Below, piece by piece: positions 1 to 64,000 of a DNA stretch of 64,000 nucleotides (its first letter is position 1; every line of letters begins with the position of its first letter). The translations under genes were made by a program, and so were the position numbers. The DNA comes from Opitutia bacterium (GTDB lineage Bacteria; Verrucomicrobiota; Verrucomicrobiia; Opitutales; JABJCN01). The stretch is taken from contig JABJCN010000092.1 in NCBI GenBank assembly GCA_018668635.1, positions 9,032 through 73,031 on the forward strand. The letters run 5' to 3'. A model generated the notes under the pieces. That model made no database searches, had not been told where the DNA came from, and saw nothing but the letters and a program-made list of their open reading frames with translations.

Positions 1-3000
1 CCATTCAAGCTGGAAAGCGATATCATTAGTTTTGTTGCTCCAACCCGGGCAATTCTAGCCTCTGCACCCACGTTCCCTCCATTGCTTCCCGGTCAACGTA
101 TCTGGATTACAGGATCCACCAGTAATAATGGCATTTATACCGTCTCCCGCGATGTAGTGGCAACCGACCAGCAGATTATCATTGAAGAAGCCCTTTTGGA
201 TGAAACTGCCGGGAATCTTGTTACCATTGCCAGCGCTGGAGCCCAGCTTCCTGAAATGGATACGGATGCTGATGGATTAACTGATTTTTATGAGGAACAG
301 CTTGGGCTTGACCCTGGTCAGGATACTGATGGAGATGGTGTGCTCGATGACAGTGATGGTGACGGCAATCCCGATGGTTGGGACTCCGATGGTGACGGTC
401 TTCCTGATGGATGGGAGGTTCTCACCGGCCTTACCGTATTTGCCAATGATATCCATATGGCCAATAACAAGGTGTATTCAAGTTCCGCCATTGAACTCAC
501 TGGGTTGACTGATGTCTCATTTGACTCAGCGACCAGAAGTATTCGTAGTTCTCAAGGCTCACTTAGTGATACCAATCAACCGGCTTTCATCGCTGGCCAG
601 AAGGTTATCGTATCCGGTTCAGGTCTCAATAGCGGAACCTACACAATTGTTGCAGCAAACTCTATTCAGATAACGGTTGCCGAGGAGGTTCAAGATGAAA
701 AAGCCGGACGCGCGCTCTCTATTTCAAGCATTGGTGGCTCAAATCTATCTGTCTTTTCTGCAGGCACCACCTTGGAGGTCAAAGGCTTCACAAATATTGG
801 TAATTTCGGTATCGAGTCTTCAAGCGAAAACACCATTCAAGTCGTTGGAAATTTAGCCGATGAACCTACGGGTACTTTTGATCCCAATGATGAGTCCGCT
901 TATCGAGGCTGGATTACACTTTTTGCAAATGATACCGAGGGTGACTCTGATGGAGACCTTCTTTCCAATAAGGAGGAGTTTCTCGGTGCTGACGACAAGT
1001 CTTCTGGTTACAACGATTATCTGATCCCGGATCGCCTGTTCGATGGCGACTGGACACACCCCGTATTTAATGATACTGATGGAGACACCATTGATGATGG
1101 CTGGGAGATTCGATATGGTCTCGATCCAAACCAAAGCAATGGTCTTCTTGGAAGTGACATTGGTTTTCGCGACAATCGCGTCCGCTCCATTTCCAGCTTG
1201 GTCGTCAGTGGCCAGAATATTCGTTTTGATGGAGCTAGCAGTCGCATCCTATCATTGACTAATGAATTTATACTTCTTCGTCAGTGCCGTCAGGTTACAA
1301 TCATTGGCTCCGATAGCAACGACGGCTCATTTCCCATTATTGATATTGGAGTGGCTGGAGATTACATGGAAGTTGCGCCCGCTGCAAGCGGAGCGGTTAT
1401 TGTGGATGAAAAAGAGGGCCGACCTATCATGGTACATGGAGACCTTGAGATCCTGAGTAATGATATAAGCTTTAATGGGAATACCATAAGCTCTTCTCCA
1501 ACTACCGTTACAGGTAATGACATCTTTTTCACTGCAGCAGGTGAAATCCGTAACCTCGGGGGACAGTCTATTATGGGGGATGACATATCTTTCTCCGGGA
1601 CCACAATTCGTAGTCATAATGGGCACTTTTCTAGTGGAACGGATGACATATCCTTTGATGCGGCAACATCTGAAATTCGATCGCAGGTGGGCATCCTTAA
1701 TGGATATGCTGTGGGTTATCCCATCCTGGTGGCTGGTTCTGCGAATAACAATGGTTTGTTCATCGTGCAGTCTGTGCCTGTTCCGGGGTTCACCGTGGTT
1801 GTTAATGGCCCCCTCCAGGATGAAGGAGCCCAAAATGGCGGAAATAATCCTCAGCCCAAGGTCATTACCATTACCGCCATCGGGGGCACAGACCTTTCGA
1901 GTTTTATCTCCGGCTATCAAGTACAGGTTTTCGGATCTCTCTTTAATGATGGCATATATACCGTGACTGGAACACCCACTTTCCCCACGAATACGTTGGA
2001 CGTTGGCCAGCTACTTTTCACTGAGAGCAATGGAGCGTTTGTTGACATTTCTTATGCCGATACTTCCAGCTTTTCGAACTTCCGTGCCGGTCAGTCGATT
2101 ACTGTTACTGGTTCCGTTACCAATAATGGCACCTATACGATAGGCAACGCCTTACCCTCGGCGAACCTGATACAACTTGCTGCCACTGGCCCTGCCATTG
2201 TTGCCGAACCAGCCAATCCATTTACTGCAGTCACCCTGACTGCGCAAGGCGTCACAGACTTTTCCCGCTTTTCCCGGGGGGCACAAATTCAAGTTAATGG
2301 CACTTCCTTAAACGATGGCATTTACAATATTTCAAACGATATCGCACCGACTGCCAGCCAGATCCAAGTTGTTGAGCCTCTAACGCTTGAGGCTTCCGGT
2401 CCTGATCTTGAAATCTTTCAGCTTGGGCCTTCTTCCCGTCTGGATGCCTTTAATGATAATGAAAATGTTCTTATCAATGGCTCCTTAGGCAATGATGGCA
2501 CATTTATCATTGATACTAATGGTGTGAGCCCATCCACACTATTTGCTTTACCACCAAAATTATTTGCCTCGGAAGCAGCAGGTTCTCAAATTACAATATC
2601 CAAGGATCTCGATAGTGATGGTCTCCCTGACGTTGTTGAGTATCATTATAATTCCAACCCCAATCTTCGGGATACCGATGCTGATGGTGACACGGACATG
2701 GATGAAACTGGTGGATTCTTTGGTGGCAGTGATCCAACCGACCCTGATTCCGTCCTGCGATCCATTAATGGCTTGGTCAGATATAGTGGCATCGAGACGG
2801 GCAACATCTACATCCAGGTCGATGAGGCGAACCGCCCTTTTGAAGAAAACGACACCGGTGATACCATTCCCTCGGATCTTTATTTCACCAACAAAGACCG
2901 CACAATTCATTCTTCTACCGGAAAATTACCTTACCTTACCGTTGGACGACAAATCCTGATTTCTGGTACAAATGATGGGGATGGTGATGGGGTGGGGGAC

Positions 3001-6000
3001 AACGATGGTGTCTTTACGATTTCCAAGATTATTGCCTCAAAATATGCCATTGAGGTTGACGAGGAGCTTGTTGATGAGGGGACAATTGATGAAGATGGAG
3101 ACGGGGTTCCCGATGGGGTCTCTGTCTCAGCCACCGTACTTGGATATGACCCCATCCTTGTACCGCTTTCGCTGGGAGAGAGGGCCTACTCCATCAACGG
3201 GCTTGCCTCCGATCACTTGATCACGATTACCGCTTTCCTGGATGCAAATGGTAATGGTGGTCTTGATGAGTTTGCCGATCCCAATGGCCAATACAATAGC
3301 GGCAATCCCGTTGAGGTCGGTAAATCCGGTCGCTTTAATCTAAACCTTGACTTGGAACAGACGAGTTTGGCCATCGACAGTGTCACCACGGAGGAGATTG
3401 ATGGGGGGTATTACCACACCGTAATCTGGAATAGTGTCCCGGCGAAGCAATATCGTGTCCTTTATTCAACCTCCACCCCTGCCGGGCCATATGGCACCTA
3501 TGTCCCGGCTGCGAATGGCCTCCCGGTTGTCATCACAGGTCGTGATGCCCCCGTGGTGAACCCCGGGGACGATCCGCCAAAGACATCCCTTGTGCATTTC
3601 ACGGTGGAATCCCCTGTCTGGTATCGTGTGGAAATGGTTAATGCCTTTGGGGAGGGTGTTCCTGAGACTGATACAGATGGCGACGGCCTCACAGACTATC
3701 ACGAGGGGCAACTGAAACTCGACCCCGAAAACCCTGACGTTGATGAGGATGGCATGCCGGATGGCTGGGAGGTCTTGACCGGGCTCACAGCTTACGGCAA
3801 CGACCTGACCTTGGATGGAGACACCGGCAAGATTCTTTCCATTGCAGGTCTCATCACGGAATCAACCACTATTGGTTTCGATTTGGCCTCCAGGAAAATT
3901 AGTTTCAACAATGGCATGCCGGCTTTTATCGTTGGCCAGCAAATCACTGTAACAGGCTCCAAGGTTAATGATGGTACTTACACAATTTCAGAAGTCGCTA
4001 CAGATTCCACCTTCATTGTCGTGAAGGAAAGTCTAAACACGGAAACTGCTGGTGCTACAGTCACTGTTGCAAGCTTTGGAGGGACTGACCTCTCTGTATT
4101 TCAGGATGGAGCCATTTTGGTGATCAAGGGAACCACTGCGCAATTGTACGACGGAGTTTATAAGGTGATTGGTGCATCAATGACCCATGAGGCACAATTA
4201 TCAACAGTCGCCGGAGGCTTACCTTCCTTCCAGAACGGAAATGGTCATCCTGCTGAGCCCGGTATCTGGCTGACCCTTTACGCAACAGATTCCGATGCCA
4301 ATCCGGATGGTGATGGATGGGAAGATGTGGACGCATCAGGGAATCCAATTTGGCATCAGTATACAAATATTGAAGAATACCTTGGCGCGGACCAGACTCT
4401 CTCTATTTTCCGTAAGGAGCTTCTCCCAACCCGTATTTTCGACGGTGACTGGACGCACCCCAATAGTGTCGACACAGATATGGATGACATTGATGATGGG
4501 TGGGAGCGTCGATACGGATTGGACCCCAGTTCCCTCAACGGGACATTCGGTTCAGACCTCTCCTTTAAAGGCTCGCAGGTACGTTCAGTTGAAAGCATCT
4601 CTATTTCGGGTGAGAACATCAGTTTTGACGCGGCCACGCGCCGCATAAATTCTCTTTCATCATCCTTTCTTGCCTTCTCCAACTCGCAGTGGATCACGAT
4701 TACGGGCTCCGGGTTCAATGATGGGGTTTATGAGATTGAGTCAGTGTCCCAGTTTGGTGAGTTCATCACAGTTACTCCAGCCCATACACTTATAGAAGAA
4801 GTAAAGGGGGCAGATATATACATTCGCGCTGATCGGGAAAAAACAGGAACTGATATCAGCTTTAATGGTAATACAATTCGTGCTTCACGGACAACCGCCA
4901 GCGGTAGCGACATCCATTTTGATGATACCGGCTTTATCCGAAGTTTGGCTAACCAGAATGTTCAAGGCACTGACTTGGTCTTCGCACTAAACGAAGTCAA
5001 ATCTCACTTTGGACTAACGACTGGGTTCATTGTGAATGATATCAGTTTTGATGCAGCTTCACAGCAGATCAGTTCTCTAGCTGGTATTTTTCCGGATTTC
5101 GTTGTTGGGCAGCAGATTTTTGTCAATGGCTCCAATAGCAATGATGGTTTTTATACCCTTGCAGGTATTCCTGTTCAGGGCTCGATCTTACAGGTCAACG
5201 AGGCGCTAATTGACGAGGCTCGTCAAAATGTTGCCGGAGGGGGAGGGCCTGCTCCGCCTAAGATTATAGCAGTTGCCAGTGTAGGCGGCACGGATCTTTC
5301 TGGATTTCCCGGCGGGTTCCAAGTTCAGATTATGGGTTCTACTTTCAATGATGGTAATTTTACCCTGATTGCCCCTTCTTCCCAAAACCTATTACAGTTC
5401 GCTACTGCCATGCTCAATGAGCCTGCAGGAGCCAATACTGGGATTTCAGTATTAAACAGCACCAACCTGTCCGGGTTTGAGCTTGGTCAGCAGATTATTA
5501 TTACCGGCTCGACCCTGAATGATGGCACCTATCAAGTTTCCAATGCTGTGGCGCCAACTGCAGGTGCCATAGCGATTCAATTTGATCCACTGAACCCCTT
5601 GCAACTGCAAAATGAACCACCGTTGGTTACCCGTGCGCCCACAGTTGCCGCTGCAACTAATACCAATCTCTCCATGTTCACAAGGGGTGGCACGCTTGTG
5701 GTATCAGGTACGGCTTTCAATGATGGCACCTATCACATAAATCCCTTTATTGACCCAACTGCTGACACCATACAGGTCCAGGAAACCTTCATCAATGAGC
5801 CAATGGGCCCATCCACAACCATTTTGCAGACTGGTGCCACTGACCTATCCGGGTTTTTAGATAATACCACCATACTTGTTTCAGGTTCTTTTCTCAATAA
5901 TGGAGTCTACACAATTGCCAAGGATGGGGTTTCGCAGCATGCACTCACCTTTGCACCTTCCGGAATCTTTGCGGGATTTCTCCGTGAACCGGCTGCAGCA

Positions 6001-9000
6001 GACATTTCCATATCCCGGGACTCCGACAACGATGGTCTGCCCGACGTACTCGAATTCAACTACAAGACAAACCCATCCGAGCCTGACTCAGATGGTGATG
6101 GCGGCACCGATATTGCCGAGGTAAGTGGTCATTTTGGAGGCAGTGACCCCACTGATTCCACTTCTGTATTAAGTTCCATTGTTGGCACGATCATCTACGA
6201 AACCAATGAGAACGGCATCTTTTACGTCAGCCTCACGCCTGTGGCCGAGGGAATCAATGATCTCATGTTCAATAGTGCTGACCGCACCATTTCCTCTGCT
6301 TCAGGCCGCCTGCCATCTCTTATGGCCGGGGACATTCTTGAGGTTACAGGGACGGCATCCAATAATGGTCCTTTCACCGTTCTGGAAGTTGTGGCTCCTC
6401 ACACAACATTAAAGGTGATCGAGTCAATCTTGGATGAGTCTCCAGCTGATACCACAGTTATGGGACCACCCCTGCTTGTCTCCCTCCCGCCAAACCAGCG
6501 TAGTTTTGCCATCACAAATCTGCCTTCCGATGTCCATGTTCTTCTCGAGGCGTTCCTTGACTCAAACGGAAACGCTGAGCGCGATGATTTTATCGACCCA
6601 TCCGTTACCTACAATGGGGGCAAACCTCTCTTGGTTGGTCCTGGTGGTCGCTATAACATCGTCTTGGACCTTTCCCTTACTCCCCTGCGGATTCACCCAG
6701 ATGAAGTCGATGTAAAGGGGGTGGTCACAAAGGAAGATGAAATTACCGGCGGGTACCACCACACCATAACTTGGAAAAGTGTGCCGGGTAAGATTTATCA
6801 GGTCCGTTATTCGACAGCAACTCCGGCAGGTCCCTTTTCTCATTATGTGACTGCTCGGACAGGTTTGGCTGAGCAAGTCATCGGTAAGGCTGGAGGCGAA
6901 ACCACAAGCCTCATCCATTTTTCCACCCACCGCGATGTGTTTTACCGCATTGAACAACTGAATGCAGATGGTACTTTAACTCAAGAAGCGGACTCTGATG
7001 GTGATGGCCTGACAGATTACTACGAAGAAGCCCTTTTACTGGATCCTTTCACGCAGGATGTTGACCTTGATGGAATGCCAGATGGTTGGGAAGTTCTGAC
7101 TAAAATAACTACTCATGCAAGAGATATTCGGTTCAATGGCAGTACAATTACGTCTGTTTACAGCCTAACCTCGGCAAACAAGTCCGACATCTCTTTTGCA
7201 GGTAATATTATTTCAGCAACCTCCACCGAATTCCCCGAATTTCTCGCCGGTCATCAACTATTAATCACTGGTTCAGGCAAGAACGACGGTACCTATATTC
7301 TTGAGTCTGTTTCTGACGACCGGAAGACCCTGACCTTGTCGGGCACACTTGAGCAGGAAGTTGCCGGGGCTACGGTTACTATTTCCAGTGTCGGTGGAAC
7401 CAACCTTTCCATTTACCCGGCGGGAATTATTCTGAACGTCAAGGGCTCCACCAATACGCTCAATGATGGAATCTTTGAGGTCAAGGTCTCATCTGCAAAT
7501 CAATTAAATATGGTCAACGCCACTAATGGTACAGATCACGTTTTCATTTTAGAAGATCAAGATCCTGAGGCGCCCCACTATATTACCCTTTTTGCTTCTG
7601 ATGCTGACATTGACGCAGATATCGATGGATTATCCAACCTTGAGGAGTATCTTGGTGCGGACATCGAGGGGTCAACCTTCGATCCAGGGTTGCTTGCGGC
7701 CCGTGTCTTTGATGGTGATTACACCAACGCCACCGAGTTGGATACTGATGCAGACACGATGGATGATGGCTGGGAACGCAAGTATGGACTAAACCCGAAC
7801 GCGCTCAATGGTGTCTCGGGCACAGACCTCGGCTTTCGCGGACTCCAGATAAAGTCTATCAGCAGTATTCCAGTTTCTGGTCGTGACTTTACCTTTAACA
7901 GCGCGACAAATCGCATCACTGCTCTTTCAACCTCTCTCAGTAGCCTTCAACACGCACGCCAGTTAACTATTTTGGGCTCTGGCACAAATGATGGAACCTA
8001 TACGGTACTCTCTGTTGACACTGCAGGTGCCTTTATTGATATTCACCCCTCAACCCCAATTGCCATTAACCAGAAGGAGGGTAACTATGTGACCATACTT
8101 GGTGACAGGGAAATTCTTGGTAATGATATCTCATTGGATAGTTTTTCTATTCGGTCCACTCCCACTCAAGTTACAGGGAAGGATATTCATTTTGATTCTG
8201 CTGGGTTTATACGGTCCCTACTCGGTGTATTTGTTGAGGGACAGGATATCGGTTTTGTCGGCAACCAGATCAGTTCTCACTTTGGCCTGACCACAGGTGC
8301 GGTTGATGATGATATTTCTTTTGACTCTGCCACCAGCGAGATTCGCTCGGCTGGAGGTAACCTGCCTAATTTTGTCAACGGGTTTCAGATTCAGGTAGCC
8401 GGTTCCAACTTCAATAACGGCACCTTCACGGTTGTATCAACGATTACCTCTGGCTTTACTATTCAGGTTGCTGAGGCTCTTTTTGATGAGCCAGCCACTA
8501 ATAACCTTCTTCCCGGAGCAGCCAAAACCGTTACGATTGACTCCATTGGTGGCACTGATTTTTCATCAATTCCAAGCGGGTTTGAAATTTTTATATCAGG
8601 AAGTGGCGTTAATGATGGCGTCCAGACCGCTGCCATTTCCACTAGTAATATCCTTACGGTACTCAGTGGATTTATTTCCGAGGCAGCCGGTGCAAATGTC
8701 AGAATTGAGATTTCTCAACCTACAGATTTTAGTAATTTCCGAATTGGGCAGGAGATAGCAATTTCAGACAGTCGGCGTAATGATGGTGATTACATAATCG
8801 GTTCAGTTTCGCCAAATATGCTCAAAATTCAGTTTAATCCCACAATTCCTTCGCCTCTTTTCAATGACCCGGCAAATGTCTTGACTGAAGCTTCAGTCAC
8901 CGCCGTTGTCTTTAGTGACCTTTCCACATTCCAGAAAGGAGAATTCTTACAACTCAACGGTTCCACTGATAATAGTGGAGTTCTCCGCGTAAGCCCATTT

Positions 9001-12000
9001 TTTAACCCTACTCCAGACGAATTACAAGTACTTGATCTATTGGTCTCGGAGCCCATTGGATCGGATCTTGAATTCTTTCAACTTGGGCATACTGATTTAT
9101 CTGGTTTTAATGATGGTGACATCGTTTTGGTAGCCGGATCAATTGCCAATAATGGAATTTACACCCTTGCTCAAAATGGCGTTACAGGTCATGGGCTGAC
9201 TTTTAAAATGGCACCACCTTTTGCTGGGTTCGTCACCGAGTCTGCCGGTTCACTCGTTTCCATTTCCAAGGATCTCGACAATGATGGTTTATCCGATGTG
9301 TTGGAATATGTTTTCAAGAGTAACCCCACAATTGCTGATACCGATAATGACGGAGATTCTGACCTTGCTGAAACCAATGCCCGTTTTTATGGCAGCGACC
9401 CACAAAATAATGCCGTTCTCCTCACTTCTTTGAATGGAACAATTGAACACGCCCTACCTTATGAAGGCGCCGATCGCGGCACTGTTTATGTTGTAGTACA
9501 AGAACAGACCAGTGTTCATCAAGTTGGCGACCTTCAGTTTTCTGCCCAAGATAATTCTATTACCTCCACGGAGAGTAAATTACCATTTCTCGTCGCTGGT
9601 CGTAAGATCACGATTGCGGGTTCCTCCGCCACTGCAATTGGCACTGATATAGAATTTATTGGCAATACCATTAAGTCCTCAAACACCTTGATCCCCTCAT
9701 CCCTCTTACCTGGGCGTCAGGTTCTTATTTCTGGTTCAGGTGATAATGACGGCATTTATACAGTTGGTGCCGGAGGTGTTTCCTTGGATGGTAAAACTCT
9801 TACATTAACTGAGAGTTTAACCAATGAGGATAAGGGGTCTGAAGTATCCGTGGCCACTATTTATACAGTCGCGTCAGTTATCACCCCGGGAACAAAAATA
9901 ATTGTTAGCGACAACTTAGCGGATGAATTGCCATCAGATTGTTCCTTTAACATTTTGCCTGCTGCTCCGGAGATTGTTACTCTTCCCGTTGGTGTCTTGA
10001 GTTATTCTGTTGATGGATTGCCTAGTGGGTCAACTGTTTCAATACATGCTTATCTAGATGCAGACAAAGATGGTGAATATGATGCATTTGTCGATCCGTA
10101 TGGTGAATACAGTGCCCCGATTACCCTAGGCAAGTCTCCGCGTTACAACCTCAACATTACCCTTCGACAGAGCGATCTTACTCTGGCCAATGTCTCGCCA
10201 TTGACTTCCGCAACTAATGGGTTTGCGAATGCAATTACATGGAATTCGATCCCTGGAAAGATTTATCGTATCCTTTATTCAGATCATTCACCTGCTGGCC
10301 CTTATGATAAATATGTCGAGTCCCTGACCGGATTCCCTCAGGAAATTATCGGTCGCTTTCCTGATCCAATTAGCGGAATAAGCCAAACCTACATTGTTCA
10401 TATTTCTGAGCATAAGGACACATGGTATCGCCTCGAGATGATATCTGAGGATCGCCGCACCGTTACTTCTGAAGTTGATTCAGATAGTGATGGCCTTACC
10501 GATTACCACGAAAATAATATGGGTCTTGACCCTCAAGTCTTTGATTCTGATGGCGATTCTTTACCTGATGGTTGGGAGACATATACCGGACTGACCACTC
10601 ATGGTTCAGATATTTCGTTCACCGCACCAGGTACCATTCGGTCCATTGCCGGGTTACAGGTTACTGGAACTGACTTAAAGTTCATTGCTAACACTGGTGT
10701 TATTCAAGCCACGGCCAACTCTGTGGACTTCTCTGACTTTATTGCAGGGCAGAAAATTTCAATAACTGGATCTCTTCGTAATGACGGCACCTATTCGATT
10801 TTAGAAGAGCCGACGACCTCGACTATTACTGTTCAGGAACAAATCTATGACGAGGATGGCCCTCTCAGTGGTGTCTTAGTTGCCAGTGTTGGAGGAACTA
10901 ATTTGTCCGTCTTCCCAGCTGGCGCGGTGCTAACCATCATTAACTCGGCCCGAAACGATGGCACGTACAAAGTGTCCAGCGAGAATACTGTTTCCTCACA
11001 TACGCTTGTTCTCGAGAGCGATACCCTTGTAGCTGAAACTCATGATGAGAGTTCCGGAAGCATTACGATTTATGCCAGTGATAAGGATGCTGATCCAGAT
11101 GGAGACGGGTTAACAAATCTACAGGAATTTCTGGGTCCCGATGGTGAGGTGCCTTCATACGATTACGCCCTCGTTACGACCACTTTATTCAGTGGAGACT
11201 GGTCGCACCCTGTGAAGTTTGATACTGATGGAGATGGTATCGATGATGGCTGGGAAGTTGATTATGGCCTAAATCCCAATAAAATTGATCAATTGAGCGG
11301 AAAAGACATTAGCCTCCGTGGAGATCGAGTTTTTTCCATGGCAAACATTGAGGTATCTGGAGTTGATATCTCCTTGGACCACGATATGAACCGCCTCCTT
11401 TCTACATTTCCTCATTTTAAGGACTTTAGCAAGGGCCAGCTTATTCGTATTGAAGGAACCAACAGTAATGATGGCAGTTATCATATTAAATCTGCTAGGC
11501 CAAACGAAATTTACCTAGAAGAACCATTGACAGATACTGAACCTGCCGGGTCTAAGATTGTCACCATTATAGCAGATATCTCCATTACCAGTTCGAATCT
11601 CGCCATTGATGAGAACTCTATCTACTCCGCCACCACATCAGCAGAGGGTGGAGATATTACGTTTAGCCGAGATCGTGTGCAGTCTCTACACGACTATGCC
11701 GTCACCGGTACCGATCTTATTTTTCGAGATAAGCAGATCACCTCCACTTCCGGGCTTAAATATCTGGTTCATGAGGCGGCCCCGAGACTTTTTGCCCTGC
11801 GCGGGGCAGAAATGACCACCGAGGACGGTCTTACACTTAATTTTGTGGAAAACCAAAGGCTCATCATGCGTAATCTCACGGTACCTTTCGTTGATTATTT
11901 TTCTGTCCGCAGAGTGCAGTTTGGTGGGGAAAAAATAACCTTTAACACGGCTCCGCCCTTCAACCAATCCCCACAAAACATTGAGTGGACGGAGATTTTC

Positions 12001-15000
12001 ACTGAGCCCGGCACCGGCACTGATCTCTCCCTGCTTGTGCCAGGTTTGCAGATTCAGGTCAGCGGGTCACAGTTCAATGACGGTGTCTACACAATTTCCG
12101 ACATTGAGTACGGTCGGGACCGCTGGGTGGCGGAAGACCCATTTGGCCAGCAACGTGCACCGGAAGGCACCCTTGATTATTCATTGGATAATAATAATAC
12201 GACCACAGTCCTGACTGTCGATACCCCAACATTATTTAACGATGAGGCAACTGGCCGAGAGATTACCATTACTGTACTCAATGGTACAGACCTTGCTGAG
12301 TTTCGGACCAAGCAGGAATTCGAGGTTTCTGAATCCTATTCCAATAACGGCGTCTACACGGTCTCGGATGCAGTCATCCCCACGTCCAATCAAATGGTTG
12401 TTCATGATCACATCTTTAAGGAGGAACCACGCTTGCTGGCCACGGATCTCCTCGTTGACGATATTTCATTTCAGCCTGTCGGAGAAGTTGCAGGGAATCC
12501 CTTGGTCCCCCAAGATGGCACTCTTATTGCCAGGCACCCTGTTTTTGATGTTGTCACCAGTCCTATTCGCTTCAGTCAGTCAGACTTGGAGGCAGGTGGG
12601 CGTGGTCGTCGCCTTAATGTAATCGAATGGTCGACAAACCTCCTTGCAATCAGTGATCCTGACCCAGCTACTGACTTCGACGATATTTACTTTCAGAATG
12701 GTGATGTTATCAGTGGTACCTTTGAAGTTTTTCCAGCCGATCCAATCTTGATGATTCCGGCTGTAACAGAACCCCGGATTTATGTGGTAGTTGGTGTTGC
12801 GCCTATAACCGACCCACTTAATTCTCCAGACTTCACAACTTTTGTTAATAATACCAATGCTATCTTGCCGGGTGCCCTTGTGCAAATTCTCAACTCTACA
12901 GGTCCGGTTACCACCGTGTTTGAGCCGAATGCTGGGCGGTACGAATTGGGCGAAGTCGTGTATGATGATACTGACGGTAATTACTACATGGCTTTTGCTG
13001 GACCAACCACTGCTGCCGCTGGCTGTACTGAAATATCTACCGAATGGATACCTCTTGGCCCAACACCACCTCACATGGGTGTTGCAGATGAATTTTCATC
13101 ACTTGTAAGCTATGATCCTGGTGCCCTTGTTCAGTTTGAGAATCACATTTATGTCGCGTTGGAGGAGTTAAGCCTCAACCAGGGCACGCCGACCGAGAAT
13201 ACAACCTCGTGGATCGAGCCCAGCTTATACATGACCAGCAGCCTGATCCTTTCCCACACAGGCGCCATTCCAAAGTTGGTTGCAGGAACCAAGATCAACG
13301 TATATGTTCAAGGGGATGGCGCCAATGTTGACCACGGTGGCTCGTGGGTGGATTGGCCACTATGGGCGCTTGGCGACCCAGACCCCAATGCTAAAAGTTT
13401 CACGGTCAAGAATTTTATCAGTCCATTCATGATTGAGGTGGAGGAATCGGTAATCGAGCACGATAGATTCCATGACGATGTATTTACGTGGTTCTTTGAT
13501 CCTTTAAGTGGCGATCTAATACCGTTTTTAGCGGATCCGCAACCGCCCCGTAATATCAGGCTCTTTGTAAACTCTTATTCCACCGGGCAAAACCCGCAAG
13601 CCAAGCTTGACCTGGTTCGCATTGATCTCTCGGCCTTCCAGCCTGGTCAAAAGCTCACCATCATTGATTCCTCCAAAAACAATGGTGTGTACACAATCTC
13701 TGATGAGGCAGTTGCAGTTGCAGATCGTGTTTATCTACAGGAACCGCTTTACATTGAGAACGATGGGTCAAATGCCACCATATTCCAGTCCGGCGCGACA
13801 GATCTCTCCGGGTTCTCCTTTGGAAGTAAGTTTATCTTGGGAGGTAGTGATCAAAATGATGGCAAATTTACGGTTAACTCCATCAAACCCAACAGTTCTA
13901 TTGTTGATGTATCACGTGTTTTTACCCAGGAAGAAGTGGATGCTGGGATCACCACTGCGTTGGCAACCGAGGCCACAGGGAGAAACATCACCATGGGCAT
14001 TGATACAGATGATGACAGTTTGTCCAACAACCAGGAATATACTGGTGCAGATGGTATTTCCCCCAACAATCCTGGAGATAGTTCAGATGCAACCGCTCCC
14101 ACTTTGTCTGATTTCGATAGGGATGGATACGCTGACGATGTTGAGCGGGGTGGCTATTTTGGCGGCAGTAAAGCTTGGGACATTAATTCGATTCCATCCT
14201 CAATTTCGGGAAAAATCAATTATACAGGCACGCTTGATGGCGAGGTAATTCTAAGGATACTGGAGGGCAATGATCCCAATCCTGCTGCACCGAATGATAT
14301 CAGTTTTACTTCAGAGGGAAGCATCATTCGCTCCTCAAGTGGTAGCCTCCCATTGCTTTTACCTGGTGAAAAACTACATATACAAGGTACCATACTAACC
14401 TACATTCCATTTAATTCAAATGGCATTAATACCTCCTACACCGTTAAGGAGGTTGTCACGCAAGGCAGTGAGATTACCGTTGAGGAAGCATTGATTGACA
14501 CCCCTCTTCCAACAGAAGGACTTGTTTTCCTTCAGCTTTGGGGTACGCCTGAGTTGTTAGAGCTTAACCTGGGTGCATCCGGCCCCTATACGGTGTCTGG
14601 TCTTCCATCACACAAGAGTTACATTGTTGATGCATTTCTGGATGTTGGAATAAAGGTTGCCAGCAGCAATCTCACATTCGACCCAGACACGGGGACAATT
14701 ACAGCTAACACCGACCTTTTCACGGAATTTGCTATCGGCCAGACCATCCGGGTTACTGGAAGTGAGGCGTTACCGATCAATGATGGTTCTTATACTCTTA
14801 CCGCGGTCACTGGAACCACTCTGACTGTTGCAGAAACAATTACAACAAGGGAGGAGCCCGGATCTTATATTATCATCCAGGGACTGGGTAACGGGGTTTA
14901 CGATGATCAGGCGGAACCTTATGGCAGCTATATTTTCCCTGCATCAGGTGGTGCCATCCAGTTGGTTTCCGGCATTATACCGATAAGCCACCTCAATAAT

Positions 15001-16968
15001 ATCAATATCGAGCTGACTCTTCCGGAACCCAGTATTTTCGATATTATACCGGATGTGGCCAATGGCAAAAATACTGTCAAGTGGAACAGCATTGCCGGTA
15101 AGACTTATCGCATCCTCTATTCTAATATTAATGCTGTTGGTCCTTACAATTATGTTAAGACTCTGGCTGCTCAAATTGATATAGACAGTCAGCGCGCCAC
15201 CCTTGATGGCCAACCTTTTGAGTGGGATCTTAATAATAACGGCATTATTGATCCTGGTGAGGATATCAACGAGAACGGCGTTCTTGATACCCCGGGTCCT
15301 GGTGATACGATTGATCTTGCTGTAACGACCGTTGAGGGTCAGAGCATCGCTTTGGTGGAGCATTTTATTGAAGGGGATGTCTGGTATCGTGTCGAGATGG
15401 AGAATGGCACCTATGATATACCCGAACAGGATACAGATGCTGACGGGCTCTCCGATTTCTACGAGAATCTGGACACTGCCAAGGGGGGCTTTGGCACGGT
15501 GTTTGATGTCTATGACAGTGACGGTGATGGCATGAGCGATGGTTGGGAAATCTTTGTTGCCCTTGATCCTCTTGATGAATCAGATGCTTCGGTTGACGCG
15601 GATGGTGACGGTCTCAGTCACCTTGAGGAATATATGGGAGGCGACAAGGTGCCTGCTGCCTACGATTACACTCGAATCCTAACGGACGTTTTCTCGGGTG
15701 ACTGGACTTACAGTTGGAACAACAACTTCTGGGCGCCTGCGAACAATCCCGAAGTCAATCATCGTACCCTTCTACCTGCTGATACACCCGATACTGACTT
15801 TGACGGGTTTCCCGATGGTGCTGCTGACCCACGGGATTCTGATAGCGATCCCAATAATCCAGGAATGCGTGACGGGTGGGAGGTCATGTACAGCCTTAAT
15901 CCCAATTTCAACGATCGTGAAAGTGATCCCGATAACGATGGTTGGGACCATGATGGCAATGGACTGGTTGAGAGCACTGAACTCTATTCTAACATTGAGG
16001 AATACTTGGGTAAGGATGGAGGTGCGCCGGTGTTGGACACTGCCAACGGTCTACTTCTTTCCAATGGTGCTGTTTTCACCGGGGACCATACAAATCCACA
16101 GGATCCTGATAGCGATTTGGACAGTTACCTTGACGGACGCGAAGCCGATATCATGGAGGGTGTCCTCTTTGGGGGGAGTGATCCCAATGACCCAACATCC
16201 ACCCTCATGCATTTTACCGGCAGTCTCACAAGCCCCAACGGCCCGGACAACCTTCGTCTCGCTATCTCAGATGATACGACGATCCCGGCTGGTGATGTCA
16301 TTTCCGGTGTCGGTGCAATCTACAAGATCGCAGATGTACCCACCGGCAATTACGTGGTATATGCATTTGAAGACAAAAATGCCAACGGAAGCTGGGATAA
16401 CGACACCACGGAGCCAGCCCGGTCCCTCGGTGGTCACGGTAACCCGACCAAGGCCAGTACAGTTTCATTCGCAGCCGGTAGCCCCGTGGTAATTCTTGAT
16501 TTTGAGCTGGATGCAGCATTTGTGGACGACTCTGTTGCCCCAACCTTTGCCGAATGGGCGGTCACCGAAGGCCTTACAGGGAAGGGGAGTGCGGCCGAAC
16601 TTGATGCAGATGGCGATGGTATCCCCAACTTTGTGGAGTTTGCTGCCAACACAGGGCCCCTTGACCCCGATAGCAAACCGGAGGCAACCTTCCACTTCGA
16701 GAACACCCTCGGCGGATTGCTTGAGGCAGAGGAACCCGGCTTTCGCATGATGACCGTTTCCCACCCGTGGAACGGCGTCCTTGCCGGTCAGGTAGCCTAT
16801 GAAATCCAGGTCTCCGAGGACCTCAACCTGGGCTGGAGAACCCTGACACCTGGCGATGGTTTACTCCAGAGTCTTTCCCTCCACGGTGACCGTATCGAGG
16901 CCAAAATCCGCTGTGCCGATGTCAATAGAACCACCTTCACCCGTTTTGTATTTAAGGAGGCCAAATAA
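1..16968 (+). CDS. Giant Ca-binding (thrombospondin type-3-like) repeat protein, probably cell-surface or extracellular; 5' end lies outside the window (at least 5655 aa visible)
   Basis: Frame 1 has no stop from nt 1 to the TAA at 16966-16968. Nt 1-81 translate to PFKLESDIISFVAPTRAILASAPTFPP, which continues the internal repeat pattern, so the ORF-track TTG at 82 is not the true start. The protein has many DxDxDGxxDxxE motifs (DTDGDGLTDYHE, DSDGDGLPDGWE). I count about 36-38 copies by eye of a GQxIxIxGSxxNDGxYTV module. There are four Fn3-like YR[VI]LYS..PAGPY...WYRxE modules. Confidence 0.9.
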   Translation, partial: PFKLESDIISFVAPTRAILASAPTFPPLLPGQRIWITGSTSNNGIYTVSRDVVATDQQIIIEEALLDETAGNLVTIASAGAQLPEMDTDADGLTDFYEEQLGLDPGQDTDGDGVLDDSDGDGNPDGWDSDGDGLPDGWEVLTGLTVFANDIHMANNKVYSSSAIELTGLTDVSFDSATRSIRSSQGSLSDTNQPAFIAGQKVIVSGSGLNSGTYTIVAANSIQITVAEEVQDEKAGRALSISSIGGSNLSVFSAGTTLEVKGFTNIGNFGIESSSENTIQVVGNLADEPTGTFDPNDESAYRGWITLFANDTEGDSDGDLLSNKEEFLGADDKSSGYNDYLIPDRLFDGDWTHPVFNDTDGDTIDDGWEIRYGLDPNQSNGLLGSDIGFRDNRVRSISSLVVSGQNIRFDGASSRILSLTNEFILLRQCRQVTIIGSDSNDGSFPIIDIGVAGDYMEVAPAASGAVIVDEKEGRPIMVHGDLEILSNDISFNGNTISSSPTTVTGNDIFFTAAGEIRNLGGQSIMGDDISFSGTTIRSHNGHFSSGTDDISFDAATSEIRSQVGILNGYAVGYPILVAGSANNNGLFIVQSVPVPGFTVVVNGPLQDEGAQNGGNNPQPKVITITAIGGTDLSSFISGYQVQVFGSLFNDGIYTVTGTPTFPTNTLDVGQLLFTESNGAFVDISYADTSSFSNFRAGQSITVTGSVTNNGTYTIGNALPSANLIQLAATGPAIVAEPANPFTAVTLTAQGVTDFSRFSRGAQIQVNGTSLNDGIYNISNDIAPTASQIQVVEPLTLEASGPDLEIFQLGPSSRLDAFNDNENVLINGSLGNDGTFIIDTNGVSPSTLFALPPKLFASEAAGSQITISKDLDSDGLPDVVEYHYNSNPNLRDTDADGDTDMDETGGFFGGSDPTDPDSVLRSINGLVRYSGIETGNIYIQVDEANRPFEENDTGDTIPSDLYFTNKDRTIHSSTGKLPYLTVGRQILISGTNDGDGDGVGDNDGVFTISKIIASKYAIEVDEELVDEGTIDEDGDGVPDGVSVSATVLGYDPILVPLSLGERAYSINGLASDHLITITAFLDANGNGGLDEFADPNGQYNSGNPVEVGKSGRFNLNLDLEQTSLAIDSVTTEEIDGGYYHTVIWNSVPAKQYRVLYSTSTPAGPYGTYVPAANGLPVVITGRDAPVVNPGDDPPKTSLVHFTVESPVWYRVEMVNAFGEGVPETDTDGDGLTDYHEGQLKLDPENPDVDEDGMPDGWEVLTGLTAYGNDLTLDGDTGKILSIAGLITESTTIGFDLASRKISFNNGMPAFIVGQQITVTGSKVNDGTYTISEVATDSTFIVVKESLNTETAGATVTVASFGGTDLSVFQDGAILVIKGTTAQLYDGVYKVIGASMTHEAQLSTVAGGLPSFQNGNGHPAEPGIWLTLYATDSDANPDGDGWEDVDASGNPIWHQYTNIEEYLGADQTLSIFRKELLPTRIFDGDWTHPNSVDTDMDDIDDGWERRYGLDPSSLNGTFGSDLSFKGSQVRSVESISISGENISFDAATRRINSLSSSFLAFSNSQWITITGSGFNDGVYEIESVSQFGEFITVTPAHTLIEEVKGADIYIRADREKTGTDISFNGNTIRASRTTASGSDIHFDDTGFIRSLANQNVQGTDLVFALNEVKSHFGLTTGFIVNDISFDAASQQISSLAGIFPDFVVGQQIFVNGSNSNDGFYTLAGIPVQGSILQVNEALIDEARQNVAGGGGPAPPKIIAVASVGGTDLSGFPGGFQVQIMGSTFNDGNFTLIAPSSQNLLQFATAMLNEPAGANTGISVLNSTNLSGFELGQQIIITGSTLNDGTYQVSNAVAPTAGAIAIQFDPLNPLQLQNEPPLVTRAPTVAAATNTNLSMFTRGGTLVVSGTAFNDGTYHINPFIDPTADTIQVQETFINEPMGPSTTILQTGATDLSGFLDNTTILVSGSFLNNGVYTIAKDGVSQHALTFAPSGIFAGFLREPAAADISISRDSDNDGLPDVLEFNYKTNPSEPDSDGDGGTDIAEVSGHFGGSDPTDSTSVLSSIVGTIIYETNENGIFYVSLTPVAEGINDLMFNSADRTISSASGRLPSLMAGDILEVTGTASNNGPFTVLEVVAPHTTLKVIESILDESPADTTVMGPPLLVSLPPNQRSFAITNLPSDVHVLLEAFLDSNGNAERDDFIDPSVTYNGGKPLLVGPGGRYNIVLDLSLTPLRIHPDEVDVKGVVTKEDEITGGYHHTITWKSVPGKIYQVRYSTATPAGPFSHYVTARTGLAEQVIGKAGGETTSLIHFSTHRDVFYRIEQLNADGTLTQEADSDGDGLTDYYEEALLLDPFTQDVDLDGMPDGWEVLTKITTHARDIRFNGSTITSVYSLTSANKSDISFAGNIISATSTEFPEFLAGHQLLITGSGKNDGTYILESVSDDRKTLTLSGTLEQEVAGATVTISSVGGTNLSIYPAGIILNVKGSTNTLNDGIFEVKVSSANQLNMVNATNGTDHVFILEDQDPEAPHYITLFASDADIDADIDGLSNLEEYLGADIEGSTFDPGLLAARVFDGDYTNATELDTDADTMDDGWERKYGLNPNALNGVSGTDLGFRGLQIKSISSIPVSGRDFTFNSATNRITALSTSLSSLQHARQLTILGSGTNDGTYTVLSVDTAGAFIDIHPSTPIAINQKEGNYVTILGDREILGNDISLDSFSIRSTPTQVTGKDIHFDSAGFIRSLLGVFVEGQDIGFVGNQISSHFGLTTGAVDDDISFDSATSEIRSAGGNLPNFVNGFQIQVAGSNFNNGTFTVVSTITSGFTIQVAEALFDEPATNNLLPGAAKTVTIDSIGGTDFSSIPSGFEIFISGSGVNDGVQTAAISTSNILTVLSGFISEAAGANVRIEISQPTDFSNFRIGQEIAISDSRRNDGDYIIGSVSPNMLKIQFNPTIPSPLFNDPANVLTEASVTAVVFSDLSTFQKGEFLQLNGSTDNSGVLRVSPFFNPTPDELQVLDLLVSEPIGSDLEFFQLGHTDLSGFNDGDIVLVAGSIANNGIYTLAQNGVTGHGLTFKMAPPFAGFVTESAGSLVSISKDLDNDGLSDVLEYVFKSNPTIADTDNDGDSDLAETNARFYGSDPQNNAVLLTSLNGTIEHALPYEGADRGTVYVVVQEQTSVHQVGDLQFSAQDNSITSTESKLPFLVAGRKITIAGSSATAIGTDIEFIGNTIKSSNTLIPSSLLPGRQVLISGSGDNDGIYTVGAGGVSLDGKTLTLTESLTNEDKGSEVSVATIYTVASVITPGTKIIVSDNLADELPSDCSFNILPAAPEIVTLPVGVLSYSVDGLPSGSTVSIHAYLDADKDGEYDAFVDPYGEYSAPITLGKSPRYNLNITLRQSDLTLANVSPLTSATNGFANAITWNSIPGKIYRILYSDHSPAGPYDKYVESLTGFPQEIIGRFPDPISGISQTYIVHISEHKDTWYRLEMISEDRRTVTSEVDSDSDGLTDYHENNMGLDPQVFDSDGDSLPDGWETYTGLTTHGSDISFTAPGTIRSIAGLQVTGTDLKFIANTGVIQATANSVDFSDFIAGQKISITGSLRNDGTYSILEEPTTSTITVQEQIYDEDGPLSGVLVASVGGTNLSVFPAGAVLTIINSARNDGTYKVSSENTVSSHTLVLESDTLVAETHDESSGSITIYASDKDADPDGDGLTNLQEFLGPDGEVPSYDYALVTTTLFSGDWSHPVKFDTDGDGIDDGWEVDYGLNPNKIDQLSGKDISLRGDRVFSMANIEVSGVDISLDHDMNRLLSTFPHFKDFSKGQLIRIEGTNSNDGSYHIKSARPNEIYLEEPLTDTEPAGSKIVTIIADISITSSNLAIDENSIYSATTSAEGGDITFSRDRVQSLHDYAVTGTDLIFRDKQITSTSGLKYLVHEAAPRLFALRGAEMTTEDGLTLNFVENQRLIMRNLTVPFVDYFSVRRVQFGGEKITFNTAPPFNQSPQNIEWTEIFTEPGTGTDLSLLVPGLQIQVSGSQFNDGVYTISDIEYGRDRWVAEDPFGQQRAPEGTLDYSLDNNNTTTVLTVDTPTLFNDEATGREITITVLNGTDLAEFRTKQEFEVSESYSNNGVYTVSDAVIPTSNQMVVHDHIFKEEPRLLATDLLVDDISFQPVGEVAGNPLVPQDGTLIARHPVFDVVTSPIRFSQSDLEAGGRGRRLNVIEWSTNLLAISDPDPATDFDDIYFQNGDVISGTFEVFPADPILMIPAVTEPRIYVVVGVAPITDPLNSPDFTTFVNNTNAILPGALVQILNSTGPVTTVFEPNAGRYELGEVVYDDTDGNYYMAFAGPTTAAAGCTEISTEWIPLGPTPPHMGVADEFSSLVSYDPGALVQFENHIYVALEELSLNQGTPTENTTSWIEPSLYMTSSLILSHTGAIPKLVAGTKINVYVQGDGANVDHGGSWVDWPLWALGDPDPNAKSFTVKNFISPFMIEVEESVIEHDRFHDDVFTWFFDPLSGDLIPFLADPQPPRNIRLFVNSYSTGQNPQAKLDLVRIDLSAFQPGQKLTIIDSSKNNGVYTISDEAVAVADRVYLQEPLYIENDGSNATIFQSGATDLSGFSFGSKFILGGSDQNDGKFTVNSIKPNSSIVDVSRVFTQEEVDAGITTALATEATGRNITMGIDTDDDSLSNNQEYTGADGISPNNPGDSSDATAPTLSDFDRDGYADDVERGGYFGGSKAWDINSIPSSISGKINYTGTLDGEVILRILEGNDPNPAAPNDISFTSEGSIIRSSSGSLPLLLPGEKLHIQGTILTYIPFNSNGINTSYTVKEVVTQGSEITVEEALIDTPLPTEGLVFLQLWGTPELLELNLGASGPYTVSGLPSHKSYIVDAFLDVGIKVASSNLTFDPDTGTITANTDLFTEFAIGQTIRVTGSEALPINDGSYTLTAVTGTTLTVAETITTREEPGSYIIIQGLGNGVYDDQAEPYGSYIFPASGGAIQLVSGIIPISHLNNINIELTLPEPSIFDIIPDVANGKNTVKWNSIAGKTYRILYSNINAVGPYNYVKTLAAQIDIDSQRATLDGQPFEWDLNNNGIIDPGEDINENGVLDTPGPGDTIDLAVTTVEGQSIALVEHFIEGDVWYRVEMENGTYDIPEQDTDADGLSDFYENLDTAKGGFGTVFDVYDSDGDGMSDGWEIFVALDPLDESDASVDADGDGLSHLEEYMGGDKVPAAYDYTRILTDVFSGDWTYSWNNNFWAPANNPEVNHRTLLPADTPDTDFDGFPDGAADPRDSDSDPNNPGMRDGWEVMYSLNPNFNDRESDPDNDGWDHDGNGLVESTELYSNIEEYLGKDGGAPVLDTANGLLLSNGAVFTGDHTNPQDPDSDLDSYLDGREADIMEGVLFGGSDPNDPTSTLMHFTGSLTSPNGPDNLRLAISDDTTIPAGDVISGVGAIYKIADVPTGNYVVYAFEDKNANGSWDNDTTEPARSLGGHGNPTKASTVSFAAGSPVVILDFELDAAFVDDSVAPTFAEWAVTEGLTGKGSAAELDADGDGIPNFVEFAANTGPLDPDSKPEATFHFENTLGGLLEAEEPGFRMMTVSHPWNGVLAGQVAYEIQVSEDLNLGWRTLTPGDGLLQSLSLHGDRIEAKIRCADVNRTTFTRFVFKEAK
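253..3663 (+). repeat. Super-repeat 1 of the giant protein (about 1137 aa)
   Basis: The unit starts at EMDTDADGLTDFYEEQLGLDP and ends after the Fn3-like module YRVLYSTSTPAGPYGTYV...WYRVEMVN. The same domain order recurs in the next three units. Confidence 0.75.
3664..6984 (+). repeat. Super-repeat 2 (about 1107 aa)
   Basis: The unit starts at ETDTDGDGLTDYHEGQLKLDP and ends after YQVRYSTATPAGPFSHYV...FYRIEQLN. It is collinear with unit 1 at protein level but heavily diverged at DNA level. Confidence 0.75.
6985..10470 (+). repeat. Super-repeat 3 (about 1162 aa)
   Basis: The unit starts at EADSDGDGLTDYYEEALLLDP and ends after YRILYSDHSPAGPYDKYV...WYRLEMIS. Confidence 0.75.
10471..15423 (+). 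repeat. Super-repeat 4, expanded to about 1651 aa by a non-repetitive insert
   Basis: The unit starts at EVDSDSDGLTDYHENNMGLDP and ends after YRILYSNINAVGPYNYV...WYRVEMENG. It carries a unique region of about 390 aa (roughly nt 12430-13600) that units 1-3 lack. Confidence 0.7.
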
Positions 16969-17009
16969 GGCAGTTACAAACCGCGTTAATCTAGTATCTG
17001 GTTTTTTTA

Positions 17010-20000
17010 ATGAAACTTCCCTGCAAACTTCTGTTCCTTAGTCTTTTTACCTTGGTTACCTCCGTCCTTCATGGGCAACTTAACACCGGCAATATTACGG
17101 GTTTCGGTTGGGGGCAAGGCACTTACAGGATAGGAACGACCGTCCCCATCAACCTGCTGTCCATCACAGGCCCAATGGATGTCTTGTACTATGACATAAC
17201 TGTCAGAGGCTTCGATATCTATGGTGATGAAGTTGGAGACGGTTTTAATGGCGCTGGTGATTTTGGCTACATTATCGATTCTGGCTATACTCAATCCCTT
17301 GCCGGACCTGCCCCTATGACTCAGCCTGAAACAGGAACAATGGGTCCCTGGTTTTGGACCATACCTAATGAGGGGAGGTTACACAGTCCAGCACCAGCAG
17401 GATATTTTTTAAACTTCAATTTTTATTCCGAAAACCCCGCTATAGACCCCAACGCTATTTTGCTTCGTCCAATGGGGGTTGACGGGGTCTTTGTTGATGT
17501 CGAGGCCGACCTCTATGTCACCGGTTTGGATTTTCCAGCGGGAAATTATGTTGGTGGGGATTTCATTACCTTGAAGGTTTCATTATCCAATGGATTTCCC
17601 CCTCCGAGCTTGATCCAAGGGATGGCTGACCCGTTCCCTAACGTTCTTCGGGAAACACGCCCTCTCTTCACATCCTTCGATATCGATTTCAGGCTCTCTA
17701 TTGATCCGGCCTATGATACTGAAGTAAGAATTAATTCCGGTGTGGATAATAGCGATGATTTTGATCTACACACAGTAACTGTAGTGGGGGATGGTAAAAA
17801 CGGCCAGTCTTTCAGGGACAGTTGGCTTGATCCTGCGGAAGTTGTAACTATTACCACAGATGCCCTCCTGCCCAAGAACTATTCGGGTATTTTTTTCCTT
17901 GGCACGGAAATTGACTCAGGGGATAGCCCGGGTGTTCGTGACCTGACCGAGGCCAACAATATCCTGATGAGCTCTGCCACTGCGCGAATTCACATTCGGC
18001 CAACCAATTCACCTAGTACGCATCCGGTCAGTGAACGTACTGACGGGAACGGTCAACAGGTTGCCTCTGCCAATGAATACAGTGATGAACCTTCTGTCAG
18101 CGGGGATGGTGCGCGCATCGCCTTTGTCTCTCGTGCCAGCAATTTATTAACTACAGGTTCAGATAATAACAATCTTGCTGATGTGTTCATTCGTAATCGA
18201 GACACAGGTACTATACAATTAGCGAGTATGAGCTCCAGCGGAGTGCAGGCAAATCGTGACTCCAGCGACCCGGATATTAGTGTGGATGGACGATTTGTTA
18301 CATTTTCATCATTGGCTTCCAATCTGGTTGATGGAGATGTCGGTGGCTTTTCAGATATTTTTCTCCATGATATTATTAGTGGCGAAACCACCCGTATCAC
18401 AAAACGTATTGAGACGCCAACAGGTAGCGACATCACCTATACACTTGAAGCCAATGGATCCTCATTCACGCCCTCAATTTCCGAGGATGGTCGGTTTATT
18501 GCCTTTCAGTCCTACGCAACAAATCTTGATCATGATTTTGATGGCAAGTTTCCAAAAGGGGGAAGCCAAGTAAGTTATATTTATGTTCATGATCGCGGGG
18601 TTGATGGTGATCTTAACCGTTTTGACAGGGTGGACAATGTCCGCACCTACCTTGTATCAACTTCAACCAACGGTTCTATCGCTGACAGTAACAGCTATGC
18701 TCCCGATATAAGTTTTGATGCGAAGTGGATTGGCTTTGGGTCAATTGCACAGAACTTGCAACACTCTCTTGATGAGCCTTCCAAGTTTCAGCAAATCTAT
18801 CGGCGCCGTTTATTTGATGACTTTGCGTTGAAATCAAATACTGGCCTACCGAAAGGAGTTTACGGGAAGTCTCCCTCGGATGCTGAAATCCGTGATTCAC
18901 TTGAACTACTAAGCTTGAGTGCTTCTGGCGATCCTGGAAACAGCGATAGTTATGATGCCTCGGTCAACGGTGATGGCAGTGAGATTGCCTTTGTTTCCGA
19001 GGCGGACAATCTTGATTTTAGGATGGTTGATTCAAATGGTGTACCTGATATTTTCGTGCGCTCCATTCGCGATGGGGAACAACCTCAAACAGTCCGTGTT
19101 AATATTTCTTCAGGTGGCAATGAGGCTATAGATGTTGAGTTAGAGGACAGTCTCAACGCCATTAATGTCGCTGCTGGTAATCTTGATCCAACAATTGATC
19201 GCTCAGGACGATTCATTGCATTTCGCTCTCATGCTGATAACATCACGCACCTTTCCCCACTGAAAAATGGCTTCTCTGATGTTTTTCTGCACGACCGTGA
19301 TTTTGATGGAAATGATATTTTTGACGAGGTTGCTCTATCCGGTGTCAAGACCGAGGTCATCAGCGTAAACCGCTTCGGTCTCGAAACGCGTGGCTTGTTA
19401 AATAGGCCTTCCTCCGCATCCAGTCGCAATCCATCCATTAGTGCCGATAGTCGCTTTGTCGCATTTTCCACAGATTCCGAAAATACGGGCGGTTTACGTT
19501 TCAGCCGTTCCAATATGTACCCTCTGGATAGTAATTTCTACCGTGATATCTTTCTTTATGATCAAAACATAAATGTTCCCACTACAATTCCTGAATTATA
19601 CCCACCCAGCGTGGTCATTACAGAACCCAATAATGGGGATACCTTTTTTACTGGTACCACAATATTTGTTAATGCTTTTGCTTCAGATCCTCTTGGTACA
19701 TCAGCAGCCACAGCCGGTATCACGAAAGTTGATTTTTTCGTGAATGGGGAAATCGTTGCCGTGGATGATGCGGAGCCTTATTCAACCACATATACATTTG
19801 ATACACCTGGCACCTATAATATCAGAGCGAGGGCAACCGATCTGGATGGCTACGAGACAACATCAGCAAGCATCATTGTCACGGCTGATATCAGCACGAT
19901 AACCCTCCCCGAAATAGAGCTTCTGTCTCCACGTGACGGCTTGGATATTTCAGAGGGGTCCCCAATATTCCTTAAGGCAAAAATGATAGGTGCAATTGAT

Positions 20001-23000
20001 CCTTCATGGGCCGTTTCTGTAATTTTTAAAATGGATGGGCAGACAATCGGAACCGGAGTTCAGGACCCGAATGACCCAAGCATATTTGATCTACCTGGAG
20101 GATACTCGTTGGCGCCGCCAGGTAGCCACATCTTCAATGCAGAAGTAACTTATACCCTTCCTGCGATAGGTCCTGGTGGACCAGGTATGGTTGGTTCCAT
20201 GGTTTCTTCAGGTGTGAGTGTCATCGTCATGCCCAGTAATGGATTGAACCCGCCTCAAATTCAATGGTTGTTTCCTCCAAGCGGTATGACCCTGACTTCC
20301 GCCTCCAAAATACGCCTCCTTACCAATGCAAGTGATCCTGATGGTGATTTGGAAAGTGTGCAGTTTTACATTAATAACATCACCTACGGGAACAAAGTAT
20401 TACGGGTTCCTTCAATAAGTCCTGAAAAGTATCCATTTGGTGTTGAATGGTCCCCAGGTTCACCAGGTGTTTACACTTTGCAGGCGATTGCTTGGGATAA
20501 CGTACGAAATGCATCTGTGTCCCCCATGGTACAGGTGGTTGTAACGAGTGGTGTTGATCCGCCTGTGGTGGAAATGATTGCTCCTTTTACCCCACCCGAA
20601 TTTGCAGTACAAATTAATACCGCCGGTCAACTGGAATCCATCGAAACCATTCCATTCAGAGAAGGCTCCGGTTTTGATCCAAATGGAGAAATCGAAGTTT
20701 TCATAACCGGTCTTCGTCACCACGCAATCGCAGAGGTTGACTCCTTTCAGAATGGCGAAATTCGGGGAATCAATTTAATCGACGGAGGAAACGGATATAC
20801 CAGGACCCCCAAGGTGAATATTGTAGGTTCTGGAAAGGGTGCCCTTGCCTTTGCCCGGGTTCATAACCAGAAAGTATCTGAATTCCTAGTTCGTGATGCG
20901 GGGTATGGTTTTTCTCAGGAGGAAGGGGGAGCCAAGGTAATAATTGAGGGTGGACATTCAAATCCTCTTGCCACGGCAACCCTAGATAAAAATGGAGGAA
21001 TTGCTGAAGTCAATATTGCAACAAAAGGATCAGGTTTTCTTGATGGAGCCATTACTACCTACAGTGTCATTAATCCGGGCATTGAATATCCATTAGACCC
21101 TTCATTGATAACAGTTCTCATTGAAGGAGTTGGCACCAACAAAGCAGAGGCCGAGGTAGAGGTAAACTACAACGGATCAATTACGGAAATTACGCCGGTT
21201 AAATACGGAGCTGGCTATGACAAACCGTATCCATATCCTGATGATAGCGCCAGCTTGTCATTCAGCTTAAATGGAAATTACATTAATTCCTCGAATGCCA
21301 GTGACCCTAAGTGGTTACAGTTTATAACGGAAATTGCTGAAAAGAATACCCTTAATAATGCTCTCTTGTACGATACACTTGTTGTTAATGGGGCGCAGGG
21401 TAATGATTCTAAATATACGATTTTAAGTGTTTCGGCGGCAGGGATTGAAGTTTATCCCAATCTTGAAACAGAGGGTTTATTTACAAATGTTGACATCGTT
21501 GCCTACCCTGCGCCTCCAGTTATTGAAATAGTTGATAGCACCGGTCATGGTACTGGCGCTAGGGTTGTTGCATTTGTCGCAAGTCCTTCGGTTGTTGTCC
21601 GGGATGTCCGGGCTTTCAATCTTTCTCAAGCTTCTGGTGTGGTAAATTTTGGAGAACGGATTAAAATTTTTGCGGAGGGTTCAGATGTCGGTCAGGATGG
21701 ATCTCCTGGTTCTAGAGGTAAAATTATACGCACTGAATATTATATTGACGGACAAATGATATTTCAGCCAACCGCTGGTGCAAATGCCATCTTATCTAAC
21801 ATTGCCACCAATGCAAATGGTGATATTTTTCCTCTTTCTGGCTCTGGTGGAATATCAACTGATAACCAAAATGCGCCGATTTATTGGAGTCCCAACATCA
21901 ATGATGAGGGTATCCATGAGATGTTTGCTCTAACTTATGATGATGACCATAATGTTACGACGAGTTCACCGGTATTGATAAGTATCGTACCCCCCAGTGG
22001 CACCGGGACAGGTAATGGCACCGGGACAGGTAGTGGCAGTAGTGGGGATGTCATTCCCAAACTTTGGATCACTTCTCCAATTCAAGGAGCCACTTTTAAT
22101 TTCCTATCGGATTTAACCCCGGGTGGTGCAGGTTCCATTGATGGCGATACCAACATTACCACCGAGCCTATTGCAATTGAGGTCCGAGCTGAGCCTGGAG
22201 ACTCAGAGGGCAACGGTTCAATCGCGCAAGTAAGGCTCTTCGCCAATTCTACAATTGTAGGTGCTGATGGTAGCTTTCCCTATCAATTTACCTTCACCCC
22301 GAATTCTCTTGGTCAGATTAAATTTATTGCTGAGGCAACTGATGTCTACGGTAATACTGCACTATCTGACTCACGAACCATCACTGTTACAGATGGTATC
22401 TATCCGAATGGTTATGAGGGGTTTCAGGGCGCCTTGCCGGTAGTTGAGATTACATCGCCACTGGATACCATGGAGTTTGTCATGGGAACGACAGGCCGTG
22501 CGGTCACATTATCTGCCAAGGCCGCGCCTAACCCACAGACGCCATCCATGTTAATTACACAGGTCGAGTTCTTTGTTAACGATGACTTTGTCGGTGCAGA
22601 TAATGCCTTCCCCTATCGTGTCCCATTCGTTTTTCCCGGGGAAGGTCATTACGAAATACGTGCTGTTGCAAGAGATAGCCGGATGATGAGAAACTCCGAC
22701 ATTATCACCGTTCGTGTGATAGAAAACCCACTGCTTACTGCAACTGCTGGCTTACAACCTTGGGAGGTGGGCTCAACTGGTAGCCCAACCAGTGACGCCA
22801 ATCGGGATTTTATTGTATCTGTCTACCGAGATTTAACTATTGAAAATCCAGATGCCAATTCTCTATCCACTTTTCAGTCCAAACTAGACAAGGGATACAT
22901 GACCCGCGAGGACTTTGTTGCAGAAGTTCTCGACAAACAGCGGAGCCTTGCAGTGCAGTACTCTTCTGCAACCCAATATCTCCTTACCGGGATTTGGCCG

Positions 23001-24230
23001 GACCGTGATGGAGTCGTTTTTAATACTTTTCTCTACGGTCAACGTTCGGTGGATGGTCTGACTCAGGAAGCAACCTTAATTCCTGATTCTATACCCGTTG
23101 CACCGCCGAATCAACAAGGTGGCAACAATAACAATAACAACAACAACAACGGCCTAGGGCAGGGCAATGGCCCACCAGAGTGGCGGCTTAGTTCACCGGG
23201 CTTGCGTTTTACGGATCCTTCAGAATCCCCTACAGGTGGTATTGTTGCTGGGCCACCAGCAGCCGGATTTATAGGTCCAACAGGTCTTGCTCGTACCTGG
23301 GGAGTTGTTGTTCCTGTAACAGGCAGGGTGGGAATGCCTAGACCGGGACTTGATACGGTAACCCGTTATTATTACTTTCTGGAGAACCAGTTATCAATTT
23401 TCACTTATAATTATTGGGACTTTGACTTGGTTGCCTCTGACATGTTTCGAAGAAAATATTTTGGGGTGGCTCCCGATGGCCCTCAGGTTTTTCGGATTCA
23501 GTCTTTGATGGAGACTCCTTACCTTAAGCAAAAAGGAAAGGATGATTATGATAGCTTGGGTCAGCTGTACCTTAACGAGGGCCTTTCTGACAGAGTTCGT
23601 ATTGATGCAGTACAGGCATTGGTTGCTGACAACGAAATCGCTACTTACAGAGACCTTACCTATACCAAAACCTTGGAAATAACTTTTCCACCCAACAACA
23701 CCATGGCTGATACCATGAAAGTACATGCTTTGTGGGTTTCCATGGCTAGAAATAATCCCAATCCAGATGAAATGTCTTCATTATTGAGGATGGGTTCAAT
23801 AAAAGAGCAAATCCAATATATCCTCTCATTATCTGAATATAGGGCAAGGTTTCCGGGTAAAGTTCTTTCAGATGCCTATTTCAATCATTGGGCCTCCGGT
23901 GCAAAAGATTCGGGAGGCGACTGGTACTCTCTAAAAAAATTTGGCTTCTTTCTGGCCCGGCAGCTGACGACGGGCTGGATATACCATCAGGGCGAAACCC
24001 CTGCGTCGGATGGCCTCGGGTGGATTTTTATTCCCTACGAACAGCCGGCCTCTTCCATCTGGTTGCATAGACCTGACCTAGGTTGGTGCTGGACAACTAT
24101 TTCGGGAGAGTCTCCTGTATTTCCATATCTTTACAGTCAGAATTATGGATGGTTGTATTTTGAGGAAACTGAAGCAGGTAGCCCGTGGTTCTATTCTTTT
24201 GGCAGCGAGGCTTGGATGCAGTTGCCTTAA
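17010..24230 (+). CDS. Secreted 2406-aa multidomain protein: CARDB-like region, PD40/TolB-like beta-propeller, Ig-like (Big_7-type) domains, GxG[YF] repeats, DUF4214-like segment and Trp-rich C-terminal repeats
   Basis: The ATG at 17010 is followed by the signal-peptide-like MKLPCKLLFLSLFTLVTSVLHGQ. Seven blade motifs are visible: SVSGDGARIAFVS, ISVDGRFVTFSS, SISEDGRFIAFQS, DISFDAKWIGFGS, SVNGDGSEIAFVS, TIDRSGRFIAFRS and SISADSRFVAFST. Ig-like motifs include VDFFVNGEIVAVDDAEPYSTTYTFDTPGTYNIRARATD and VEFFVNDDFVGADNAFPYRVPF. Confidence 0.9.
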   Translation: MKLPCKLLFLSLFTLVTSVLHGQLNTGNITGFGWGQGTYRIGTTVPINLLSITGPMDVLYYDITVRGFDIYGDEVGDGFNGAGDFGYIIDSGYTQSLAGPAPMTQPETGTMGPWFWTIPNEGRLHSPAPAGYFLNFNFYSENPAIDPNAILLRPMGVDGVFVDVEADLYVTGLDFPAGNYVGGDFITLKVSLSNGFPPPSLIQGMADPFPNVLRETRPLFTSFDIDFRLSIDPAYDTEVRINSGVDNSDDFDLHTVTVVGDGKNGQSFRDSWLDPAEVVTITTDALLPKNYSGIFFLGTEIDSGDSPGVRDLTEANNILMSSATARIHIRPTNSPSTHPVSERTDGNGQQVASANEYSDEPSVSGDGARIAFVSRASNLLTTGSDNNNLADVFIRNRDTGTIQLASMSSSGVQANRDSSDPDISVDGRFVTFSSLASNLVDGDVGGFSDIFLHDIISGETTRITKRIETPTGSDITYTLEANGSSFTPSISEDGRFIAFQSYATNLDHDFDGKFPKGGSQVSYIYVHDRGVDGDLNRFDRVDNVRTYLVSTSTNGSIADSNSYAPDISFDAKWIGFGSIAQNLQHSLDEPSKFQQIYRRRLFDDFALKSNTGLPKGVYGKSPSDAEIRDSLELLSLSASGDPGNSDSYDASVNGDGSEIAFVSEADNLDFRMVDSNGVPDIFVRSIRDGEQPQTVRVNISSGGNEAIDVELEDSLNAINVAAGNLDPTIDRSGRFIAFRSHADNITHLSPLKNGFSDVFLHDRDFDGNDIFDEVALSGVKTEVISVNRFGLETRGLLNRPSSASSRNPSISADSRFVAFSTDSENTGGLRFSRSNMYPLDSNFYRDIFLYDQNINVPTTIPELYPPSVVITEPNNGDTFFTGTTIFVNAFASDPLGTSAATAGITKVDFFVNGEIVAVDDAEPYSTTYTFDTPGTYNIRARATDLDGYETTSASIIVTADISTITLPEIELLSPRDGLDISEGSPIFLKAKMIGAIDPSWAVSVIFKMDGQTIGTGVQDPNDPSIFDLPGGYSLAPPGSHIFNAEVTYTLPAIGPGGPGMVGSMVSSGVSVIVMPSNGLNPPQIQWLFPPSGMTLTSASKIRLLTNASDPDGDLESVQFYINNITYGNKVLRVPSISPEKYPFGVEWSPGSPGVYTLQAIAWDNVRNASVSPMVQVVVTSGVDPPVVEMIAPFTPPEFAVQINTAGQLESIETIPFREGSGFDPNGEIEVFITGLRHHAIAEVDSFQNGEIRGINLIDGGNGYTRTPKVNIVGSGKGALAFARVHNQKVSEFLVRDAGYGFSQEEGGAKVIIEGGHSNPLATATLDKNGGIAEVNIATKGSGFLDGAITTYSVINPGIEYPLDPSLITVLIEGVGTNKAEAEVEVNYNGSITEITPVKYGAGYDKPYPYPDDSASLSFSLNGNYINSSNASDPKWLQFITEIAEKNTLNNALLYDTLVVNGAQGNDSKYTILSVSAAGIEVYPNLETEGLFTNVDIVAYPAPPVIEIVDSTGHGTGARVVAFVASPSVVVRDVRAFNLSQASGVVNFGERIKIFAEGSDVGQDGSPGSRGKIIRTEYYIDGQMIFQPTAGANAILSNIATNANGDIFPLSGSGGISTDNQNAPIYWSPNINDEGIHEMFALTYDDDHNVTTSSPVLISIVPPSGTGTGNGTGTGSGSSGDVIPKLWITSPIQGATFNFLSDLTPGGAGSIDGDTNITTEPIAIEVRAEPGDSEGNGSIAQVRLFANSTIVGADGSFPYQFTFTPNSLGQIKFIAEATDVYGNTALSDSRTITVTDGIYPNGYEGFQGALPVVEITSPLDTMEFVMGTTGRAVTLSAKAAPNPQTPSMLITQVEFFVNDDFVGADNAFPYRVPFVFPGEGHYEIRAVARDSRMMRNSDIITVRVIENPLLTATAGLQPWEVGSTGSPTSDANRDFIVSVYRDLTIENPDANSLSTFQSKLDKGYMTREDFVAEVLDKQRSLAVQYSSATQYLLTGIWPDRDGVVFNTFLYGQRSVDGLTQEATLIPDSIPVAPPNQQGGNNNNNNNNNGLGQGNGPPEWRLSSPGLRFTDPSESPTGGIVAGPPAAGFIGPTGLARTWGVVVPVTGRVGMPRPGLDTVTRYYYFLENQLSIFTYNYWDFDLVASDMFRRKYFGVAPDGPQVFRIQSLMETPYLKQKGKDDYDSLGQLYLNEGLSDRVRIDAVQALVADNEIATYRDLTYTKTLEITFPPNNTMADTMKVHALWVSMARNNPNPDEMSSLLRMGSIKEQIQYILSLSEYRARFPGKVLSDAYFNHWASGAKDSGGDWYSLKKFGFFLARQLTTGWIYHQGETPASDGLGWIFIPYEQPASSIWLHRPDLGWCWTTISGESPVFPYLYSQNYGWLYFEETEAGSPWFYSFGSEAWMQLP

Positions 24231-24266
24231 AATTAGTATCAAGGCCCAAGGAACTGAAAGATTGCG

Positions 24267-25790
24267 TCAATATGCCTTGGCAAAAACGACTTGTCCTTCA
24301 CTAGGTTTGCCTGTGAATGGGCAAGTACCCGGTTCACCCGTACGCTCTTCTGGTATGCAACGAATTGAGACTTTCAGATCCTTCTGAAGGCGATCCTCGG
24401 CTTCTGTGTCATGCGCCCAGTGGGCCTTGGCAAAGCCCCCATGGATTTCATTGGTGTCTTTATCTTTTGGTGTGAAGAAGTCGTAAAAGTCTTCCTTGTT
24501 GTCGATACTGCATGTATTGGCCTCGCGAAAGTCTTTTGCCCGTTGGTGCAGGTTGTCTTGAATTTCCTGAAGCACAGAGGACATTGAATTTATGAATTCC
24601 GTTCTTGGCATACCTTTGCGTTCCTGGGGACCATTGTCCCTCCGCCCGACGAACACAGAGTCGCTTTCGAGGTCGCGAGGGCCAACTTCCACCGTTAGCG
24701 GAATGCCTTTCTTGACCCATTGCCACATCTTTTCACCACCACGTAGGTCGCGATCATCGAATTCAACACGTATGGGTTTCCCATCAAATGTCAGGTCACG
24801 GATTTCGCGGGCAAGCTTGTCGCAATGCTCCAGGACCTGGTTTCTTGTTTCTTCTTTCGGGGTTACTGGCAGGATGACAACGTGGGCAGGAGCCAATCTT
24901 GGAGGACAAACCATGCCATTATCATCCGCATGACTCATGATAAGTCCACCAACAAGCCGGGTCGATACTCCCCAGGAGGTTGTCCATGCGTGTAGCTTTT
25001 GACCCTCCTTATCGAGATATTGGATATTGCTGGCCTTTGAGAAATTTTGGCCAAGAAAATGTGATGTGCCGGCCTGCAAAGCCTTGCGATCCTGCATCAT
25101 GGCTTCAATCGAATAGGTATTCAATGCCCCCGGGAAGCGTTCTCCCTCAGTCTTCTCTCCCTTGATTACAGGCATGGCCATGTAGCTTTCTGCAAAATCG
25201 GCATAGAGATCGAGGATGAGTCGTGTTTCCTCCATGGCTTCTTCGCTACTGGCATGAACCGTGTGACCTTCCTGCCAAAGAAATTCTGCCGTGCGGAGAA
25301 AAAGTCGGGTTCGCATTTCCCACCGGACTACATTTGCCCATTGGTTTATCAATAAGGGAAGATCGCGGTAGGATTGGACCCACTTGGCAAAGAGTTCGCC
25401 AATTATTGTCTCTGATGTTGGCCGGACAATAAGGGGTTCCTCAAGTGGTCCAGCCGGAGTCAGTTGGCCATCTTCTCCTGCCTCCAGCCTCGAGTGTGTG
25501 ACCACGGCGCATTCCTTGGCGAAGCCCTCCACATGCTCCGCTTCACGTTGCATGAAACGAAGCGGAATAAATAGAGGGAAATATGCATTCTTGTGTCCGG
25601 TTGCCTTGAACCTGGCATCCAGCTCGGACTGGATGTTTTCCCAGAGTGCATAACCCCATGGCTTTATAACCATGCATCCACGTACCGGAGAGACTTCCGC
25701 AAGGTCTGCTGCGCGAATTACCTGTTGATACCATTCCGGGTAATCTTCAGAGCGAGTTGGGTTTATGGCGGTTTTTGCTTTCTTGGACAT
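24267..25790 (-). CDS. proS: Prolyl-tRNA synthetase, archaeal/eukaryote-like type
   Basis: 507 aa. The N-terminus is PTRSEDYPEWYQQVIRAADLAEVSPVRGCMVIKPWGYALWENIQ. Class II motifs are present and the protein ends in Y, as this ProRS subtype typically does. Confidence 0.92.
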   Translation of the reverse strand: MSKKAKTAINPTRSEDYPEWYQQVIRAADLAEVSPVRGCMVIKPWGYALWENIQSELDARFKATGHKNAYFPLFIPLRFMQREAEHVEGFAKECAVVTHSRLEAGEDGQLTPAGPLEEPLIVRPTSETIIGELFAKWVQSYRDLPLLINQWANVVRWEMRTRLFLRTAEFLWQEGHTVHASSEEAMEETRLILDLYADFAESYMAMPVIKGEKTEGERFPGALNTYSIEAMMQDRKALQAGTSHFLGQNFSKASNIQYLDKEGQKLHAWTTSWGVSTRLVGGLIMSHADDNGMVCPPRLAPAHVVILPVTPKEETRNQVLEHCDKLAREIRDLTFDGKPIRVEFDDRDLRGGEKMWQWVKKGIPLTVEVGPRDLESDSVFVGRRDNGPQERKGMPRTEFINSMSSVLQEIQDNLHQRAKDFREANTCSIDNKEDFYDFFTPKDKDTNEIHGGFAKAHWAHDTEAEDRLQKDLKVSIRCIPEERTGEPGTCPFTGKPSEGQVVFAKAY

Positions 25791-25822
25791 AAAAAGAAAT
25801 GAAGTTGTTGATTGAAGGAAAT

Positions 25823-26656
25823 TTAAATTTTTAACCCGTAAGCCTGTACGGCGACTTCACCCCAAAGCAGTGCTTTCTCGGATTCTGAGAGTACTGAGGC
25901 AAATTTATCCACAATGCTGATCCATTGGCTGTATTCAATGGCGAGTAGTGCAACCGGCCAATCAGATCCAAACATCATGCGGGTGGGGCCAAATGCTTCC
26001 AGGGCAATCTCAAGATAGGGGAGAAGTTGATCCTCTGTCCACTTTGACCAATCTGCCTCTGTGGCCACACCTGAAAGCTTGCAGTATATATTTTCCCTCT
26101 TGGCCAACTCATGGATCTGCTCTTTCCATGGAGACAACAAGCCATCCCCGATTCGAGGCTTGGCAATGTGGTCCAGTACGAAGACCTGTTCCGGGTGTTG
26201 GTCTACAAACTCAATTGTTGGGGCAAGTTGGCGTTCGTAGATAAGGATGTCATAGATCAATTCATGTTTTTTTAGGTGGGAGATTCCTTCATTGAAGGCT
26301 TTTCCAAGAATAAAGGCGTCATCCGGTTCATCCTGTACCACATGACGCATCCCTATTATTTTAGGTTCCTCTGCAAAACGTTCGATGTATTTTTCCACAT
26401 CTGGATCAGCAAATGGAACCCATCCGACAACTCCCTTGATAAAATCGTGTTGCTTCGCGTAATTGTTTAGGAAATCAGTTTCATCAAGAGTTTGGCTGGC
26501 CTGCACGGAAATGACCCCGTCTATCCCTGCTTTTTGAGTTTCGGCCAACAGCTTGTCGGGTGTGAAATCATTGCGTAACTGTGCCATGTGGTCACCTATC
26601 CAGCTGTATGCAACCGGGTCGTAGTTCCAGAAGTGGTGGTGCGAATCTATCTTCAT
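25823..26656 (-). CDS. Amidohydrolase-2 family metal-dependent hydrolase (L-fuconolactonase-like)
   Basis: 277 aa starting MKIDSHHHFWNYDP, followed by VQASQ and GVVGWV motifs. This pattern is typical of the PF04909 lactonase group. Confidence 0.75.
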   Translation of the reverse strand: MKIDSHHHFWNYDPVAYSWIGDHMAQLRNDFTPDKLLAETQKAGIDGVISVQASQTLDETDFLNNYAKQHDFIKGVVGWVPFADPDVEKYIERFAEEPKIIGMRHVVQDEPDDAFILGKAFNEGISHLKKHELIYDILIYERQLAPTIEFVDQHPEQVFVLDHIAKPRIGDGLLSPWKEQIHELAKRENIYCKLSGVATEADWSKWTEDQLLPYLEIALEAFGPTRMMFGSDWPVALLAIEYSQWISIVDKFASVLSESEKALLWGEVAVQAYGLKI

Positions 26657-26841
26657 CCTTTAATTTACAATTTAGGCCGAGCATGGAGGCAAAGACCTTC
26701 CAGAATGGCAAGAATTTAGCCTCAGGCAATTTTTTTACAGAATTTTGAACGAAAGGCTGCAGGCCCCATTCCAATGAATAACCCACCCCCGTAACCTGTT
26801 CCAACAGCACTTTTATCTTGAACCTTAACCCCTGATAGATT

Positions 26842-27522
26842 ATGAATGCCCCTGTTTTAAAACTAGTTGGAACAACCAACTGCGGACTCGTGGATACTAC
26901 TGAAAATACTAATACTGAGGTATTGCCAAACCGGAAACCGCTGAACGCGGATTCGACGGATTCACAACTCATTGAGCTTGTGAATGAAGGCCATACCAAT
27001 GCTTTCAGTGCCTTGGTGCTCCGTTATCGTGACCGCGTTTTTTCAGTTGTTTACAACATGACCTCCAACCGCGAAGACGCCAATGATGTAACTCAGGATG
27101 TGTTCGTTAAGGCATTTCAAAACATCCATAGGTTTCAACAGAAGTCCACCTTCTTTACCTGGTTATATCGGATTGCGGTCAATACGACCATCAGCTTCAT
27201 CAAGAAGAATCGTAACAGGCAGTTTTTTAGCCTGGAAAATTTCGAGGAAGAGGGCATAAGCGGCAAACTTGCGGAGATTTTATCATCCAGAAAGCATTCT
27301 CGACGAGAGCTTATGCTGCACGAATTACAGGAAAAATTGAACGAAGCGCTTCAGAAATTGTCTGTTAAGCATAGGACTACCGTAGTTCTTTTTGAAATTG
27401 AAGGCCTTAGCCACAAGGATATCGGTGAAATTTTAAATTGCTCTGAGGGGACAGTAAGGTCCCGACTGCACTACGCCAAGAATGAGTTACAGAACTACAT
27501 GAAGGAATACCTTCGCCTTTGA
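26842..27522 (+). CDS. ECF-type RNA polymerase sigma-70 family factor
   Basis: Region 2 reads FSALVLRYRDRVFSVVYNMTSNREDANDVTQDVFVKAFQNIHRF...FFTWLYRIAVNTTISFIKK. Region 4 reads TVVLFEIEGLSHKDIGEILNCSEGTVRSRLHYAKNEL. Confidence 0.9.
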   Translation: MNAPVLKLVGTTNCGLVDTTENTNTEVLPNRKPLNADSTDSQLIELVNEGHTNAFSALVLRYRDRVFSVVYNMTSNREDANDVTQDVFVKAFQNIHRFQQKSTFFTWLYRIAVNTTISFIKKNRNRQFFSLENFEEEGISGKLAEILSSRKHSRRELMLHELQEKLNEALQKLSVKHRTTVVLFEIEGLSHKDIGEILNCSEGTVRSRLHYAKNELQNYMKEYLRL

Positions 27523-28052
27523 TAGATACACAAATGAGAAATAATAATAATCAGGAGGATCAGCTCACGCTGAATGATCTTTTCGAGCTCAAAAAGCAGG
27601 AAAAGCCTGTGTCTGAGTTTTGGGATGAATTTGATCAGCAACTGCATCAAAAGATGATGTCATCGCTTGTTGACCGTCGCACTTCATTTAGTCGTGCGTG
27701 GGAGTTTGCAGTTCGAAAGCTTCTACCCATTTCCCTTGCAGGGAGTGCAGTGGCAGCGCTTTTGATTTCCATGACCCCACTTTGGCACTCTGATGAGTCC
27801 GTTGGCGTCAATAAGGAAATTGCCAAGGTTATTGTCTCCCCGAAGACCGCTATTCCCAAGGTAGGACTTGCCAGTACCATTGATTTTCATCAGGCAGACC
27901 TTCCTGCAACGGAAGTTGTCTCTATGGAATCCAAGGAATTTTCCGGGATGGAAATCACGGTGAATTCTGCGGTTAATGAGATTTATGAAACCAATCCCCT
28001 CATTGCTTCTATCGTAGTAAATACTGGGAGTTTGGTGGAGCAGATTTTCTAG
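27519..28052 (+). CDS. Putative single-pass membrane anti-sigma factor
   Basis: The start (TTG 27519, or ATG 27534) overlaps or abuts the sigma gene stop. One hydrophobic helix (LLPISLAGSAVAALLISMTPLW) lies mid-protein. There is no HxxxCxxC zinc anti-sigma motif. The call rests on position only. Confidence 0.5.
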   Translation: MIDTQMRNNNNQEDQLTLNDLFELKKQEKPVSEFWDEFDQQLHQKMMSSLVDRRTSFSRAWEFAVRKLLPISLAGSAVAALLISMTPLWHSDESVGVNKEIAKVIVSPKTAIPKVGLASTIDFHQADLPATEVVSMESKEFSGMEITVNSAVNEIYETNPLIASIVVNTGSLVEQIF

Positions 28053-28061
28053 GGTTATGAG

Positions 28062-29123
28062 TTGGTCGCGGACTTTTTTTCCAATCAAGTTGGCATCTGC
28101 GGCTTTTTTTTTTGTTTCCTGATCAGCTTCGGTTCCTTTATCCAAGCAGACCAAGGAGATTTCCTTGATCTACAAAAGAGGGTAATAGCAGTACATAAAC
28201 AACATAGCTCTGCTGTTGTGCGAATAAAGGCACAGAGGGAAGAGTTAAATCCTGCTGAAAGTAAACCTCATCTCCGACTTACCATAGGCTCAGGGTTTTT
28301 CATTAGCAAAGATGGCCATGTTCTCACAAATGGATCACTCATCTATCAAATGGACAAGATTCTCGTGCAGTTCGAGGAATCCCGGGAATTTCCTGCTGAA
28401 GTTGTGGGTAAGGATCTTGTTTCAAATATCGCACTGTTGAAGATTAAAAACCTTCCTAAGGATGCTACATTCGTCCAACTTGATGATTCACCTACGTTGC
28501 CTCAGGTCGGGTACATGGCGCTTGCCTTGACCTGCCCACTTCAATTTTCTGCATCACCGTCACTCGGATTGGTTACCGGGCACGAAAATACCATTGGTCG
28601 GCGAACGTTTCCCACTACTATTCTTAGGACAAATATTCGTGCTTTGCCAGGCGATAGCGGATCACCACTCTTTGGACTTGATGGCAAATTCATCGGCATC
28701 AATGTAGCTTCTATTCAGGAAATTCAGTCTACATGTGTTTTTCCTTCCCGGGCTACCAAGCGTATCCTTGATGACTTGCTTCTTTCAGGGAAGACTGAAT
28801 ATGGCACCATTGGCCTTAAGGTTACCCAACTTCATGATCCTGTTCGTGGGTTTGGCTTGATTGTGACTGATGTCCTTCCAGACCTTCCATCAAAAAATGT
28901 CGGGCTTCAAAAGGATGATTGGATTAAATCTTCCATACAGGGCCCAATCAAGACACTGGGAGATTTACAAAATGCACTTTTCTTTACACGTGTCGGTCAG
29001 TTTCTTAAACTTACTGTCGACCGTGCTGGGAAGAACATAGAGTTCTCTGTTCCTGTTGTGCGCATGAAGCAGCAAACCTCTAACACTTCTCCCAAACAAC
29101 TATCTAAGCCTTCTGGAAATTAG
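28062..29123 (+). CDS. HtrA/DegS-like S1C-fold protein with C-terminal PDZ-like region; catalytic His and Asp apparently substituted
   Basis: Motifs GSGFFISKDGHVLTNGSLI, SNIALLKI and GDSGSPLFGLDGKFIGIN align by eye to DegS GSGVIM..GYIITNKHVI, TDLAVLKI and GNSGGAL. The N-terminus is hydrophobic (GICGFFFCFLISFGSFIQA). The start is a TTG. Confidence 0.8.
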   Translation: MVADFFSNQVGICGFFFCFLISFGSFIQADQGDFLDLQKRVIAVHKQHSSAVVRIKAQREELNPAESKPHLRLTIGSGFFISKDGHVLTNGSLIYQMDKILVQFEESREFPAEVVGKDLVSNIALLKIKNLPKDATFVQLDDSPTLPQVGYMALALTCPLQFSASPSLGLVTGHENTIGRRTFPTTILRTNIRALPGDSGSPLFGLDGKFIGINVASIQEIQSTCVFPSRATKRILDDLLLSGKTEYGTIGLKVTQLHDPVRGFGLIVTDVLPDLPSKNVGLQKDDWIKSSIQGPIKTLGDLQNALFFTRVGQFLKLTVDRAGKNIEFSVPVVRMKQQTSNTSPKQLSKPSGN

Positions 29124-29253
29124 GCTTTTGTTGATTAGATAGTATCAACGCAGCATGTAAAGTGGGGTTGAAACTTTTCCCTAACCTCTTTTTCTCTCCT
29201 TCTAAGTTCACATCTATTCCTAAAAATTTAATCACCAATTCCATCCCACTTAT

Positions 29254-30636
29254 ATGAGAATCGAAAAAGACTCCATGGGCGAAATGGAAGTTCCGGATAA
29301 TGCGCTTTTCGGAGCCTCCACCCAACGAGCAGTCCTTAACTTTCCCATCAGCGGGCATCCTATGCCGACTGCCTTTATTCATGCACTCGGAACCGTGAAA
29401 TGGGCCTGTGCTTCAGCCAATGAAACCTTGGGCCGCCTCTCTGCGGAACAGTCGGCTCTTATACAGTCAGCGTCCCTTGAGGTTGAGAATGGAACGCATG
29501 ATCAACATTTTCCGGTAGACGTTTTTCAAACGGGCTCTGGCACCTCATCGAACATGAATATCAATGAGGTCATTGCCAACTTGGCCAGCCTTGCTTCAGG
29601 AAACCCCATAGGTTCCAAGGAGCCCATTCATCCGAATGACCATGTCAACTTGGGGCAATCGTCCAATGATATAGTCCCCACGGTATTGCATGTTAGCGTT
29701 GCCTTGGCTCTCCGTGAAAAGCTTCTTCCATCGATCGATCATCTTGCGGACCTTTTACATGCCAAGTCCCAGGCTTTTAATGATATTATTAAAATTGGTC
29801 GCACTCACCTTATGGATGCCACGCCCCTTACCTTGGGCCAGGAGTTTTCAGGATATGCCATCCAAGCGAGAAAGGGTGCATCTCGTGTGAAACGCGCTAT
29901 TGACTGTCTTCTTGAGCTTGCAATCGGAGGAACTGCCGTTGGCACGGGGATAAACACCCACCCTGAGTTTGGAAATACTGTCTGCAAAAACCTTGCGGAA
30001 AAGACCGGTCTTAATTTTCGGGAGGCTGAAAATCACTTCGAGGCTCAAGGTGCACGCGATGATTGCGTTGAGGTTGCCGGTCACCTCACTGCCGTTGCCG
30101 CTGCTTTAACCAAGATCGCCAATGACATAAGACTTCTTGGCTCCGGACCCAGAACGGGGATTTCCGAGATCAGCTTGCCTTCCACACAACCCGGTTCATC
30201 AATCATGCCTGGCAAGGTTAATCCTGTCATGAGCGAGATGCTGGTCCAGGCTTGCATCTACGTTCAGGGTCTTTCCCAGTCTGTTGCTATTTGTGGCCGT
30301 GATGGCCATTTTGAGCTGAACGTCACCCTCCCTCTTCTCGCCCATTGTTTGCACGAGTCGATAGAATGTCTATCGAACAGTACCCGAACCTTCGCAGATC
30401 GTTGTGTTGCTGGAATCGAAGCCAATACCACACGTTGCAGGGAACTTGTAGAGCAATCCCTCATGCTAGTTACTGCCCTTAATCCCTACATCGGCTATGA
30501 CAATGCGGCCAAGGTTGCAAAGCAGGCTCATGCAGAGGGGAAAACCTTGAAGGAAGTTGTACTTGAACTCGAACTCCTTGACGAAAAATCGTTGGATCAA
30601 GCTCTTGATCCATCAACCATGGTGAATCCTTCCTAG
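29254..30636 (+). CDS. fumC: Class II fumarate hydratase (aspartate ammonia-lyase is not excluded)
   Basis: 460 aa starting MRIEKDSMGEMEVP. It carries the fumarate-lyase signature GSSIMPGKVNP plus GQSSNDIVPT and TH.MDATP motifs. Confidence 0.85.
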   Translation: MRIEKDSMGEMEVPDNALFGASTQRAVLNFPISGHPMPTAFIHALGTVKWACASANETLGRLSAEQSALIQSASLEVENGTHDQHFPVDVFQTGSGTSSNMNINEVIANLASLASGNPIGSKEPIHPNDHVNLGQSSNDIVPTVLHVSVALALREKLLPSIDHLADLLHAKSQAFNDIIKIGRTHLMDATPLTLGQEFSGYAIQARKGASRVKRAIDCLLELAIGGTAVGTGINTHPEFGNTVCKNLAEKTGLNFREAENHFEAQGARDDCVEVAGHLTAVAAALTKIANDIRLLGSGPRTGISEISLPSTQPGSSIMPGKVNPVMSEMLVQACIYVQGLSQSVAICGRDGHFELNVTLPLLAHCLHESIECLSNSTRTFADRCVAGIEANTTRCRELVEQSLMLVTALNPYIGYDNAAKVAKQAHAEGKTLKEVVLELELLDEKSLDQALDPSTMVNPS

Positions 30637-30663
30637 TTTTTTTATTTATTTCTGGAATTCAAG

Positions 30664-31083
30664 GTGCCAATTTACCAGGAAACCCTTTCTATTTCCACTT
30701 CCGGAAAAGGAACCATTGAAATCACTGCTGAGGTTCAGGATGTCTTAGCCAAAAGTTGTCTGGGAACGGGCACGGTATCCGTTTTTGTTCAGCATACCAG
30801 TTGTAGTCTTGTTATAATGGAAAATGCTGACCCTTCAGCCCGACGTGACCTCGAAGTCTTCATGGATGATCTTGTTCCGGATGACTATCCAAAGTTTATA
30901 CATACGCATGAAGGTCCGGATGATATGCCCAGCCACATCAAGATGGCGCTCACCCGGACCACGGAGGTCATCCCTTTTTCCCATGGTCGACTATGCCTCG
31001 GCACTTGGCAGGGTATCTTTCTGTGGGAGCACCGTGTGCATCCCCACAACCGCCGTATCATCATCTCCCTAAATGGCGAGTGA
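30664..31083 (+). CDS. yjbQ: YjbQ/UPF0047 family protein (secondary thiamine-phosphate synthase-like)
   Basis: 139 aa with a GTG start. Family-typical motifs are VFVQHTSCSLVIMENADP, PDDMPSHIK and LGTWQGIFLWEHR. Confidence 0.85.
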   Translation: MPIYQETLSISTSGKGTIEITAEVQDVLAKSCLGTGTVSVFVQHTSCSLVIMENADPSARRDLEVFMDDLVPDDYPKFIHTHEGPDDMPSHIKMALTRTTEVIPFSHGRLCLGTWQGIFLWEHRVHPHNRRIIISLNGE

Positions 31084-31175
31084 CAGACCTACATAAAGCT
31101 AACCTGTCTGGTGCCGGTGGAATATTCTTAATCTAGGACAACGTTGTATACGTTTTAGAGGCGTCCTCGTTCACA

Positions 31176-31922
31176 TTATTTTTTGACAATCTCAAGTAGT
31201 TCACACTCAAAAATAAGTGCGTCACCAGGTTTTATCTTGCCACCAGGTCGAGGATTATCGCCGTAGCCGAGTTCACTTGGAATGTAGATGCGAACCTTTC
31301 CGCCTACCTTAACCTTGGTCAGTCCACCTGAAAAGCCTTTGATTACTCCTTTCATGGGAAAGCTTGCTGGCTGTCCGCGGTCAACAGAACTGTCAAAGAC
31401 TGTTCCATCAATCAGAGTACCGTGGTAGTGAAGACGCACTGTGTCATCCATTGAGGGTTTGGCGCCTGTACCTTCCTTTAATATTTCAAAATAAAAGCCC
31501 GTAGTGTCTTTTTGAATGCCGTCCTGTTTTTCCAAGGAAGCAAAAAACTTCACCGCTTTTGCCTTATTGATGATCGACGCCTTTGCCCCTTTTGCTGTCT
31601 CGGCTTTCCGTGCAACTTCCATTTTAGCACGCATGATACCTTGGATTTTCGGCTGTAATTTCTGTATGCTGGCTGGCATTTCCTTTAGTTGCATACCTTT
31701 CCGGATGCCTTCTACTATAAGCTCCATCTCCGCTGGGGAAAAATCCATGCGGTTGAGGCCGGAACCTTGCGCAAACATCACGCCAATCGCTTCAAAAACT
31801 TCCTTTTCAGGTGTTTCGTCGCCTTCTTGGGCAAGTGTCGGAGAGGCGATCATGATCGCAGTCAGTGAAAGAATCCCGGCAAATCTATTGCTGGGGCAAA
31901 GCGGTTTCAGGTAGGTGAACAT
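31176..31922 (-). CDS. FKBP-type peptidyl-prolyl cis-trans isomerase (FkpA/Mip-like, exported)
   Basis: The C-terminal FKBP domain reads VRLHYHGTLIDGTVFDSSVDRGQPASFPMKGVIKGFSGGL...YIPSELGYGD...LIFECELLEI. The N-terminus is a signal-like hydrophobic segment. Confidence 0.9.
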   Translation of the reverse strand: MFTYLKPLCPSNRFAGILSLTAIMIASPTLAQEGDETPEKEVFEAIGVMFAQGSGLNRMDFSPAEMELIVEGIRKGMQLKEMPASIQKLQPKIQGIMRAKMEVARKAETAKGAKASIINKAKAVKFFASLEKQDGIQKDTTGFYFEILKEGTGAKPSMDDTVRLHYHGTLIDGTVFDSSVDRGQPASFPMKGVIKGFSGGLTKVKVGGKVRIYIPSELGYGDNPRPGGKIKPGDALIFECELLEIVKK

Positions 31923-32033
31923 TTGGCGAACCTTTGGACTTCCAACCTCGAGTCAACTGGGAAATCACAAGATCATTATTTATCATCAAAATTAAGTCGC
32001 CTTGCCAATCCATTCCTTTTTGAATGCATATTC

Positions 32034-32405
32034 ATGGTTCGAAATACCCGCCAGAGGCGTGCCATCATTCATGCAATTGCACAGGCATGTCGCCCTTTAC
32101 GTCCTTCTGAAATCCTTGAGTACGGCAAGAAACAAGTACCCACCCTAGGGTTAACAACCATTTATCGTAACATCCGGGAAATGGTTGGTGAGGGAAGACT
32201 TGTTCGAGTTGAATATCCCGGCCAACCTCCTCTCTTTGAATTACCAACAGGAAAATCTCTACCCCACTTTGTTTGTCGAGAGTGCCGTCAGGTTTTTTAT
32301 TTTGATCATGAAGCTCCAGATGTTCCTTATGATCCCCCCCGGAATTTTTTAATAGAAGGACAGGAAGTTGTTTTTTACGGGCATTGCCCTGATTGTGCTC
32401 CATAG
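32034..32405 (+). CDS. Fur-family metalloregulator (Fur/Zur/PerR type not resolved)
   Basis: RNTRQRRAIIHAI...LGLTTIYRNIREMVGEGRLVRV forms a winged helix, and two CxxC pairs follow (CRECRQ, CPDCAP). I prefer the ATG at 32034. The ORF-track TTG at 31923 would leave no promoter space next to the divergent FKBP gene. Confidence 0.85.
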   Translation: MVRNTRQRRAIIHAIAQACRPLRPSEILEYGKKQVPTLGLTTIYRNIREMVGEGRLVRVEYPGQPPLFELPTGKSLPHFVCRECRQVFYFDHEAPDVPYDPPRNFLIEGQEVVFYGHCPDCAP

Positions 32406-32420
32406 TTTTCCGTTACTTGC

Positions 32421-32444
32421 TTATTGACAATCAATTGTCAATAA
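32421..32444. promoter_or_regulatory. Perfect 10-4-10 inverted repeat TTATTGACAA-tcaa-TTGTCAATAA; candidate operator between the Fur-family gene and the TonB-dependent receptor
   Basis: Read directly from the sequence: the arms at 32421-32430 and 32435-32444 are exact reverse complements. The repeat lies in the 56-nt gap between the regulator stop (32405) and the receptor ATG (32462). It contains a TTGACA hexamer. Confidence 0.5.
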
Positions 32445-32461
32445 ACTGGTTCCTTCCGTCC

Positions 32462-34333
32462 ATGATTAAACCTAGTTTGCTTTTGACGGTGGGCTTTTTC
32501 ACTTATCGTTTACTCATTGCCCATGATGCACTTCCTGAGCGTGTCACGGTGGCCCATCGTCTAGAGGGAGCCCCGATTAATCTTGGGAGTAGCATCACCC
32601 TTTTTGAACGGGATGAGATACAACTCATGGGGGGTTTGTTCCTGCAGGACGTTCTTCGTTGGAGCCCCGGGGTCAGTATTGCTCGCACAGGTGGCCCTGG
32701 TCAGGAATCCAGGCTTTATTTGCGCGGTGCAGAATCAAGGCACACGCTTATTCTGCTGGATGGTGTTGAGATGCGTAATACAAATAGCGCCGATGGGTTT
32801 GATATCGTTCATTTGCAGACAGGGGATATAGAACGCGTAGAAATTATCCGTGGGCCCCTTAGTACTCTTTACGGAGCAGATGCCATCGGTGGAGTGATCA
32901 ATATAGTGTCCAGCCCATCAGGGGAGCAACCAGATGGTGATTTGACGTTTTCCATTGGCAGCCATGATACATTTACAGGTAGCTTTAGTTCGCGTGGGCG
33001 AAAGGGTCGCATTGGCTATGCACTTAATTCATCCGTTTATGAATCCAATGGATTTTCAGTGGTGACCAATGGTCTGGAGAGTGATTCCTATACGAATACA
33101 TCCACCAGTTTTTCTCTGGATTATGAACTGTCCACTCAGGTGGATCTTCAGTTTTCCACCCGGCTTATAGATACTGAAACTCATTTTGATAATGCGGCAA
33201 CCACTGATGTGGCGAACTTTCTATCCGACCAAATGGATGCCTTCTACCAGTTGCGAATGGACCGCAAGGTCGATGATGAAAATGCATCAGACAGGGTCGC
33301 CTTGACTTACAAAGATTTACAACGAGATAATGTGGCATTCGGCACGGAGTATTTTGCCAGTCAGGCCCGGAAAGTAGAGTGGCAGCACACTCATGTTTTT
33401 GGAGATGATTTGCATATTCTTGGTGGTATCGAATACTTGGCTGAAAAGGGCCAGCAGGAGCTAGATTACGGATTCGGGCCAAGCACTGTTATCAATGATG
33501 CTCTGAGCACCACTGCTGTTTATGGTCAAATGCGTAAATCTGTCGGTAGTGAACTAACCTTGGACCTCGGCGCCCGTGTTGATGATAATAGCGTGCACGG
33601 AACTGAGGGCACTTGGCGGATTGCCACCAACTACCGATTGTCTGAATCTATGCACCTGACAGGTAGCGCGGGTACTGGTTTCTATGCACCTGATGTCTAT
33701 TATCTGGCTTATGCACAGGATCGTAAAACTCTGCGCCCGGAACAGAGTATTGGATACGATATCGGTATTGAGCATCGGTTTTTGGGTAAACGTGCCACAC
33801 TCGGAGTTACCTTTTTCCAAAATGATATTAATAATTTATTCAGTTGGAATTCCGCATTCAGGGTCATCAATGTAAGTGAGGTCGAGACTGGTGGAATAGA
33901 GACTTCGTTTGTTTGGTCACCTGGAGCGCATTGGAAGCTCCTGTTTGATTGGACTCATCTCAAAACCAAGGATCTTTCTACTGGGAAGCAACTTGATTTT
34001 CGACCAGAGGACCAGGTCGCCATTCGTCTTTTTTGGATGCCTTCCGGGAAAAAATATCAGGTTTTTCTCGGAGTGAGGCATCGGTCTGTTCTCTTTAACA
34101 CGTATTCAGACCCCTTGACCTGGAAGACCTTCAATAATTCCGAGCGTAATCCATCTCCTTCAGGCGCAAACTGGGAGGCCTCTGTCCGTTATCAATTATC
34201 AGATAATGCTAGTTTTTTTCTGCGCGTGGAAGACATTTTTAACGAAAAACTGGAGGACATGCGGGATTACAATGGGAATCCCTATGCTGTTTCAGGTCAA
34301 ATATTTCGGGCAGGTGTGAATTGGTTTTTTTGA
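32462..34333 (+). CDS. TonB-dependent outer-membrane receptor (BtuB-sized, substrate unknown)
   Basis: The plug region reads LYLRGAESRHTLILLDGVEMRN...VEIIRGPLSTLYGADAIGGVINIV. The beta-barrel ends in FRAGVNWFF, with a terminal aromatic residue. I prefer the ATG at 32462 (MIKPSLLL...) because the track start at 32393 would overlap the Fur gene and the palindrome. Confidence 0.88.
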   Translation: MIKPSLLLTVGFFTYRLLIAHDALPERVTVAHRLEGAPINLGSSITLFERDEIQLMGGLFLQDVLRWSPGVSIARTGGPGQESRLYLRGAESRHTLILLDGVEMRNTNSADGFDIVHLQTGDIERVEIIRGPLSTLYGADAIGGVINIVSSPSGEQPDGDLTFSIGSHDTFTGSFSSRGRKGRIGYALNSSVYESNGFSVVTNGLESDSYTNTSTSFSLDYELSTQVDLQFSTRLIDTETHFDNAATTDVANFLSDQMDAFYQLRMDRKVDDENASDRVALTYKDLQRDNVAFGTEYFASQARKVEWQHTHVFGDDLHILGGIEYLAEKGQQELDYGFGPSTVINDALSTTAVYGQMRKSVGSELTLDLGARVDDNSVHGTEGTWRIATNYRLSESMHLTGSAGTGFYAPDVYYLAYAQDRKTLRPEQSIGYDIGIEHRFLGKRATLGVTFFQNDINNLFSWNSAFRVINVSEVETGGIETSFVWSPGAHWKLLFDWTHLKTKDLSTGKQLDFRPEDQVAIRLFWMPSGKKYQVFLGVRHRSVLFNTYSDPLTWKTFNNSERNPSPSGANWEASVRYQLSDNASFFLRVEDIFNEKLEDMRDYNGNPYAVSGQIFRAGVNWFF

Positions 34334-34402
34334 GGTCTCATTGCGTTCTTTGTACACCTGATTCAATGCTGAAAATGGCATAATTAATGCTATGTACGCA
34401 AC

Positions 34403-35179
34403 ATGGCCACATATAATTACCTCATTGACCCTATTGGGGCGAACCAGAGCCAGCAAAGTTTTTTCCTACAACAGCTTTCATCTGGTAATCGGGTTTTCAG
34501 CTCTTGGATAGATCCTGGAGGATTGGCAGTTTCAACCAAGTTGGATGCCGCCATCAGTCGTTCTTCCGTAGTTGTCAACAACCTTGCCACGACCAATTCA
34601 TTTCTCCAGACTCAGGATGGTATCTTGCAGTCGGCGAGTGAGATCATTGACCGGATTGGTCAGCTTAAGACCATGTCCGAAGGTGTCTTTGGCGATGTGA
34701 CCGGGGCCTTCCAGACTGAGTTTACCGAGCTGAGCAAACAATTAAGCAATTTAAACACTGAATCTTTTAACGGCGTGCAGATGTTTAGTGACCCAACCGG
34801 CAGTCTGGCTGTCATGGGGAATGAAAGTGGCACTGTCAGCTTTGAGATTTCACAAGCCAACATTGTGTCCTCCGTTTCTGACATTACTTCTCAGGCAAAT
34901 CTGGCTGATGTTACAATGACGAATATTACAGACTCCCTCCAAAATGTAGCCAACCTTCGGGCCACGAACGGTGCCCAGCAGTCAAGGGTTGAAGCTTCCT
35001 TTGACTTGATGAAAGTGAATCATTCCAACTATGCATTGGAATATAGTGCGGTCATGGATTTGGACTGGGCAAAAGCAACGACTGATTTTACCATTGCCAA
35101 TCTTGCTACTGAAACCGGGGCTTCATTATTTTCCAATGCCCTTACTTCTGGGACCACGGTTAATACTCTTTTAAGTTAA
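34403..35179 (+). CDS. Short flagellin/FlgL-family protein (D0/D1-only, divergent)
   Basis: The N-terminal LSSGNRVFSSWIDPGGLAVSTKLDAAI...QTQDGILQSASEIIDRIGQL aligns by eye to flagellin LSSGLRINSAKDDAAGQAIANRF...QTTEGALNEINNNLQRVREL. FNGVQMFSD matches FNGVKVL. The C-terminal LRATNGAQQSRVEASFDLM...SAVMDLDWAKATTDF matches RSDLGAVQNRF...SRIEDSDYATEVSNM. Confidence 0.75.
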   Translation: MATYNYLIDPIGANQSQQSFFLQQLSSGNRVFSSWIDPGGLAVSTKLDAAISRSSVVVNNLATTNSFLQTQDGILQSASEIIDRIGQLKTMSEGVFGDVTGAFQTEFTELSKQLSNLNTESFNGVQMFSDPTGSLAVMGNESGTVSFEISQANIVSSVSDITSQANLADVTMTNITDSLQNVANLRATNGAQQSRVEASFDLMKVNHSNYALEYSAVMDLDWAKATTDFTIANLATETGASLFSNALTSGTTVNTLLS

Positions 35180-35216
35180 CCTTTGTTTCTCTTCATTCCT
35201 GTTTGGTTTTGAAAAT

Positions 35217-35528
35217 CTACTTACCGGGCCAAGTGGTATTTCCATCCTCGTCCCATTCTTTAACCCGTCCGATGGCTTTACCATCCTGTAATCTAGTGCT
35301 CCATGCTTTTCTTCCATTTTTATGATAGCGAACGGCAATGCCTGTAAATGGTAATCCCGAGTCTCGATTGTGCCATAAACCATCTTCTTTGAATTCCATA
35401 TGGAGAAAATTGACTTCATTATGTGAAGGCTCAATCCCATTTTTTTCTTTATATTGTTCACAACCATAAAAGAGGCTTGCCCAAATAAGCATCTGTAACC
35501 AAACAGAAATTGCTTTTGACGCTAACAT
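35217..35528 (-). CDS. Small MORN-variant (YwqK-like) repeat lipoprotein
   Basis: 103 aa with a lipobox-like LFYGC after a hydrophobic N-terminus. The repeats are F.EDGLW.......G..F.G......NG......L.DGK..G..KEWDEDG. Confidence 0.6.
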   Translation of the reverse strand: MLASKAISVWLQMLIWASLFYGCEQYKEKNGIEPSHNEVNFLHMEFKEDGLWHNRDSGLPFTGIAVRYHKNGRKAWSTRLQDGKAIGRVKEWDEDGNTTWPGK

Positions 35529-35573
35529 GGTTTATTGAAATATATTTTTAACCCTACACGCTAGAATAAAATT

Positions 35574-35649
<76 letters not shown>

Positions 35650-35864
35650 ATATAGAAATAAGCATCGTGTCCACTACCCCCCAGCAGGGCGATACCAACA
35701 TTAACAAAAAGTTGGATGAAAAATTGCCTGTCCCTGAATCAAGGAAAAGTTTGAAAGACGGTAACTCCACTCCAAATAATTACTTTCAGCCTTTGGGCTA
35801 TTCCCAGCCTCCCTTCAACCTCTCGCTTAATAAATCCAAGCCCAAGACCGAGGATACCTAATCA

Positions 35865-36758
35865 ATGAAATATTTTCAGTCATTAACTCTTTGCCTTGCA
35901 GTACTATTCCTTACTACCAACTGTGAAAAAGCCCCCGACACTTCAGCCCAAGAACCGCTACAACCCACAAGTTCGGACTCTATTCCGCCGCCTGATGAAG
36001 TGGTTGCGCCTAAACACAGGCCAATTGAACCGTCTTCCACCAATCAGACTCCTTCATCATCGCTTTCTCCGCCCCGGATTTTTGCCAATAGCACCATTGG
36101 CCAGATGCTTAAAGATCGTGTAGGAAAGCCATTCGGCCAACTTACATCAGAAGAATTGGAGGTCTTCACCTCATTGGACCTACAGCAAAAGAAAATTGAT
36201 GATCTTTCTGGTCTTGAGAGACTCCCGAACCTTGAAACCTTAAGTCTCGGTCAAAACCAGATTTCAAGTGTCACTCCATTGGCGGGACTGGAATATCTCA
36301 CGCAGGTGGACATCAGCTCCAACCAAGTTGCTGATGTGACTGCATTGGGAAAAATCCCAAATCTTACCAGTCTTTCTGCAGGAGGGAATCAGATTAAATC
36401 CTTGTCGGGATTGGCTGAATTAAAAAACTTAAAGCATCTGGCTATTTCAGATAATCCGATAACGGAGGCATCCCCCATCGGTAAAATTACTACGCTCCAG
36501 ACCCTACAGCTTTCGAACACAATGATTCGATCTCTTGTCGGTCTTGAAGCCCTATCCTCGCTTGAAGAACTTTATCTAGCCAACACGATGATTCAAGATG
36601 TTACGCCTTTACATTCCTTAAAAAACCTAAAACGCTTAAACCTTCATGGTGCTTTCGTTAGTCTGGAAAAAATTGCGGCATTAAAAGCAGCGGTCCCAGG
36701 TTTGGAAATTGCCCATGATCCTGAACCGCAAACGACACCACCTCCATTGCTACCCTGA
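35865..36758 (+). CDS. Leucine-rich-repeat (internalin-like, about 22-aa LRR) lipoprotein
   Basis: The signal and lipobox read MKYFQSLTLCLAVLFLTTNC. A Pro/Ser-rich linker follows, then about 8 LRRs such as LPNLETLSLGQNQISSVTPLAG, LTSLSAGGNQIKSLSGLAE and LKHLAISDNPITEASPIG. Confidence 0.85.
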   Translation: MKYFQSLTLCLAVLFLTTNCEKAPDTSAQEPLQPTSSDSIPPPDEVVAPKHRPIEPSSTNQTPSSSLSPPRIFANSTIGQMLKDRVGKPFGQLTSEELEVFTSLDLQQKKIDDLSGLERLPNLETLSLGQNQISSVTPLAGLEYLTQVDISSNQVADVTALGKIPNLTSLSAGGNQIKSLSGLAELKNLKHLAISDNPITEASPIGKITTLQTLQLSNTMIRSLVGLEALSSLEELYLANTMIQDVTPLHSLKNLKRLNLHGAFVSLEKIAALKAAVPGLEIAHDPEPQTTPPPLLP

Positions 36759-36996
36759 TTAATTGGGGTCTTTATTTACTTGATTCAATCATAGGATGAA
36801 TCTTGAAGCCATTGGCGGGGGAGAAATTGATGATGTTCTCTGGCAACTTCCATCTGGAAATCGGCCGTCAAGCGGTGGGTATTCCTGTGGCCTTTGATGG
36901 ACTTTTGATTTCAGAACTACTTAAGGAAGTAACGATTGGGGCATTACTTTGGCTTGATGAATTAAGATTTGAAACCCCGAGGACTTGAGTGATATT

Positions 36997-37998
36997 ATGA
37001 CTGACAAGCCCAGAGTTTATGTTACCGACTTTATTGCGGAACCCTGTGAGATTGAGCGACGAATTCTTGGAGATATTGCGGAGGTTGTTGCGTTGGATGT
37101 TCCGAATGAAACTGAGTTGCCCGGCCAAATAGAGGATGCAACTGCAATAATGATGTACCACTGCGTTGAGATGTCGAAGCCTCTCATCAATAGCTTACGT
37201 AACTGTAAGCTTATTATCCGTTGTGGTGTCGGGTATGACAATATTGACATAGACGCAGCATTTGCACGCGGGATCCCCGTGGCCAATGTTCCAGACTATG
37301 GGACAGAGGAGGTTGCTGACTCTGCCATTGGCATGGCCTTAGCCCTTGCGAGGGGCATTCACCTTCATAATATTCGCCTTCAGCGTGAAGAACGAAACTG
37401 GACACATCACGCAGCTGTTCCACTAGCCCGATTACGTGATCGTACATTTGGAATTGTTGGTTTGGGTCGCATCGGGGGTGCGGTTGCTCTCCGAGCAAAA
37501 TCACTCGGTATGAATGTGGCATTTTTCGATCCCTATATCGCGGATGGAATAGACAAATCACTTGGCATACGACGCATGGAATCCCTGGATGAACTTTTGT
37601 GCATTTCCCATATTCTAAGCCTTCACACTCCGGGGTCAACAGAGACTCAGAATCTACTCAATGCTGATGCCATTTCACTTCTCCCAAAGGGAGCTTTTTT
37701 GATAAATACGGCTCGTGGCACAATTACAGACCCTAACGCTATTATTGATGCCCTTGCCTGTGGCCACCTTGCTGGCGCTGCTATAGATGTGTTGCCTAAG
37801 GAACCACCTCCACCAGACTCAGCTTTCCTAAAGGCATGGCGAGACCCCTCTCATCCCGCTTTTAGCCGCCTTATTTTGAATCCGCATGGTGCCTTTTACA
37901 GTGAGGAGGGCATGGATGATATGCGTATCAAGGGGAGTGAAAATTGCCGTCGCGCCATCCTTGGTGAGGCAATACGTAATGTGGTAAACGGACTCTAG
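36997..37998 (+). CDS. D-isomer-specific 2-hydroxyacid dehydrogenase (CtBP/PGDH-like), NAD-binding
   Basis: The Rossmann motif is GIVGLGRIGGAVALRAKSLGMNVAFFDPY. The catalytic region includes LINTARG and DVL..EP. The start is either ATG 36997 or TTG 36985. Confidence 0.85.
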   Translation: MTDKPRVYVTDFIAEPCEIERRILGDIAEVVALDVPNETELPGQIEDATAIMMYHCVEMSKPLINSLRNCKLIIRCGVGYDNIDIDAAFARGIPVANVPDYGTEEVADSAIGMALALARGIHLHNIRLQREERNWTHHAAVPLARLRDRTFGIVGLGRIGGAVALRAKSLGMNVAFFDPYIADGIDKSLGIRRMESLDELLCISHILSLHTPGSTETQNLLNADAISLLPKGAFLINTARGTITDPNAIIDALACGHLAGAAIDVLPKEPPPPDSAFLKAWRDPSHPAFSRLILNPHGAFYSEEGMDDMRIKGSENCRRAILGEAIRNVVNGL

Positions 37999-38087
37999 TT
38001 CATCCTGAATGTAACGTCAAAACATACCAATAATTGACCGACAGCATTCTGGAGTAATTACAGTGGAACAAGATTGGCCGTCCAGTC

Positions 38088-39020
38088 TCAGTTTATTACG
38101 GCCTTGATGTCCTCAAGTTTAGGCATTGATGGGGCAGTACCCGGTTTCGTAACAGAGAGCCCGGCAACCGCATTGCCGAAAATAGCCGCCTTGACGGTAT
38201 TCGCTTCATGGCAAAGGAGCCCTGCCGCGAAACCACCAACGAAGGCATCTCCTGCACCTGTTGTATCTATTGCAGTTATATTTTTGAGAATTGGAACGGT
38301 TTCGAAAACACTGTTTTCACAGACGATGCTTCCGCGTTCCCCAAGGGTTATAATCAGTGTTTTTAACCCCAGTTGCAGGCGGAGGCTATCGAGTTCTTCT
38401 TTATCGTAATCAAGTGGGTCTTTGTTGGGGTCACCGAGGTTCAAGCGTTCAACAATCGATGCAAACTCAGTCTCATTTGGGACCAAAATATCTACATTCT
38501 TAAGGATTTCGGGGTCAAAATCCGGTCGCATGGGTGCCGGGTTCAAGATGGTGGTTACTCCAGCTTGATGGGCCGTCTGCATAAAATAATCGGTGGCATT
38601 CAGGTTGGCTTCGAGTTGGCAAACGAGAATCTTTGCTTTTGTAATGAGATCAGTAGGAACATCTTCCCTGTGAAGGACACCGTTGGCACCAAGAGCGACG
38701 ATGATTTGGTTCTGACCTTCCTCATCAACAAGGATTGCTGCTGTACCTGAAGAATATCCAGGTTTCTCTATGAGGCGACATGGAAAGCCTTCATCATCGT
38801 AAAATTTCTTGGCAACCGAGGCGAAAGCATCCGGCCCGACTGCACCTGCATAAAGAATTCGGGCACCTGCGCGACCTGCAGCAATTGCTTGATTTGATCC
38901 TTTGCCTCCTGGTCCGGTCAGGAAGGTTCCAATAACTGTTTCGCCGGCTGAGGGAAAGTTTGGTGTATTCCAAGTCAAGTCTTGGACATAGCTACCTATG
39001 ATGATGATTTCAGGTTCCAT
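38088..39020 (-). CDS. rbsK: Ribokinase (PfkB family)
   Basis: Motifs are IIIIGSYVQDL, the GGKGSNQAIAAGRAG signature and a C-terminal DTTGAGDAFVGGFAAGL. Confidence 0.88.
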   Translation of the reverse strand: MEPEIIIIGSYVQDLTWNTPNFPSAGETVIGTFLTGPGGKGSNQAIAAGRAGARILYAGAVGPDAFASVAKKFYDDEGFPCRLIEKPGYSSGTAAILVDEEGQNQIIVALGANGVLHREDVPTDLITKAKILVCQLEANLNATDYFMQTAHQAGVTTILNPAPMRPDFDPEILKNVDILVPNETEFASIVERLNLGDPNKDPLDYDKEELDSLRLQLGLKTLIITLGERGSIVCENSVFETVPILKNITAIDTTGAGDAFVGGFAAGLLCHEANTVKAAIFGNAVAGLSVTKPGTAPSMPKLEDIKAVIN

Positions 39021-39138
39021 TGGCTTTTCCTTTTTTGGGTTGCGGCGATCGCTGTTGTGAAATGTTATGAGATCACTAAAAATTAACTAGTGATTAACTT
39101 TATACTGTCCATAGGAGAATTTTACAAATCCAGAAATC

Positions 39139-39798
39139 ATGAGCGTAGAACCAACCTTTTCATACTATTTTGCCGGGGAGCTTTTTGACTTTAAACATCT
39201 GTCGGGTAACGTAGTGTTGGCAGACGCGATTCAGAAATTATCCGCTGGTCGCTACAAGACGAACCTGCCGCAGGATTTGGAGCAACGCGAAGTCACGCCT
39301 CATCACATTCGAGACCAGGATATACTAACCTTACTGGAGTCGGACCTCGGTGTTTTTAATTATGATGGCCCTGAACTGGATTCAGGCACGGTAGTGGAGT
39401 ATCTTTTTGCTAAGTTTGCAGATATCCCATCTGTTCTTTTACGTACTGATTTCCGGGGTGGTGGTGACCAGGAGCATTTTCCTTGGAACTTGATGACGAG
39501 TTTTTTTCCGCGTACGGAGGTTTTGCTTTTCGATGCGTTGTCCGTTTATAAGCGCAAGCGTGCTGAGTTATCAGAAGATTCTCACGCTGCATCAACAGCG
39601 ATGGTTCACGAATTCGCGAAAGCCGTCATAGGGGCATTTGACAAGGTTTTAAAGGAACCACCTGTAATGCCATCCTCAGATCAGGAGACCCTTTACCGTT
39701 GGTTGTCTTCCATGTCCAATTTCGGCGAAACGTTCCCCAATGCCGAGGAGTTAATTATGAAGGCCATGGAACGGAAACAGCAAAAAGAGTTGTTGTAG
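39139..39798 (+). CDS. Nucleoside 2-deoxyribosyltransferase-fold protein (putative nucleoside or nucleotide N-glycosidase)
   Basis: The N-terminal YYFAGELF and the central DSGTVVEYLFA resemble the PF05014 YxAGPxF and DxGTxxExGxA motifs. The C-terminal roughly 90 aa are unassigned. Confidence 0.5.
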   Translation: MSVEPTFSYYFAGELFDFKHLSGNVVLADAIQKLSAGRYKTNLPQDLEQREVTPHHIRDQDILTLLESDLGVFNYDGPELDSGTVVEYLFAKFADIPSVLLRTDFRGGGDQEHFPWNLMTSFFPRTEVLLFDALSVYKRKRAELSEDSHAASTAMVHEFAKAVIGAFDKVLKEPPVMPSSDQETLYRWLSSMSNFGETFPNAEELIMKAMERKQQKELL

Positions 39799-39808
39799 TA
39801 TTTTATCC

Positions 39809-40429
39809 ATGGAATTGATGGTTCTCCAGAATCCCCTGTCAGATGAATGCCTGGCTGTTCTTCGGGATCATAGAACGCCTGCGGGTGCATTTCGTTCTGC
39901 CGGTCGCAGGATTAGCTTGCTTCTAGCTGCAGAAGCAGGGAAGTGTCTTGCGACGCGGGAGGCTCCAGTTGAGAGCCCATTGGAGTCCACGGTTTGCCGT
40001 ACGCTTGCTCAGGAAGTCGTCCTTGTCCCTATCCTTCGGGCAGGACTGGGGATGGTTGATGCATTTCTCGAGCTTTTTCCTGACGCAGAAATTGGACATG
40101 TTGGACTTGAGCGCAACGAGCAGACAGCGAAGGCGGACAGTTATTATTGCAAGCTACCTGAGCTTGCCGGCAAGCAGGTTTTTATTTTGGACCCAATGCT
40201 TGCAACGGGCGGGTCCTTGGCAATGGCAGCCAATGTAGTCAAGTCGCGTGGCGCCAAAAGCTTGGTGGCGGTTTCCATCATTGCTGCACCAGAAGGAGTT
40301 AGGAAAATGAGCGAAGATCATTCTGATGTTTCCTTGATTCTTGGTGCGGTAGATCGCGAACTGGATACCTGCAAATATATTCGCCCCGGGCTCGGTGACT
40401 ACGGGGATCGCCTTATGGGGACCAATTAA
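39809..40429 (+). CDS. upp: Uracil phosphoribosyltransferase
   Basis: Motifs are VLVPILRAGLGMVD, the PRPP loop VFILDPMLATGGS and a C-terminal YIRPGLGDYGDRLMGT. Confidence 0.92.
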   Translation: MELMVLQNPLSDECLAVLRDHRTPAGAFRSAGRRISLLLAAEAGKCLATREAPVESPLESTVCRTLAQEVVLVPILRAGLGMVDAFLELFPDAEIGHVGLERNEQTAKADSYYCKLPELAGKQVFILDPMLATGGSLAMAANVVKSRGAKSLVAVSIIAAPEGVRKMSEDHSDVSLILGAVDRELDTCKYIRPGLGDYGDRLMGTN

Positions 40430-40441
40430 GATATTTTTATC

Positions 40442-41596
40442 ATGGAACAAAATTACGATCTTGAAAGCAAAGTTTATCCGGTTGGGGACGATTATGTTAG
40501 CATGGCGGACCTCCTTCGTTGGTTTACGAGCGAGGAACACATGGTTGGCAATATGTCACGAATGTCGGATGTCCATGTCAAGGTGGGCCGTCCCTTCAGT
40601 TACCGTTTTGACGATGAAATGGAAGTCATCCCCCATGGCGAGCCCTTGACGCAGGAAATTATTGAAGCGTTGATTTTCCCTTTGCTAACAGAGCGCAACT
40701 GCCAGCTCCTCCAGTCCGGTGATGTCAAGGATTTGGATTGTGGGTTTTCCTGGGAGGAAGGGGGTGTCAACTTCCGTATCAACATCTTTCACGACCGTGA
40801 TGGATTGGCCATGGTAATGCGTATGCTTTCGAGTCACGTACCCAGTATTTCAGAAGTCGGCTTTCCCTACGATAGTGTTTGGGAGGACATTGTCGGTCTT
40901 AAGCAGGGACTCTGCCTAGTCACCGGTGTCACAGGCTCAGGCAAATCCACTACAATTGCCAGTCTTATCGAGCATATAAATCAGGAGCGAAAGACTCGAA
41001 TTATAACTCTCGAAGACCCAATTGAGTTTGTTTTTGAGAGTAAGGAGTCCATGATTTCCCAAAGGGAAATAGGTAATGATGTTGCTAGCTTCTCTGCAGG
41101 TCTTCGCAGTGCATTGCGCGAAAATCCGGATATTATTTTCATCGGGGAAATGCGTGATCAGGAAACAGCTGGACTTGCCTTAAGTGCGGCAGAAACAGGC
41201 CACCTTGTTTTTTCAACCCTTCATACACGGGATACCAAAGGTGCTATCAGCCGTATTGTTGACATGTTTCCTGCTGAACAAGCCAAAGGCCTGGCACTTC
41301 AGCTATCCTTCAGCATCGGTGCGGTTATCAGTCAGAAACTGATTCCAAGGGAGGATGGCCAGGGTCGCGTCGTTGCAATGGAAGTCCTCCGAAATACATC
41401 CGGTTTGGGTAATGTAATCCGTACGCAGAACCTTGCTCAAGTCTACTCCATGCTGGAAACCCAGAAGAAAGAGGGTATGCAGACCATGGAGCAGCATCTG
41501 GTTGATCTTTATGCCGAAGGCGTCATTTCCTACGACAACGCGGTAAACCACGCCAACGACCTTTCTATTCTCGACCAGTTAAAGGAATATGAGTAG
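40442..41596 (+). CDS. pilT: PilT/PilU-family type IV pilus retraction ATPase
   Basis: Walker A is GVTGSGKSTT. The Asp box is ITLEDPIEF, Walker B is IIFIGEMRD and the His box is GHLVFSTLHT. Confidence 0.88.
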   Translation: MEQNYDLESKVYPVGDDYVSMADLLRWFTSEEHMVGNMSRMSDVHVKVGRPFSYRFDDEMEVIPHGEPLTQEIIEALIFPLLTERNCQLLQSGDVKDLDCGFSWEEGGVNFRINIFHDRDGLAMVMRMLSSHVPSISEVGFPYDSVWEDIVGLKQGLCLVTGVTGSGKSTTIASLIEHINQERKTRIITLEDPIEFVFESKESMISQREIGNDVASFSAGLRSALRENPDIIFIGEMRDQETAGLALSAAETGHLVFSTLHTRDTKGAISRIVDMFPAEQAKGLALQLSFSIGAVISQKLIPREDGQGRVVAMEVLRNTSGLGNVIRTQNLAQVYSMLETQKKEGMQTMEQHLVDLYAEGVISYDNAVNHANDLSILDQLKEYE

Positions 41597-41618
41597 TCGC
41601 TTATTTTGCTGGGGCAAC

Positions 41619-42260
41619 TCAGGTTCCAACGGTCAGAATGGCAATCTGTATACAGCCAATAAGGAATCCAAGTACAGCCCCTGCCAACTCAATGAATTTG
41701 AACTCCTTGCGTAGGATTTCAAATAGTACTTCTTCCAGTTTATCAGAGGAAAATCTTGAAACTTTTTCCTGTACGATCTCACGTATATCAAGCTTTTCCT
41801 TGAGCTTGTCTTGGAGGGTTCCCACCCATTCCTCCAAACCGTCTCCAAACTCTTCGAAAATCAAGCTTTTTGCCTTATTGATGAGGGATTCATCGACAAA
41901 CATGCTGGCCATTGGGATTCCTGCTATTAACTTTCCAAGACCCGATTCGATTTTTGCTTCCATGATTTGTCTAATCTCATCACCCTTGGTCTGCGCTGTG
42001 ACTTTTTCTAGGATTTCCTCGGTTGAAATGAGTTCCTCGGCGACGACTTTACCCAACTTTTGCCCGAGTGCATTTTGACGTTTTGGGAAAACTCCCTGTA
42101 GCGAAAATAAACCAAGATTAACAGGCTTCTTTGGATGAAAAAGCATTTTTATGGCCAGATAGTTTGTAATCCAGCCAATCAATAGTCCGGCGAAAGGTAA
42201 AATGAGTAGTCTTGTGTTTTCCATGAGTTTCCCGGTTATGTTGATTGGAACAAAATTCAA
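41619..42260 (-). CDS. DUF445-family membrane protein
   Basis: The motif GWITNYLAIKMLFHPKKP...GVFPKRQNALGQKLGKVV is followed by a C-terminal transmembrane helix. Confidence 0.7.
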   Translation of the reverse strand: MNFVPINITGKLMENTRLLILPFAGLLIGWITNYLAIKMLFHPKKPVNLGLFSLQGVFPKRQNALGQKLGKVVAEELISTEEILEKVTAQTKGDEIRQIMEAKIESGLGKLIAGIPMASMFVDESLINKAKSLIFEEFGDGLEEWVGTLQDKLKEKLDIREIVQEKVSRFSSDKLEEVLFEILRKEFKFIELAGAVLGFLIGCIQIAILTVGT

Positions 42261-42326
42261 TCTTATATTTTCTGTGGCCTATCAGGATTGACCGCTGTCC
42301 ATAGAATTGCATCCTTTAATCTCATA

Positions 42327-43394
42327 ATGAGCAATAGATTTGTAGTCATAATGGCTGGAGGACGCGGGGAGCGTTTCTGGCCTCAAAGTCGCCTCAAGAA
42401 GCCAAAGCATCTTTTGCCAATTGTAGGAGATAAAGCGATGTTGGCTCAAGCAGTTGACCGTGTGCTCGGGTTGGTGCCTCCTGAAAATATTTTCATCATT
42501 ACAAATGCAGAACAACGTGATGCCGTGCTTGAAATTTGTCCGGAGGTGCTTCCGGCTCAAGTGATTGGTGAACCAGTGGGCAGAGACACTGCGGCTGCAG
42601 TTGGTCTTGCTGCTGTTCTTGTTCAGGAGCGCAACCCTGCAGGTGCATTTGCTATTCTTCCCGCTGATCATGTGATTCATGACACCGAGGGTTTCCAAAA
42701 GACTCTGTCTCTTGGCTTTGAGCAGGCAGAGAAAGGGGAGTATTTGGTTACAATCGGTATTGCCCCATCGGAACCGGCCACTGGATATGGCTATATTCAC
42801 CAAGGAGAACGGGCCTCCGTTGAGAGCCCGGTCTTTAAGGTACAGCGTTTTGTGGAAAAGCCTGACTTGGAAACAGCCAAAGGTTATCTGGCCAGTGGTG
42901 AATACGCCTGGAATGCTGGTATGTTTGTCTGGCAGGCATTAACAGTCCGGCAGTCTATTGCCAGGTTTGTCCCAGAGCTAGAGGCAAGTCTCACCGCTAT
43001 ACAGTCCGAGCTCTCGATTGGCACAGAGCTCTCATCTGTTCTTTCACTCCACTATCCTTCTATCCAAAAGATTTCCATAGACTTTGCGGTCATGGAAAAG
43101 GCGGACAATGTATTGACCATCCCTGCTGCTTTTGACTGGGACGATGTGGGCGAATGGCCTGCCGTTGCCCGCCATTATGAAGCTGACGCGGGTGGTAATG
43201 TATCTCGTGGAAAGTCTGTTCTTAAGGACTCTTCCAGCAATATCATCTTCTCAGACGAAGGACATTTGGTCGCGCTTCTTGGAGTGGATGACTTAATTGT
43301 TATTCGCACTCCGGATGCCACCCTTGTTTGCCATAAGGACCAGGCTCAGAATATCAAGGAACTCGTTTCTGTTATTGGAGAAGAACTGCATTAA
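42327..43394 (+). CDS. Mannose-1-phosphate guanylyltransferase-like nucleotidyltransferase
   Basis: Motifs are VVIMAGGRGERFWPQSR...PKHLLP, then GYGYI. There is no C-terminal cupin/PMI domain. I prefer the ATG at 42327 over the track start at 42288. Confidence 0.82.
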   Translation: MSNRFVVIMAGGRGERFWPQSRLKKPKHLLPIVGDKAMLAQAVDRVLGLVPPENIFIITNAEQRDAVLEICPEVLPAQVIGEPVGRDTAAAVGLAAVLVQERNPAGAFAILPADHVIHDTEGFQKTLSLGFEQAEKGEYLVTIGIAPSEPATGYGYIHQGERASVESPVFKVQRFVEKPDLETAKGYLASGEYAWNAGMFVWQALTVRQSIARFVPELEASLTAIQSELSIGTELSSVLSLHYPSIQKISIDFAVMEKADNVLTIPAAFDWDDVGEWPAVARHYEADAGGNVSRGKSVLKDSSSNIIFSDEGHLVALLGVDDLIVIRTPDATLVCHKDQAQNIKELVSVIGEELH

Positions 43395-43427
43395 GTTCTC
43401 CTGCCATTACTTCCTCTTAAAATTCCT

Positions 43428-43883
43428 ATGATGAACGTACTCGGTATAGACTACGGGCGCAAACGCATCGGCCTTAGCTTTGCAGATGGTGATGTTGGTG
43501 TGGCAGTCCCCGTGGCACCTTTGGTCAATTTGCAAGGGGCAGCTTTATTTGAGGCTCTAGGCAAGATATTGCAGGAGCGCAAAGTTGACGAGATCGTTAT
43601 TGGCTATCCATTGCATATGGACGGTACCCCTGGTCGTCGCGTCCAAGAGGTAGAAGAGTTTGTTAATGCCTTGAATAATCGTTTTGGCCTATCGGTTCAT
43701 AAGGTGGACGAACGACTTAGCACTGCGCGAGTTGAGGCTGATTTTCATACTTTTGGAAAAAAAGTATCAAAAAAATCAGGTGAGATCGATTCCAGCGCGG
43801 CTGCATTGATTTTACAGGACTTTCTGGAGCAACGGAATTTTAGTACTGAAGTGGCTGAATTCCTTGAGTTTGAAGATGATTGA
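43428..43883 (+). CDS. ruvX: Holliday-junction resolvase-like nuclease RuvX/YqgF
   Basis: Motifs are VLGIDYGRKRIGLSFAD, VIGYPLHMDGT and VDERLST. Confidence 0.88.
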   Translation: MMNVLGIDYGRKRIGLSFADGDVGVAVPVAPLVNLQGAALFEALGKILQERKVDEIVIGYPLHMDGTPGRRVQEVEEFVNALNNRFGLSVHKVDERLSTARVEADFHTFGKKVSKKSGEIDSSAAALILQDFLEQRNFSTEVAEFLEFEDD

Positions 43884-44634
43884 TTCCAATGAAAAAACCT
43901 TCAAGTGGAAGGGTGTTTGTGCTTATGATGGAACGGATTTTGAGGGATGGCAGAGCCAACCCTGTGGAAATACAATCCAAGATATTCTAGAGGCCCGGCT
44001 TACTAAAGTTTTTAAGAAGGCAATTCGTATACATGGAAGTGCTCGTACAGATTCCGGCGTTCATGCCAAACAACAGGTTTTTCATTTTGAAGCAGCATGG
44101 AAGCATCCTTCCGACGCTTTATTTCGCGCCCTTTCAAGCGGGCTTCCTGACGGCATTCATTTGATAAGTATTCGAAAGGTAAAAAAAGATTTCCATGCCT
44201 TGCGCACAGCTAGAGGCAAGCGCTATATATACCGGATTCATGAGAGTCAGGCATCTCCATTTGAGTCACGCTTTTGCTGGTCTCTCGGAGGGTCTTTTCT
44301 TAATGTAGCAAAGATGCAAATAGCGGCGGGATTCCTTCTTGGCACCCATGATTTCACGGCATTTTCGGCTACAGGCAGCAGTCCTGGAGACAATCCTGTC
44401 AAGGAGTTGCGGCGTCTAGATGTTCGAAAGCGTGGTCCCCATGTTACAATAACTGTCGAGGGCAGTGGTTTTCTATATAAAATGGTTCGAAGGTTGGTTG
44501 GCGCTCTTTATAATATTGGCTTGGGCCGACTGGATCCTGAAAAAATTAAAACCCTTCTTGCAAACCGCAAACGGGAGCTGGTAATTATAACAGCACCTGC
44601 ACAAGGATTATGCTTAGAGAAGGTAATATATTGA
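43876..44634 (+). CDS. truA: tRNA pseudouridine(38-40) synthase
   Basis: Motifs are YDGTDFEGWQSQP and HGSARTDSGVHAKQQV, the latter carrying the catalytic Asp. The ATG at 43876 overlaps the ruvX stop by 8 nt. Confidence 0.9.
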   Translation: MIDSNEKTFKWKGVCAYDGTDFEGWQSQPCGNTIQDILEARLTKVFKKAIRIHGSARTDSGVHAKQQVFHFEAAWKHPSDALFRALSSGLPDGIHLISIRKVKKDFHALRTARGKRYIYRIHESQASPFESRFCWSLGGSFLNVAKMQIAAGFLLGTHDFTAFSATGSSPGDNPVKELRRLDVRKRGPHVTITVEGSGFLYKMVRRLVGALYNIGLGRLDPEKIKTLLANRKRELVIITAPAQGLCLEKVIY

Positions 44635-45362
44635 AACTAGTATACCGCAAGCGGGAGAGCCTATTTGACCTGCTATATCCACGCAATTGTATACATTGTA
44701 ACCGACTTGTCCCTGATGCTAGTCCCTTGCGGTATCTTTGTTCTTCTTGCTTCTTGGATGTTGAAATTTTTAAACCACCTTGTTGCCAGATTTGTGGGTT
44801 CCCTTTCTATGGCATGGTTGTTGGGGATAGGGTTTGTCCGCACTGTAAGGATTTGAATCCCAAATTCAAACGAGGCTATACGGCCTTTCATTTAAGAGGG
44901 CCGATGCGGGATCTGGTTCATGCGCTGAAGTATCAGAGGGGATTTTATGCGATACAGGATTTGATTACAGTCTTATTGATGTCGCCGGGAATTCGTGAAC
45001 TTCTTGTTGATGCTGTTCTTGTGCCTGTGCCCCTGCATCCATGGCGGCAGTTTCGTCGATCTTATAATCAAAGTTTGCTATTAGCTAAACGATTAGTTCA
45101 AGAAGTGCCCGGTGCGCGGCTTGAAAATATTTTGCAACGAGTGCGCTGGACCGGCAGCCAAACACGATTATCAAGGGAGAGGCGTCAGAGGAATATGCGT
45201 GCTTCTTTTGAGTTAAAGAAAGGCTTCTCGGTGAATCCTAACAATCATTATGTGGTTTTGGATGACGTCTTTACGACAGGTTCCACACTCAATGCATGTT
45301 GTGCGGTACTTCGGCAGGGTTTTGCCACCAACCTTGACATCCTTGCCTTTGGCCATGGATAA
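44610..45362 (+). CDS. comF: ComF-family phosphoribosyltransferase-domain protein
   Basis: N-terminal Cys pairs are CIHC..CSSC..CQIC..CPHC. These are followed by VPVPLH and the PRT motif [13 protein letters not shown]. Confidence 0.85.
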
Positions 45363-45376
45363 TATTGTGTTTTCAT

Positions 45377-46321
45377 ATGCCACTTTTCAGGAAAAAATAT
45401 TCCACGGTCAAGGTGGACTCCCGGGGTAAGGAACGTATCCCTGAGGGGTTTTATGTAAAAGACCCATTAAGCCAACAAATTATCTACTCCAAGGAACTGG
45501 AGCAGAACCTTATGGTTGTGCCACAGAGTGGATACCATTTCCCTATGTCGGCACCAGCGCGAATAAAGTCCTTGGTGGATGAAGCGTCATTTCATGAGGC
45601 AGATGTGGAAATGAAGTCCTCAGACCCATTAAAGTTCCGTGGGGTTTCATCGTATTCAAGCAAGTTGAACGCGCACAGCAAGAAGACTGGGCTCAATGAT
45701 CCTGTGGTCCGGGGGGTTGCCAGGATGGGCGGGGCCCCGGTCTCCCTTGCTGTCATGGACTTCCGTTTTCTTGGGGCTAGTATGGGATCTGTTTCCGGGG
45801 AAAAAATCACAAGGGCAATTGAGTATGGAGTGGATAACGAAGTCCCCGTTATTGTTGTTTGCTCTTCTGGAGGAGCCCGAATGTACGAGGGAATCCTTAG
45901 CCTTATGCAAATGGCAAAGACCAGTGCCGCATTGGGCCGCCTTGCGCAGAAAGGCATTCCTTACATTGCTGTTCTGACAAATCCGACCATGGCCGGGGTA
46001 ATGGCAAGCTTTGCTTCTTTGGGTGACCTAATTCTTGCCGAGCCAGGAGCTCTTATCGGCTTTGCCGGGCCACGAGTCATAAAGGAGACTACCCAACAGG
46101 ATTTACCAGATGGGTTTCAGACTTCTGAGTTCCTATTGGATCATGGCCTTCTTGATCAGATCGTGGAGCGTAAAGATCTTCGCAATCGACTTATTTATTT
46201 TATAGAAACCTTTGGTTATGGAGCTAATCGAGACGTCACTGGTTTGCCGATAAAGAAAGTAGCAAAGAGGCCTGCTAAACGCGTTGCAAAAAAAGCAACT
46301 ACCAAGCGTCGAAAGGCTTAA
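45377..46321 (+). CDS. accD: Acetyl-CoA carboxylase carboxyltransferase beta subunit; Zn-ribbon cysteines absent; basic C-terminal tail
   Basis: The core reads [23 protein letters not shown]...[27 protein letters not shown]. The N-terminal [35 protein letters not shown] aligns to E. coli [35 protein letters not shown] with all four Cys replaced. Confidence 0.88.
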
Positions 46322-46392
46322 GCCCAGAGATACTGCAGAACCCAGGCCACTTGTAGATGATTAATGGAGAATTTCCTGGTCAAGCTATTGGA

Positions 46393-46842
46393 CTAATTGA
46401 TGCGGCCCTCGTCAGCCTCTATCATGTCAGCGAATGAGATTAAATCATCTCGGTCCTTGATGCCCATTTTATCCTTAGTTTCAGCTAGGGCCTCGCGTCC
46501 CATTTCGCTCATTCCCATCTGAACGACCTTTCGGTTCCACACATGGACGCGCAAATCTTTAGGGAAAATGTCTAGCATGCGTTTATCAACCTCTGTTGGA
46601 TTCACACTAGAGCGGACGATTTCGATGATTTCTTTCGGGTCAATGCCGAGGTGTAAGCATAGGAACCCATCAAAACCTTTTGTGAAATTACGCTGATAGC
46701 TTTTGGGTAGTTCTCCTGAGAGATGTTTGTGGATTTTGGCCAGAAACCTGGGGAGATGCAGAAGTCCGCACTTGTGTGGGAGGTAGGGAGATGGTAAGTC
46801 ATGTAGGATTGCTCCTGTGGGCCCGAGATCAGGTTCATTCAT
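46393..46842 (-). CDS. Hypothetical protein (possibly DUF5069-like)
   Basis: A 149-aa ORF with even coding texture. The motif LLHLPRFLAKIHKHLSGELP..Y resembles what I recall of DUF5069. The function is unknown. Confidence 0.55.
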   Translation of the reverse strand: MNEPDLGPTGAILHDLPSPYLPHKCGLLHLPRFLAKIHKHLSGELPKSYQRNFTKGFDGFLCLHLGIDPKEIIEIVRSSVNPTEVDKRMLDIFPKDLRVHVWNRKVVQMGMSEMGREALAETKDKMGIKDRDDLISFADMIEADEGRIN

Positions 46843-46925
46843 GGTGTAATTAGTTAAGAGATTGCTTTTGTGCGAACTCAGACCATTGAAACAATCATAA
46901 ACTTTGTTTTTTCATTAGAATCTGC

Positions 46926-48710
46926 ATGAAAACCATCTGGCGAGTTTCCAGTTATCTCTTCAAATATAAGGGGCTGTTCTTCCTTACGATCGGTATGGCT
47001 GTATGCATGACTTTGCTGGCCATTTTTGTGCCACAGGTGATCCGGTATGTCATAGACCGGGTGGTTCAGGATGCTGAGTCCAGTATTTCCACGAATTTAA
47101 ATTTGTCTGTATTAGGCTGGGGCATGAGTGCCATTGGCCTAGCCTATTTCTTGCGCGAAATTTTCAATAGCCTGCGAATTCGAATTAATAATATTCTTGA
47201 GCAAAAAGTGTTGTTGGATTTGCGACAGGACCTCCACGCCAAGCTACTGGACCTTCCTGTCTCTTTCTATGATAGACGAAAGAGCGGAGATGTAGCTTCC
47301 CGTGTCATTGATGATGTGGCCAGTGTTGAGCGGGCTATCCTTGATGGTACGGAGCAGGGGACCGTTGCCTTGCTTACCATCTTTGGTATTTCCATTGTTA
47401 TGTTCGCACAGGAACCCTTGATGGGGTTAGCTGTTTTTTTGCCCTTGCCTTTACTTTTCATTCTTGGTCGCCGTTATTTCAAGGCCCGCCAGAAGAACTG
47501 GCGAGGGGTGCGTGATGCTACTGGTGATCTCAATAGTCACCTTGTTGAAGATATCCAAGGAAATCGCCTCATTCACGCTTTTGCCTTAAAGGAACGGGAA
47601 AAGGAGCGTTTTCACGATAAGAGTGAGGCGTTGCGGCAGAAGACTTTGACGGCGATGTTCCAGTGGTCTCGCTATAGTCCAACGACTAATTTTATTACCA
47701 ATTTGGGCAATGTAGGTGTAGTGGGTGTGGGTTGTTACCTGCTCGCAATTAAGAGTCCCGGGTTCTCTCTCGGTGAGTTCTTTGCATTTCTTTTCTATGC
47801 AAGCATGTTTTACGAACCTGTAAGGCAGATTAACAACTTGAACAATATGCTTAGCGAAGGAAAGGCTTCCGGAGATCGTGTTTTTGAGATTCTTGATCAT
47901 CCGCTTAATATTAAGAATGTCGAAGCCCCTGTTGATTTTCCTTCTGGTTCCATGCGCGTCGAATTTAAAGATGTCAGCTTTCAATACCCGGAACGCGCCC
48001 CTGTTGTTGAACACCTAAACCTTGTATTGGAACCTGGTACGGTTACCGCACTTGTTGGCCACACAGGTGCCGGAAAAAGCACCATTGCAAACCTTGTACT
48101 TCGTTTTTATGATGTGGGCGAAGGTGCGATTCAATTAAACGGCACTGACGTTCGTGACGTCGATCTACAACAACTTCGTTCCCACATAGGCAGCGTTCCC
48201 CAAGAGCCCTTTTTATTTGACACCAGTATCGCTGAAAATCTCCGATTTGGTAAGCACGATTCAACAGTAGAGGATTTGATAGATGCACTGAAGTTTGCTC
48301 GGGCTTGGGAGTTTGTTGATCGTCTGCCTCAAGGTATTGAAACCCTTATCGGGGAGCGAGGGGTGCGACTTAGCATGGGTGAAAAGCAACGCCTTACTAT
48401 TGCCCGTGTTTTTCTACGCAACCCCCCTTTGCTTATTCTTGATGAAGCAACATCAAGTGTGGACAGCATTACGGAGCATCAAATCCAGACGGCTCTGGAA
48501 AAACTTTTCCAGAATCGTACCACACTGATCATTGCGCATCGGCTATCCACAGTCCGTCAGGCCGATAATATAGTCGTACTTGACAAGGGAAGAATCTTGG
48601 AGCAGGGCACCCACCAGAAACTTCTCGACCGCAATGGCTCCTATGCGCAGCTGTGGCATCACCAGTTAAACGTAATCCCGGATTCCAGTGACCAGTTTTC
48701 ATCTAGATGA
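46926..48710 (+). CDS. ABC exporter, fused permease and ATPase (MsbA-like half transporter)
   Basis: Six predicted N-terminal transmembrane helices. Walker A is GHTGAGKST, the signature is LSMGEKQRLTIARV and Walker B is LILDEATSSVD. Confidence 0.9.
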   Translation: MKTIWRVSSYLFKYKGLFFLTIGMAVCMTLLAIFVPQVIRYVIDRVVQDAESSISTNLNLSVLGWGMSAIGLAYFLREIFNSLRIRINNILEQKVLLDLRQDLHAKLLDLPVSFYDRRKSGDVASRVIDDVASVERAILDGTEQGTVALLTIFGISIVMFAQEPLMGLAVFLPLPLLFILGRRYFKARQKNWRGVRDATGDLNSHLVEDIQGNRLIHAFALKEREKERFHDKSEALRQKTLTAMFQWSRYSPTTNFITNLGNVGVVGVGCYLLAIKSPGFSLGEFFAFLFYASMFYEPVRQINNLNNMLSEGKASGDRVFEILDHPLNIKNVEAPVDFPSGSMRVEFKDVSFQYPERAPVVEHLNLVLEPGTVTALVGHTGAGKSTIANLVLRFYDVGEGAIQLNGTDVRDVDLQQLRSHIGSVPQEPFLFDTSIAENLRFGKHDSTVEDLIDALKFARAWEFVDRLPQGIETLIGERGVRLSMGEKQRLTIARVFLRNPPLLILDEATSSVDSITEHQIQTALEKLFQNRTTLIIAHRLSTVRQADNIVVLDKGRILEQGTHQKLLDRNGSYAQLWHHQLNVIPDSSDQFSSR

Positions 48711-48779
48711 ACAACCTCGGCACTTGACGAATTTAAAACCCTTCCCATAAGGAGTGTAGCTTCCCACATTCTTTTTCAC

Positions 48780-49079
48780 ATGTCAGATTCACAACGAAAC
48801 AATTCATCCAAGCGGATGACCAAGTCGTTAACCGTTAAAAACGATATGGGCATACATGCCCGACCAGCTGCCATGATTGTGCGTATTGCGAATCGCTACA
48901 AGGCAGATCTATACGTTGAAAAGGATGATGAGGTCGTTGACGGAAAAAGCATCATGGGCTTGATGATGCTGGCTGCCGGAAATGGATCAGAGCTTCATTT
49001 CACTGCTGAAGGCGATGACAGCGAATCAGTCCTGTCGGATCTCGAGGCTCTTTTTGAAAGTGGGTTTAACGAAGGTTGA
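48780..49079 (+). CDS. ptsH: HPr phosphocarrier protein
   Basis: GIHARPAA carries the His-15 site and GKSIMGLMMLAA carries the Ser-46 site. Confidence 0.9.
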   Translation: MSDSQRNNSSKRMTKSLTVKNDMGIHARPAAMIVRIANRYKADLYVEKDDEVVDGKSIMGLMMLAAGNGSELHFTAEGDDSESVLSDLEALFESGFNEG

Positions 49080-49099
49080 GCCAACTTTAAGCTGCTTAG

Positions 49100-49130
49100 A
49101 ATTCCCCGACCAGGGAATTTAATTCTTTTC
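49100..49130. terminator. Possible bidirectional terminator hairpin between convergent ptsH and the RND pump gene
   Basis: AATTCCC-cgacca-GGGAATT is a 7-bp stem at 49100-49106 and 49113-49119. It is followed by TAATTCTTTTC. The stem is weak (3 GC pairs). Confidence 0.35.
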
Positions 49131-52100
49131 AGGGAATAATTTCCAAACTTTCTTACCAATCTGGCGGAAGTCCTCGAGGGCAAGATACAGACAAGGGACA
49201 AGCAAAAGCGTAATCAATGTGGCGAAAAGTACGCCAAAGCTAAGGGAGATTGCCATCGGAATAAGGAACTGGGCTTGTAGACTTGTTTCTAGTAGAATTG
49301 GTGTAAGGCCAGCAAAGGTGGTCAGCGATGTTAGGAGAATGGGCCTGAATCTTGCCACCCCTGCTGTGCGGACTGCCTGGATAAGGCATTCGCCTTCAAG
49401 CCGTCGCCGATTGATATAGTCAACGAGTACGAGACTGTCGTTAACCACGATACCTGCAAGAGCAACAATTCCATAAGTTGAAAGTTGGCTAAGAGGTTCT
49501 TGGAATATCCAATGTCCCATGACCGCTCCAACCAATCCAAACGGGATTACAGACATGACTATTATCGGTTGTATGTAGGACTTGAAAGGAATTGCCAACA
49601 GGGCATACATAGCCAATAGGGCCAGTAGAAAAGCGTTGAGGAGGGTCTGGTTGCCTTCCTTGGCCTCCAAGGCTTCTCCTTCGATATTTGTGATAACGTC
49701 AGGATGGGATTTTCTAAGTTGAGGGATCAGAGTTGTGGCAATGGCTTCATTGATCGATTCAAGGTTTCCCGCGGACTTGTCTAAGTCTGCTGATACCAAA
49801 ATTGTGCGGCGGCGATTTGTTCTCTGAATCGTGGAAAACCCTTCCTTGATATGAGCATCAGCAATTTCATTGAAGGGAATTTCCTGGCCACTTGGGGTTC
49901 GGATACGGAGATTTTCGAGGTTTGCGATCGATGTGCGTTCATTTTTGGGATAACGTATCATAACTCGAATATCCTCTCGGTCACGCTGGATACGTTGGGC
50001 TTCTGCGCCATAGAAAGCATACCTGACTTGACGGGCTAAATCCGCCTGAGTTATGCCTAGGGATTGAGCTGATGGCTTCAGTTTTAGCTGGATCTCCTGC
50101 TTGCCTGAAGAATGGGAGTCAAAGATGCTGAAGACAGATGGGTAGGCACTAAGAAAGTTTTTCACTTCTTCTGCAGCTTTCACCAGTTTTTGGTTATCTT
50201 TGCCTGCCAGTTCGATCTCGATTGGTTTTCCAGCCCGTCCGGCTGCAGTGGCGTTAAAGTCAAGGGTACGCACTCCTGGAATATTGCCAATAGCTTTGCG
50301 CCAGCGGGCAGCTAGCTTTGGCGCGGAGAGGGCGCGGGCTTCTGATTTATCAAGTTCTACTATCATTTGAGCCACATTTGTGTCCTCGGGCCCTTCTTTG
50401 ATATTTGCCGGGCCTCCTCCTCCAAAAGGGGTAGAACCTGTGATGCGAAAGATGTGTTTAAACGGGTCCTGATAGCCTTCGGTTTCAAGTTGGTCACGCA
50501 ATTTGCCAAGACCTTGCTCCAGTTGGCTGGTTGCGGAACGAGTTTTTTCAAAGCTTGTACCATCCGGCATCTTGAGTGTCACAAATATGTAATCTGAAGG
50601 CACTGCGGGAAAGCGCATCATTCGAATCCAGCCTCCTTTTACGGCTCCAATGGTAATAGCAAGCAGGGTAAGGAAAAAAGCAAATGTTGCATAACGGTGG
50701 TGCATGCAACGGGCAAGTGTAGGCTTGTACCATTTCTCAATAAAGGCTTCAAGGCCATCAGCAACCTTTCTTTGTAAACGCTGGAATGCATTTAGGCGTT
50801 CGCGTTGGCCATGGCCCACTTTACATAGAGATAAATGATAAGGCAGGATAAGTTTTGATTCCAGTAGCGAGAAAAGCAGCGTTGGAATTACAATGAGTGG
50901 TATTGGCACAAGGAATTTACCTTGGAACCCCGGAATAAAAAGGATTGGTATAAATGCCACGGTGGAGGTCAGTACCGCAAATGTTACTGGCATTGCCACT
51001 CGCTGGGTGCCGTCAATGGCGGATTCCACACCCGGACCGTCTTTCTGGAATCGGGTAAAGACGCTTTCGCCAACGACGATGGCATCATCGACCACGATAC
51101 CCAAGACCAGGATGAACGCAAACAAGGATATAAGGTTAATGGTCATACCCATCAAAGGCATGACGAAAAAGGTACCGAGAAAAGAAATGGGGATGCCAAT
51201 GCTAACCCAAACGGCGAGGGAGGGTCGTAAGAAAAAGGTTAAAATGACGAGGACAAGGGCGAGTCCAATTAGGCCATTTTGAACAAGCATTTTGAGACGT
51301 CCTTCAAGATAAAATGAGATATCACTCCAAGGCGTTATTGTTATTCCGTCAGGGAGGTTTGGCTGTATTTTTCGTATGTATTCACGAACACTATCGCTGA
51401 TTTCCAGGGGGCTCTGCCCGCCAACTTCAAGCACACTCAGGAAAGAGGCTGGTTCCCCCTGGAATGTGGCTTCAATACGGATATCTGCCAGCCCGTCATC
51501 AATTTTTGCTATATCGCCAAGAAGAAGGCGTGAGCCATCTGGACGTTTAATAACTGGAATCTCGGAAAACTCCTTACTGTAATAGGCTTGGCCTTTGGTG
51601 CGAAGGAGAATTTTCCCGCTTTCATTCTCGATGAATCCACCGGAAAGGTCTACAGAATGACCGCGAACAGCAGCAAGGATTTGTTCAAACCTGAGTCCAT
51701 GTTCCCGGAGTTTTTGTTCAGGGACTGCAATTGAGACCTCGTAGGGCTTGCTTATGGCTTGTACCTGACTAATGCCTGGGATTTGCACAAGATCATCACG
51801 AACCTTGTTCGCAAGCTCCTTGAGGGTTTTTTCCTCTGCCTGACCATGAATAGCAAGATTAAGTACTTCTCTTTTCGGGATCGCCTCCTCAACTGTCGGG
51901 TATTCTGAGAGTTCCGGGAAACTCTGTATCGAGTCCACGCGGGTGCGAATTTTATCTATCAACTTTGAAATGTCATAACCCCTTTCCACTTCAATGGAGA
52001 TATTTCCCACATTTTCCGCGGCACTGGAGTTTAGTTTTTTAATCCCATCAAGGTCTTGGATTTTTTCTTCTATACGCTTGCAAATGGTTTCCTCAACTTC

Positions 52101-52265
52101 CTCAGGTGCCGCACCAGGGTAGGGGACGGTGATGTTAATTCGGCCGAGTGTGAAGTATGGGAATAACTCCATCTTCACTGAGCGGATGGAGAAAATACCC
52201 CCGGCGACGATGAAGGCCATCAGCAGATTGGCAGCGATGCCGTTCTTGGCGAACCATCTTATCAT
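49119..52265 (-). CDS. RND-family inner-membrane efflux pump (AcrB/CzcA superfamily)
   Basis: 1048 aa starting MIRWFAKNGIAANLLMAFIVAGGIF. It has 12-TM RND topology and two large periplasmic loops. Confidence 0.92.
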   Translation of the reverse strand: MIRWFAKNGIAANLLMAFIVAGGIFSIRSVKMELFPYFTLGRINITVPYPGAAPEEVEETICKRIEEKIQDLDGIKKLNSSAAENVGNISIEVERGYDISKLIDKIRTRVDSIQSFPELSEYPTVEEAIPKREVLNLAIHGQAEEKTLKELANKVRDDLVQIPGISQVQAISKPYEVSIAVPEQKLREHGLRFEQILAAVRGHSVDLSGGFIENESGKILLRTKGQAYYSKEFSEIPVIKRPDGSRLLLGDIAKIDDGLADIRIEATFQGEPASFLSVLEVGGQSPLEISDSVREYIRKIQPNLPDGITITPWSDISFYLEGRLKMLVQNGLIGLALVLVILTFFLRPSLAVWVSIGIPISFLGTFFVMPLMGMTINLISLFAFILVLGIVVDDAIVVGESVFTRFQKDGPGVESAIDGTQRVAMPVTFAVLTSTVAFIPILFIPGFQGKFLVPIPLIVIPTLLFSLLESKLILPYHLSLCKVGHGQRERLNAFQRLQRKVADGLEAFIEKWYKPTLARCMHHRYATFAFFLTLLAITIGAVKGGWIRMMRFPAVPSDYIFVTLKMPDGTSFEKTRSATSQLEQGLGKLRDQLETEGYQDPFKHIFRITGSTPFGGGGPANIKEGPEDTNVAQMIVELDKSEARALSAPKLAARWRKAIGNIPGVRTLDFNATAAGRAGKPIEIELAGKDNQKLVKAAEEVKNFLSAYPSVFSIFDSHSSGKQEIQLKLKPSAQSLGITQADLARQVRYAFYGAEAQRIQRDREDIRVMIRYPKNERTSIANLENLRIRTPSGQEIPFNEIADAHIKEGFSTIQRTNRRRTILVSADLDKSAGNLESINEAIATTLIPQLRKSHPDVITNIEGEALEAKEGNQTLLNAFLLALLAMYALLAIPFKSYIQPIIVMSVIPFGLVGAVMGHWIFQEPLSQLSTYGIVALAGIVVNDSLVLVDYINRRRLEGECLIQAVRTAGVARFRPILLTSLTTFAGLTPILLETSLQAQFLIPMAISLSFGVLFATLITLLLVPCLYLALEDFRQIGKKVWKLFPEKN

Positions 52266-52317
52266 TTTAATACCGAGGACAAAAATTCGTGAAACTGCAA
52301 TGGATCAGGTAGCCATT

Positions 52318-53475
52318 TTATTCGGCGGCAACAGTTTCTTGTACTGGAGGTTCATCAGCGCGTTGGACTTTTAGTCCATTATTCATAAATTGCAGGCGTG
52401 TGAGACATAATGTGTCTCCCAGACTCAAGCCATTTTTAACCAGTGCTTCATTCTTCATGTGATGTATAATTTCAACTTTGCGTTTTATGAGGGTATTTTT
52501 TGTCGTGACCAGATAGAGGGTATCATCCTCGACCAATGAGTTTCGCGGTATGCGGTACAGATCTGGCAGGGTCTTGCCTTGAATCGTTGCAGAGACGAAT
52601 TGACCAGGTTGTAATTCGGGTCGCAGAGATTGATTTTCTGACATATCAATTAGGGCTATCAGGTAATGGAAGCGCGTTTGTGGATCGATACTTCCTCTAT
52701 CACGATCAATAATTGCATTCCATGACCAGGTCTTTCCGCCAATATTGGCTTGTATTATTACTTCTGGCTTTTCGGCGAGGTTTAGTAAATGAATTTCGCT
52801 GGATGGAATGGGTAGTCGGATTTCCAGTTTTTCCGAGCAGTAGGCTTTTGCTACAGCTGAAGAGTAACCCCCTCCAACAACCTGCCCGATATCTGCTAAT
52901 TTCTCGGTCATTATTCCATTGTATGGTGCGTGGAGTTGCGTGCGCTTTACATTAAGGCGTGCAAGGGCGGCGCCCTGTTTCGCTGAATTGACCTCTGCTC
53001 GCGCCAGAGCGAGCTGGGGTTCGCGGAGGACAAGTGGGGTCGCTTTGCGTGTGGTTAAATTTTTCGAAGCAATCCATTCCTTTTGGGCTTGGTCTGCACG
53101 CGCTTCTTCTTCGTGAAGTGCTAGTTCGGCGCGTGCTAGCACTGCATCAGCTTGCGCCATTGCCACCTCGAAATTCGTTGGATCGAGAGATAACAGAATG
53201 TCACCTTTCTTAAACCGGCCCCCAGCTTTGAAGACGTTGTTGACGGCTATTATTCTACCGGGCACCTCAACATTTAGTGTCCCTCCTATTGTAGGTTGAA
53301 CGGTGCCTTGGCTTTCCAGAGTTATACGAATTGTTTCTGGTTGGATGGTTTGGGTCTCTACAACGAGAATGTTTTTTTCAGGTGGCTTTGGCGGTCGGGT
53401 TTGTTTACACTTTGTGAGTCCAAGGTATCCAGCAGCCGCAATTGCGAGAAAGATGATAGGAAGAAGAGCACGCAT
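52318..53475 (-). CDS. RND efflux periplasmic adaptor (membrane fusion protein)
   Basis: The N-terminal anchor is MRALLPIIFLAIAAAGYLG, followed by coiled-coil and beta-barrel regions. I prefer the ATG at 53475, which removes the overlap with the upstream OMF gene. Confidence 0.85.
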   Translation of the reverse strand: MRALLPIIFLAIAAAGYLGLTKCKQTRPPKPPEKNILVVETQTIQPETIRITLESQGTVQPTIGGTLNVEVPGRIIAVNNVFKAGGRFKKGDILLSLDPTNFEVAMAQADAVLARAELALHEEEARADQAQKEWIASKNLTTRKATPLVLREPQLALARAEVNSAKQGAALARLNVKRTQLHAPYNGIMTEKLADIGQVVGGGYSSAVAKAYCSEKLEIRLPIPSSEIHLLNLAEKPEVIIQANIGGKTWSWNAIIDRDRGSIDPQTRFHYLIALIDMSENQSLRPELQPGQFVSATIQGKTLPDLYRIPRNSLVEDDTLYLVTTKNTLIKRKVEIIHHMKNEALVKNGLSLGDTLCLTRLQFMNNGLKVQRADEPPVQETVAAE

Positions 53476-53497
53476 CGAATTCTGTGTTTTATTACCC

Positions 53498-54946
53498 TTA
53501 ATTTCTAGATGTTGAAATTGGAGTTCCAAGTGCAAGATGTAATTGGATTCGGTTGTAAATGCGTCTAGCCTCAATGTTTAATTTGCGCGATTTGGCTTCA
53601 TTCGCACGTCGTTGGGCTTCCAATGCGGTGATAATATCTACCAAGCCCTGACGATACCGACCCCAAGCAAGTGTTTCGGCTTCTGCAAATTCCATCACTG
53701 ACTTGCTTAAGGCGATTTCTTCACGAGCGAGACTGCTTTCTGCATCTAGTGCCTCCTCCACTTCACGCAATGCGTTTAGGACGCTAGACTTGTAGTCGGC
53801 AACAGCTTTTGTCCGCATTGCCTTTGTCACTCTCATGTGAGAGCGGATTTTTCCCTGATTCATAATGGGCTGGGCCAGATTGCTGAGTAGATTCCATGAC
53901 GAGAAACTTGCTTCTGTTAGTTCTCGAAGGTTTTGGCTGGCAGTACCTGTAATTCCTGTCAGTCCTATTTTTGGAAGAAAACCTTTCCCTGCTTCTTTTT
54001 CACGAAAGCCGGCAGCTTTCATGCGCTGGAGAGATGCTCTTATATCTGGCCTTTGACCCAGAATTTGTAGCGGTATGCCTTCAGGAATAGACGATTCCAG
54101 TTTAGGCAACTTCTTGCCGGGCTCGGCCTTTCCCTCTGGATAACGTGCAAGAAGAACTTCCAGTGCACGTCTGCCGTTGGCTTCCAGTCTTGATTCATTC
54201 TCGAGCGCTGCCTGCGCGCTGGTGAGGCTTGCTTGAGTCAGTCTCAAATCCAGAGCTGTGGCGAGTCCCTGCTGGTAGCGATCTTTGATGATTTTCAGGT
54301 TCGCCTCATAGCTTTCTACAGTTTGGGTAGCTAGTCTAATTTTCAGACTTGCAGTTGTGAGTGCGCACCATGCCCGAGCCGTTTGGGCTGCAATCGAGAG
54401 TTTTGCTGATTCAAGATCATTTACGGCGGCTTCATAGTCGGCACCACTCGCTTTTTGGAGATCGTCTAGTCTTCCCCAAAGATCAATCTCCCAGTCCATG
54501 ATTATATCGGCGGTAAAATGATTTGATATAAATGTGCCTCCACTTGAAAAACGACTGAATGCAGGGTTGGTGCCTAGATTATATTTCTGTCTGTTATTCT
54601 GAAATCTGCCATTGAGTCGTGGACGCCTTAGGCTTTTTGCAGAATATAGTTGAGCCGATGCTACTTCTGTCAGTGCCTCTGTTGACTGGAGAAATGGACT
54701 ATTTTCTATCGCTTCTTCAACCAGTTCAGGTATCACCGTGGATTTGAAGTCTGAAATTGGGAACCGGAAAGTGTCTTGTTTGGGTGAGGTCTCCCCATCT
54801 TTCACATTTACTTGCCAAGTTTCCGGTAGATCGAATGTGCCGCCATGTGTTATGGGTTCGTTGGTCTTGCAACCAGTAAAAGTCATTAAAATCAAGACTA
54901 AGCAAATTTGCTTAGTCTTTTGTGGAACATTCAATTTTACGGGCAT
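53498..54946 (-). CDS. Outer-membrane efflux lipoprotein (TolC/NodT family)
   Basis: The lipobox is LILMTFTGC. Two OEP repeats with long helical segments follow. It is the first gene of an OMF-MFP-RND operon. Confidence 0.88.
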   Translation of the reverse strand: MPVKLNVPQKTKQICLVLILMTFTGCKTNEPITHGGTFDLPETWQVNVKDGETSPKQDTFRFPISDFKSTVIPELVEEAIENSPFLQSTEALTEVASAQLYSAKSLRRPRLNGRFQNNRQKYNLGTNPAFSRFSSGGTFISNHFTADIIMDWEIDLWGRLDDLQKASGADYEAAVNDLESAKLSIAAQTARAWCALTTASLKIRLATQTVESYEANLKIIKDRYQQGLATALDLRLTQASLTSAQAALENESRLEANGRRALEVLLARYPEGKAEPGKKLPKLESSIPEGIPLQILGQRPDIRASLQRMKAAGFREKEAGKGFLPKIGLTGITGTASQNLRELTEASFSSWNLLSNLAQPIMNQGKIRSHMRVTKAMRTKAVADYKSSVLNALREVEEALDAESSLAREEIALSKSVMEFAEAETLAWGRYRQGLVDIITALEAQRRANEAKSRKLNIEARRIYNRIQLHLALGTPISTSRN

Positions 54947-55096
54947 TTAACCAAGCGAGAGCTTATGGGAGGAAGGGATATCTTTCCACTTTATCGCTGA
55001 CACAACGTTAAGATTATGAATTCCAAGTCGAGTCAAAAGCGTGGTATTGATTCAAGGTGTGTTCTGTGGTTGTCTACGTGGATATTTCAGATTTTT

Positions 55097-57280
55097 ATGC
55101 GTCACAATAAATTCATTTTTCTTCTATCGTTCGTGGGGCTGGCCTTGGATCACGTTTTTGCTCAGGATACTTTTGCCCCTATGGATTCGCATGTGGAAGT
55201 TTCACTTGTCAGCGAATGGCCCAATGTGGTTCCAGGAAAGCCTTTTTGGGTGGCGGCAAAGTTTATTATGGACGAAGGATGGCATATTTATTGGAAGAAT
55301 CCGGGGGATGCTGGAGCCAAGCCTGAGATTACATGGTCCTTGCCAGATGGTTTTTCTGCTGGAGAAATCCATTGGCCGGCTCCATCCCAGCATGTTCTTC
55401 AAGGATTGATGAATTATGTTTATGAAGATGAGGTTTATCTTATGGTGCAAATCTCTCCACCTTCATCATTGATTGAAAAAAGCGTGACCCTGAGTGCAGA
55501 GGTAAACTGGACGGTTTGTTCTGACAAAAAATGTCTTTTTGGTGGGAAAGAATTAAGCCTTGAGCTCCCGGTAAATAATTCAATCGGAGAACCTCCAGAA
55601 CCAGCTGCTGGTTTCCAAAAGACACGAGATTCTTGGCCGATTTCAGAAAATGGGTTGGAAGGGCGCGCCTTATACGACGGCAAATTTATGGTTCTCGAGT
55701 TTTCAAGGAACCCTTTTGCTCAACCACTTGATGCCTTGGGTGAAAAACCTGCAGTTAATCTATCCGGCAAAACTCTCTGGTTGGCCTTCCTTGGCGGTGC
55801 AATACTCAATTTGATGCCATGCGTGTTTCCTGTGATCGGCCTCAAGATTATGGGATTTGTAAATCAAGCTGGAGCAAATCGCAAGAGCATTGCAATTCAT
55901 GGTTTAGCCTACGCTCTTGGAGTTCTTGTATCTTTCTGGATTCTTGCAGGAGTGCTTATTGCTCTCCGACAGGGCGGGGAGCAATTGGGGTGGGGTTTTC
56001 AGTTACAGGACCCTAGGTTTGTATTTGTGTTGGCATTACTACTCCTAATCTTTGCATTGAACCTGAGCGGTGTATTTGAAGTTGGAGCATCACTCATGGG
56101 TCTGGGTTCTAAACTTTCAGGCAAAAGTGGATTCATCGGGTCTTTTTTTTCTGGAGGGCTAGCAACTGTTATGTCGACCCCATGTGCAGCACCATTTTTG
56201 GCGACCGCATTAGGCGCTGCACTGGTCCTTCCCGCCGGGGCTTCACTAATTGTTTTTTCTACCATGGCCCTTGGTTTGGCATTTCCGTATTTGATCCTCT
56301 CTTTTTTCCCGAAACTGGTGGAGGCATTACCAAAACCAGGGGCATGGATGGAGACATTTAAACAAATCATGGCATTTCCCCTATACGCTACAGTGATGTT
56401 CCTCCTTTGGACTTTAGCCGGTCAAGTGGATGAATGGCATTTTCTAATCATCCTATTTGTCGTTATATTATTTGCATTTGCTGGGTGGATTTATGGCAGA
56501 TGGCCATGTAGTGGAAAGGCTTGTGGACTTGCGGGCCTGGTTCTTGTCGGTTCTTTTTTATGGGGATTTCCTGCTTCCTCCCCTGGAGTTAAGCCCTTTG
56601 ACTCTGGATATGAATCAGTGTACTTTTTTCCTGAAATTGCGTTGTTGGATCCTGCAAAAAAACAGCAGATTCTTATTACTGGTGATAAAACCGTCCTAAA
56701 GTTGCCATTGGCCGAGTATTTTGATGAAGAAGTGATGAGTGCGGGTGGTAGACTTAAAGGAATTCTTAACCTAACATCAAAGGGTTCAATTTCTTCTACA
56801 GCATTAAATCTCGAGATGGATGTGTCGTTGGAAAAAGTTGCTTCAGCAGATTTGACTGCGTTTTTAGACAGCAGTATTGCGCGTAGTATTGGGGCCCAGA
56901 CAAACAAAAGTGGTCTTCTCCCATGGGAAAAATGGACACCAGAAACAGCGCAGTTACATCTTCAAGCAGGGAGCCCTATATATATTGATTTTACTGCCCG
57001 TTGGTGTGCCACTTGCCAAGTGAATAAAAGAATCGCGCTTTCGTCCGATCAAATCATTCAACGTTTTGCAGAGACGGGCTTGATCCCACTAAAGGCAGAT
57101 TGGACCAAGAAAGGGCCAATCATCGCTCAAGCCTTGGCAGAACATGGACGTGTGGCGATTCCTTTTAACATTATATTTCTACCAGACGGAGGGAAACCCA
57201 TCATCCTTCCCGAGGTGCTTACTGAGGGAATTGTCCTCGATGCCTTGGATAATGTAGAAGCTAGAATGGTTCAGCAGTAA
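55097..57280 (+). CDS. DsbD/ScsB-like thiol:disulfide reductase (N-terminal DsbD-alpha-like domain, CcdA-type TM core, C-terminal thioredoxin)
   Basis: The N domain reads GWHIYWKNPGDAGAKPEITW. The TM cysteines sit in LMPCVFPV and STPCAAPF. The C-terminal thioredoxin motif is WCATCQ. The ATG at 55097 gives a signal-like start, MRHNKFIFLLSFVGLAL. Confidence 0.85.
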   Translation: MRHNKFIFLLSFVGLALDHVFAQDTFAPMDSHVEVSLVSEWPNVVPGKPFWVAAKFIMDEGWHIYWKNPGDAGAKPEITWSLPDGFSAGEIHWPAPSQHVLQGLMNYVYEDEVYLMVQISPPSSLIEKSVTLSAEVNWTVCSDKKCLFGGKELSLELPVNNSIGEPPEPAAGFQKTRDSWPISENGLEGRALYDGKFMVLEFSRNPFAQPLDALGEKPAVNLSGKTLWLAFLGGAILNLMPCVFPVIGLKIMGFVNQAGANRKSIAIHGLAYALGVLVSFWILAGVLIALRQGGEQLGWGFQLQDPRFVFVLALLLLIFALNLSGVFEVGASLMGLGSKLSGKSGFIGSFFSGGLATVMSTPCAAPFLATALGAALVLPAGASLIVFSTMALGLAFPYLILSFFPKLVEALPKPGAWMETFKQIMAFPLYATVMFLLWTLAGQVDEWHFLIILFVVILFAFAGWIYGRWPCSGKACGLAGLVLVGSFLWGFPASSPGVKPFDSGYESVYFFPEIALLDPAKKQQILITGDKTVLKLPLAEYFDEEVMSAGGRLKGILNLTSKGSISSTALNLEMDVSLEKVASADLTAFLDSSIARSIGAQTNKSGLLPWEKWTPETAQLHLQAGSPIYIDFTARWCATCQVNKRIALSSDQIIQRFAETGLIPLKADWTKKGPIIAQALAEHGRVAIPFNIIFLPDGGKPIILPEVLTEGIVLDALDNVEARMVQQ

Positions 57281-57375
57281 GAATAGTCTATCGGGAAAAG
57301 GGTTGTCAGATAGGGGTGTGCGGGTATGATTTTCCTCTATTTTGCTGATACTGAAATCTACACGTCGTCTGCCGG

Positions 57376-58353
57376 ATGCCATACAAGTCAAAAGTTAAAC
57401 GAAGGGATAGCCTTCCCGTACGGGAATTCTATGAGGCTTTTAAGGAAGAGTTGAAGCTTGATATTGTTGCCGGCGAAACAGGTTTGGACAAAATCATAGG
57501 GGAACGGAGTGTAAATCGACCTGCATTAGCCTTGGTCGGCCATTTCAAGTTTTTTGCAAACAAGCGCCTACAGCTTTTCGGTGCAGGGGAAATGGCTTAT
57601 TTTAAAGACCTTACTTCCGGGGAGCAGAAGTCGGTCTTTCGTAAAATGGCGGAGCATGATATTCCATGCCTGATCATCTCCCGTAAGACTGCACCTCCCC
57701 CGGTGATGGTAAAAATAGCTAATGAGTTTCAGATTCCGCTGATTAGGACTCCGTTACGGTCCAAAAACTTTGTTACGCAAGCTACGGTTCTTTTAGAGGA
57801 GATGCTCGCACCCCGTCTCAGTTTACATGGTACTTTGCTAGATATTCGTGGGATCGGGACTCTTCTTCGTGGTAAGAGTGGTGTTGGAAAGAGCGAGTGT
57901 GCGCTTGCTTTGATCGAACGGAATCATAGTCTCGTTGCCGATGACATGGTGGACATCCGTCTCGTCAGTGAACACGATTTGATTGGCCGTATTCCAGATA
58001 TGCGCTGGTGGGGATTTATGGAATGTCGCGGCATTGGCATTATTAACATTCGAGACCTTTTTGGTATCCGTGCCGTGCGGCAGGAAAAGCGCATCGACTT
58101 TATCATTACCTTTACTTACTGGAAACAAGGAATGGAAGAGGAGCGCACTGGCCTGACCCAGCACTATGAGGAGATTCTTGGCGTTCGGGTTCCTCACATG
58201 GAAATTCCCGTTCGTCCGGGTCGCGATATGGCTCGGTTGGTTGAGGTCGCGGCAATGGTTCAAGCCCAAAAACTCTCAGGCCATGATTCCGCGAAGGATT
58301 TCAACGATCTATTGTTGCAAAAAATAGACAGTAAATCTCTATCGCAAACCTGA
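57376..58353 (+). CDS. hprK: HPr kinase/phosphorylase
   Basis: The P-loop is [18 protein letters not shown], followed by ADD and the signature [15 protein letters not shown]. Confidence 0.92.
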
Positions 58354-58557
58354 TGTTAGTCCTTAAATTCCCTCTGGATTATTTTCCACTCCCTCATTTT
58401 TTTTCAAGGAGCAGAAATCTAGATTCGGAAGGATACTTTTTCTACAAAAGCAGGTATTGGGATTTGAAAAAAGTGTTTGCTGATGCGTTTTTAAGCGCGT
58501 GGTCAACACAGCGGAATTTGGCAAGTAATTTCTTTCAAAAAGTTATCTTCATCACGA

Positions 58558-58566
58558 TGTGGACAA
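58558..58566 (-). promoter_or_regulatory. DnaA-box-like 9-mer (TTGTCCACA on the minus strand)
   Basis: The plus strand reads TGTGGACAA. Its reverse complement matches TTATCCACA at 8 of 9 positions. The site lies in the 0.55-kb non-coding gap upstream of dnaA. Confidence 0.4.
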
Positions 58567-58879
58567 GTTGTGAGCAACTTCATCTTGCAAGGTCAAAGGA
58601 AAAGCCAGATTGCTAGTGGGCAACAATTTAATCCAAGGGCAAAATATATTGACCCCCACCTCATACTTTAACCCTCTTCTCTCTCATTCATCTAATAATT
58701 TTCAAGTAACATCAAGCGTCTCTAAAGACAGTAATCAAGCCATCTGAGAGCCAGCTTTTCAATAATTATGCCATTCACTTTCCCTCCACCTTTTAGCCTT
58801 TCTTTTTTTCGCCTGTTTAATGCGGGAAACTTGGCTTCAAGCCATTTTGTTTCATTTTCACTTAAGGACTTGTATTGCC

Positions 58880-58888
58880 TGTGAATAA
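58880..58888 (-). promoter_or_regulatory. DnaA-box-like 9-mer (TTATTCACA on the minus strand)
   Basis: The plus strand reads TGTGAATAA. Its reverse complement fits TTATNCACA exactly. The site is 23 nt upstream of the preferred dnaA ATG. Confidence 0.45.
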
Positions 58889-58910
58889 AAGTAGCAATTC
58901 CCCTGATTTA

Positions 58911-60335
58911 ATGAGTTCCGAGATTCTAGAGGAAGCCACATGGAGCCAAGTAGTTTCCGAGCTAAAAAACCTTTTGTCCAAAGATGTTTTCGACACTTGG
59001 TTCAAGGAATTAATTCCTTTGGCTGAAACCAATGATAAACTGATCCTTGAAGCTGCCAATGAATTTGCTGCCTACTGGATTCAGGACAACTATCTTGGAT
59101 TAATTCGACAGGTGATAGAGAAGATCACTGGTCGAAGTATTCTTGTAAGTGTCAAAGTAGCTGCAGAGGAAAAATCTACTGTTTCCCGGAATCGATTGAG
59201 TGCAGACGGACTGTCCCGGGTCGATTCAATGCATACGCGTTCTTCGCAATTGGAGACCCCGCATGCCATTCAAGTGACCCAGCCAATTAAGCGTCAGGCA
59301 CCTGTAAATAATGTAAATCCTAAAAACACATTTTCAACATTTGTGGTAGGACCGGGCAACCAGTTTGCTCATGCTGCTTGTTTGGCTGTAGCAAATGCAC
59401 CGGCCACATCCTACAATCCCCTTTTTCTCTATGGTGAAACAGGACTTGGGAAGACGCACCTCATGCATGCCATCGCACATCAAGTTCACGCTGCGAATCC
59501 CCATCTCCGTGTTGCTTATATATCATCCGAAAAGTTCACTAATGAGTTTATTCACGCCATTCAGGAACGTACATTTACACGTTTCCGAAATCGGTACCGC
59601 AAGGTGGACGTATTGTTGATTGATGATATACACTTTCTCGCTGAGAAGGAGCGAATTCAGGAAGAGTTTTTTCACACTTTTAACGATCTTTTTGAGTCCC
59701 AGAAACAGATTGTGCTTTCCAGTGACCGGCCGGCCAATGAGATCGCCAAATTAGAGAATCGTCTGGTCTCTCGTTTTCAATGGGGTTTGGTTGTTGATAT
59801 TCAACCTCCTGATCTTGAAACACGCATAGCGATACTTTCCAAAAAGGCAGAGGCTATGAAGGTTCAGTTACAACCTGACGTTCTGGAATTTCTTGCAAAG
59901 CGTGTTACTCGTAACATAAGGCGTATGGAAGGCGCACTGACCCGTGTGGCAAGTCATGCTGATCTTTGCCAGAAGCCCTTGGATATACCAATGGCTGCGG
60001 AGTTACTGCACGATATTATCCAAGATGAGAACCGACTTACCATCACTGTTGAAAAAATCCAGAAGAAGGTTTCAGACTATCACCATTTACACCTTGCTGA
60101 CATGGTGAGTCGTCGCCGTCCCAACAATATTGCATTTCCCAGACAGATAGCCATGTACCTAAGCCGCCTTTTGACCAACCTTTCTCTCAAGGAGATAGGT
60201 GCGGCATTTGGAGGCCGAGACCACGGGACAGTCATTTACGCGTGTACTACGGTTGAAAATCGCATGGAGGTGGAGGAGTCTGTAAAGCGAACAGTGGACT
60301 ATCTGGAGTCGCAACTCACCCAGTCTGCAGACTGA
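58911..60335 (+). CDS. dnaA: Chromosomal replication initiator protein DnaA
   Basis: Motifs are NPKNTFSTFVVGPGNQFAHAA, Walker A LFLYGETGLGKTHL, LLIDDIHFL and the C-terminal DNA-binding region RQIAMYLSRLLT..SLKEIGAAFGGRDHGTVIYA. I prefer the ATG at 58911 over the TTG at 58875. Confidence 0.95.
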   Translation: MSSEILEEATWSQVVSELKNLLSKDVFDTWFKELIPLAETNDKLILEAANEFAAYWIQDNYLGLIRQVIEKITGRSILVSVKVAAEEKSTVSRNRLSADGLSRVDSMHTRSSQLETPHAIQVTQPIKRQAPVNNVNPKNTFSTFVVGPGNQFAHAACLAVANAPATSYNPLFLYGETGLGKTHLMHAIAHQVHAANPHLRVAYISSEKFTNEFIHAIQERTFTRFRNRYRKVDVLLIDDIHFLAEKERIQEEFFHTFNDLFESQKQIVLSSDRPANEIAKLENRLVSRFQWGLVVDIQPPDLETRIAILSKKAEAMKVQLQPDVLEFLAKRVTRNIRRMEGALTRVASHADLCQKPLDIPMAAELLHDIIQDENRLTITVEKIQKKVSDYHHLHLADMVSRRRPNNIAFPRQIAMYLSRLLTNLSLKEIGAAFGGRDHGTVIYACTTVENRMEVEESVKRTVDYLESQLTQSAD

Positions 60336-60352
60336 ATACCCTCAGTAATCCA

Positions 60353-63308
<2,956 letters not shown>

Positions 63309-63616
63309 GAGAGGAATGGGATGATAATCGAAAATTTCATGACATCCAAAATCGTTGCTGGATTCCAGATTTTTCAATTTTTGACTCCTCATCAAAAAAA
63401 AATTCGTAGTTTAAATTCAACGATGGAGCGGACTTAGGGTTTTGATTGTGAACAAGTTTGAAAAAGTCCAACAACTTTCAGTTGCTCGAATTGGAATTCC
63501 AAGCCCTACTTCACTAAATTATTTTAAAAACCACACACATGAAAAATTCGTTTGAGAAAAATAGACTATTTGGCTCTGACAAAGGCATTGATCTTGTGAA
63601 ATATATTTTTGAACAG

Positions 63617-63632
63617 CCCCAACATATTGGGG
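63617..63632. promoter_or_regulatory. NrdR-box-like palindrome 1 (CCCCAACATATTGGGG)
   Basis: The core CAACATATTG matches 9 of 10 positions of the CwAtATaTwG core of the 16-bp NrdR-box consensus as I recall it. Its centre is 31 bp from the centre of box 2. Confidence 0.4.
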
Positions 63633-63647
63633 TCTAAAAAAAAAATG

Positions 63648-63663
63648 ACACAATATCTTGTGC
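63648..63663. promoter_or_regulatory. NrdR-box-like palindrome 2 (ACACAATATCTTGTGC)
   Basis: It matches 14 of 16 positions of acaCwAtATaTwGtgt. It lies about 190 bp upstream of the nrdB-like ATG and is followed by a TTGACA hexamer at 63670. Confidence 0.45.
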
Positions 63664-63855
63664 CAGGGGTTGACAAGGCAAAGTTAGATGGATCACATGG
63701 AACAACTTTCCGATAAAACTGCCTTTGCGGTCACAAGGTGCAATGTCGGTCAAGGCAAGTATGGCTTGCGCCAAAAAAGATGATACAAAAAGAAGTTAGA
63801 ATGATCCCCTCCCCAAAGAATCCCAAAGCCACAAGTAGCAATAACTAGAATTCAT

Positions 63856-64000
63856 ATGTCCATCGTCACTCACTCCATAGGAAATAAAGAATTTATCCTC
63901 GATCAGGAAAAGGCGGAAGCCGCATTTTCCGCCAAAAAAATTATCAATGGTCGTGATACTATGACATTTAATTTACTCCCCCTAAAATATAAGTGGGCGT
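63856..64000 (+). CDS. Ribonucleotide reductase small (beta/R2) subunit, N-terminal fragment running off the right edge
   Basis: The ATG at 63856 opens a frame that runs to the window end: MSIVTHSIGNKEFILDQEKAEAAFSAKKIINGRDTMTFNLLPLKYKWA. The LPLKYKWA segment matches the conserved N-terminal (V/L)P(I/L)KYKWAW motif of class I R2 proteins as I recall it. The ORF is too short to appear in the ORF track. Confidence 0.55.
   Translation, partial: MSIVTHSIGNKEFILDQEKAEAAFSAKKIINGRDTMTFNLLPLKYKWA

Follow-up and report, generated by a model that had tools for sequence, protein, structure and literature searches.

The window analyzed here is a stretch of 64,000 nt from an uncultured Opitutae (Verrucomicrobiota) bacterium and opens inside a giant gene. 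Its first 16,965 nt form a single open frame (+1) of 5655 codons with zero stops, closed by a stop codon at 16966-16968, and these are the C-terminal codons of one real, conserved gene of 8306 codons. The features of this region are listed below, with amino acids (aa) counted from the first codon of the window.

1 to 16968, + strand: 3' two thirds of the giant gene (codons 2652-8306 and the stop), based on the open frame, its continuation in JGI contig Ga0209660_1000707 (locus L009) and a product of 8306 aa called independently in three other assemblies.
13 to 3666, + strand: super-repeat 1 (aa 5-1222), delimited by anchors, module coordinates and HMM matches to its D and E domains.
82 to 84, + strand: TTG of the mechanical ORF list, within a repeat module (aa 20-75); not the true start, the frame being open upstream in L009.
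3667 to 6984, + strand: super-repeat 2 (aa 1223-2328), 44% identical to super-repeat 1.
5638 to 5838, + strand: reference copy of the repeat module (consensus GQxIxIxGSxxNDGxYTV...E), from HMM iteration (alignment A1).
6985 to 10470, + strand: super-repeat 3 (aa 2329-3490), 43% identical to super-repeat 1.
10471 to 15426, + strand: super-repeat 4 (aa 3491-5142), longer and more divergent.
15427 to 16965, + strand: C-terminal region (aa 5143-5655) with TSP3-like motifs, a sub-threshold DUF2141-like sandwich and a final stretch of ~95 aa.
17010 to 24230, + strand: downstream neighbor of 2406 aa with a signal-like N-terminus and four Big_7 Ig domains, starting 41 nt past the stop of the giant gene.

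The stop-free frame had already been reported in an earlier note on this DNA and is borne out. The remaining five frames of nt 1-16968 contain 148-526 stops each, with a longest open run of 269 codons, and the open frame is therefore not due to chance. It is listed as an ORF of 5628 aa only from the TTG at nt 82 because the listing requires a start codon. This TTG (codon 28) is spanned by the complete module at aa 20-75 (i-Evalue 3.7e-19 with an HMM made from internal repeats) and is preceded by a ‘DIISF’ unit at aa 7-11, so that the 27 codons in front of it indeed keep the module grammar. The note had placed the true start and the export signal beyond the window edge, had proposed an upstream extension as a check and had named an in-frame stop just upstream of nt 82 as a counterargument. 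Its placement is supported, and no such stop is present. In L009, which shows 8 mismatches to the window over 4505 shared nt, the frame stays open for a further 2651 codons (7,953 nt, all outside the window). It leads to an ATG; six codons 5' of it is a TTG-TTG pair, and no start codon lies between an in-frame stop and this pair. The product begins with a basic n-region and a hydrophobic stretch (MTRNKFRQTNLRILFQCLLFLGLLSLLVHEV). The full gene measures 24,921 nt (24.9 kb) and its product is an acidic protein of 8306 aa (~890 kDa, pI 4.2) with only 12 Cys.

L009 was retrieved from a metagenome scan; the scan of genome contigs gave just an orthologue with 51% identity (L007, with 703 nt of upstream flank). 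A word-index protein search with super-repeat 1 gave no protein longer than ~2140 aa, and the 8306-aa protein itself was not among the matches, so this search seems blind to very long proteins and absence there is uninformative. Other assemblies of the locus were reached by looking up the ProRS gene, a further downstream neighbor.

Identity between the window and seven other assemblies is 99.82-99.96%, with no gaps, over nt 1-4505 and 14267-35790, and the eight assemblies (window included), which originate from ENA, NCBI, Logan, and JGI, agree with zero indels. DNA repeats within the ORF are at most 97 nt long and 60-83% identical, too diverged for assembly collapse to be expected, and the collapsed or chimeric repeats feared in the note are not seen. 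The orthologue L007 belongs to another Opitutia MAG; its frame is uninterrupted throughout its 12,050 nt, and it is collinear over 4016 aa at 50% identity, compared to 36-37% for out-of-register alignments. The relative L011 is collinear across the N-terminal 2650 aa, and the order of the parts is thus kept in orthologues of two other species. Variants within the population comprise eight synonymous and eight non-synonymous changes, the latter being fewer than the neutral expectation, albeit in small numbers. An artefactual frame, created by chimeric assembly or repeat collapse or left by a gene that is decaying into a pseudogene, is extremely improbable. The metagenomic source, the repetitive protein sequence and a premature stop at window codon 2655 that splits the gene in one MAG would favor it, but the agreement between assemblies, the short and diverged DNA repeats, the conserved order and the variants all speak against it.

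One third of the gene is cut off by the window edge. This third holds the signal, both proteases and the significant TSP3 match, which are all the parts with an assignable function, and annotation of only the window would fail to reveal the nature of the protein. The note had described a gene of unassigned repeats with an unknown function; the former holds for the window, where the repeats have no Pfam match, and the latter fails for the upstream part. The 2651 aa encoded there contain a signal or anchor, a furin/kexin-like S8 protease with prodomain and P-domain, and a second S8 protease similar to deseasin MCP-01, and they also match TSP3_bac (PF18884) with 61.3 bits. Numbers in the following two paragraphs refer to the complete protein.

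The N-terminus carries a predicted hydrophobic signal or anchor sequence. Its hydrophobic stretch is the stronger of just two in the whole protein that pass a KD value of 1.6 (the weaker one is located at aa ~1009), and the signal sequence shows no obvious AxA cleavage site. Peptidase_S8 (PF00082) matches two stretches of the upstream part in L009, and not the window, with 316 bits (cut-off 21.8). The first catalytic domain is directly followed by a P_proprotein domain (PF01483, 46 bits, aa 668-767). Compared to the PDB, this first unit is most similar to furin/kexin (S8B; E 1e-50), with an alignment of ~470 residues that covers the catalytic domain and reaches the end of the P-domain. A dibasic site (RR226-227) is present 6-7 residues before PRDPLYPEQWHL, which aligns with PTDPKFPQQWYL of furin, where the mature enzyme begins with the conserved PxDPxxPxQW, and a second dibasic pair (KR779-780) lies just past the P-domain. 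These elements make up a complete predicted proprotein-convertase unit consisting of a prodomain region, a furin/kexin-like S8 domain and a P-domain. In contrast to furin and kexin, the unit is embedded in the N-terminal part of a bacterial protein of 890 kDa, and its specificity and autocleavage are predicted from sequence. Dibasic sites are not enriched in the whole protein (13 observed versus ~10 expected from composition), and regular dibasic processing sites were sought at the super-repeat borders but not found.

The second S8 domain (aa 1651-1972) matches the whole catalytic domain of deseasin MCP-01, a secreted subtilase of Pseudoalteromonas (3vv3, E 1.5e-98). The catalytic D/H/N/S residues (triad and oxyanion Asn) are present in both S8 domains, with the motifs VDDG/HGTS/NNSWG/GTSAS in the first and IDTG/HGTH/SNSWG/GTSMA in the second. 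MCP-01 is an independent enzyme that ends in a PKD domain, whereas the protease described here is followed by ~6,300 residues of repeats.

The whole protein contains five super-repeats, four of which (~1100-1650 aa) are found in the window together with the C-terminal region. Their building blocks are ~56-aa modules, TSP3-type DxDxDG calcium motifs, short “DISF” hairpin units and Ig/FnIII-like sandwiches. Super-repeat 1 starts with a DISF unit and a module, followed by a TSP3-like DxDxDG stretch, DISF hairpins and 10 modules, and ends with an Ig-like ‘D’ sandwich with a nested module and an FnIII-like ‘E’ domain. Its AF2 model is all-beta with a mean pLDDT of 66 (70-89 for the modules, low for the TSP3 linkers) and a pTM of 0.33, which points to independent small domains; a Foldseek search with this model gave weak matches to FnIII tandems. 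In super-repeat 3, one module is nested within another (window aa 3188-3313). Super-repeat 4 contains an insert of ~390 aa (window aa ~4150-4540, nt 12448-13620) with no Pfam or PDB match. A likeness to CBM5/12 chitin-binding domains noticed by eye at window aa ~4300-4450 was dropped, as it found no Pfam or PDB support. In total, 37 DxDxDG-type motifs are present in the whole protein. TSP3_bac remains under its cut-off of 25 bits on the window halves alone (17.6 and 21.9 bits), and the protein has no significant dockerin, EF-hand or discoidin domain.

With an iterated HMM, we counted 42 copies of the ~56-aa module in the whole protein, 38 of them in the window. AF2 models the reference copy as a small beta-barrel of five strands (pLDDT 85.5). 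The module has no significant match in Pfam or the PDB (best Foldseek E-value against the PDB 0.73). Its fold reaches TM-scores of up to 0.80 to uncharacterized phage proteins and matches phage fiber and tail-fiber proteins. A NifZ/SH3-like identity was rejected, with 22.8-25.1 bits on long pieces (cut-off 27) and a match to only 3 of 34 single modules (best E 0.0076). We found the module in ~3000 representative proteins, including other giants of 5-8 kaa, a cadherin/Big_9 protein and a flagellin-family protein lying after FlgK. Flagellin-family proteins such as P0189 (encoded directly after flgK in a flagellar cluster) and P0193 have 6-7 tandem modules between conserved flagellin termini and are examples of flagellins with enlarged surface domains (giant flagellins, PMC6248924); the giant protein lacks flagellin termini and has the module alone in common with them. 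The cadherin-like, flagellin-family and phage fiber contexts are all surface-exposed, and we counted this in favor of a fiber.

No sorting signal was found at the C-terminus in Pfam, NCBIfam and PDB searches (PEP-CTERM, T9SS CTD, LPXTG, and others): Pfam and NCBIfam gave sub-threshold matches only (DUF2141, TSP3 and Amuc_1099_fam, the latter with 17.8 bits versus a cut-off of 50), and the PDB gave no match. A shared C-terminal sorting domain was rejected since local phmmer matches arose solely via the TSP3-like motif ‘W...DADGDG..N..E’. TSP3 also explains a local similarity to the Myxococcus proteins MtsD and CglD (NCBIfam NF047639, NF033765; E 1e-9 to 1e-11), but at 21-44 bits versus family cut-offs of 400-800 bits the giant protein is not a member of these families.

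The gene directly upstream of the giant gene encodes the secretin of a pilus-like cluster of the Amuc_1098 type (PilM/Amuc_1100-like/secretin). The upstream context was read in the relatives L011 and L012: secretin and giant gene are adjacent here and in L011, two close relatives, and the more distant L012 has the cluster without a giant gene. In the gap of 770 nt between secretin and giant gene, no riboswitch or leader RNA was found (Rfam, E<=1), and promoter-like sites are no more frequent than in shuffled controls. Downstream, our scan gave no + strand terminator between the giant gene and the gene for the 2406-aa protein, and both are possibly co-transcribed.

Taken together, the giant protein is probably a Sec-exported, acidic, calcium-stiffened surface fiber that bears proteases, i.e., a protease-adhesin. 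An extracellular location is supported by the N-terminal stretch, the TSP3_bac match of 61 bits, the 37 DxDxDG motifs, the pI of 4.2 and the scarcity of cysteines (12 Cys). After export by Sec, the convertase prodomain would be cut at RR226-227, at the position where furin cuts its own prodomain, and this predicted cut would detach the protein from the anchor at its N-terminus; a similar maturation step may take place in the second protease just ahead of residue ~1648. The acidic array of repeats would bind calcium and form a long, semi-rigid ‘beads-on-a-string’ extracellular fiber, which would display the proteases and adhere to surfaces or particles. Judged only by its position, the upstream secretin is a tentative candidate for the route across the outer membrane. 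A published parallel is seen in giant proteins of Omnitrophota, some of which combine N-terminal S8 domains with TSP3 repeats and have T2SS-like loci upstream (West-Roberts et al., 2023). We should note that the label of adhesin refers to the architecture, because no ligand-, substrate- or carbohydrate-binding domain was identified in Pfam and PDB searches.

The same lack of a substrate- or carbohydrate-binding domain would also suit a mainly structural envelope or coat fiber (S-layer-like or a glycocalyx scaffold), whose proteases only cut the precursor and have no external substrates. Each S8 domain follows a prodomain-like stretch inside the chain, so that maturation would necessarily cleave the giant chain, and West-Roberts et al. 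(2023) proposed that S8 domains of giant proteins serve in self-cleavage. We nevertheless regard a purely structural role as unlikely: the second protease is nearest to the free-living, degradative deseasin MCP-01 (E 1.5e-98) and not to processing enzymes, and dibasic sites are not regularly placed at the super-repeat boundaries.

Less likely still is a role in contact with prey or host cells, as a weapon or an organelle of attachment that leaves the cell via the neighboring secretin, as proposed for Omnitrophota. Omnitrophota giants, some of which have an N-terminal S8 domain and TSP3 repeats, are preceded by T2SS-like loci (West-Roberts et al., 2023, bioRxiv 10.1101/2023.11.21.568195). The same layout is seen here, and in L011, with the giant gene located directly 3' of the secretin. 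Both systems concern very long, predicted extracellular proteins of the PVC superphylum, with an N-terminal S8 domain and TSP3 here and in some of the Omnitrophota proteins, and in both a secretin is part of a T2SS- or pilus-like locus upstream. The two differ in several respects: the Omnitrophota proteins have at least 30,000 aa, versus 8306 aa in an Opitutae host; the giant protein has a different, 56-aa repeat module and no significant dockerin, EF-hand or discoidin domain; and the small Amuc_1098-1102-type cluster contrasts with more than 10 genes in their upstream loci. Against a contact weapon, the cluster is kept without the giant gene in L012, the 770-nt gap between secretin and giant gene has no recognizable regulatory RNA, Pfam and NCBIfam searches gave no lytic, toxin or cell-wall-degrading domains, and there is no indication of a predatory lifestyle for Opitutae.

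A bolder, rather doubtful proposal combines an undescribed, widespread family of surface-decorating modules with a self-processing polyprotein threaded through the Amuc_1098-type secretin. The built-in furin-like convertase would detach the chain from the inner membrane and cleave it to a protease-tipped fiber, which would pass domain by domain through the neighboring secretin; the ~56-aa module would be common to giant fibers, outer domains of flagellins and phage fibers. If true, the enigmatic verrucomicrobial ‘pilus-like’ cluster would gain a cargo.

LapA, SiiE, and MpIBP are RTX adhesins in which many small beta domains in series, acidic and with inter-domain calcium sites, form a long surface fiber. 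The giant protein shares this general form, a very long, acidic and calcium-dependent string of small beta domains with calcium-type motifs, but a type I secreted RTX-type adhesin is effectively refuted: such adhesins have a C-terminal T1SS signal and are not known to carry proteases, whereas the giant protein has an N-terminal signal-type sequence and other domain families, no RTX nonapeptide/HemolysinCabind match and no recognized C-terminal secretion domain (Pfam, NCBIfam, PDB). No ABC/MFP/TolC trio is located beside the gene; an HlyD_3 protein 35 kb away adjoins an AcrB-type RND pump, to which it belongs.

The protein is a large yet familiar kind of bacterial surface protein and does not overturn current understanding. 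The note had counted the gene among the largest in bacteria, which is overstated: proteins of at least 10,000 aa (‘large’; ‘giant’ starts at 30,000 aa) are frequent in Verrucomicrobiota (West-Roberts et al., 2023), and with 8306 aa the protein reaches neither threshold. The recurring PVC pattern in which a secretin lies next to a very long S8/TSP3 protein gains an example from Verrucomicrobiota, and the protein also flags a common small beta-barrel module that is not yet described in domain databases. If the preferred reading is true, an abundant group of aquatic, polymer-degrading bacteria could tether proteases on a calcium-stiffened leash of micrometer scale.

The giant gene is genuine: it spans 24.9 kb and is conserved. 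Read in frame 1, window nt 1-17100 run through 5655 sense codons before the stop at 16966-16968, in line with the earlier note, which had described a giant frame open from nt 1 to 16965 and still open at the left edge. The remaining five frames contain 148-526 stops in the same stretch, with a longest open run of 269 codons. A mechanical ORF list starts the ORF at a TTG at nt 82 (codon 28) because the listing demands a start codon. When searched with a profile of the internal repeats, the frame shows a complete module (repeat of ~56 residues) at window residues 20-75 (i-Evalue 3.7e-19), which crosses this TTG and bears out the view that the preceding codons continue the module grammar.

The gene extends upstream, as anticipated. 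A scan with the first 400 window residues retrieved the JGI metagenome contig Ga0209660_1000707 (L009), which comes from the same population, reaches 10 kb beyond the left window edge and shows 8 differences in 4505 shared bases. Upstream, its frame stays open for 2,662 further codons and is bounded by a stop at L009 2012-2014. The true start that the note had advised seeking upstream is an ATG at L009 2048; the 2651 codons from there to the window edge bring the product to 8306 aa (2651 + 5655). Twenty-one public contigs carry an identical copy of the window's prolyl-tRNA synthetase gene (24270-25790, minus strand), and three of them have an 8306-residue call for the giant gene:
ENA ERZ4201012 NODE_42 (111.6 kb)
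NCBI GCA_018673815.1, a MAG named ‘Opitutae bacterium’
NCBI GCA_018667255.1, a MAG of the same name

The N-terminus, MTRNKFRQTNLRILFQCLLFLGLLSLLVHEV, has four basic residues ahead of a 16-residue hydrophobic core; the N-terminal signal was rightly expected outside the window. Only one other stretch of the protein, a weaker one near residue 1009, also has a 19-residue Kyte-Doolittle mean above 1.6. Since it has no obvious AxA site, the N-terminal stretch may, judging from its sequence, be either a signal that is cleaved or an anchor that is not.

A collapsed or chimeric repeat region, named beforehand as what would undo the observation, was not seen. The window agrees with seven other assemblies at 99.82-99.96% identity and with zero gaps; six of them (ENA, three NCBI MAGs, two Logan) span nt 14267-35790 or most of it and the JGI contig spans nt 1-4505. 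The DNA-level repeats in the giant ORF (up to 97 nt, 60-83% identical) are too diverged for a collapse during assembly. Variants among the assemblies comprise eight synonymous and eight non-synonymous changes. In one MAG (GCA_018663085.1), the gene is split into a 1715-aa (partial) and a 2998-aa piece exactly at window codon 2655 (nt 7963-7965), a TTA that is a single substitution away from a stop. A one-base change to TAA or TGA would account for the split, either as a true nonsense variant or as an error in the consensus.

In another Opitutia MAG, the orthologue (L007) has an uninterrupted frame across all 12,050 nt of its locus. Its alignment with the giant protein is a single collinear block (4016 residues, 50% identity), compared with 36-37% identity when super-repeats are aligned out of register, indicating that the super-repeat array predates the species split and has kept its order. 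A closer relative (L011), assembled from long reads, shows collinearity over residues 102-2649, although in pieces because of sequencing frameshifts. Fragments 50-73% identical to defined positions of the giant protein were also found, pointing to orthologues in several related species.

The part of the protein within the window is organized in four super-repeats, whose ends are marked by FnIII-like ‘E’ domains terminating in WYRVE:
Window residues 5-1222: super-repeat 1
Window residues 1223-2328: super-repeat 2, 43-44% identical to the first
Window residues 2329-3490: super-repeat 3, 43-44% identical to the first
Window residues 3491-5142: super-repeat 4, two aligned parts 35% identical to the first
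After super-repeat 4: C-terminal region of 513 residues

A fifth, shorter unit lies upstream of the window. Each super-repeat contains TSP3-type DxDxDG motifs (37 across the whole protein), short ‘D-I-x-F...I-x-S’ units (34 regex matches) that are folded as beta hairpins in the model, tandem ~56-residue modules with the consensus GQxIxIxGSxxNDGxYTV (42 in the protein, 38 of them in the window), an Ig-like ‘D’ sandwich with weak DUF2141 similarity and an inserted module, and the E domain. At window residues 3188-3313 (nt 9562-9939) the modules are nested, one being split by a DISF unit and a complete second module. Super-repeat 4 carries a divergent insert of ~390 residues (4150-4540, nt 12448-13620) with no module, Pfam or PDB match and one fragment match in the representative protein library (P0284, 40% identical). 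Two Y..G..V....Y.A......P.....W stretches in this insert resemble chitin-binding sequences by eye only and, having no Pfam or PDB match, were set aside.

AlphaFold models the module, from an alignment of 34 paralogous copies, as a five-stranded small barrel (pLDDT 85.5). No significant PDB match was found by sequence profile or Foldseek (best E 0.73). Among predicted viral structures, it superposes on uncharacterised tailed-phage proteins (TM 0.80, rmsd 1.4 Å) and, at lower quality, on annotated fibre and tail-fibre proteins; the best E there is just 0.009, as expected for so small a domain. The model of the whole of super-repeat 1 is all-beta (mean pLDDT 66, pTM 0.33), with modules and hairpins at pLDDT 70-89, TSP3 stretches below 50, and only weak PDB matches, to tandem FnIII proteins. 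As modeled, super-repeat 1 consists of independent small domains joined by flexible linkers, which are probably calcium-dependent.

The earlier note had called the repeats unassigned and the function of the gene unknown. This stands for the window part, which has no Pfam or NCBIfam match above threshold, but not for the upstream 2651 residues, where Pfam detects Peptidase_S8 (316 bits, two domains), P_proprotein (46 bits) and TSP3_bac (61 bits). The two proteases are:
Residues ~234-704, P-domain to ~778: first protease, closest to furin and kexin (E about 1e-50)
Residues 1651-1972: second protease, closest to deseasin MCP-01 (3vv3; E 1.5e-98)

The Asp, His, oxyanion Asn and Ser motifs are present in both S8 domains, which are, by these motifs, catalytically complete. 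In the first, PRDPLYPEQWHL aligns with PTDPKFPQQWYL, the start of mature furin, and an Arg-Arg pair (226-227) precedes it by 6-7 residues, at about the position of the furin RTKR autocleavage site. A Lys-Arg pair (779-780) lies directly beyond the last P-domain strand. Dibasic pairs are not enriched across the whole protein (13 observed versus about 10 expected).

The module family, which has no database assignment, is the most original element of the giant protein. Against 1.84 billion representative proteins, its profile gave 2998 matches at E≤1e-3, 526 at E≤1e-10 and 67 at E≤1e-30, and 15 of the best 149 matches after the self match exceed 5000 residues. The representative library listed nothing above 7868 aa and a word-index protein search nothing above ~2140 aa; as neither returned the 8306-aa protein itself, very long proteins seem to be missing from both. 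Modules also occur in a 3021-aa protein with Big_9 and cadherin-like domains and in ~970-aa proteins with a flagellin C-terminal helix. The slot after flgK usually encodes FlgL or flagellin; in the flagellar cluster of NCBI GCA_003354135.1, the gene directly 3' of flgK and ahead of flbT encodes P0189 (L013:5001-7961), a 986-aa flagellin-family protein with six tandem modules.

Upstream of the giant gene lies the 3' end of a secretin gene (L009:1-1275), separated from the ATG by a 770-nt gap with no Rfam match and no promoter-like sites above shuffled controls. In L011 (3592-10846), PilM-like, Amuc_1100-like, small and secretin genes precede the giant-gene orthologue. The same cluster in a more distant relative (L012, 5678-11887) precedes unrelated genes, so the linkage of secretin and giant gene is lineage-specific. 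The cluster belongs to the Amuc_1098-1102 type known from Akkermansia, where the secretin Amuc_1098 exceeds all other outer-membrane proteins in abundance (PMC4960237). Downstream, 41 nt past the giant-gene stop, begins a gene (17010-24230, plus strand) for a 2406-aa protein with four Big_7 Ig domains and a signal-like N-terminus, MKLPCKLLFLSLFTLVTSVLHG. The terminator scan gave no plus-strand terminator between both genes, which may therefore be co-transcribed. Housekeeping genes follow.

Further along the window, at 26842-29123 (plus strand), consecutive genes encode an ECF sigma factor, a 172-177-aa protein that belongs to no known family and may be an anti-sigma factor, and an HtrA-like Trypsin_2-PDZ protease. 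This set, ~10 kb past the end of the giant gene, looks like an envelope-stress module. At 34403-35179 and 32393-34333 (both plus strand), a short flagellin gene (258 aa, Flagellin_N/C) neighbors genes for a TonB-dependent receptor and a FUR regulator. Cumulative GC skew has its minimum near 36-38 kb (region 36000-40000) and rises thereafter, as at a replication origin; dnaA (58875-60335) lies about 21 kb beyond.

The closest described case is that of those Omnitrophota giant proteins that combine S8 domains with TSP3 repeats and are encoded downstream of T2SS-like loci (bioRxiv 10.1101/2023.11.21.568195). That study sets thresholds at 10,000 (“large”) and 30,000 aa and reports proteins of at least 10,000 aa as frequent in Verrucomicrobiota. 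With 8306 aa, the giant protein falls under even the lower threshold, and placing its gene among the largest bacterial genes was an overstatement. Calcium-dependent RTX adhesins have a similar working mode, but the giant protein lacks RTX repeats and adjoining T1SS genes and has an N-terminal signal; an identity as RTX adhesin was therefore rejected.

The product of the giant gene is an acidic protein of 890 kDa (pI 4.2) that starts with a hydrophobic signal and contains, besides the two subtilases, many motifs of the calcium type and a repeat array that is all-beta. We propose that Sec would export this protein, that a cut at RR227 would remove the convertase prodomain and free the protein from its anchor, and that the second protease would mature near residue 1648. 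The acidic array would form a calcium-stiffened fibre that displays the proteases and sticks to surfaces.

What the first reader, a model, noticed from the sequence alone, without database searches (positions are those of the whole stretch)
253..15423. Four collinear super-repeats of about 1100-1650 aa, diverged at the DNA level
Unit boundaries are marked by E-x-D-[TS]-D-x-D-G-L-[TS]-D-[FY]-[YH]-E at nt 253, 3664, 6985 and 10471, and again at 15424. This gives unit lengths of 3411, 3321, 3486 and 4953 nt. Each unit follows the same domain order. It opens with a TSP3-like block and GWEVLTGL, followed by modules and a second TSP3 block containing DDGWExxYGLDP. Then come a 4x mini-repeat, about 6 more modules and a third TSP3 block containing GGSDPTD. 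The unit closes with a region LDxNGN..D.F.DP and an Fn3-like YRxLYS..PAGPY..WYRxE. The DNA of equivalent segments differs at many synonymous sites. For example, tgggaggttctcaccggccttacc at 411 corresponds to tgggaggtcttgaccgggctcaca at 3766. The duplication is therefore ancient and maintained, not a recent amplification or an assembly artefact.
Basis: seen in the sequence. Interest (0 to 1): 0.6.

Follow-up and report, generated by a model that had tools for sequence, protein, structure and literature searches.

The report
Ancient super-repeats in a giant protease
The four long repeats are real, very old internal duplications that form most of a single protein of about 8,300 residues from a marine Opitutae bacterium; the protein carries two protease domains, lies next to a pilus-type secretin gene, and keeps the same repeat units, one for one, in related bacteria.

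Summary
The boundary motif sits exactly at nt 253, 3664, 6985, 10471 and 15424. The four units align end to end at 35-44% amino-acid identity. Their DNA is about 50% identical and synonymous sites are saturated.

- Ocean metagenome fragments and three orthologous loci match individual units at 55-73%, against 35-47% between units.
- One ortholog carries the same series of units in the same order, with similar lengths.
- pN/pS between near-identical strains is 0.16-0.19.

The picture is larger than the window. The ORF runs off the left edge. A metagenome contig (99.8% identical over 4.5 kb) adds 2,651 residues, giving 8,306 aa. These residues hold an N-terminal hydrophobic segment, two intact subtilisin (S8) domains and a P-domain, a shorter fifth unit (U0) and a module-free "skeleton" unit. 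A second skeleton unit lies at the C-terminus, inside the window.

Each full unit holds three calcium-binding TSP3 blocks, nine copies of a ~60-aa beta module, a beta-sandwich and an Fn3-like domain. The module has no Pfam model that its copies here reach, yet it matches 2,815 protein clusters elsewhere.

A type-IV-pilus-like secretin gene lies directly upstream, and this arrangement is conserved in the one relative whose upstream flank was available. The proposed function, an extracellular calcium-stiffened stalk of a giant protease, is inferred.

The parts
1..16968 (+). 3' two-thirds (5,655 codons plus stop) of one giant ORF. The gene starts 7,953 nt upstream of the window. The reconstructed product is 8,306 aa.
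   Evidence: No stop in frame 1 from nt 1. L084 is 99.82% identical to window 1-4505 and extends the ORF upstream to a Met at L084 nt 2275.
1..252 (+). End of the preceding shorter unit U0: one extra ~58-aa module (about nt 64-234) lying between U0's Fn3-like end and the U1 boundary.
   Evidence: Module hit at aa 22-78, 61 bits. In L084 the U0 tail '...FYRVEVKSAD' lies directly upstream of window nt 1.
253..3663 (+). Super-repeat unit U1 (1137 aa). Modules start at unit residues 107, 161, 334, 477, 544, 603, 666, 727 and 888.
3664..6984 (+). Super-repeat unit U2 (1107 aa). Modules start at unit residues 82, 139, 330, 472, 540, 598, 665, 724 and 878.
   Evidence: The orthologous fragments P0091, P0078, P0050 and P0130 group with U2.
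6985..10470 (+). Super-repeat unit U3 (1162 aa). Modules start at unit residues 78, 136, 314, 455, 522, 577, 644, 701 and 900.
   Evidence: P0087 and P0031 group with U3.
10471..15423 (+). Super-repeat unit U4 (1651 aa). It has the same skeleton but is the most diverged unit. Modules start at unit residues 82, 140, 311, 515, 604, 1051, 1107, 1289 and 1413.
   Evidence: P0148 groups with U4 at 100% bootstrap.
12448..13620 (+). U4-specific insert of about 390 aa with no module and no family assignment. It is conserved in relatives.
   Evidence: Gap in the U4 alignments. No module between unit residues 660 and 1050. Fragment P0121 matches U4 855-1189 at 41%. U4 in ortholog L086 is 5043 nt. The only Pfam match is a sub-threshold Flagellin_D3 hit.
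1462..1683 (+). 4x mini-repeat (period about 20 aa, 'tGxDIsFxgxxIrS') of U1. The equivalents are at about nt 4852-5076 (U2), 8125-8349 (U3) and a weaker array of about 3 copies near nt 11590-11750 (U4).
6136..6984 (+). Closing region of U2: GGSDPTD, then a beta-sandwich with one module inserted in a loop, then an Fn3-like domain ending in WYRxE. The equivalents are at nt 2722-3663 (U1), 9388-10470 (U3) and 14161-15423 (U4).
   Evidence: Alignment A3. AF2 model with mean pLDDT 74, all-beta. The best fold matches are tandem FnIII pairs at E about 2e-3. DUF2141 is sub-threshold.
15424..16968 (+). C-terminal 'skeleton' unit. It has the boundary motif, the TSP3 blocks, GGSDPND and an uninterrupted beta-sandwich, but no modules. 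A domain of about 100 aa and the stop codon follow.
   Evidence: Motifs in collinear order. Collinear blastp to the unit skeleton. No module hits. 36% identical over 243 aa to the upstream skeleton unit mini1.

Best explanation
The four units are ancient tandem duplications of a composite block of about 1,100 aa inside a single giant gene.

**Composition of one unit**
- three calcium-binding TSP3-type blocks;
- nine small beta modules of about 60 aa;
- a beta-sandwich with one module inserted in it;
- an Fn3-like end domain.

**The series.** The same skeleton occurs seven times along the protein. It carries 0 modules in two 'skeleton' units, 4 in U0, and 9 in each of U1-U4. The repeat therefore probably grew in two ways: by inserting modules into a TSP3/sandwich/Fn3 scaffold, and by duplicating the loaded scaffold. 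These events happened long before the present species diverged. Each unit has since been kept as a distinct, position-specific entity under purifying selection, much like the super-repeats of titin.

**Proposed function (inferred).** The complete product is 8,306 aa. It has an N-terminal hydrophobic export or anchor segment and two catalytically intact subtilisin-like domains, one with a proprotein-convertase P-domain. The C-terminal ~6,300 residues are very acidic, cysteine-poor and entirely repetitive. I propose that the protein is exported by Sec and then passes, or docks to, the type-IV-pilus-like secretin encoded directly upstream. Calcium bound by the TSP3 blocks would stiffen the chain of beta modules into a long extracellular stalk or fibre. 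That stalk would either hold the proteases away from the cell or tether them to particles or prey surfaces.

**Shown versus inferred.** Shown: repeat anatomy, age, conservation, domain content and gene neighbourhood. Inferred: localisation, calcium stiffening, export route and what the proteases cut.
For: **Repeat and age**
- Exact boundaries, full-length collinear alignments and collinear landmarks.
- Synonymous sites are saturated while amino-acid identity is 35-44%.
- Modules at the same ordinal position in different units are more alike than other pairs (33% against 27%, Mann-Whitney p=2.5e-9). For 19 of 36 modules the best match is at the same position, against about 3 expected by chance.

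**Maintenance**
- Environmental fragments match one unit at 52-73% and the others at 28-49%. NJ bootstrap for the pairs with a unit is 94-100%.
- L086 is collinear over residues 1177-8277 at about 59% identity, and its units have similar lengths. L085 and L087 are also collinear as far as they reach.
- pN/pS is 0.16 (12 synonymous, 6 non-synonymous, 1 stop) and 0.19 (5 synonymous, 3 non-synonymous) between strains.

**Whole-gene context**
- L084 extends the ORF.
- Peptidase_S8 scores 316 bits in two stretches, P_proprotein 46 bits, TSP3_bac 61 bits. The D/H/S motifs are present in both S8 domains.
- There is a single hydrophobic segment at residues 9-32. Net charge is -738 and there are 12 Cys in 8,306 aa. 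Each full unit has 4-5 DxDxDGxxDxxE motifs.

**Neighbourhood**
- The upstream gene matches the Amuc_1098-family secretin (2e-73), GspD and PilQ.
- In the more distant ortholog L087, PilM, then the secretin, then the giant gene follow each other on the same strand.
- In Omnitrophota, another PVC phylum, giant genes are generally preceded by loci resembling type II secretion or type IV pilus systems, including gspD, and some of those giants are rich in TSP3 repeats (bioRxiv 10.1101/2023.11.21.568195).

**Module**
- The profile of 35 copies finds 2,815 cluster representatives (477 at E<=1e-10). These include giant proteins and flagellins with the module between their N- and C-terminal helical domains, which implies a surface-exposed bead.
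- The AF2 model has pLDDT 84.6.
Against: - No direct evidence bears on localisation, calcium binding, secretion route or protease substrates.
- The N-terminal segment could be a cleaved signal peptide or a membrane anchor; I could not tell which.
- The secretin match is far below the NCBIfam cut-off (248 against 750 bits), probably because only the C-terminal half matches. Adjacency does not prove that the giant protein uses the secretin.
- In the window's units TSP3_bac stays just under Pfam's threshold (19-22 against 25 bits).
- The fold assignments are statistically weak. The module resembles SH3/KOW-like barrels only at E>=2 in PDB and 0.06 in BFVD. The closing region resembles FnIII at E about 2e-3 with low TM.
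- One near-identical MAG has a nonsense SNP inside U3, so the full-length protein may be dispensable in some cells. It could also be a sequencing error.
- The three orthologous loci are riddled with frame changes. I attribute these to long-read errors but cannot prove it.
Confidence: 0.6

Rival explanations
1. The repeats come from recent amplification, or from a mis-assembly that collapsed or duplicated reads from a repetitive region.
For: Giant repetitive genes are often mis-assembled. The window and both near-identical contigs end inside the gene.
Against: The units are only 46-51% identical in DNA and their synonymous sites are saturated, so an assembler cannot confuse them. Three independent assemblies agree base for base without gaps. 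Orthologs in other organisms keep the same order of units.
Confidence: 0.01
2. The units resemble each other because the same kinds of domains were shuffled together several times independently, or because gene conversion keeps them alike. On this view there was no single ancient duplication followed by independent divergence.
For: The module is a mobile, widespread domain found in very different proteins. TSP3 blocks are common in PVC proteins.
Against: The alignments run through linkers and all landmarks over more than 1,100 columns in one HSP. Modules show positional homology. Each unit is closer to its ortholog (55-73%) than to its neighbours (35-47%), which excludes ongoing homogenisation.
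Confidence: 0.03
3. The protein is mainly a passive adhesin or matrix fibre. The repeat region is the functional part, binding surfaces, glycans or other cells. The N-terminal subtilases serve only to process or release the protein itself.
For: Giant repetitive calcium-binding proteins of bacteria are usually adhesins, for example SiiE and the Marinomonas 1.5-MDa adhesin (PMC6272769 and PMC8092209, listed). The second S8 domain lies internally, after a skeleton unit, so cleavage there could free the C-terminal 6,300 residues. The module occurs in the exposed variable region of giant flagellins. Unit-by-unit conservation suggests that each unit has its own role.
Against: No recognisable lectin, PA14, vWA or other ligand-binding domain was found. 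There are no RTX repeats, no adjacent type I secretion genes and no LPXTG motif. Two intact catalytic triads plus a P-domain are a large investment for self-processing alone.
Confidence: 0.25
4. The gene is a decaying relic: a pseudogene or a pseudogene in the making. The repeat region is not under functional constraint.
For: There is a nonsense SNP (TTA to TAA at window nt 7964) in the near-identical MAG contig L001. The orthologous loci in three long-read assemblies are broken into dozens of short ORFs.
Against: The frame is open over 24.9 kb in the window plus L084. pN/pS is 0.16-0.19. Amino-acid identity is 55-73% to orthologs even though synonymous sites are saturated between paralogs. 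The frame changes occur in 'pilon'-polished long-read contigs and fall at different places in each locus, as expected for indel errors.
Confidence: 0.05

Closest known systems
Titin A-band super-repeats (7- and 11-domain patterns of Ig and FnIII domains); from my own knowledge of the titin literature.
   Same: Both have a higher-order repeat made of several small beta domains in a fixed order. In both, domains at equivalent positions in different super-repeats are more alike than neighbouring domains. That pattern was tested here and found. The number and order of units are conserved between species.
   Different: Titin is a eukaryotic intracellular muscle protein built only of Ig and FnIII domains, and it acts as a ruler for the thick filament. 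This protein is bacterial, probably extracellular, built of TSP3 blocks and an unnamed ~60-aa module, and joined to proteases. This is an analogy, not homology.
TSP3- and dockerin-rich giant proteins of Omnitrophota, and the secretion loci that precede giant genes there (West-Roberts et al., bioRxiv 10.1101/2023.11.21.568195).
   Same: Both belong to the PVC superphylum. Both are giant, repetitive, calcium-binding, TSP3-rich and predicted to be extracellular. In both cases the gene is preceded by a locus resembling type II secretion or type IV pilus systems that includes a secretin.
   Different: This protein has no dockerin or discoidin domains. It is 8.3 thousand aa long rather than more than 30 thousand. 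It carries two S8 proteases. That paper does not describe a conserved super-repeat of about 1,100 aa.
RTX-type giant adhesins exported by type I secretion (SiiE, LapA, Marinomonas MpIBP; PMC6272769, PMC5466336, PMC8092209).
   Same: Both are giant acidic surface proteins whose long extender is a chain of small beta domains stiffened by calcium.
   Different: The extender in those proteins is a single ~100-aa BIg domain repeated many times. Here the repeat is a composite 1,100-aa unit whose copies are saturated at synonymous sites. There are no RTX nonapeptides, no HemolysinCabind hit and no adjacent type I secretion genes. An N-terminal Sec-type hydrophobic segment is present.
Cell-envelope subtilases with long C-terminal spacers (lactocepin PrtP, streptococcal C5a peptidase, dentilisin PrtP, autotransporter EprS).
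   Same: Both have an S8 catalytic domain at the N-terminal end followed by beta-rich spacer domains that display the enzyme outside the cell. There are weak NCBIfam similarities to denti_PrtP and EprS.
   Different: All these NCBIfam matches are far below their cut-offs. There is no LPXTG motif, and no autotransporter barrel or other C-terminal anchor family was hit. There are two S8 domains, and the spacer is about ten times longer and organised in super-repeats.
Akkermansia Amuc_1098-1102 type-IV-pilus-like gene cluster (NCBIfam NF042912, NF042425).
   Same: The upstream secretin's best family match is Amuc_1098 (2e-73). PilM lies further upstream in the ortholog L087. The giant protein's C-terminal region has a weak match to the Amuc_1099 family.
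   Different: Both matches are below the curated cut-offs (248 against 750 bits and 22.6 against 50 bits). The Amuc_1099 match covers only about 45 residues around a TSP3-like motif. As far as I know, no giant protein is part of the Akkermansia cluster.

Membership tests
Bacterial TSP3 repeat (Pfam PF18884) | The protein reaches Pfam's gathering score (25 bits). | tested here: met
   The upstream part of the same protein (L084, residues 1-2651) scores 61.3 bits with three stretches. Single units in the window reach only 18-22 bits.
Bacterial TSP3 repeat (Pfam PF18884) | Aspartate-rich calcium-binding motif DxDxDGxxDxxE, repeated. | tested here: met
   There are 4-5 canonical motifs per full unit at collinear positions: 5 in U0, 4 in mini1 and 3 in the C-terminal unit.
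Bacterial TSP3 repeat (Pfam PF18884) | Actual calcium binding. | not testable with these tools
   This needs biochemistry.
Subtilase, Peptidase_S8 (PF00082), for the whole protein (outside the window) | Pfam gathering score reached and an Asp/His/Ser catalytic triad present. | tested here: met
   The score is 316 bits in two stretches. The motifs VSIVDDG / HGTSVAG / GTSASAP and VAVIDTG / HGTHCAG / GTSMACP are present. A P_proprotein domain (46 bits) follows the first S8 domain.
Fibronectin type III domain (closing segment of each unit) | Match to an fn3 sequence model, or a significant fold match to FnIII. | tested here: inconclusive
   No Pfam fn3 hit in the units. The AF2 model of the closing region is all-beta, with pLDDT 74. 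The top Foldseek hits are tandem FnIII pairs, but E is about 2e-3 and TM about 0.2 because the model has several domains.
DUF2141 (PF09912) beta-sandwich | Pfam gathering score (24.4 bits). | tested here: not met
   The C-terminal unit scores 18.9-20.1 bits. The sandwiches inside U1-U4 give no hit, perhaps because a module is inserted in them.
SH3-like / KOW-like small beta-barrel, or phage head-tail attachment family PF05354 (for the ~60-aa module) | Significant sequence or fold match of the modules in this protein. | tested here: inconclusive
   - The modules here give only sub-threshold NifZ and DUF5666 hits.
- Relatives of the module in other proteins hit PF05354 significantly (P0045: 77 bits, 1.4e-21). 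They also give sub-threshold SH3_2, FeoA, CusF and PUA hits.
- A PDB profile search found nothing at E<0.3.
- Foldseek against PDB has its best match at E=2.3, with KOW-type, PsaE, NdhS and V-ATPase barrels among the top hits.
- In BFVD the best matches are uncharacterised tailed-phage proteins, with TM 0.6-0.74 and E of 0.06 or more.
RTX adhesin exported by type I secretion | C-terminal GGxGxD nonapeptide repeats and adjacent type I secretion genes. | tested here: not met
   No GGxGxDxUx motif anywhere in the 8,306 aa. No HemolysinCabind hit. The adjacent genes are a secretin upstream and a Big_7 protein downstream.
Sortase, PEP-CTERM or T9SS anchored surface protein | A C-terminal sorting signal. 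| tested here: not met
   No LPXTG motif. No C-terminal hydrophobic segment. No sorting-domain family hit for the C-terminus in Pfam or NCBIfam.
Titin-type super-repeat (an architectural class, not a homologous family) | Domains at equivalent positions of successive super-repeats are more similar to each other than to their neighbours, and the pattern is conserved between species. | tested here: met
   Same-position identity is 33% against 27% for other pairs (p=2.5e-9). For 19 of 36 modules the best match is at the same position. The same unit series is present in ortholog L086.
Amuc_1098-family type IV pilus secretin (the gene upstream, outside the window) | NCBIfam NF042912 cut-off (750 bits). 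| tested here: not met
   The score is 247.8 bits (E=2e-73) and covers profile positions 381-804 only. The Secretin Pfam domain is met at 122.8 bits.

The most novel reading that the evidence does not exclude
The super-repeat may be a bacterial counterpart of titin's ruler. On this reading each ~1,100-aa unit, with its nine beads and three calcium hinges, is a position-specific docking platform. That is why every unit is conserved individually across species. The whole 8,306-aa protein would be threaded through, or assembled on, the adjacent type-IV-pilus-like secretin machine as a giant protease-tipped fibre of defined length. If so, this would be a new class of secretin-associated surface appendage in marine Verrucomicrobiota, built from a domain family that has no Pfam model of its own.
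Probability: 0.12. Interest if true: 0.75.

Novelty: new variant of a known kind. Interest (0 to 1): 0.5.

Why it matters
- **A different kind of repeat.** Extender repeats of giant bacterial surface proteins are usually short single domains, and many are young and nearly identical. That limits what they say about function and makes them hard to assemble. Here the repeat is a composite 1,100-aa block that is old, diverged and conserved unit by unit between species. This implies that each unit is individually needed. It also gives a natural series (0, 4 and 9 modules on the same scaffold) showing how such a giant protein was built.
- **Annotation value.** The public MAG annotates this gene only as partial hypothetical proteins, and long-read assemblies split it into dozens of small ORFs.
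- **An unnamed module family.** The ~60-aa module has no Pfam model that its copies here reach, yet it matches 2,815 protein clusters, including giant flagellins and phage-like proteins.
- **A testable link.** The conserved position behind a pilus-type secretin echoes what was reported for giant genes of Omnitrophota. It offers a way to test how PVC bacteria export or display proteins of this size.

Tried and rejected
1. **Scan of genome contigs with the four-unit alignment.** The tool chose the TSP3 peptides D[GS][ML]PDGWE and D[TDG][IM]DDGWE as patterns. It returned 80 loci from many phyla that share only TSP3 stretches, with no ortholog among them.
2. **First word-based homolog search with whole U2.** This was likewise swamped by TSP3 proteins. 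Only the identical MAG protein was informative. A query alignment without TSP3 blocks (A4) was needed to reach the orthologs.
4. **Profile of the module against PDB sequences.** Nothing below E=0.3. A weak ComEA/SLBB-like match was not pursued.
5. **Possible chitin-binding motifs in the U4 insert.** By eye, two stretches of the insert ('YELGEVVYDDTDGNYYMA...W' and 'YDPGALVQFENHIYVA...W') looked like chitin-binding CBM5/12 motifs. A Pfam scan of the insert at E<=10 gave no such hit, so I dropped the idea.
6. **Unit number upstream.** I first concluded from the window alone that nothing unit-like preceded U1, because a module abuts the U1 boundary. L084 showed this was wrong. A shorter unit U0 ends just upstream, and the module is an extra one appended to it.
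7. **ORF2 (17010-24230) as a possible further repeat-bearing gene.** It has no modules and no similarity to the giant protein.
8. **Literature search for bacterial 'super-repeat' proteins.** None of the ten listed papers used the term.
Full report
**The observation**

Frame 1 of the window is open from nt 1 to the stop at 16968. The units are therefore 1137, 1107, 1162 and 1651 aa long.

Pairwise blastp gives one end-to-end alignment for each pair among U1, U2 and U3 (38-40% identity over about 1,190 columns, about 700 bits, E=0). U4 aligns in two collinear blocks, 33% over its first 640 residues and 25-29% over its tail, separated by about 400 extra residues.

The exceptions are the DxFxDP motif, found in U1-U3 only, and the mini-repeat, which has about three copies in U4.

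A profile built from the recurring ~58-aa module ('tDLSxFxxGQxIxVxGSxxNDGxYTI...IxVxExLxxExaG..vTI') finds nine copies per unit at collinear positions.

**DNA divergence**

At the DNA level the units are 46-51% identical. Third codon positions are 31-35% identical, and the proportion of synonymous differences is 0.73-0.80, which is saturated. Conserved residues share the same codon in only 36-42% of cases. blastn sees just a handful of short collinear matches. The quoted DNA example is correct except that it starts at nt 412 rather than 411.

**Is the duplication ancient and maintained?**

Saturated synonymous sites already exclude recent amplification. Three independent assemblies of the same species agree without gaps. 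These are the window, the 'Opitutae bacterium' MAG contig JABJEU010000119.1 (L001, 99.875% over 15,149 nt) and the JGI metagenome contig Ga0209660_1000707 (L084, 99.82% over 4,505 nt).

The stronger test is comparison with relatives. An exhaustive profile search with the module and a word-based search with a TSP3-free alignment recovered fragments from Tara Oceans and other assemblies. Each fragment matches one particular unit much better than the others:

| Fragment | Best unit | Identity to best unit | Identity to other units |
|---|---|---|---|
| P0091 | U2 | 60% | 38-40% |
| P0107 | U1 | 66% | 28-47% |
| P0087 | U3 | 58% | 31-47% |
| P0148 | U4 | 55% | 36-37% |

P0121 matches the U4-specific insert at 41%. 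Neighbour-joining trees place these fragments with 'their' unit at 94-100% bootstrap.

Three long contigs from lagoon and reef long-read assemblies hold the orthologous gene:
- L086 is collinear with residues 1177-8277 of the reconstructed protein at a mean identity of 59%. It carries five of the six boundary motifs; the U1/U2 one was not matched, probably because of a frame change there, and its position was inferred from the WYRVE that ends U1. Unit lengths are 2248, about 3288, about 3294, 3269 and 5043 nt for U0-U4.
- L085 is collinear from residue 1107 to 6256, where its contig ends.
- L087 is collinear from residue 31 to 4592, where the locus ends.

The units were therefore already distinct in the common ancestor. 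Their number and order are conserved, and they do not homogenise one another.

Between near-identical strains, pN/pS is 0.16 (12 synonymous, 6 non-synonymous, 1 nonsense) and 0.19 (5 synonymous, 3 non-synonymous). The counts are small but consistent with purifying selection.

**What the window does not show**

L084 extends the reading frame 7,953 nt upstream to a Met preceded by an in-frame stop. Joined to the window, it gives a protein of 8,306 aa. From the N-terminus the upstream 2,651 residues contain:
- one hydrophobic segment at residues 9-32, the only one in the protein apart from one marginal 19-residue window at residue 1009;
- a subtilisin-like S8 domain followed by a proprotein-convertase P-domain;
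- an unassigned region;
- a 'skeleton' unit (mini1, residues 1191-1500) with TSP3 blocks and an Fn3-like end but no modules;
- a second S8 domain;
- a sixth copy of the boundary motif at residue 1982, which opens a shorter unit U0 (754 aa, four modules). The second half of U0 is collinear with U2 residues 600-1102 (30% identity, E=2e-51).

Both S8 domains keep their Asp, His and Ser motifs.

The stretch after nt 15424 in the window is a second skeleton unit. It has the boundary motif, the TSP3 blocks, GGSDPND and an uninterrupted beta-sandwich. It is 36% identical over 243 aa to mini1.

The same scaffold thus occurs seven times, with 0, 4, 9, 9, 9, 9 and 0 modules. In the full units one module sits inside a loop of the sandwich, and that loop is uninterrupted in the C-terminal skeleton unit. 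This series suggests that the super-repeat arose by loading modules onto a TSP3/sandwich/Fn3 scaffold and then duplicating the loaded scaffold. That is an inference.

**The building blocks**

TSP3 is secure for the protein as a whole (61 bits). It is motif-secure in the units, which have 4-5 DxDxDGxxDxxE motifs each, although single units fall just under Pfam's threshold.

The ~60-aa module has no Pfam or NCBIfam model that its copies here reach, and no solved relative by sequence. Its profile nevertheless matches 2,815 cluster representatives, 477 of them at E<=1e-10. These include many giant proteins of up to 7,868 aa, proteins with flagellin N- and C-terminal domains that carry the module in between, and phage-tail-like proteins. 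In some of those relatives the repeat is hit significantly by PF05354, the phage head-tail attachment family, and weakly by SH3-like families.

AlphaFold gives a confident small beta domain for the module (pLDDT 84.6). Fold searches are thematically consistent but not significant. They return KOW/SH3-type barrels in PDB at E>=2, and uncharacterised tailed-phage proteins in BFVD at TM 0.6-0.74 with E>=0.06.

The closing region folds as an all-beta, multi-domain piece (pLDDT 74). Its best matches are tandem FnIII domains at E about 2e-3. 'Fn3-like' is therefore reasonable but not proven.

Modules at the same ordinal position in different units are more alike than other pairs (33% against 27%, p=2.5e-9). 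For 19 of 36 modules the best match is at the same position. This is the signature of a true super-repeat, as known from titin (my own knowledge).

**Context and likely mechanism**

The protein is extremely acidic (net charge -738) and nearly free of cysteine, with 12 Cys. It has no RTX repeats, no LPXTG and no recognised C-terminal sorting domain.

The gene directly upstream on the same strand encodes a secretin. Its best family match is the Amuc_1098 type-IV-pilus secretin (2e-73, below the cut-off because only the C-terminal half matches). GspD and PilQ are the next best matches. In the more distant ortholog L087 the same order is seen: PilM, several small ORFs, the secretin (68-84% identical over most of its length), then the giant gene.

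West-Roberts et al. (bioRxiv 10.1101/2023.11.21.568195) report that giant genes of Omnitrophota are generally preceded by loci resembling type II secretion or type IV pilus systems, including gspD. They also report that one class of those giants is rich in TSP3 repeats and propose adhesion.

The most likely reading is that the product is exported and displayed outside the cell, possibly by way of this secretin. The repeat region would be a calcium-stiffened stalk or fibre that positions or tethers the two proteases. The main rival is that the repeat region is itself the functional adhesin and the proteases only process it. None of this is shown directly. The rest of the window is ordinary chromosome (proS, an ECF sigma factor, HtrA, fumC, a TonB-dependent receptor, flagellin, ligA and others).

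**Comparison and novelty**

The closest known things are:
- titin's super-repeats, which share the architecture only;
- the TSP3-rich giant proteins of Omnitrophota with their upstream secretion loci;
- RTX giant adhesins, which share the principle of a calcium-stiffened extender but fail the membership test here;
- cell-envelope subtilases, which share the protease-plus-spacer design, though all family matches are far below their cut-offs.

I rate the finding as a new variant of a known kind. Giant calcium-binding surface proteins are known. What appears undescribed is this combination: an ancient composite super-repeat of about 1,100 aa conserved unit by unit, a widespread module without a curated family, two subtilase domains, and a conserved position behind a pilus-type secretin. 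Interest is moderate (0.5). The repeat itself is descriptive, but the gene as a whole is a good candidate for study.

**Caveats**
- The full-length protein is a join of two near-identical sequences from different samples.
- The orthologous loci contain many frame changes, which I take to be long-read errors.
- One MAG has a nonsense SNP in U3.
- The fold-level assignments are weak, and the function is inferred.

Noticed in passing
window 7964 (codon 2655 of the window frame, inside U3): The near-identical MAG contig L001 (GCA_018663085.1) has TAA where the window has TTA. In that assembly the giant gene is split into a 1,715-aa partial protein and a 2,998-aa protein. This could be a real null allele or a consensus error.
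   Followed up: partly
window 2830-2853: Five of the 19 differences between the window and L001 fall within 24 nt (N>D, E>K, N>D and two synonymous changes), only 14-37 nt from the end of the L001 contig. This is probably an assembly-edge artefact or a small recombination tract.
   Followed up: no
L084 6-1499 (upstream of the window), and L087 1-7201: A secretin gene of the Amuc_1098, PilQ and GspD type lies directly upstream of the giant gene on the same strand. In the more distant relative L087 a PilM/FtsA-like gene and several small ORFs precede the secretin. The arrangement resembles the pilus-like cluster of Akkermansia.
   Followed up: partly
window 16171-16965 (C-terminal 265 aa of the giant protein): There is a weak match (22.6 bits, cut-off 50) to the Amuc_1099 family of pilus-like system proteins, over about 45 residues around 'DADGDGIPNFVEFAANTGPLDP'. 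This is intriguing given the Amuc_1098-type secretin upstream, but it may reflect only the TSP3-like motif.
   Followed up: no
window 17010-24230 (+): The next gene starts 42 nt after the giant gene's stop, on the same strand. It encodes a 2,406-aa protein with a clear N-terminal signal peptide, four Big_7 domains and weak beta-propeller hits. It is unrelated in sequence to the giant protein and is possibly co-transcribed with it.
   Followed up: partly
P0028, P0032, P0037 (proteins): The ~60-aa module occurs in 5-7 copies in proteins of 960-990 aa that carry a flagellin N- or C-terminal helical domain, that is, in giant flagellins. It also occurs in phage-tail-like proteins (P0026, P0035). 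In some of these it is hit significantly by Pfam PF05354 (phage head-tail attachment).
   Followed up: partly
L085, L086, L087: In three 'pilon'-polished long-read assemblies the orthologous giant gene is called as 20-40 short ORFs, because the frame changes every few hundred to two thousand bases. Gene catalogues built from such assemblies will miss this protein entirely.
   Followed up: partly
window 12448-13620 (U4 insert): This is a stretch of about 390 aa without modules and unique to U4. It is conserved in relatives (41% to P0121; U4 in L086 is equally long). It has no family assignment and contains two W/Y-rich stretches that look like carbohydrate-binding motifs by eye, but Pfam gives them no support.
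   Followed up: partly
window 34403-35179 and 35865-36758: A short flagellin gene (258 aa, with Flagellin_N and Flagellin_C) and a leucine-rich-repeat protein lie about 17 kb downstream. A T2SSE-type ATPase gene is at 40442-41596.
   Followed up: no
window 1327-1920 (-), 12580-13074 (-), 13607-14248 (+), 15698-16492 (+): ORFs of 164-264 aa overlap the giant gene in other frames or on the other strand. They are almost certainly spurious products of the long open region.
   Followed up: no

What the first reader, a model, noticed from the sequence alone, without database searches (positions are those of the whole stretch)
1..24230. Two giant genes in tandem, 41 nt apart with no convincing terminator: candidate two-protein surface system
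The stop of the giant repeat gene (16968) and the ATG of the 2406-aa gene (17010) are separated by 41 nt. That gap contains only a weak 5-bp AT-rich stem (aaacc...ggttt). The two genes are on the same strand and together occupy 24.2 kb. The arrangement ends with convergent proS. One protein is a Ca-binding repeat stalk with a possible CBM. The other combines a propeller, Ig-like domains and a Trp-rich C-terminal repeat that could act as a wall or membrane anchor. Co-transcription and a shared function such as adhesion, matrix or S-layer-like coat formation, or particle capture are plausible. No dedicated secretion genes are visible downstream, and the upstream side is outside the window.
Basis: inference. 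Interest (0 to 1): 0.65.

Follow-up and report, generated by a model that had tools for sequence, protein, structure and literature searches.

The report
Giant protease and partner behind secretin
The two huge neighbouring genes are real and stay together in related marine bacteria. They are the tail end of a seven-gene cluster that starts with a pilus-type outer-membrane channel related to the Akkermansia Amuc_1098-1102 cluster, so they are probably surface proteins exported by or working with that channel.

Summary
An ORF ends at 16968, an ATG ORF runs 17010-24230, and the gap is 41 nt with no terminator.

Gene 1 is cut by the window edge. Conspecific Opitutae MAG contigs extend it to 8,306 aa (about 890 kDa). 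The missing 5' part encodes a hydrophobic N-terminus and two intact subtilase (S8) domains.

Upstream, in the same species, lie a PilM-like gene, an Amuc_1100-like gene, two small membrane or exported proteins, and a TPR-secretin of the Amuc_1098 type.

The full order (secretin cluster, giant, gene 2 homolog) recurs on one contig of a relative at 47-75% identity. The pair recurs in a more distant relative at 44%.

Gene 2 homologs sit 29-81 nt after a secretin in five further loci, three of them Opitutaceae-type loci including Actomonas aquatica. So gene 2 belongs to a family that closes pilMNOPQ-like operons across class Opitutae. Gene 1 is an insertion in a marine sublineage.

Gene 1 is built from about 1,100-aa super-repeats. 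Each holds TSP3-type Asp motifs, FN3-like domains and about 40 copies of an uncurated 60-aa beta module.

Export through the secretin is inferred, not shown.

The parts
1..16968 (+). Gene 1, 3' two-thirds only: codons 2652-8306 plus the stop of an 8,306-aa giant secreted subtilase/repeat protein. The start lies about 7.95 kb left of the window.
   Evidence: Frame open from position 1. P0123 aa 1975-3003 equals window aa 1-1029 at 99%. P0323 aa 678-2160 equals P0123 aa 1-1483 at 100%, and the start is at L014:9121.
1..3621 (+). Super-repeat unit (window aa 1-1207). Order: TSP3 motifs, short DIxF beta repeats, about 60-aa GSxxNDGxY modules, TSP3 motifs, a beta-sandwich, and an FN3-like domain ending in WYRVE.
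   Evidence: Self-comparison and the alignment of units, 35-44% identity to the first unit.
3622..6942 (+). Super-repeat unit (window aa 1208-2314).
6943..10425 (+). Super-repeat unit (window aa 2315-3475).
10426..15384 (+). Expanded, divergent super-repeat unit (window aa 3476-5128) with a unique insertion of about 400 aa.
   Evidence: The insertion has no Pfam match.
15385..16965 (+). C-terminal region of gene 1. It holds TSP3 motifs, a weakly DUF2141-like sandwich and a terminal domain of about 130 aa that is conserved in the L004 and L015 orthologs.
16969..17009 (+). 41-nt intergenic gap with no Shine-Dalgarno sequence, no terminator-like site and no promoter-like site. Orthologous gaps are 48 and 51 nt, and their sequence is not conserved.
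17010..24230 (+). Gene 2: 2,406-aa secreted protein of about 260 kDa, pI 4.4.
   Evidence: It matches P0001, 'hypothetical protein [Opitutae bacterium]'.
17010..17075 (+). Sec-type signal peptide (aa 1-22). The likely mature N-terminus, QLNTGN, is conserved in the orthologs.
   Evidence: Read from the sequence. No signal-peptide predictor was run.
17082..18044 (+). Family-specific N-terminal domain (aa 25-345). Its second half resembles the N-terminal region of the Opitutaceae homologs.
   Evidence: Alignment A1 and local BLAST. No Pfam hit.
18045..19589 (+). PD40-type beta-propeller region (aa 346-860).
   Evidence: PF07676 at 35.7 bits, cutoff 20.9. More than 500 PD40 homologs were found.
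19590..22709 (+). Array of Ig-like domains (Big_7, four scored stretches) with GGxGY-type repeats and a Gly/Thr-rich linker.
   Evidence: PF17957 at 120.6 bits. PDB 9kvu bacterial Ig domain, E 4.7e-11. Tandem repeat at 21998-22038.
22710..24227 (+). C-terminal region: a weakly DUF4214-like helical segment, a poly-Asn run (aa 2039-2047), and a Trp-rich beta domain (last 180 aa or so, 11 Trp).
   Evidence: DUF4214 at E 0.012, below cutoff. Conserved in P0002, P0095, P0073 and P0047. AF2 pLDDT 46, unusable.
24267..25790 (-). Convergent prolyl-tRNA synthetase gene. It marks the end of the locus.
26842..30636 (+). ECF sigma factor, putative anti-sigma, HtrA-like protease and fumarase C. The ECF sigma (58% identical), the start of the anti-sigma and fumarase C (50%) also lie downstream of the secretin/PD40 locus in Opitutaceae, so these are positional-orthology markers.

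Best explanation
Shown:
- The two genes are the last two genes of a conserved seven-gene envelope locus of marine Opitutae (Verrucomicrobiota).
- The gene order is: a small exported protein; a PilM-like cytoplasmic protein (Amuc_1101-type); an Amuc_1100-like protein with an N-terminal membrane helix; a second such protein; a TPR-secretin (Amuc_1098-type); gene 1; gene 2.
- Gene 1 is an 8,306-aa acidic protein. From the N-terminus it has a hydrophobic helix, a kexin-like S8 protease with a P-domain, a deseasin-like S8 protease with its own propeptide-like segment, five super-repeats of about 1,100-1,650 aa, and a C-terminal domain.
- Gene 2 runs: signal peptide, family-specific domain, PD40 propeller, Ig array, Trp-rich domain.
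- Gene 2 belongs to a family that follows a secretin gene in Opitutae generally.

Inferred:
- Both proteins enter the periplasm by the Sec pathway.
- They then reach or act at the cell surface through, or in complex with, the adjacent secretin machine.
- They form a long, calcium-stiffened, protease-bearing fibre together with a propeller/Ig partner. The fibre binds and digests proteinaceous particles or other cells.
- Gene 1 and gene 2 are read as one transcript that starts in the 772-nt non-coding region after the secretin gene.
For: Locus in the same species. L014 carries a 234-aa gene, a PilM-like gene (Amuc_1101_fam, E 1.8e-76), an Amuc_1100_fam gene (E 9.8e-15), a 362-aa gene and a secretin (Amuc_1098_fam, E 6.5e-99, plus TPR). 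After 772 nt comes the start of gene 1. Its overlap with the window goes through P0123 at 99-100% identity.

Whole order on one contig. L015 carries the cluster, the giant (63-75% identical) and, after 48 nt, a gene 2 ortholog (47% over 1,842 aa from residue 1). L011 has the same species-level arrangement.

Pair in a distant relative. L004 has both genes at 44% identity with different downstream genes.

Gene 2 family directly after a secretin:
- L005, 72 nt.
- L012, 57 nt.
- Actomonas aquatica L016, 29 nt.
- L017, 40 nt, and L018, 81 nt.
- All three Opitutaceae homologs checked showed this arrangement.

Positional orthology. The ECF sigma (58% identical), anti-sigma and fumC neighbours are shared with Opitutaceae loci.

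Proteases. S8 #1 is PF00082 at E 4.8e-44 with a P-domain, and D/H/N/S motifs are visible. S8 #2 scores E 1.7e-50, and its closest solved structure is deseasin MCP-01 (3vv3, E 1.8e-98).

Other support:
- The proteins are acidic, with pI 4.2 and 40 TSP3-type motifs in gene 1.
- In Omnitrophota, giant genes are generally preceded by T2SS/T4P-like loci (bioRxiv 10.1101/2023.11.21.568195).
- In Akkermansia, the Amuc_1098-1102 products are abundant envelope proteins and Amuc_1098 is an outer-membrane secretin (PMC4960237, PMC5332112).
Against: - There is no expression, localisation or secretion data of any kind.
- The NCBIfam scores are far below the equivalog cutoffs (332 against 750, 258 against 650, 55 against 180).
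- No pilin, assembly ATPase or platform gene is seen in the 9 kb upstream. A T2SSE/PilT-like ATPase lies 16 kb downstream, but nothing links it to this locus.
- An 890-kDa substrate is far larger than known T2SS cargo (own knowledge).
- The 772-nt gap separates the pair from the secretin operon, so co-regulation with it is not implied.
- The Opitutaceae secretins are a shorter PilQ type, and only their secretin domain aligns with the marine one (30%). The two cluster types may therefore not be strictly equivalent.
- The upstream side of L004 was not visible.
Confidence: 0.5

Rival explanations
1. Gene 2 is not cargo but a structural accessory of the pilus-like machine. It could be a secretin-associated or pilus-tip adhesin, functionally like PilY1 or TsaP. 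Gene 1 would then be a lineage-specific passenger inserted into the operon tail.
For: The gene 2 family is the conserved partner of the secretin in every lineage examined. Gene 1 is present only in the marine sublineage. The unit-level homologs of gene 1 that were found are fragments from related marine organisms. PilY1-type tip adhesins also contain a beta-propeller (own knowledge).
Against: The propeller is PD40-type, and no PilC/PilY1 family match appeared in the Pfam or NCBIfam scans. Size varies from 1,700 to 3,800 aa, and the C-terminal domains are swapped between lineages. That pattern is more typical of surface adhesins than of machine parts. No minor pilin genes are adjacent.
Confidence: 0.22
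2. The adjacency is conserved synteny without functional coupling. On this view the genes encode two independent giant adhesins or proteases. They would be exported by another route and transcribed from their own promoters.
For: A 772-nt non-coding gap lies before gene 1 and holds promoter-like matches, though no more than chance expects. Giant surface proteins are common in PVC bacteria. The module of gene 1 also occurs in 2,719 other proteins, some with cadherin or RTX contexts. The terminator scans are uninformative in this genome.
Against: The short 29-81-nt spacing after the secretin is kept across lineages whose secretins are only 30-38% identical. The gene 1 to gene 2 spacing of 41-51 nt is kept while the flanking genes change.
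Confidence: 0.22
3. The genes encode type 1 secretion (RTX-like) giant adhesins.
For: Both proteins are huge, acidic and repetitive, with calcium-binding-type motifs. One other protein that carries the 60-aa module has RTX repeats. An RND-type efflux set (AcrB, HlyD-like, OEP) lies at 49-55 kb.
Against: Both proteins have N-terminal hydrophobic signals. Neither gives a HemolysinCabind hit. No ABC/MFP pair is adjacent. The RND set lies 25 kb away on the other strand and is AcrB-type.
Confidence: 0.02
4. The giant ORF is a decaying pseudogene or an assembly chimera of repeats.
For: One NCBI MAG has a TAA at window 7963-7965. Long-read assemblies split the ortholog by frameshifts.
Against: The 16,968-nt frame is intact in the window. 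The MAG contig L001 differs from the window by a single nonsense SNP among 19 differences in 25.8 kb, and the two shorter contigs by 4-6 differences. Orthologs are collinear at 44-75% identity over thousands of residues. The super-repeats are only 35-47% identical to each other, so repeat collapse is unlikely.
Confidence: 0.03

Closest known systems
Akkermansia muciniphila Amuc_1098-Amuc_1102 'pili-like' cluster (PilQ-type secretin Amuc_1098, Amuc_1100, PilM/FtsA-like Amuc_1101)
   Same: The genes upstream of gene 1 give their best NCBIfam hits to Amuc_1101_fam, Amuc_1100_fam and Amuc_1098_fam. The secretin has TPR repeats, as reported for Amuc_1098. All but the PilM-like protein have N-terminal signals or helices, as reported for the Akkermansia cluster.
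   Different: Scores are well below the equivalog cutoffs. No match to Amuc_1099 or Amuc_1102 was found for the two small proteins. No giant downstream genes are reported for Akkermansia in the papers read. I could not inspect Amuc_1097.
pilMNOPQ operon (type IV pilus alignment subcomplex plus secretin)
   Same: Five genes occur in the order: cytoplasmic actin-like PilM, two single-helix membrane proteins, a small exported protein, a secretin. In Opitutaceae the sizes are canonical (about 350, 205, 190, 165-190 and 600-630 aa), with PilM, GspM/PilO-like and PilQ hits.
   Different: Matches fall below the curated cutoffs. The marine version has enlarged proteins, and its small exported protein comes first rather than fourth. 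A large PD40/Ig gene is appended. I know of no such appended gene in classical pilMNOPQ operons (own knowledge).
Giant genes of Omnitrophota next to T2SS/T4P-like loci (West-Roberts et al., bioRxiv 2023)
   Same: In both cases giant extracellular multidomain proteins of PVC bacteria are encoded directly downstream of a secretin-containing secretion or pilus locus. Attachment and degradation roles were proposed for them.
   Different: The Omnitrophota loci have more than 10 subunits, including gspD/E/F and pilin-like genes. Here only five genes are seen and no ATPase, platform or pilin gene. The domain content differs (S8 proteases, TSP3 motifs, the 60-aa module), and the giant comes paired with a PD40/Ig protein.
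Deseasin MCP-01 (PDB 3vv3) and kexin/furin-type subtilases
   Same: S8 #2 matches the deseasin MCP-01 catalytic domain at E 1.8e-98. S8 #1 has the DDG/HGT/GTSAS motifs and a P-domain, as proprotein convertases do.
   Different: Both domains are embedded in one 8,306-aa polypeptide. Each lies upstream of kilobases of repeats rather than next to PKD or PPC domains.
Bacterial TSP3-repeat surface proteins (Myxococcus MtsD, CglD)
   Same: They share thrombospondin type 3 D.D.DG..D calcium-binding-type motifs. The NCBIfam hits are weak: MtsD at E 9.5e-12 and CglD at E 7.5e-07.
   Different: The hits cover only the TSP3 segments, at 38-44 bits against cutoffs of 400-800. The architectures are unrelated.

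Membership tests
Peptidase S8 (subtilase) | PF00082 above the gathering score, with an Asp-His-Ser triad in D-H-S order | tested here: met
   S8 #1 scores 151 bits, with motifs VSIVDDG, GHGTSVAG and GGTSASAP. S8 #2 scores 172 bits, with motifs AVIDTGV, HGTHCAGT and GTSMACPH. Both lie in the part of gene 1 outside the window and were read from conspecific contigs.
Bacterial TSP3 repeat (PF18884) | Pfam score at or above 25 bits; D.D.DG..D..E motif | tested here: inconclusive
   Window halves score 17.7 and 21.9 bits, below the cutoff. The upstream piece P0123 scores 33.1 bits. The window part has 30 motif matches and the full protein 40.
PD40 / TolB-type beta-propeller | PF07676 above 20.9 bits | tested here: met
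   35.7 bits for gene 2 aa 346-860. The precomputed PF07676/PF26549 hits are present in the homologs.
Big_7 bacterial Ig-like domain | PF17957 above 24.1 bits | tested here: met
   120.6 bits in four stretches. PDB 9kvu, E 4.7e-11.
Amuc_1098-1102 pilus-like system (NCBIfam equivalogs) | Scores at or above the equivalog cutoffs for Amuc_1098_fam (750), Amuc_1101_fam (650) and Amuc_1100_fam (180); Amuc_1099 and Amuc_1102 members present | tested here: not met
   332, 258 and 55 bits. There are no hits for the 234-aa and 362-aa proteins. These are best hits and clearly homologous (E 1e-99 to 1e-14), but not equivalogs. File as a related system, not a member.
Type IV pilus pilMNOPQ | PilM (TIGR01175 at or above 133) and PilQ (TIGR02515 at or above 284); pilin, PilB and PilC encoded in the genome | tested here: not met
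   PilM scores 67 bits and PilQ 125 bits in L014. In Actomonas, PilQ scores 255 and PilM 33. Pilin, PilB and PilC could not be searched genome-wide. A PilT-like T2SSE ATPase is at window 40442-41596.
Type 1 secretion RTX adhesin | C-terminal RTX nonapeptide repeats, no N-terminal signal peptide, adjacent ABC/MFP genes | tested here: not met
   No HemolysinCabind hits. N-terminal hydrophobic signals are present. No adjacent ABC/MFP genes.
   No CBM family among the Pfam hits at E <= 0.01 for the whole proteins, or at E <= 1 for the unique insertion and the C-terminal region.
DUF4214 | PF13946 at or above 23.2 bits | tested here: not met
   16.2 bits, E 0.012, at gene 2 aa 1930-1971. This is a resemblance only.
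SH3-like / KOW-like small beta-barrel (for the 60-aa module) | Significant structural match to a solved barrel | tested here: inconclusive

The most novel reading that the evidence does not exclude
In class Opitutae, the pilMNOPQ-like / Amuc_1098-type secretin machine may be a dedicated display apparatus for very large single-polypeptide fibres rather than, or in addition to, a pilus assembly scaffold. Its conserved sixth gene would be the PD40/Ig protein. In marine lineages an 890-kDa protein would be tethered in the inner membrane by its N-terminal helix and threaded through the secretin. That would make a protease-armed 'fishing line' for marine particles. If so, the function of the much-studied Akkermansia Amuc_1100 cluster would need re-reading.
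Probability: 0.15. Interest if true: 0.85.

Novelty: new variant of a known kind. Interest (0 to 1): 0.55.

Why it matters
The Amuc_1098-1102 cluster is studied intensively for its effects on the host, yet its native function is unknown. These loci show that, across free-living relatives, homologous or analogous secretin clusters carry a large propeller/Ig protein as their last gene. In marine lineages they also carry a giant double-protease fibre. That gives a concrete, testable hypothesis for what the machine handles.

It also extends the pattern 'giant gene next to a secretin locus', reported for Omnitrophota, to abundant marine Verrucomicrobiota. There, cell-surface proteases similar to deseasin would bear on particulate organic nitrogen turnover.

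Finally, it flags an uncurated 60-aa repeat module found in about 2,700 protein clusters, many of them giants.

Tried and rejected
Collection scans that led nowhere:
- A genome-contig scan with the N-terminal piece of gene 1 found only TSP3 noise in archaeal MAGs. The source species is not among the GTDB representatives.
- Two metagenome-contig scans with gene 2 alignments found nothing. The second used a poly-Asn pattern.
- An exact look-up of the window's own gene 2 found no record. The window differs from P0001 at three positions.

Structure and fold:
- AlphaFold of the Trp-rich C-terminal domain gave pLDDT 46, and I did not search with it.
- Fold searches of the 60-aa module against the PDB and BFVD were not significant.

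Other negative results:
- Rfam found nothing in the locus or in the 772-nt upstream gap.
- Promoter and terminator scans did not exceed shuffled expectation.
- A literature search for Amuc_1096/1097 told nothing about the gene next to the Akkermansia secretin.
- A search for a paper linking the Amuc_1100 structure to PilO returned only false matches on 'pilot'.

Considered and rejected: a T1SS/RTX adhesin, a CBM-bearing glycan binder, a pseudogene or assembly chimera, and horizontal acquisition. For the last, the GC content of the two genes (44-51%) matches that of the rest of the window.
Full report
**1. Observation**

Frame 1 of the + strand has no stop codon from position 1 to the TAA at 16966-16968. 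An ATG ORF of 2,406 codons runs 17010-24230. The gap between them is 41 nt.

The gap contains no + strand terminator-like site and no promoter-like site. It does not fold better than shuffled sequence (z = +0.8). It has no Shine-Dalgarno sequence and only the weak aaacc...ggttt stem followed by a T run. proS converges at 24267-25790.

The same junction is present at 99.9% identity in contigs from an NCBI MAG, an ENA assembly and a JGI metagenome. The arrangement is therefore real.

Two caveats apply.
- No terminator-like site is found after gene 2 either. Absence of a terminator in the gap carries little weight here.
- Gene 1 has no start in the window. The TTG at 82 listed lies inside a frame that is already open from position 1.

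**2. The organism and the true size of gene 1**

Gene 2 matches P0001, 'hypothetical protein [Opitutae bacterium]', from marine MAGs.

The only strong database matches to the C-terminal half of gene 1 are three fragments of the same gene from conspecific MAGs.
- P0123, annotated as a partial S8 family serine peptidase, overlaps window residues 1-1029 at 99% identity. It adds 1,974 residues upstream.
- P0323 overlaps P0123 at 100% identity and adds a further 677 residues up to an ATG at L014:9121.

The composite gene is 8,306 aa, about 890 kDa, pI 4.2 and 9% Asp. Window position 1 is codon 2652.

The missing part encodes three features.
- An N-terminal hydrophobic helix followed by a charged KDKDxKE segment. 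This is conserved in the L015 ortholog and may be a signal anchor rather than a cleaved signal.
- A kexin-like subtilase (PF00082, E 4.8e-44) with a P-domain and visible D/H/N/S motifs.
- A second subtilase (E 1.7e-50), preceded by a propeptide-like segment (read from the sequence). Its closest solved relative is the deep-sea collagenolytic protease deseasin MCP-01 (3vv3, E 1.8e-98).

**3. Anatomy of gene 1 inside the window**

Self-comparison shows super-repeats of about 1,100-1,650 aa. Each ends in an FN3-like segment (TWxSVPGKxYRVxYS...WYRVE). The boundaries fall at window residues 1207, 2314, 3475 and 5128, and the units are 35-47% identical to each other.

Each unit holds, in order:
- TSP3-type Asp motifs;
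- short DIxF beta repeats;
- runs of a roughly 60-aa module (consensus LSxFxxGQxIxIxGSxxNDGxYTI...E..G);
- more TSP3 motifs;
- a weakly DUF2141-like sandwich;
- the FN3-like domain.

An HMM built from the gene finds 40 stretches matching the module in the window part, about 38 of them full-length copies. Pfam matches the module only faintly, as NifZ, below the cutoff.

A two-module AlphaFold model built from 17 internal copies reaches pLDDT 86 and is all-beta. Foldseek finds no significant match. The best weak hits are tandem KOW, Tudor or SH3-like barrels and single modules in uncharacterised phage proteins.

A profile of 33 copies matches 2,719 cluster representatives out of 1.84 billion (486 at E <= 1e-10). 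Many of these are 5,000-7,900 aa long. One of three tested has cadherin/Big_9 domains and one has RTX repeats. The module is therefore a widespread, uncurated building block of giant extracellular proteins.

Unit-level homologs of gene 1 are only short metagenomic fragments at 45-60% identity. No CBM was detected.

**4. Anatomy of gene 2**

From the N-terminus, gene 2 has:
- a Sec-type signal peptide, with a conserved QL(N/G)xGN start to the mature protein;
- a family-specific domain, aa 25-345;
- a PD40 propeller region, 35.7 bits;
- an Ig-like array with four Big_7 stretches, 120.6 bits;
- a weakly DUF4214-like helical segment, E 0.012, below the cutoff;
- a poly-Asn linker;
- a Trp-rich beta domain conserved in P0002, P0095, P0073 and P0047.

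The model of that last domain was too poor to use (pLDDT 46). Its role is unknown.

**5.

*The pair in other genomes.*
- In L004, a 113-kb ENA contig, an 8,477-aa gene ends 51 nt before a 3,051-aa gene. Both are 44% identical to gene 1 and gene 2, and the downstream genes differ (NamZ, carB).
- In L015, a 2.4-Mb contig, the order is: 227-aa gene, PilM-like, Amuc_1100-like, 379-aa gene, secretin, giant, a 48-nt gap, then a 2,821-aa gene. The giant is split by frameshifts into 6,873 + 286 + 811 aa and is 63-75% identical to gene 1. The 2,821-aa gene is 47% identical to gene 2 from its first residue.
- L011 shows the same cluster and the start of the giant (68% identical to P0123).

*The cluster in the window's own species.* L014 shows a 234-aa gene, then PilM-like (Amuc_1101_fam, E 1.8e-76), Amuc_1100_fam (E 9.8e-15), a 362-aa gene and a TPR-secretin (Amuc_1098_fam, E 6.5e-99). 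After 772 nt comes the start of gene 1.
- The PilM-like protein has no membrane helix.
- The Amuc_1100-like protein and the 362-aa protein each have one N-terminal helix.
- The 234-aa protein has a signal peptide.
- This is the pattern of a PilM/N/O/P/Q set (own knowledge).

*Gene 2 homologs directly after a secretin.*
- L005, 72 nt, with all five cluster genes 24-38% identical to those of L014.
- L012, 57 nt.
- Three Opitutaceae-type homologs from large genomes: Actomonas aquatica (29 nt), L017 (40 nt) and L018 (81 nt). Each follows four small genes and a PilQ-type secretin.

In the Opitutaceae loci the genes further downstream include an ECF sigma factor, an anti-sigma, fumarase C and YjbQ. 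The window has the same set at 26842-31083, and the ECF sigma is 58% identical. The loci are therefore positional orthologs.

The conclusion is that gene 2 belongs to a family that closes secretin operons across class Opitutae. Gene 1 sits between the secretin and that gene only in a marine sublineage.

**6. Mechanism**

Shown: the gene order and its conservation, the domain content, the N-terminal hydrophobic signals, the intact protease motifs, and the acidic repeat-rich composition.

Inferred:
- Both proteins cross the inner membrane by Sec. They need an outer-membrane route, and the adjacent secretin machine is the obvious candidate.
- Gene 1 forms a long fibre whose TSP3-type motifs bind calcium and which carries two proteases near its membrane-proximal end.
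- Gene 2 provides a propeller/Ig binding partner.
- The pair serves capture and proteolysis of particles or cells.
- The two genes share a transcript that starts in the 772-nt gap.

There is precedent. Omnitrophota giant genes are generally preceded by T2SS/T4P-like loci. The Akkermansia Amuc_1098-1102 products are abundant envelope proteins, and Amuc_1098 is an outer-membrane secretin. As a weak extra hint, several Planctomycetota proteins fuse PD40 propellers and S8 proteases in one chain.

Several points count against export through the secretin.
- There are no experimental data.
- The cargo size would be without precedent.
- No pilin, ATPase or platform gene lies in the 9 kb seen upstream.
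- The NCBIfam scores are below the equivalog cutoffs.

**7. Rivals**

- Gene 2 is an accessory or tip component of the machine rather than cargo (0.22).
- The synteny is conserved without functional coupling (0.22).
- T1SS/RTX adhesins (0.02).
- Pseudogene or chimera (0.03).

The last rival rests on a single nonsense SNP in one MAG (TTA to TAA at window 7963-7965) and on frameshifts in long-read assemblies. The intact frame in the window and the collinear orthologs argue against it.

**8. Comparison, novelty and scores**

The locus works like a secretin-linked giant-protein system of the kind reported for Omnitrophota. Its upstream genes are homologs, not equivalogs, of the Akkermansia pili-like cluster.

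I have not seen the following described:
- the regular presence of a PD40/Ig gene as the last gene of pilMNOPQ-like operons in Opitutae;
- the insertion of a double-subtilase giant between that gene and the secretin;
- the 60-aa module.

I rate it a new variant of a known kind, interest 0.55. The boldest reading the evidence allows is that the machine displays single-polypeptide fibres. I give that 0.15 probability and 0.85 interest if true.

Noticed in passing
window 7963-7965 (L001:954-956): NCBI MAG GCA_018663085.1 has TAA where the window has TTA. Its annotation therefore splits the giant gene into products of 1,715 and 2,998 aa. This is either a segregating nonsense allele or a consensus error.
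   Followed up: partly
L011:9804-12453; L015:6683-9794 and 30591-33966: Pilon-polished long-read ENA assemblies split the giant ortholog (784+7,103 aa; 6,873+286+811 aa) and the secretin (290+753 aa). tblastn shows frame changes, so these are probably homopolymer frameshift errors rather than real gene fission.
   Followed up: partly
L014:8349-9120: A 772-nt non-coding stretch lies between the secretin stop and the gene 1 start. It has no Rfam match, and its promoter-like matches do not exceed chance. It is a candidate regulatory region for the giant pair.
   Followed up: partly
window 26842-29123: An ECF sigma factor, a putative anti-sigma and an HtrA-like protease (Trypsin_2+PDZ) lie 2.6 kb downstream. 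The sigma/anti-sigma pair is a conserved neighbour of the secretin/PD40 locus in Opitutaceae (58% identical). It is a possible envelope-stress regulator of the locus.
   Followed up: partly
window 40442-41596: A T2SSE-family ATPase of 384 aa (PilT/PilU size) lies 16 kb downstream. It shows that the genome encodes some type IV pilus or T2SS motor component.
   Followed up: no
window 34403-35179, 35574-35646, 35865-36758: A flagellin gene, a tRNA gene and a 297-aa leucine-rich-repeat protein lie in a row.
   Followed up: no
window 58875-60335: dnaA is present, with ligA next to it at 60829-62904 on the opposite strand. Cumulative GC skew turns near 36-38 kb. The giant locus therefore lies within a few tens of kb of the probable replication origin.
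   Followed up: no
window 23124-23150: A run of nine Asn codons in gene 2 is conserved as ten Asn in the 44%-identical L004 ortholog. It lies between the helical segment and the Trp-rich domain and looks like a maintained low-complexity linker.
   Followed up: no
window 21998-22038: An 18-nt tandem repeat (2.3 copies) encodes the GTGNGTGTGSGS linker of gene 2.
   Followed up: no
window 1-16965 (40 HMM matches, e.g. 2251-2439): The 60-aa GSxxNDGxY module is not in Pfam, yet it matches 2,719 cluster representatives. Many are 5,000-7,900 aa long. It is a candidate new domain family of giant extracellular proteins.
   Followed up: partly
one search hits P0049, P0051, P0068, P0079, P0084, P0089, P0093: Planctomycetota proteins combine FG-GAP/VCBS, PD40 propeller and S8 protease domains in a single chain. 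The same two activities are split between gene 1 and gene 2 here.
   Followed up: no
window 49119-54946 (- strand): An RND efflux set (AcrB-type pump, HlyD-like adaptor, outer-membrane factor). It is unrelated to the giant genes.
   Followed up: no
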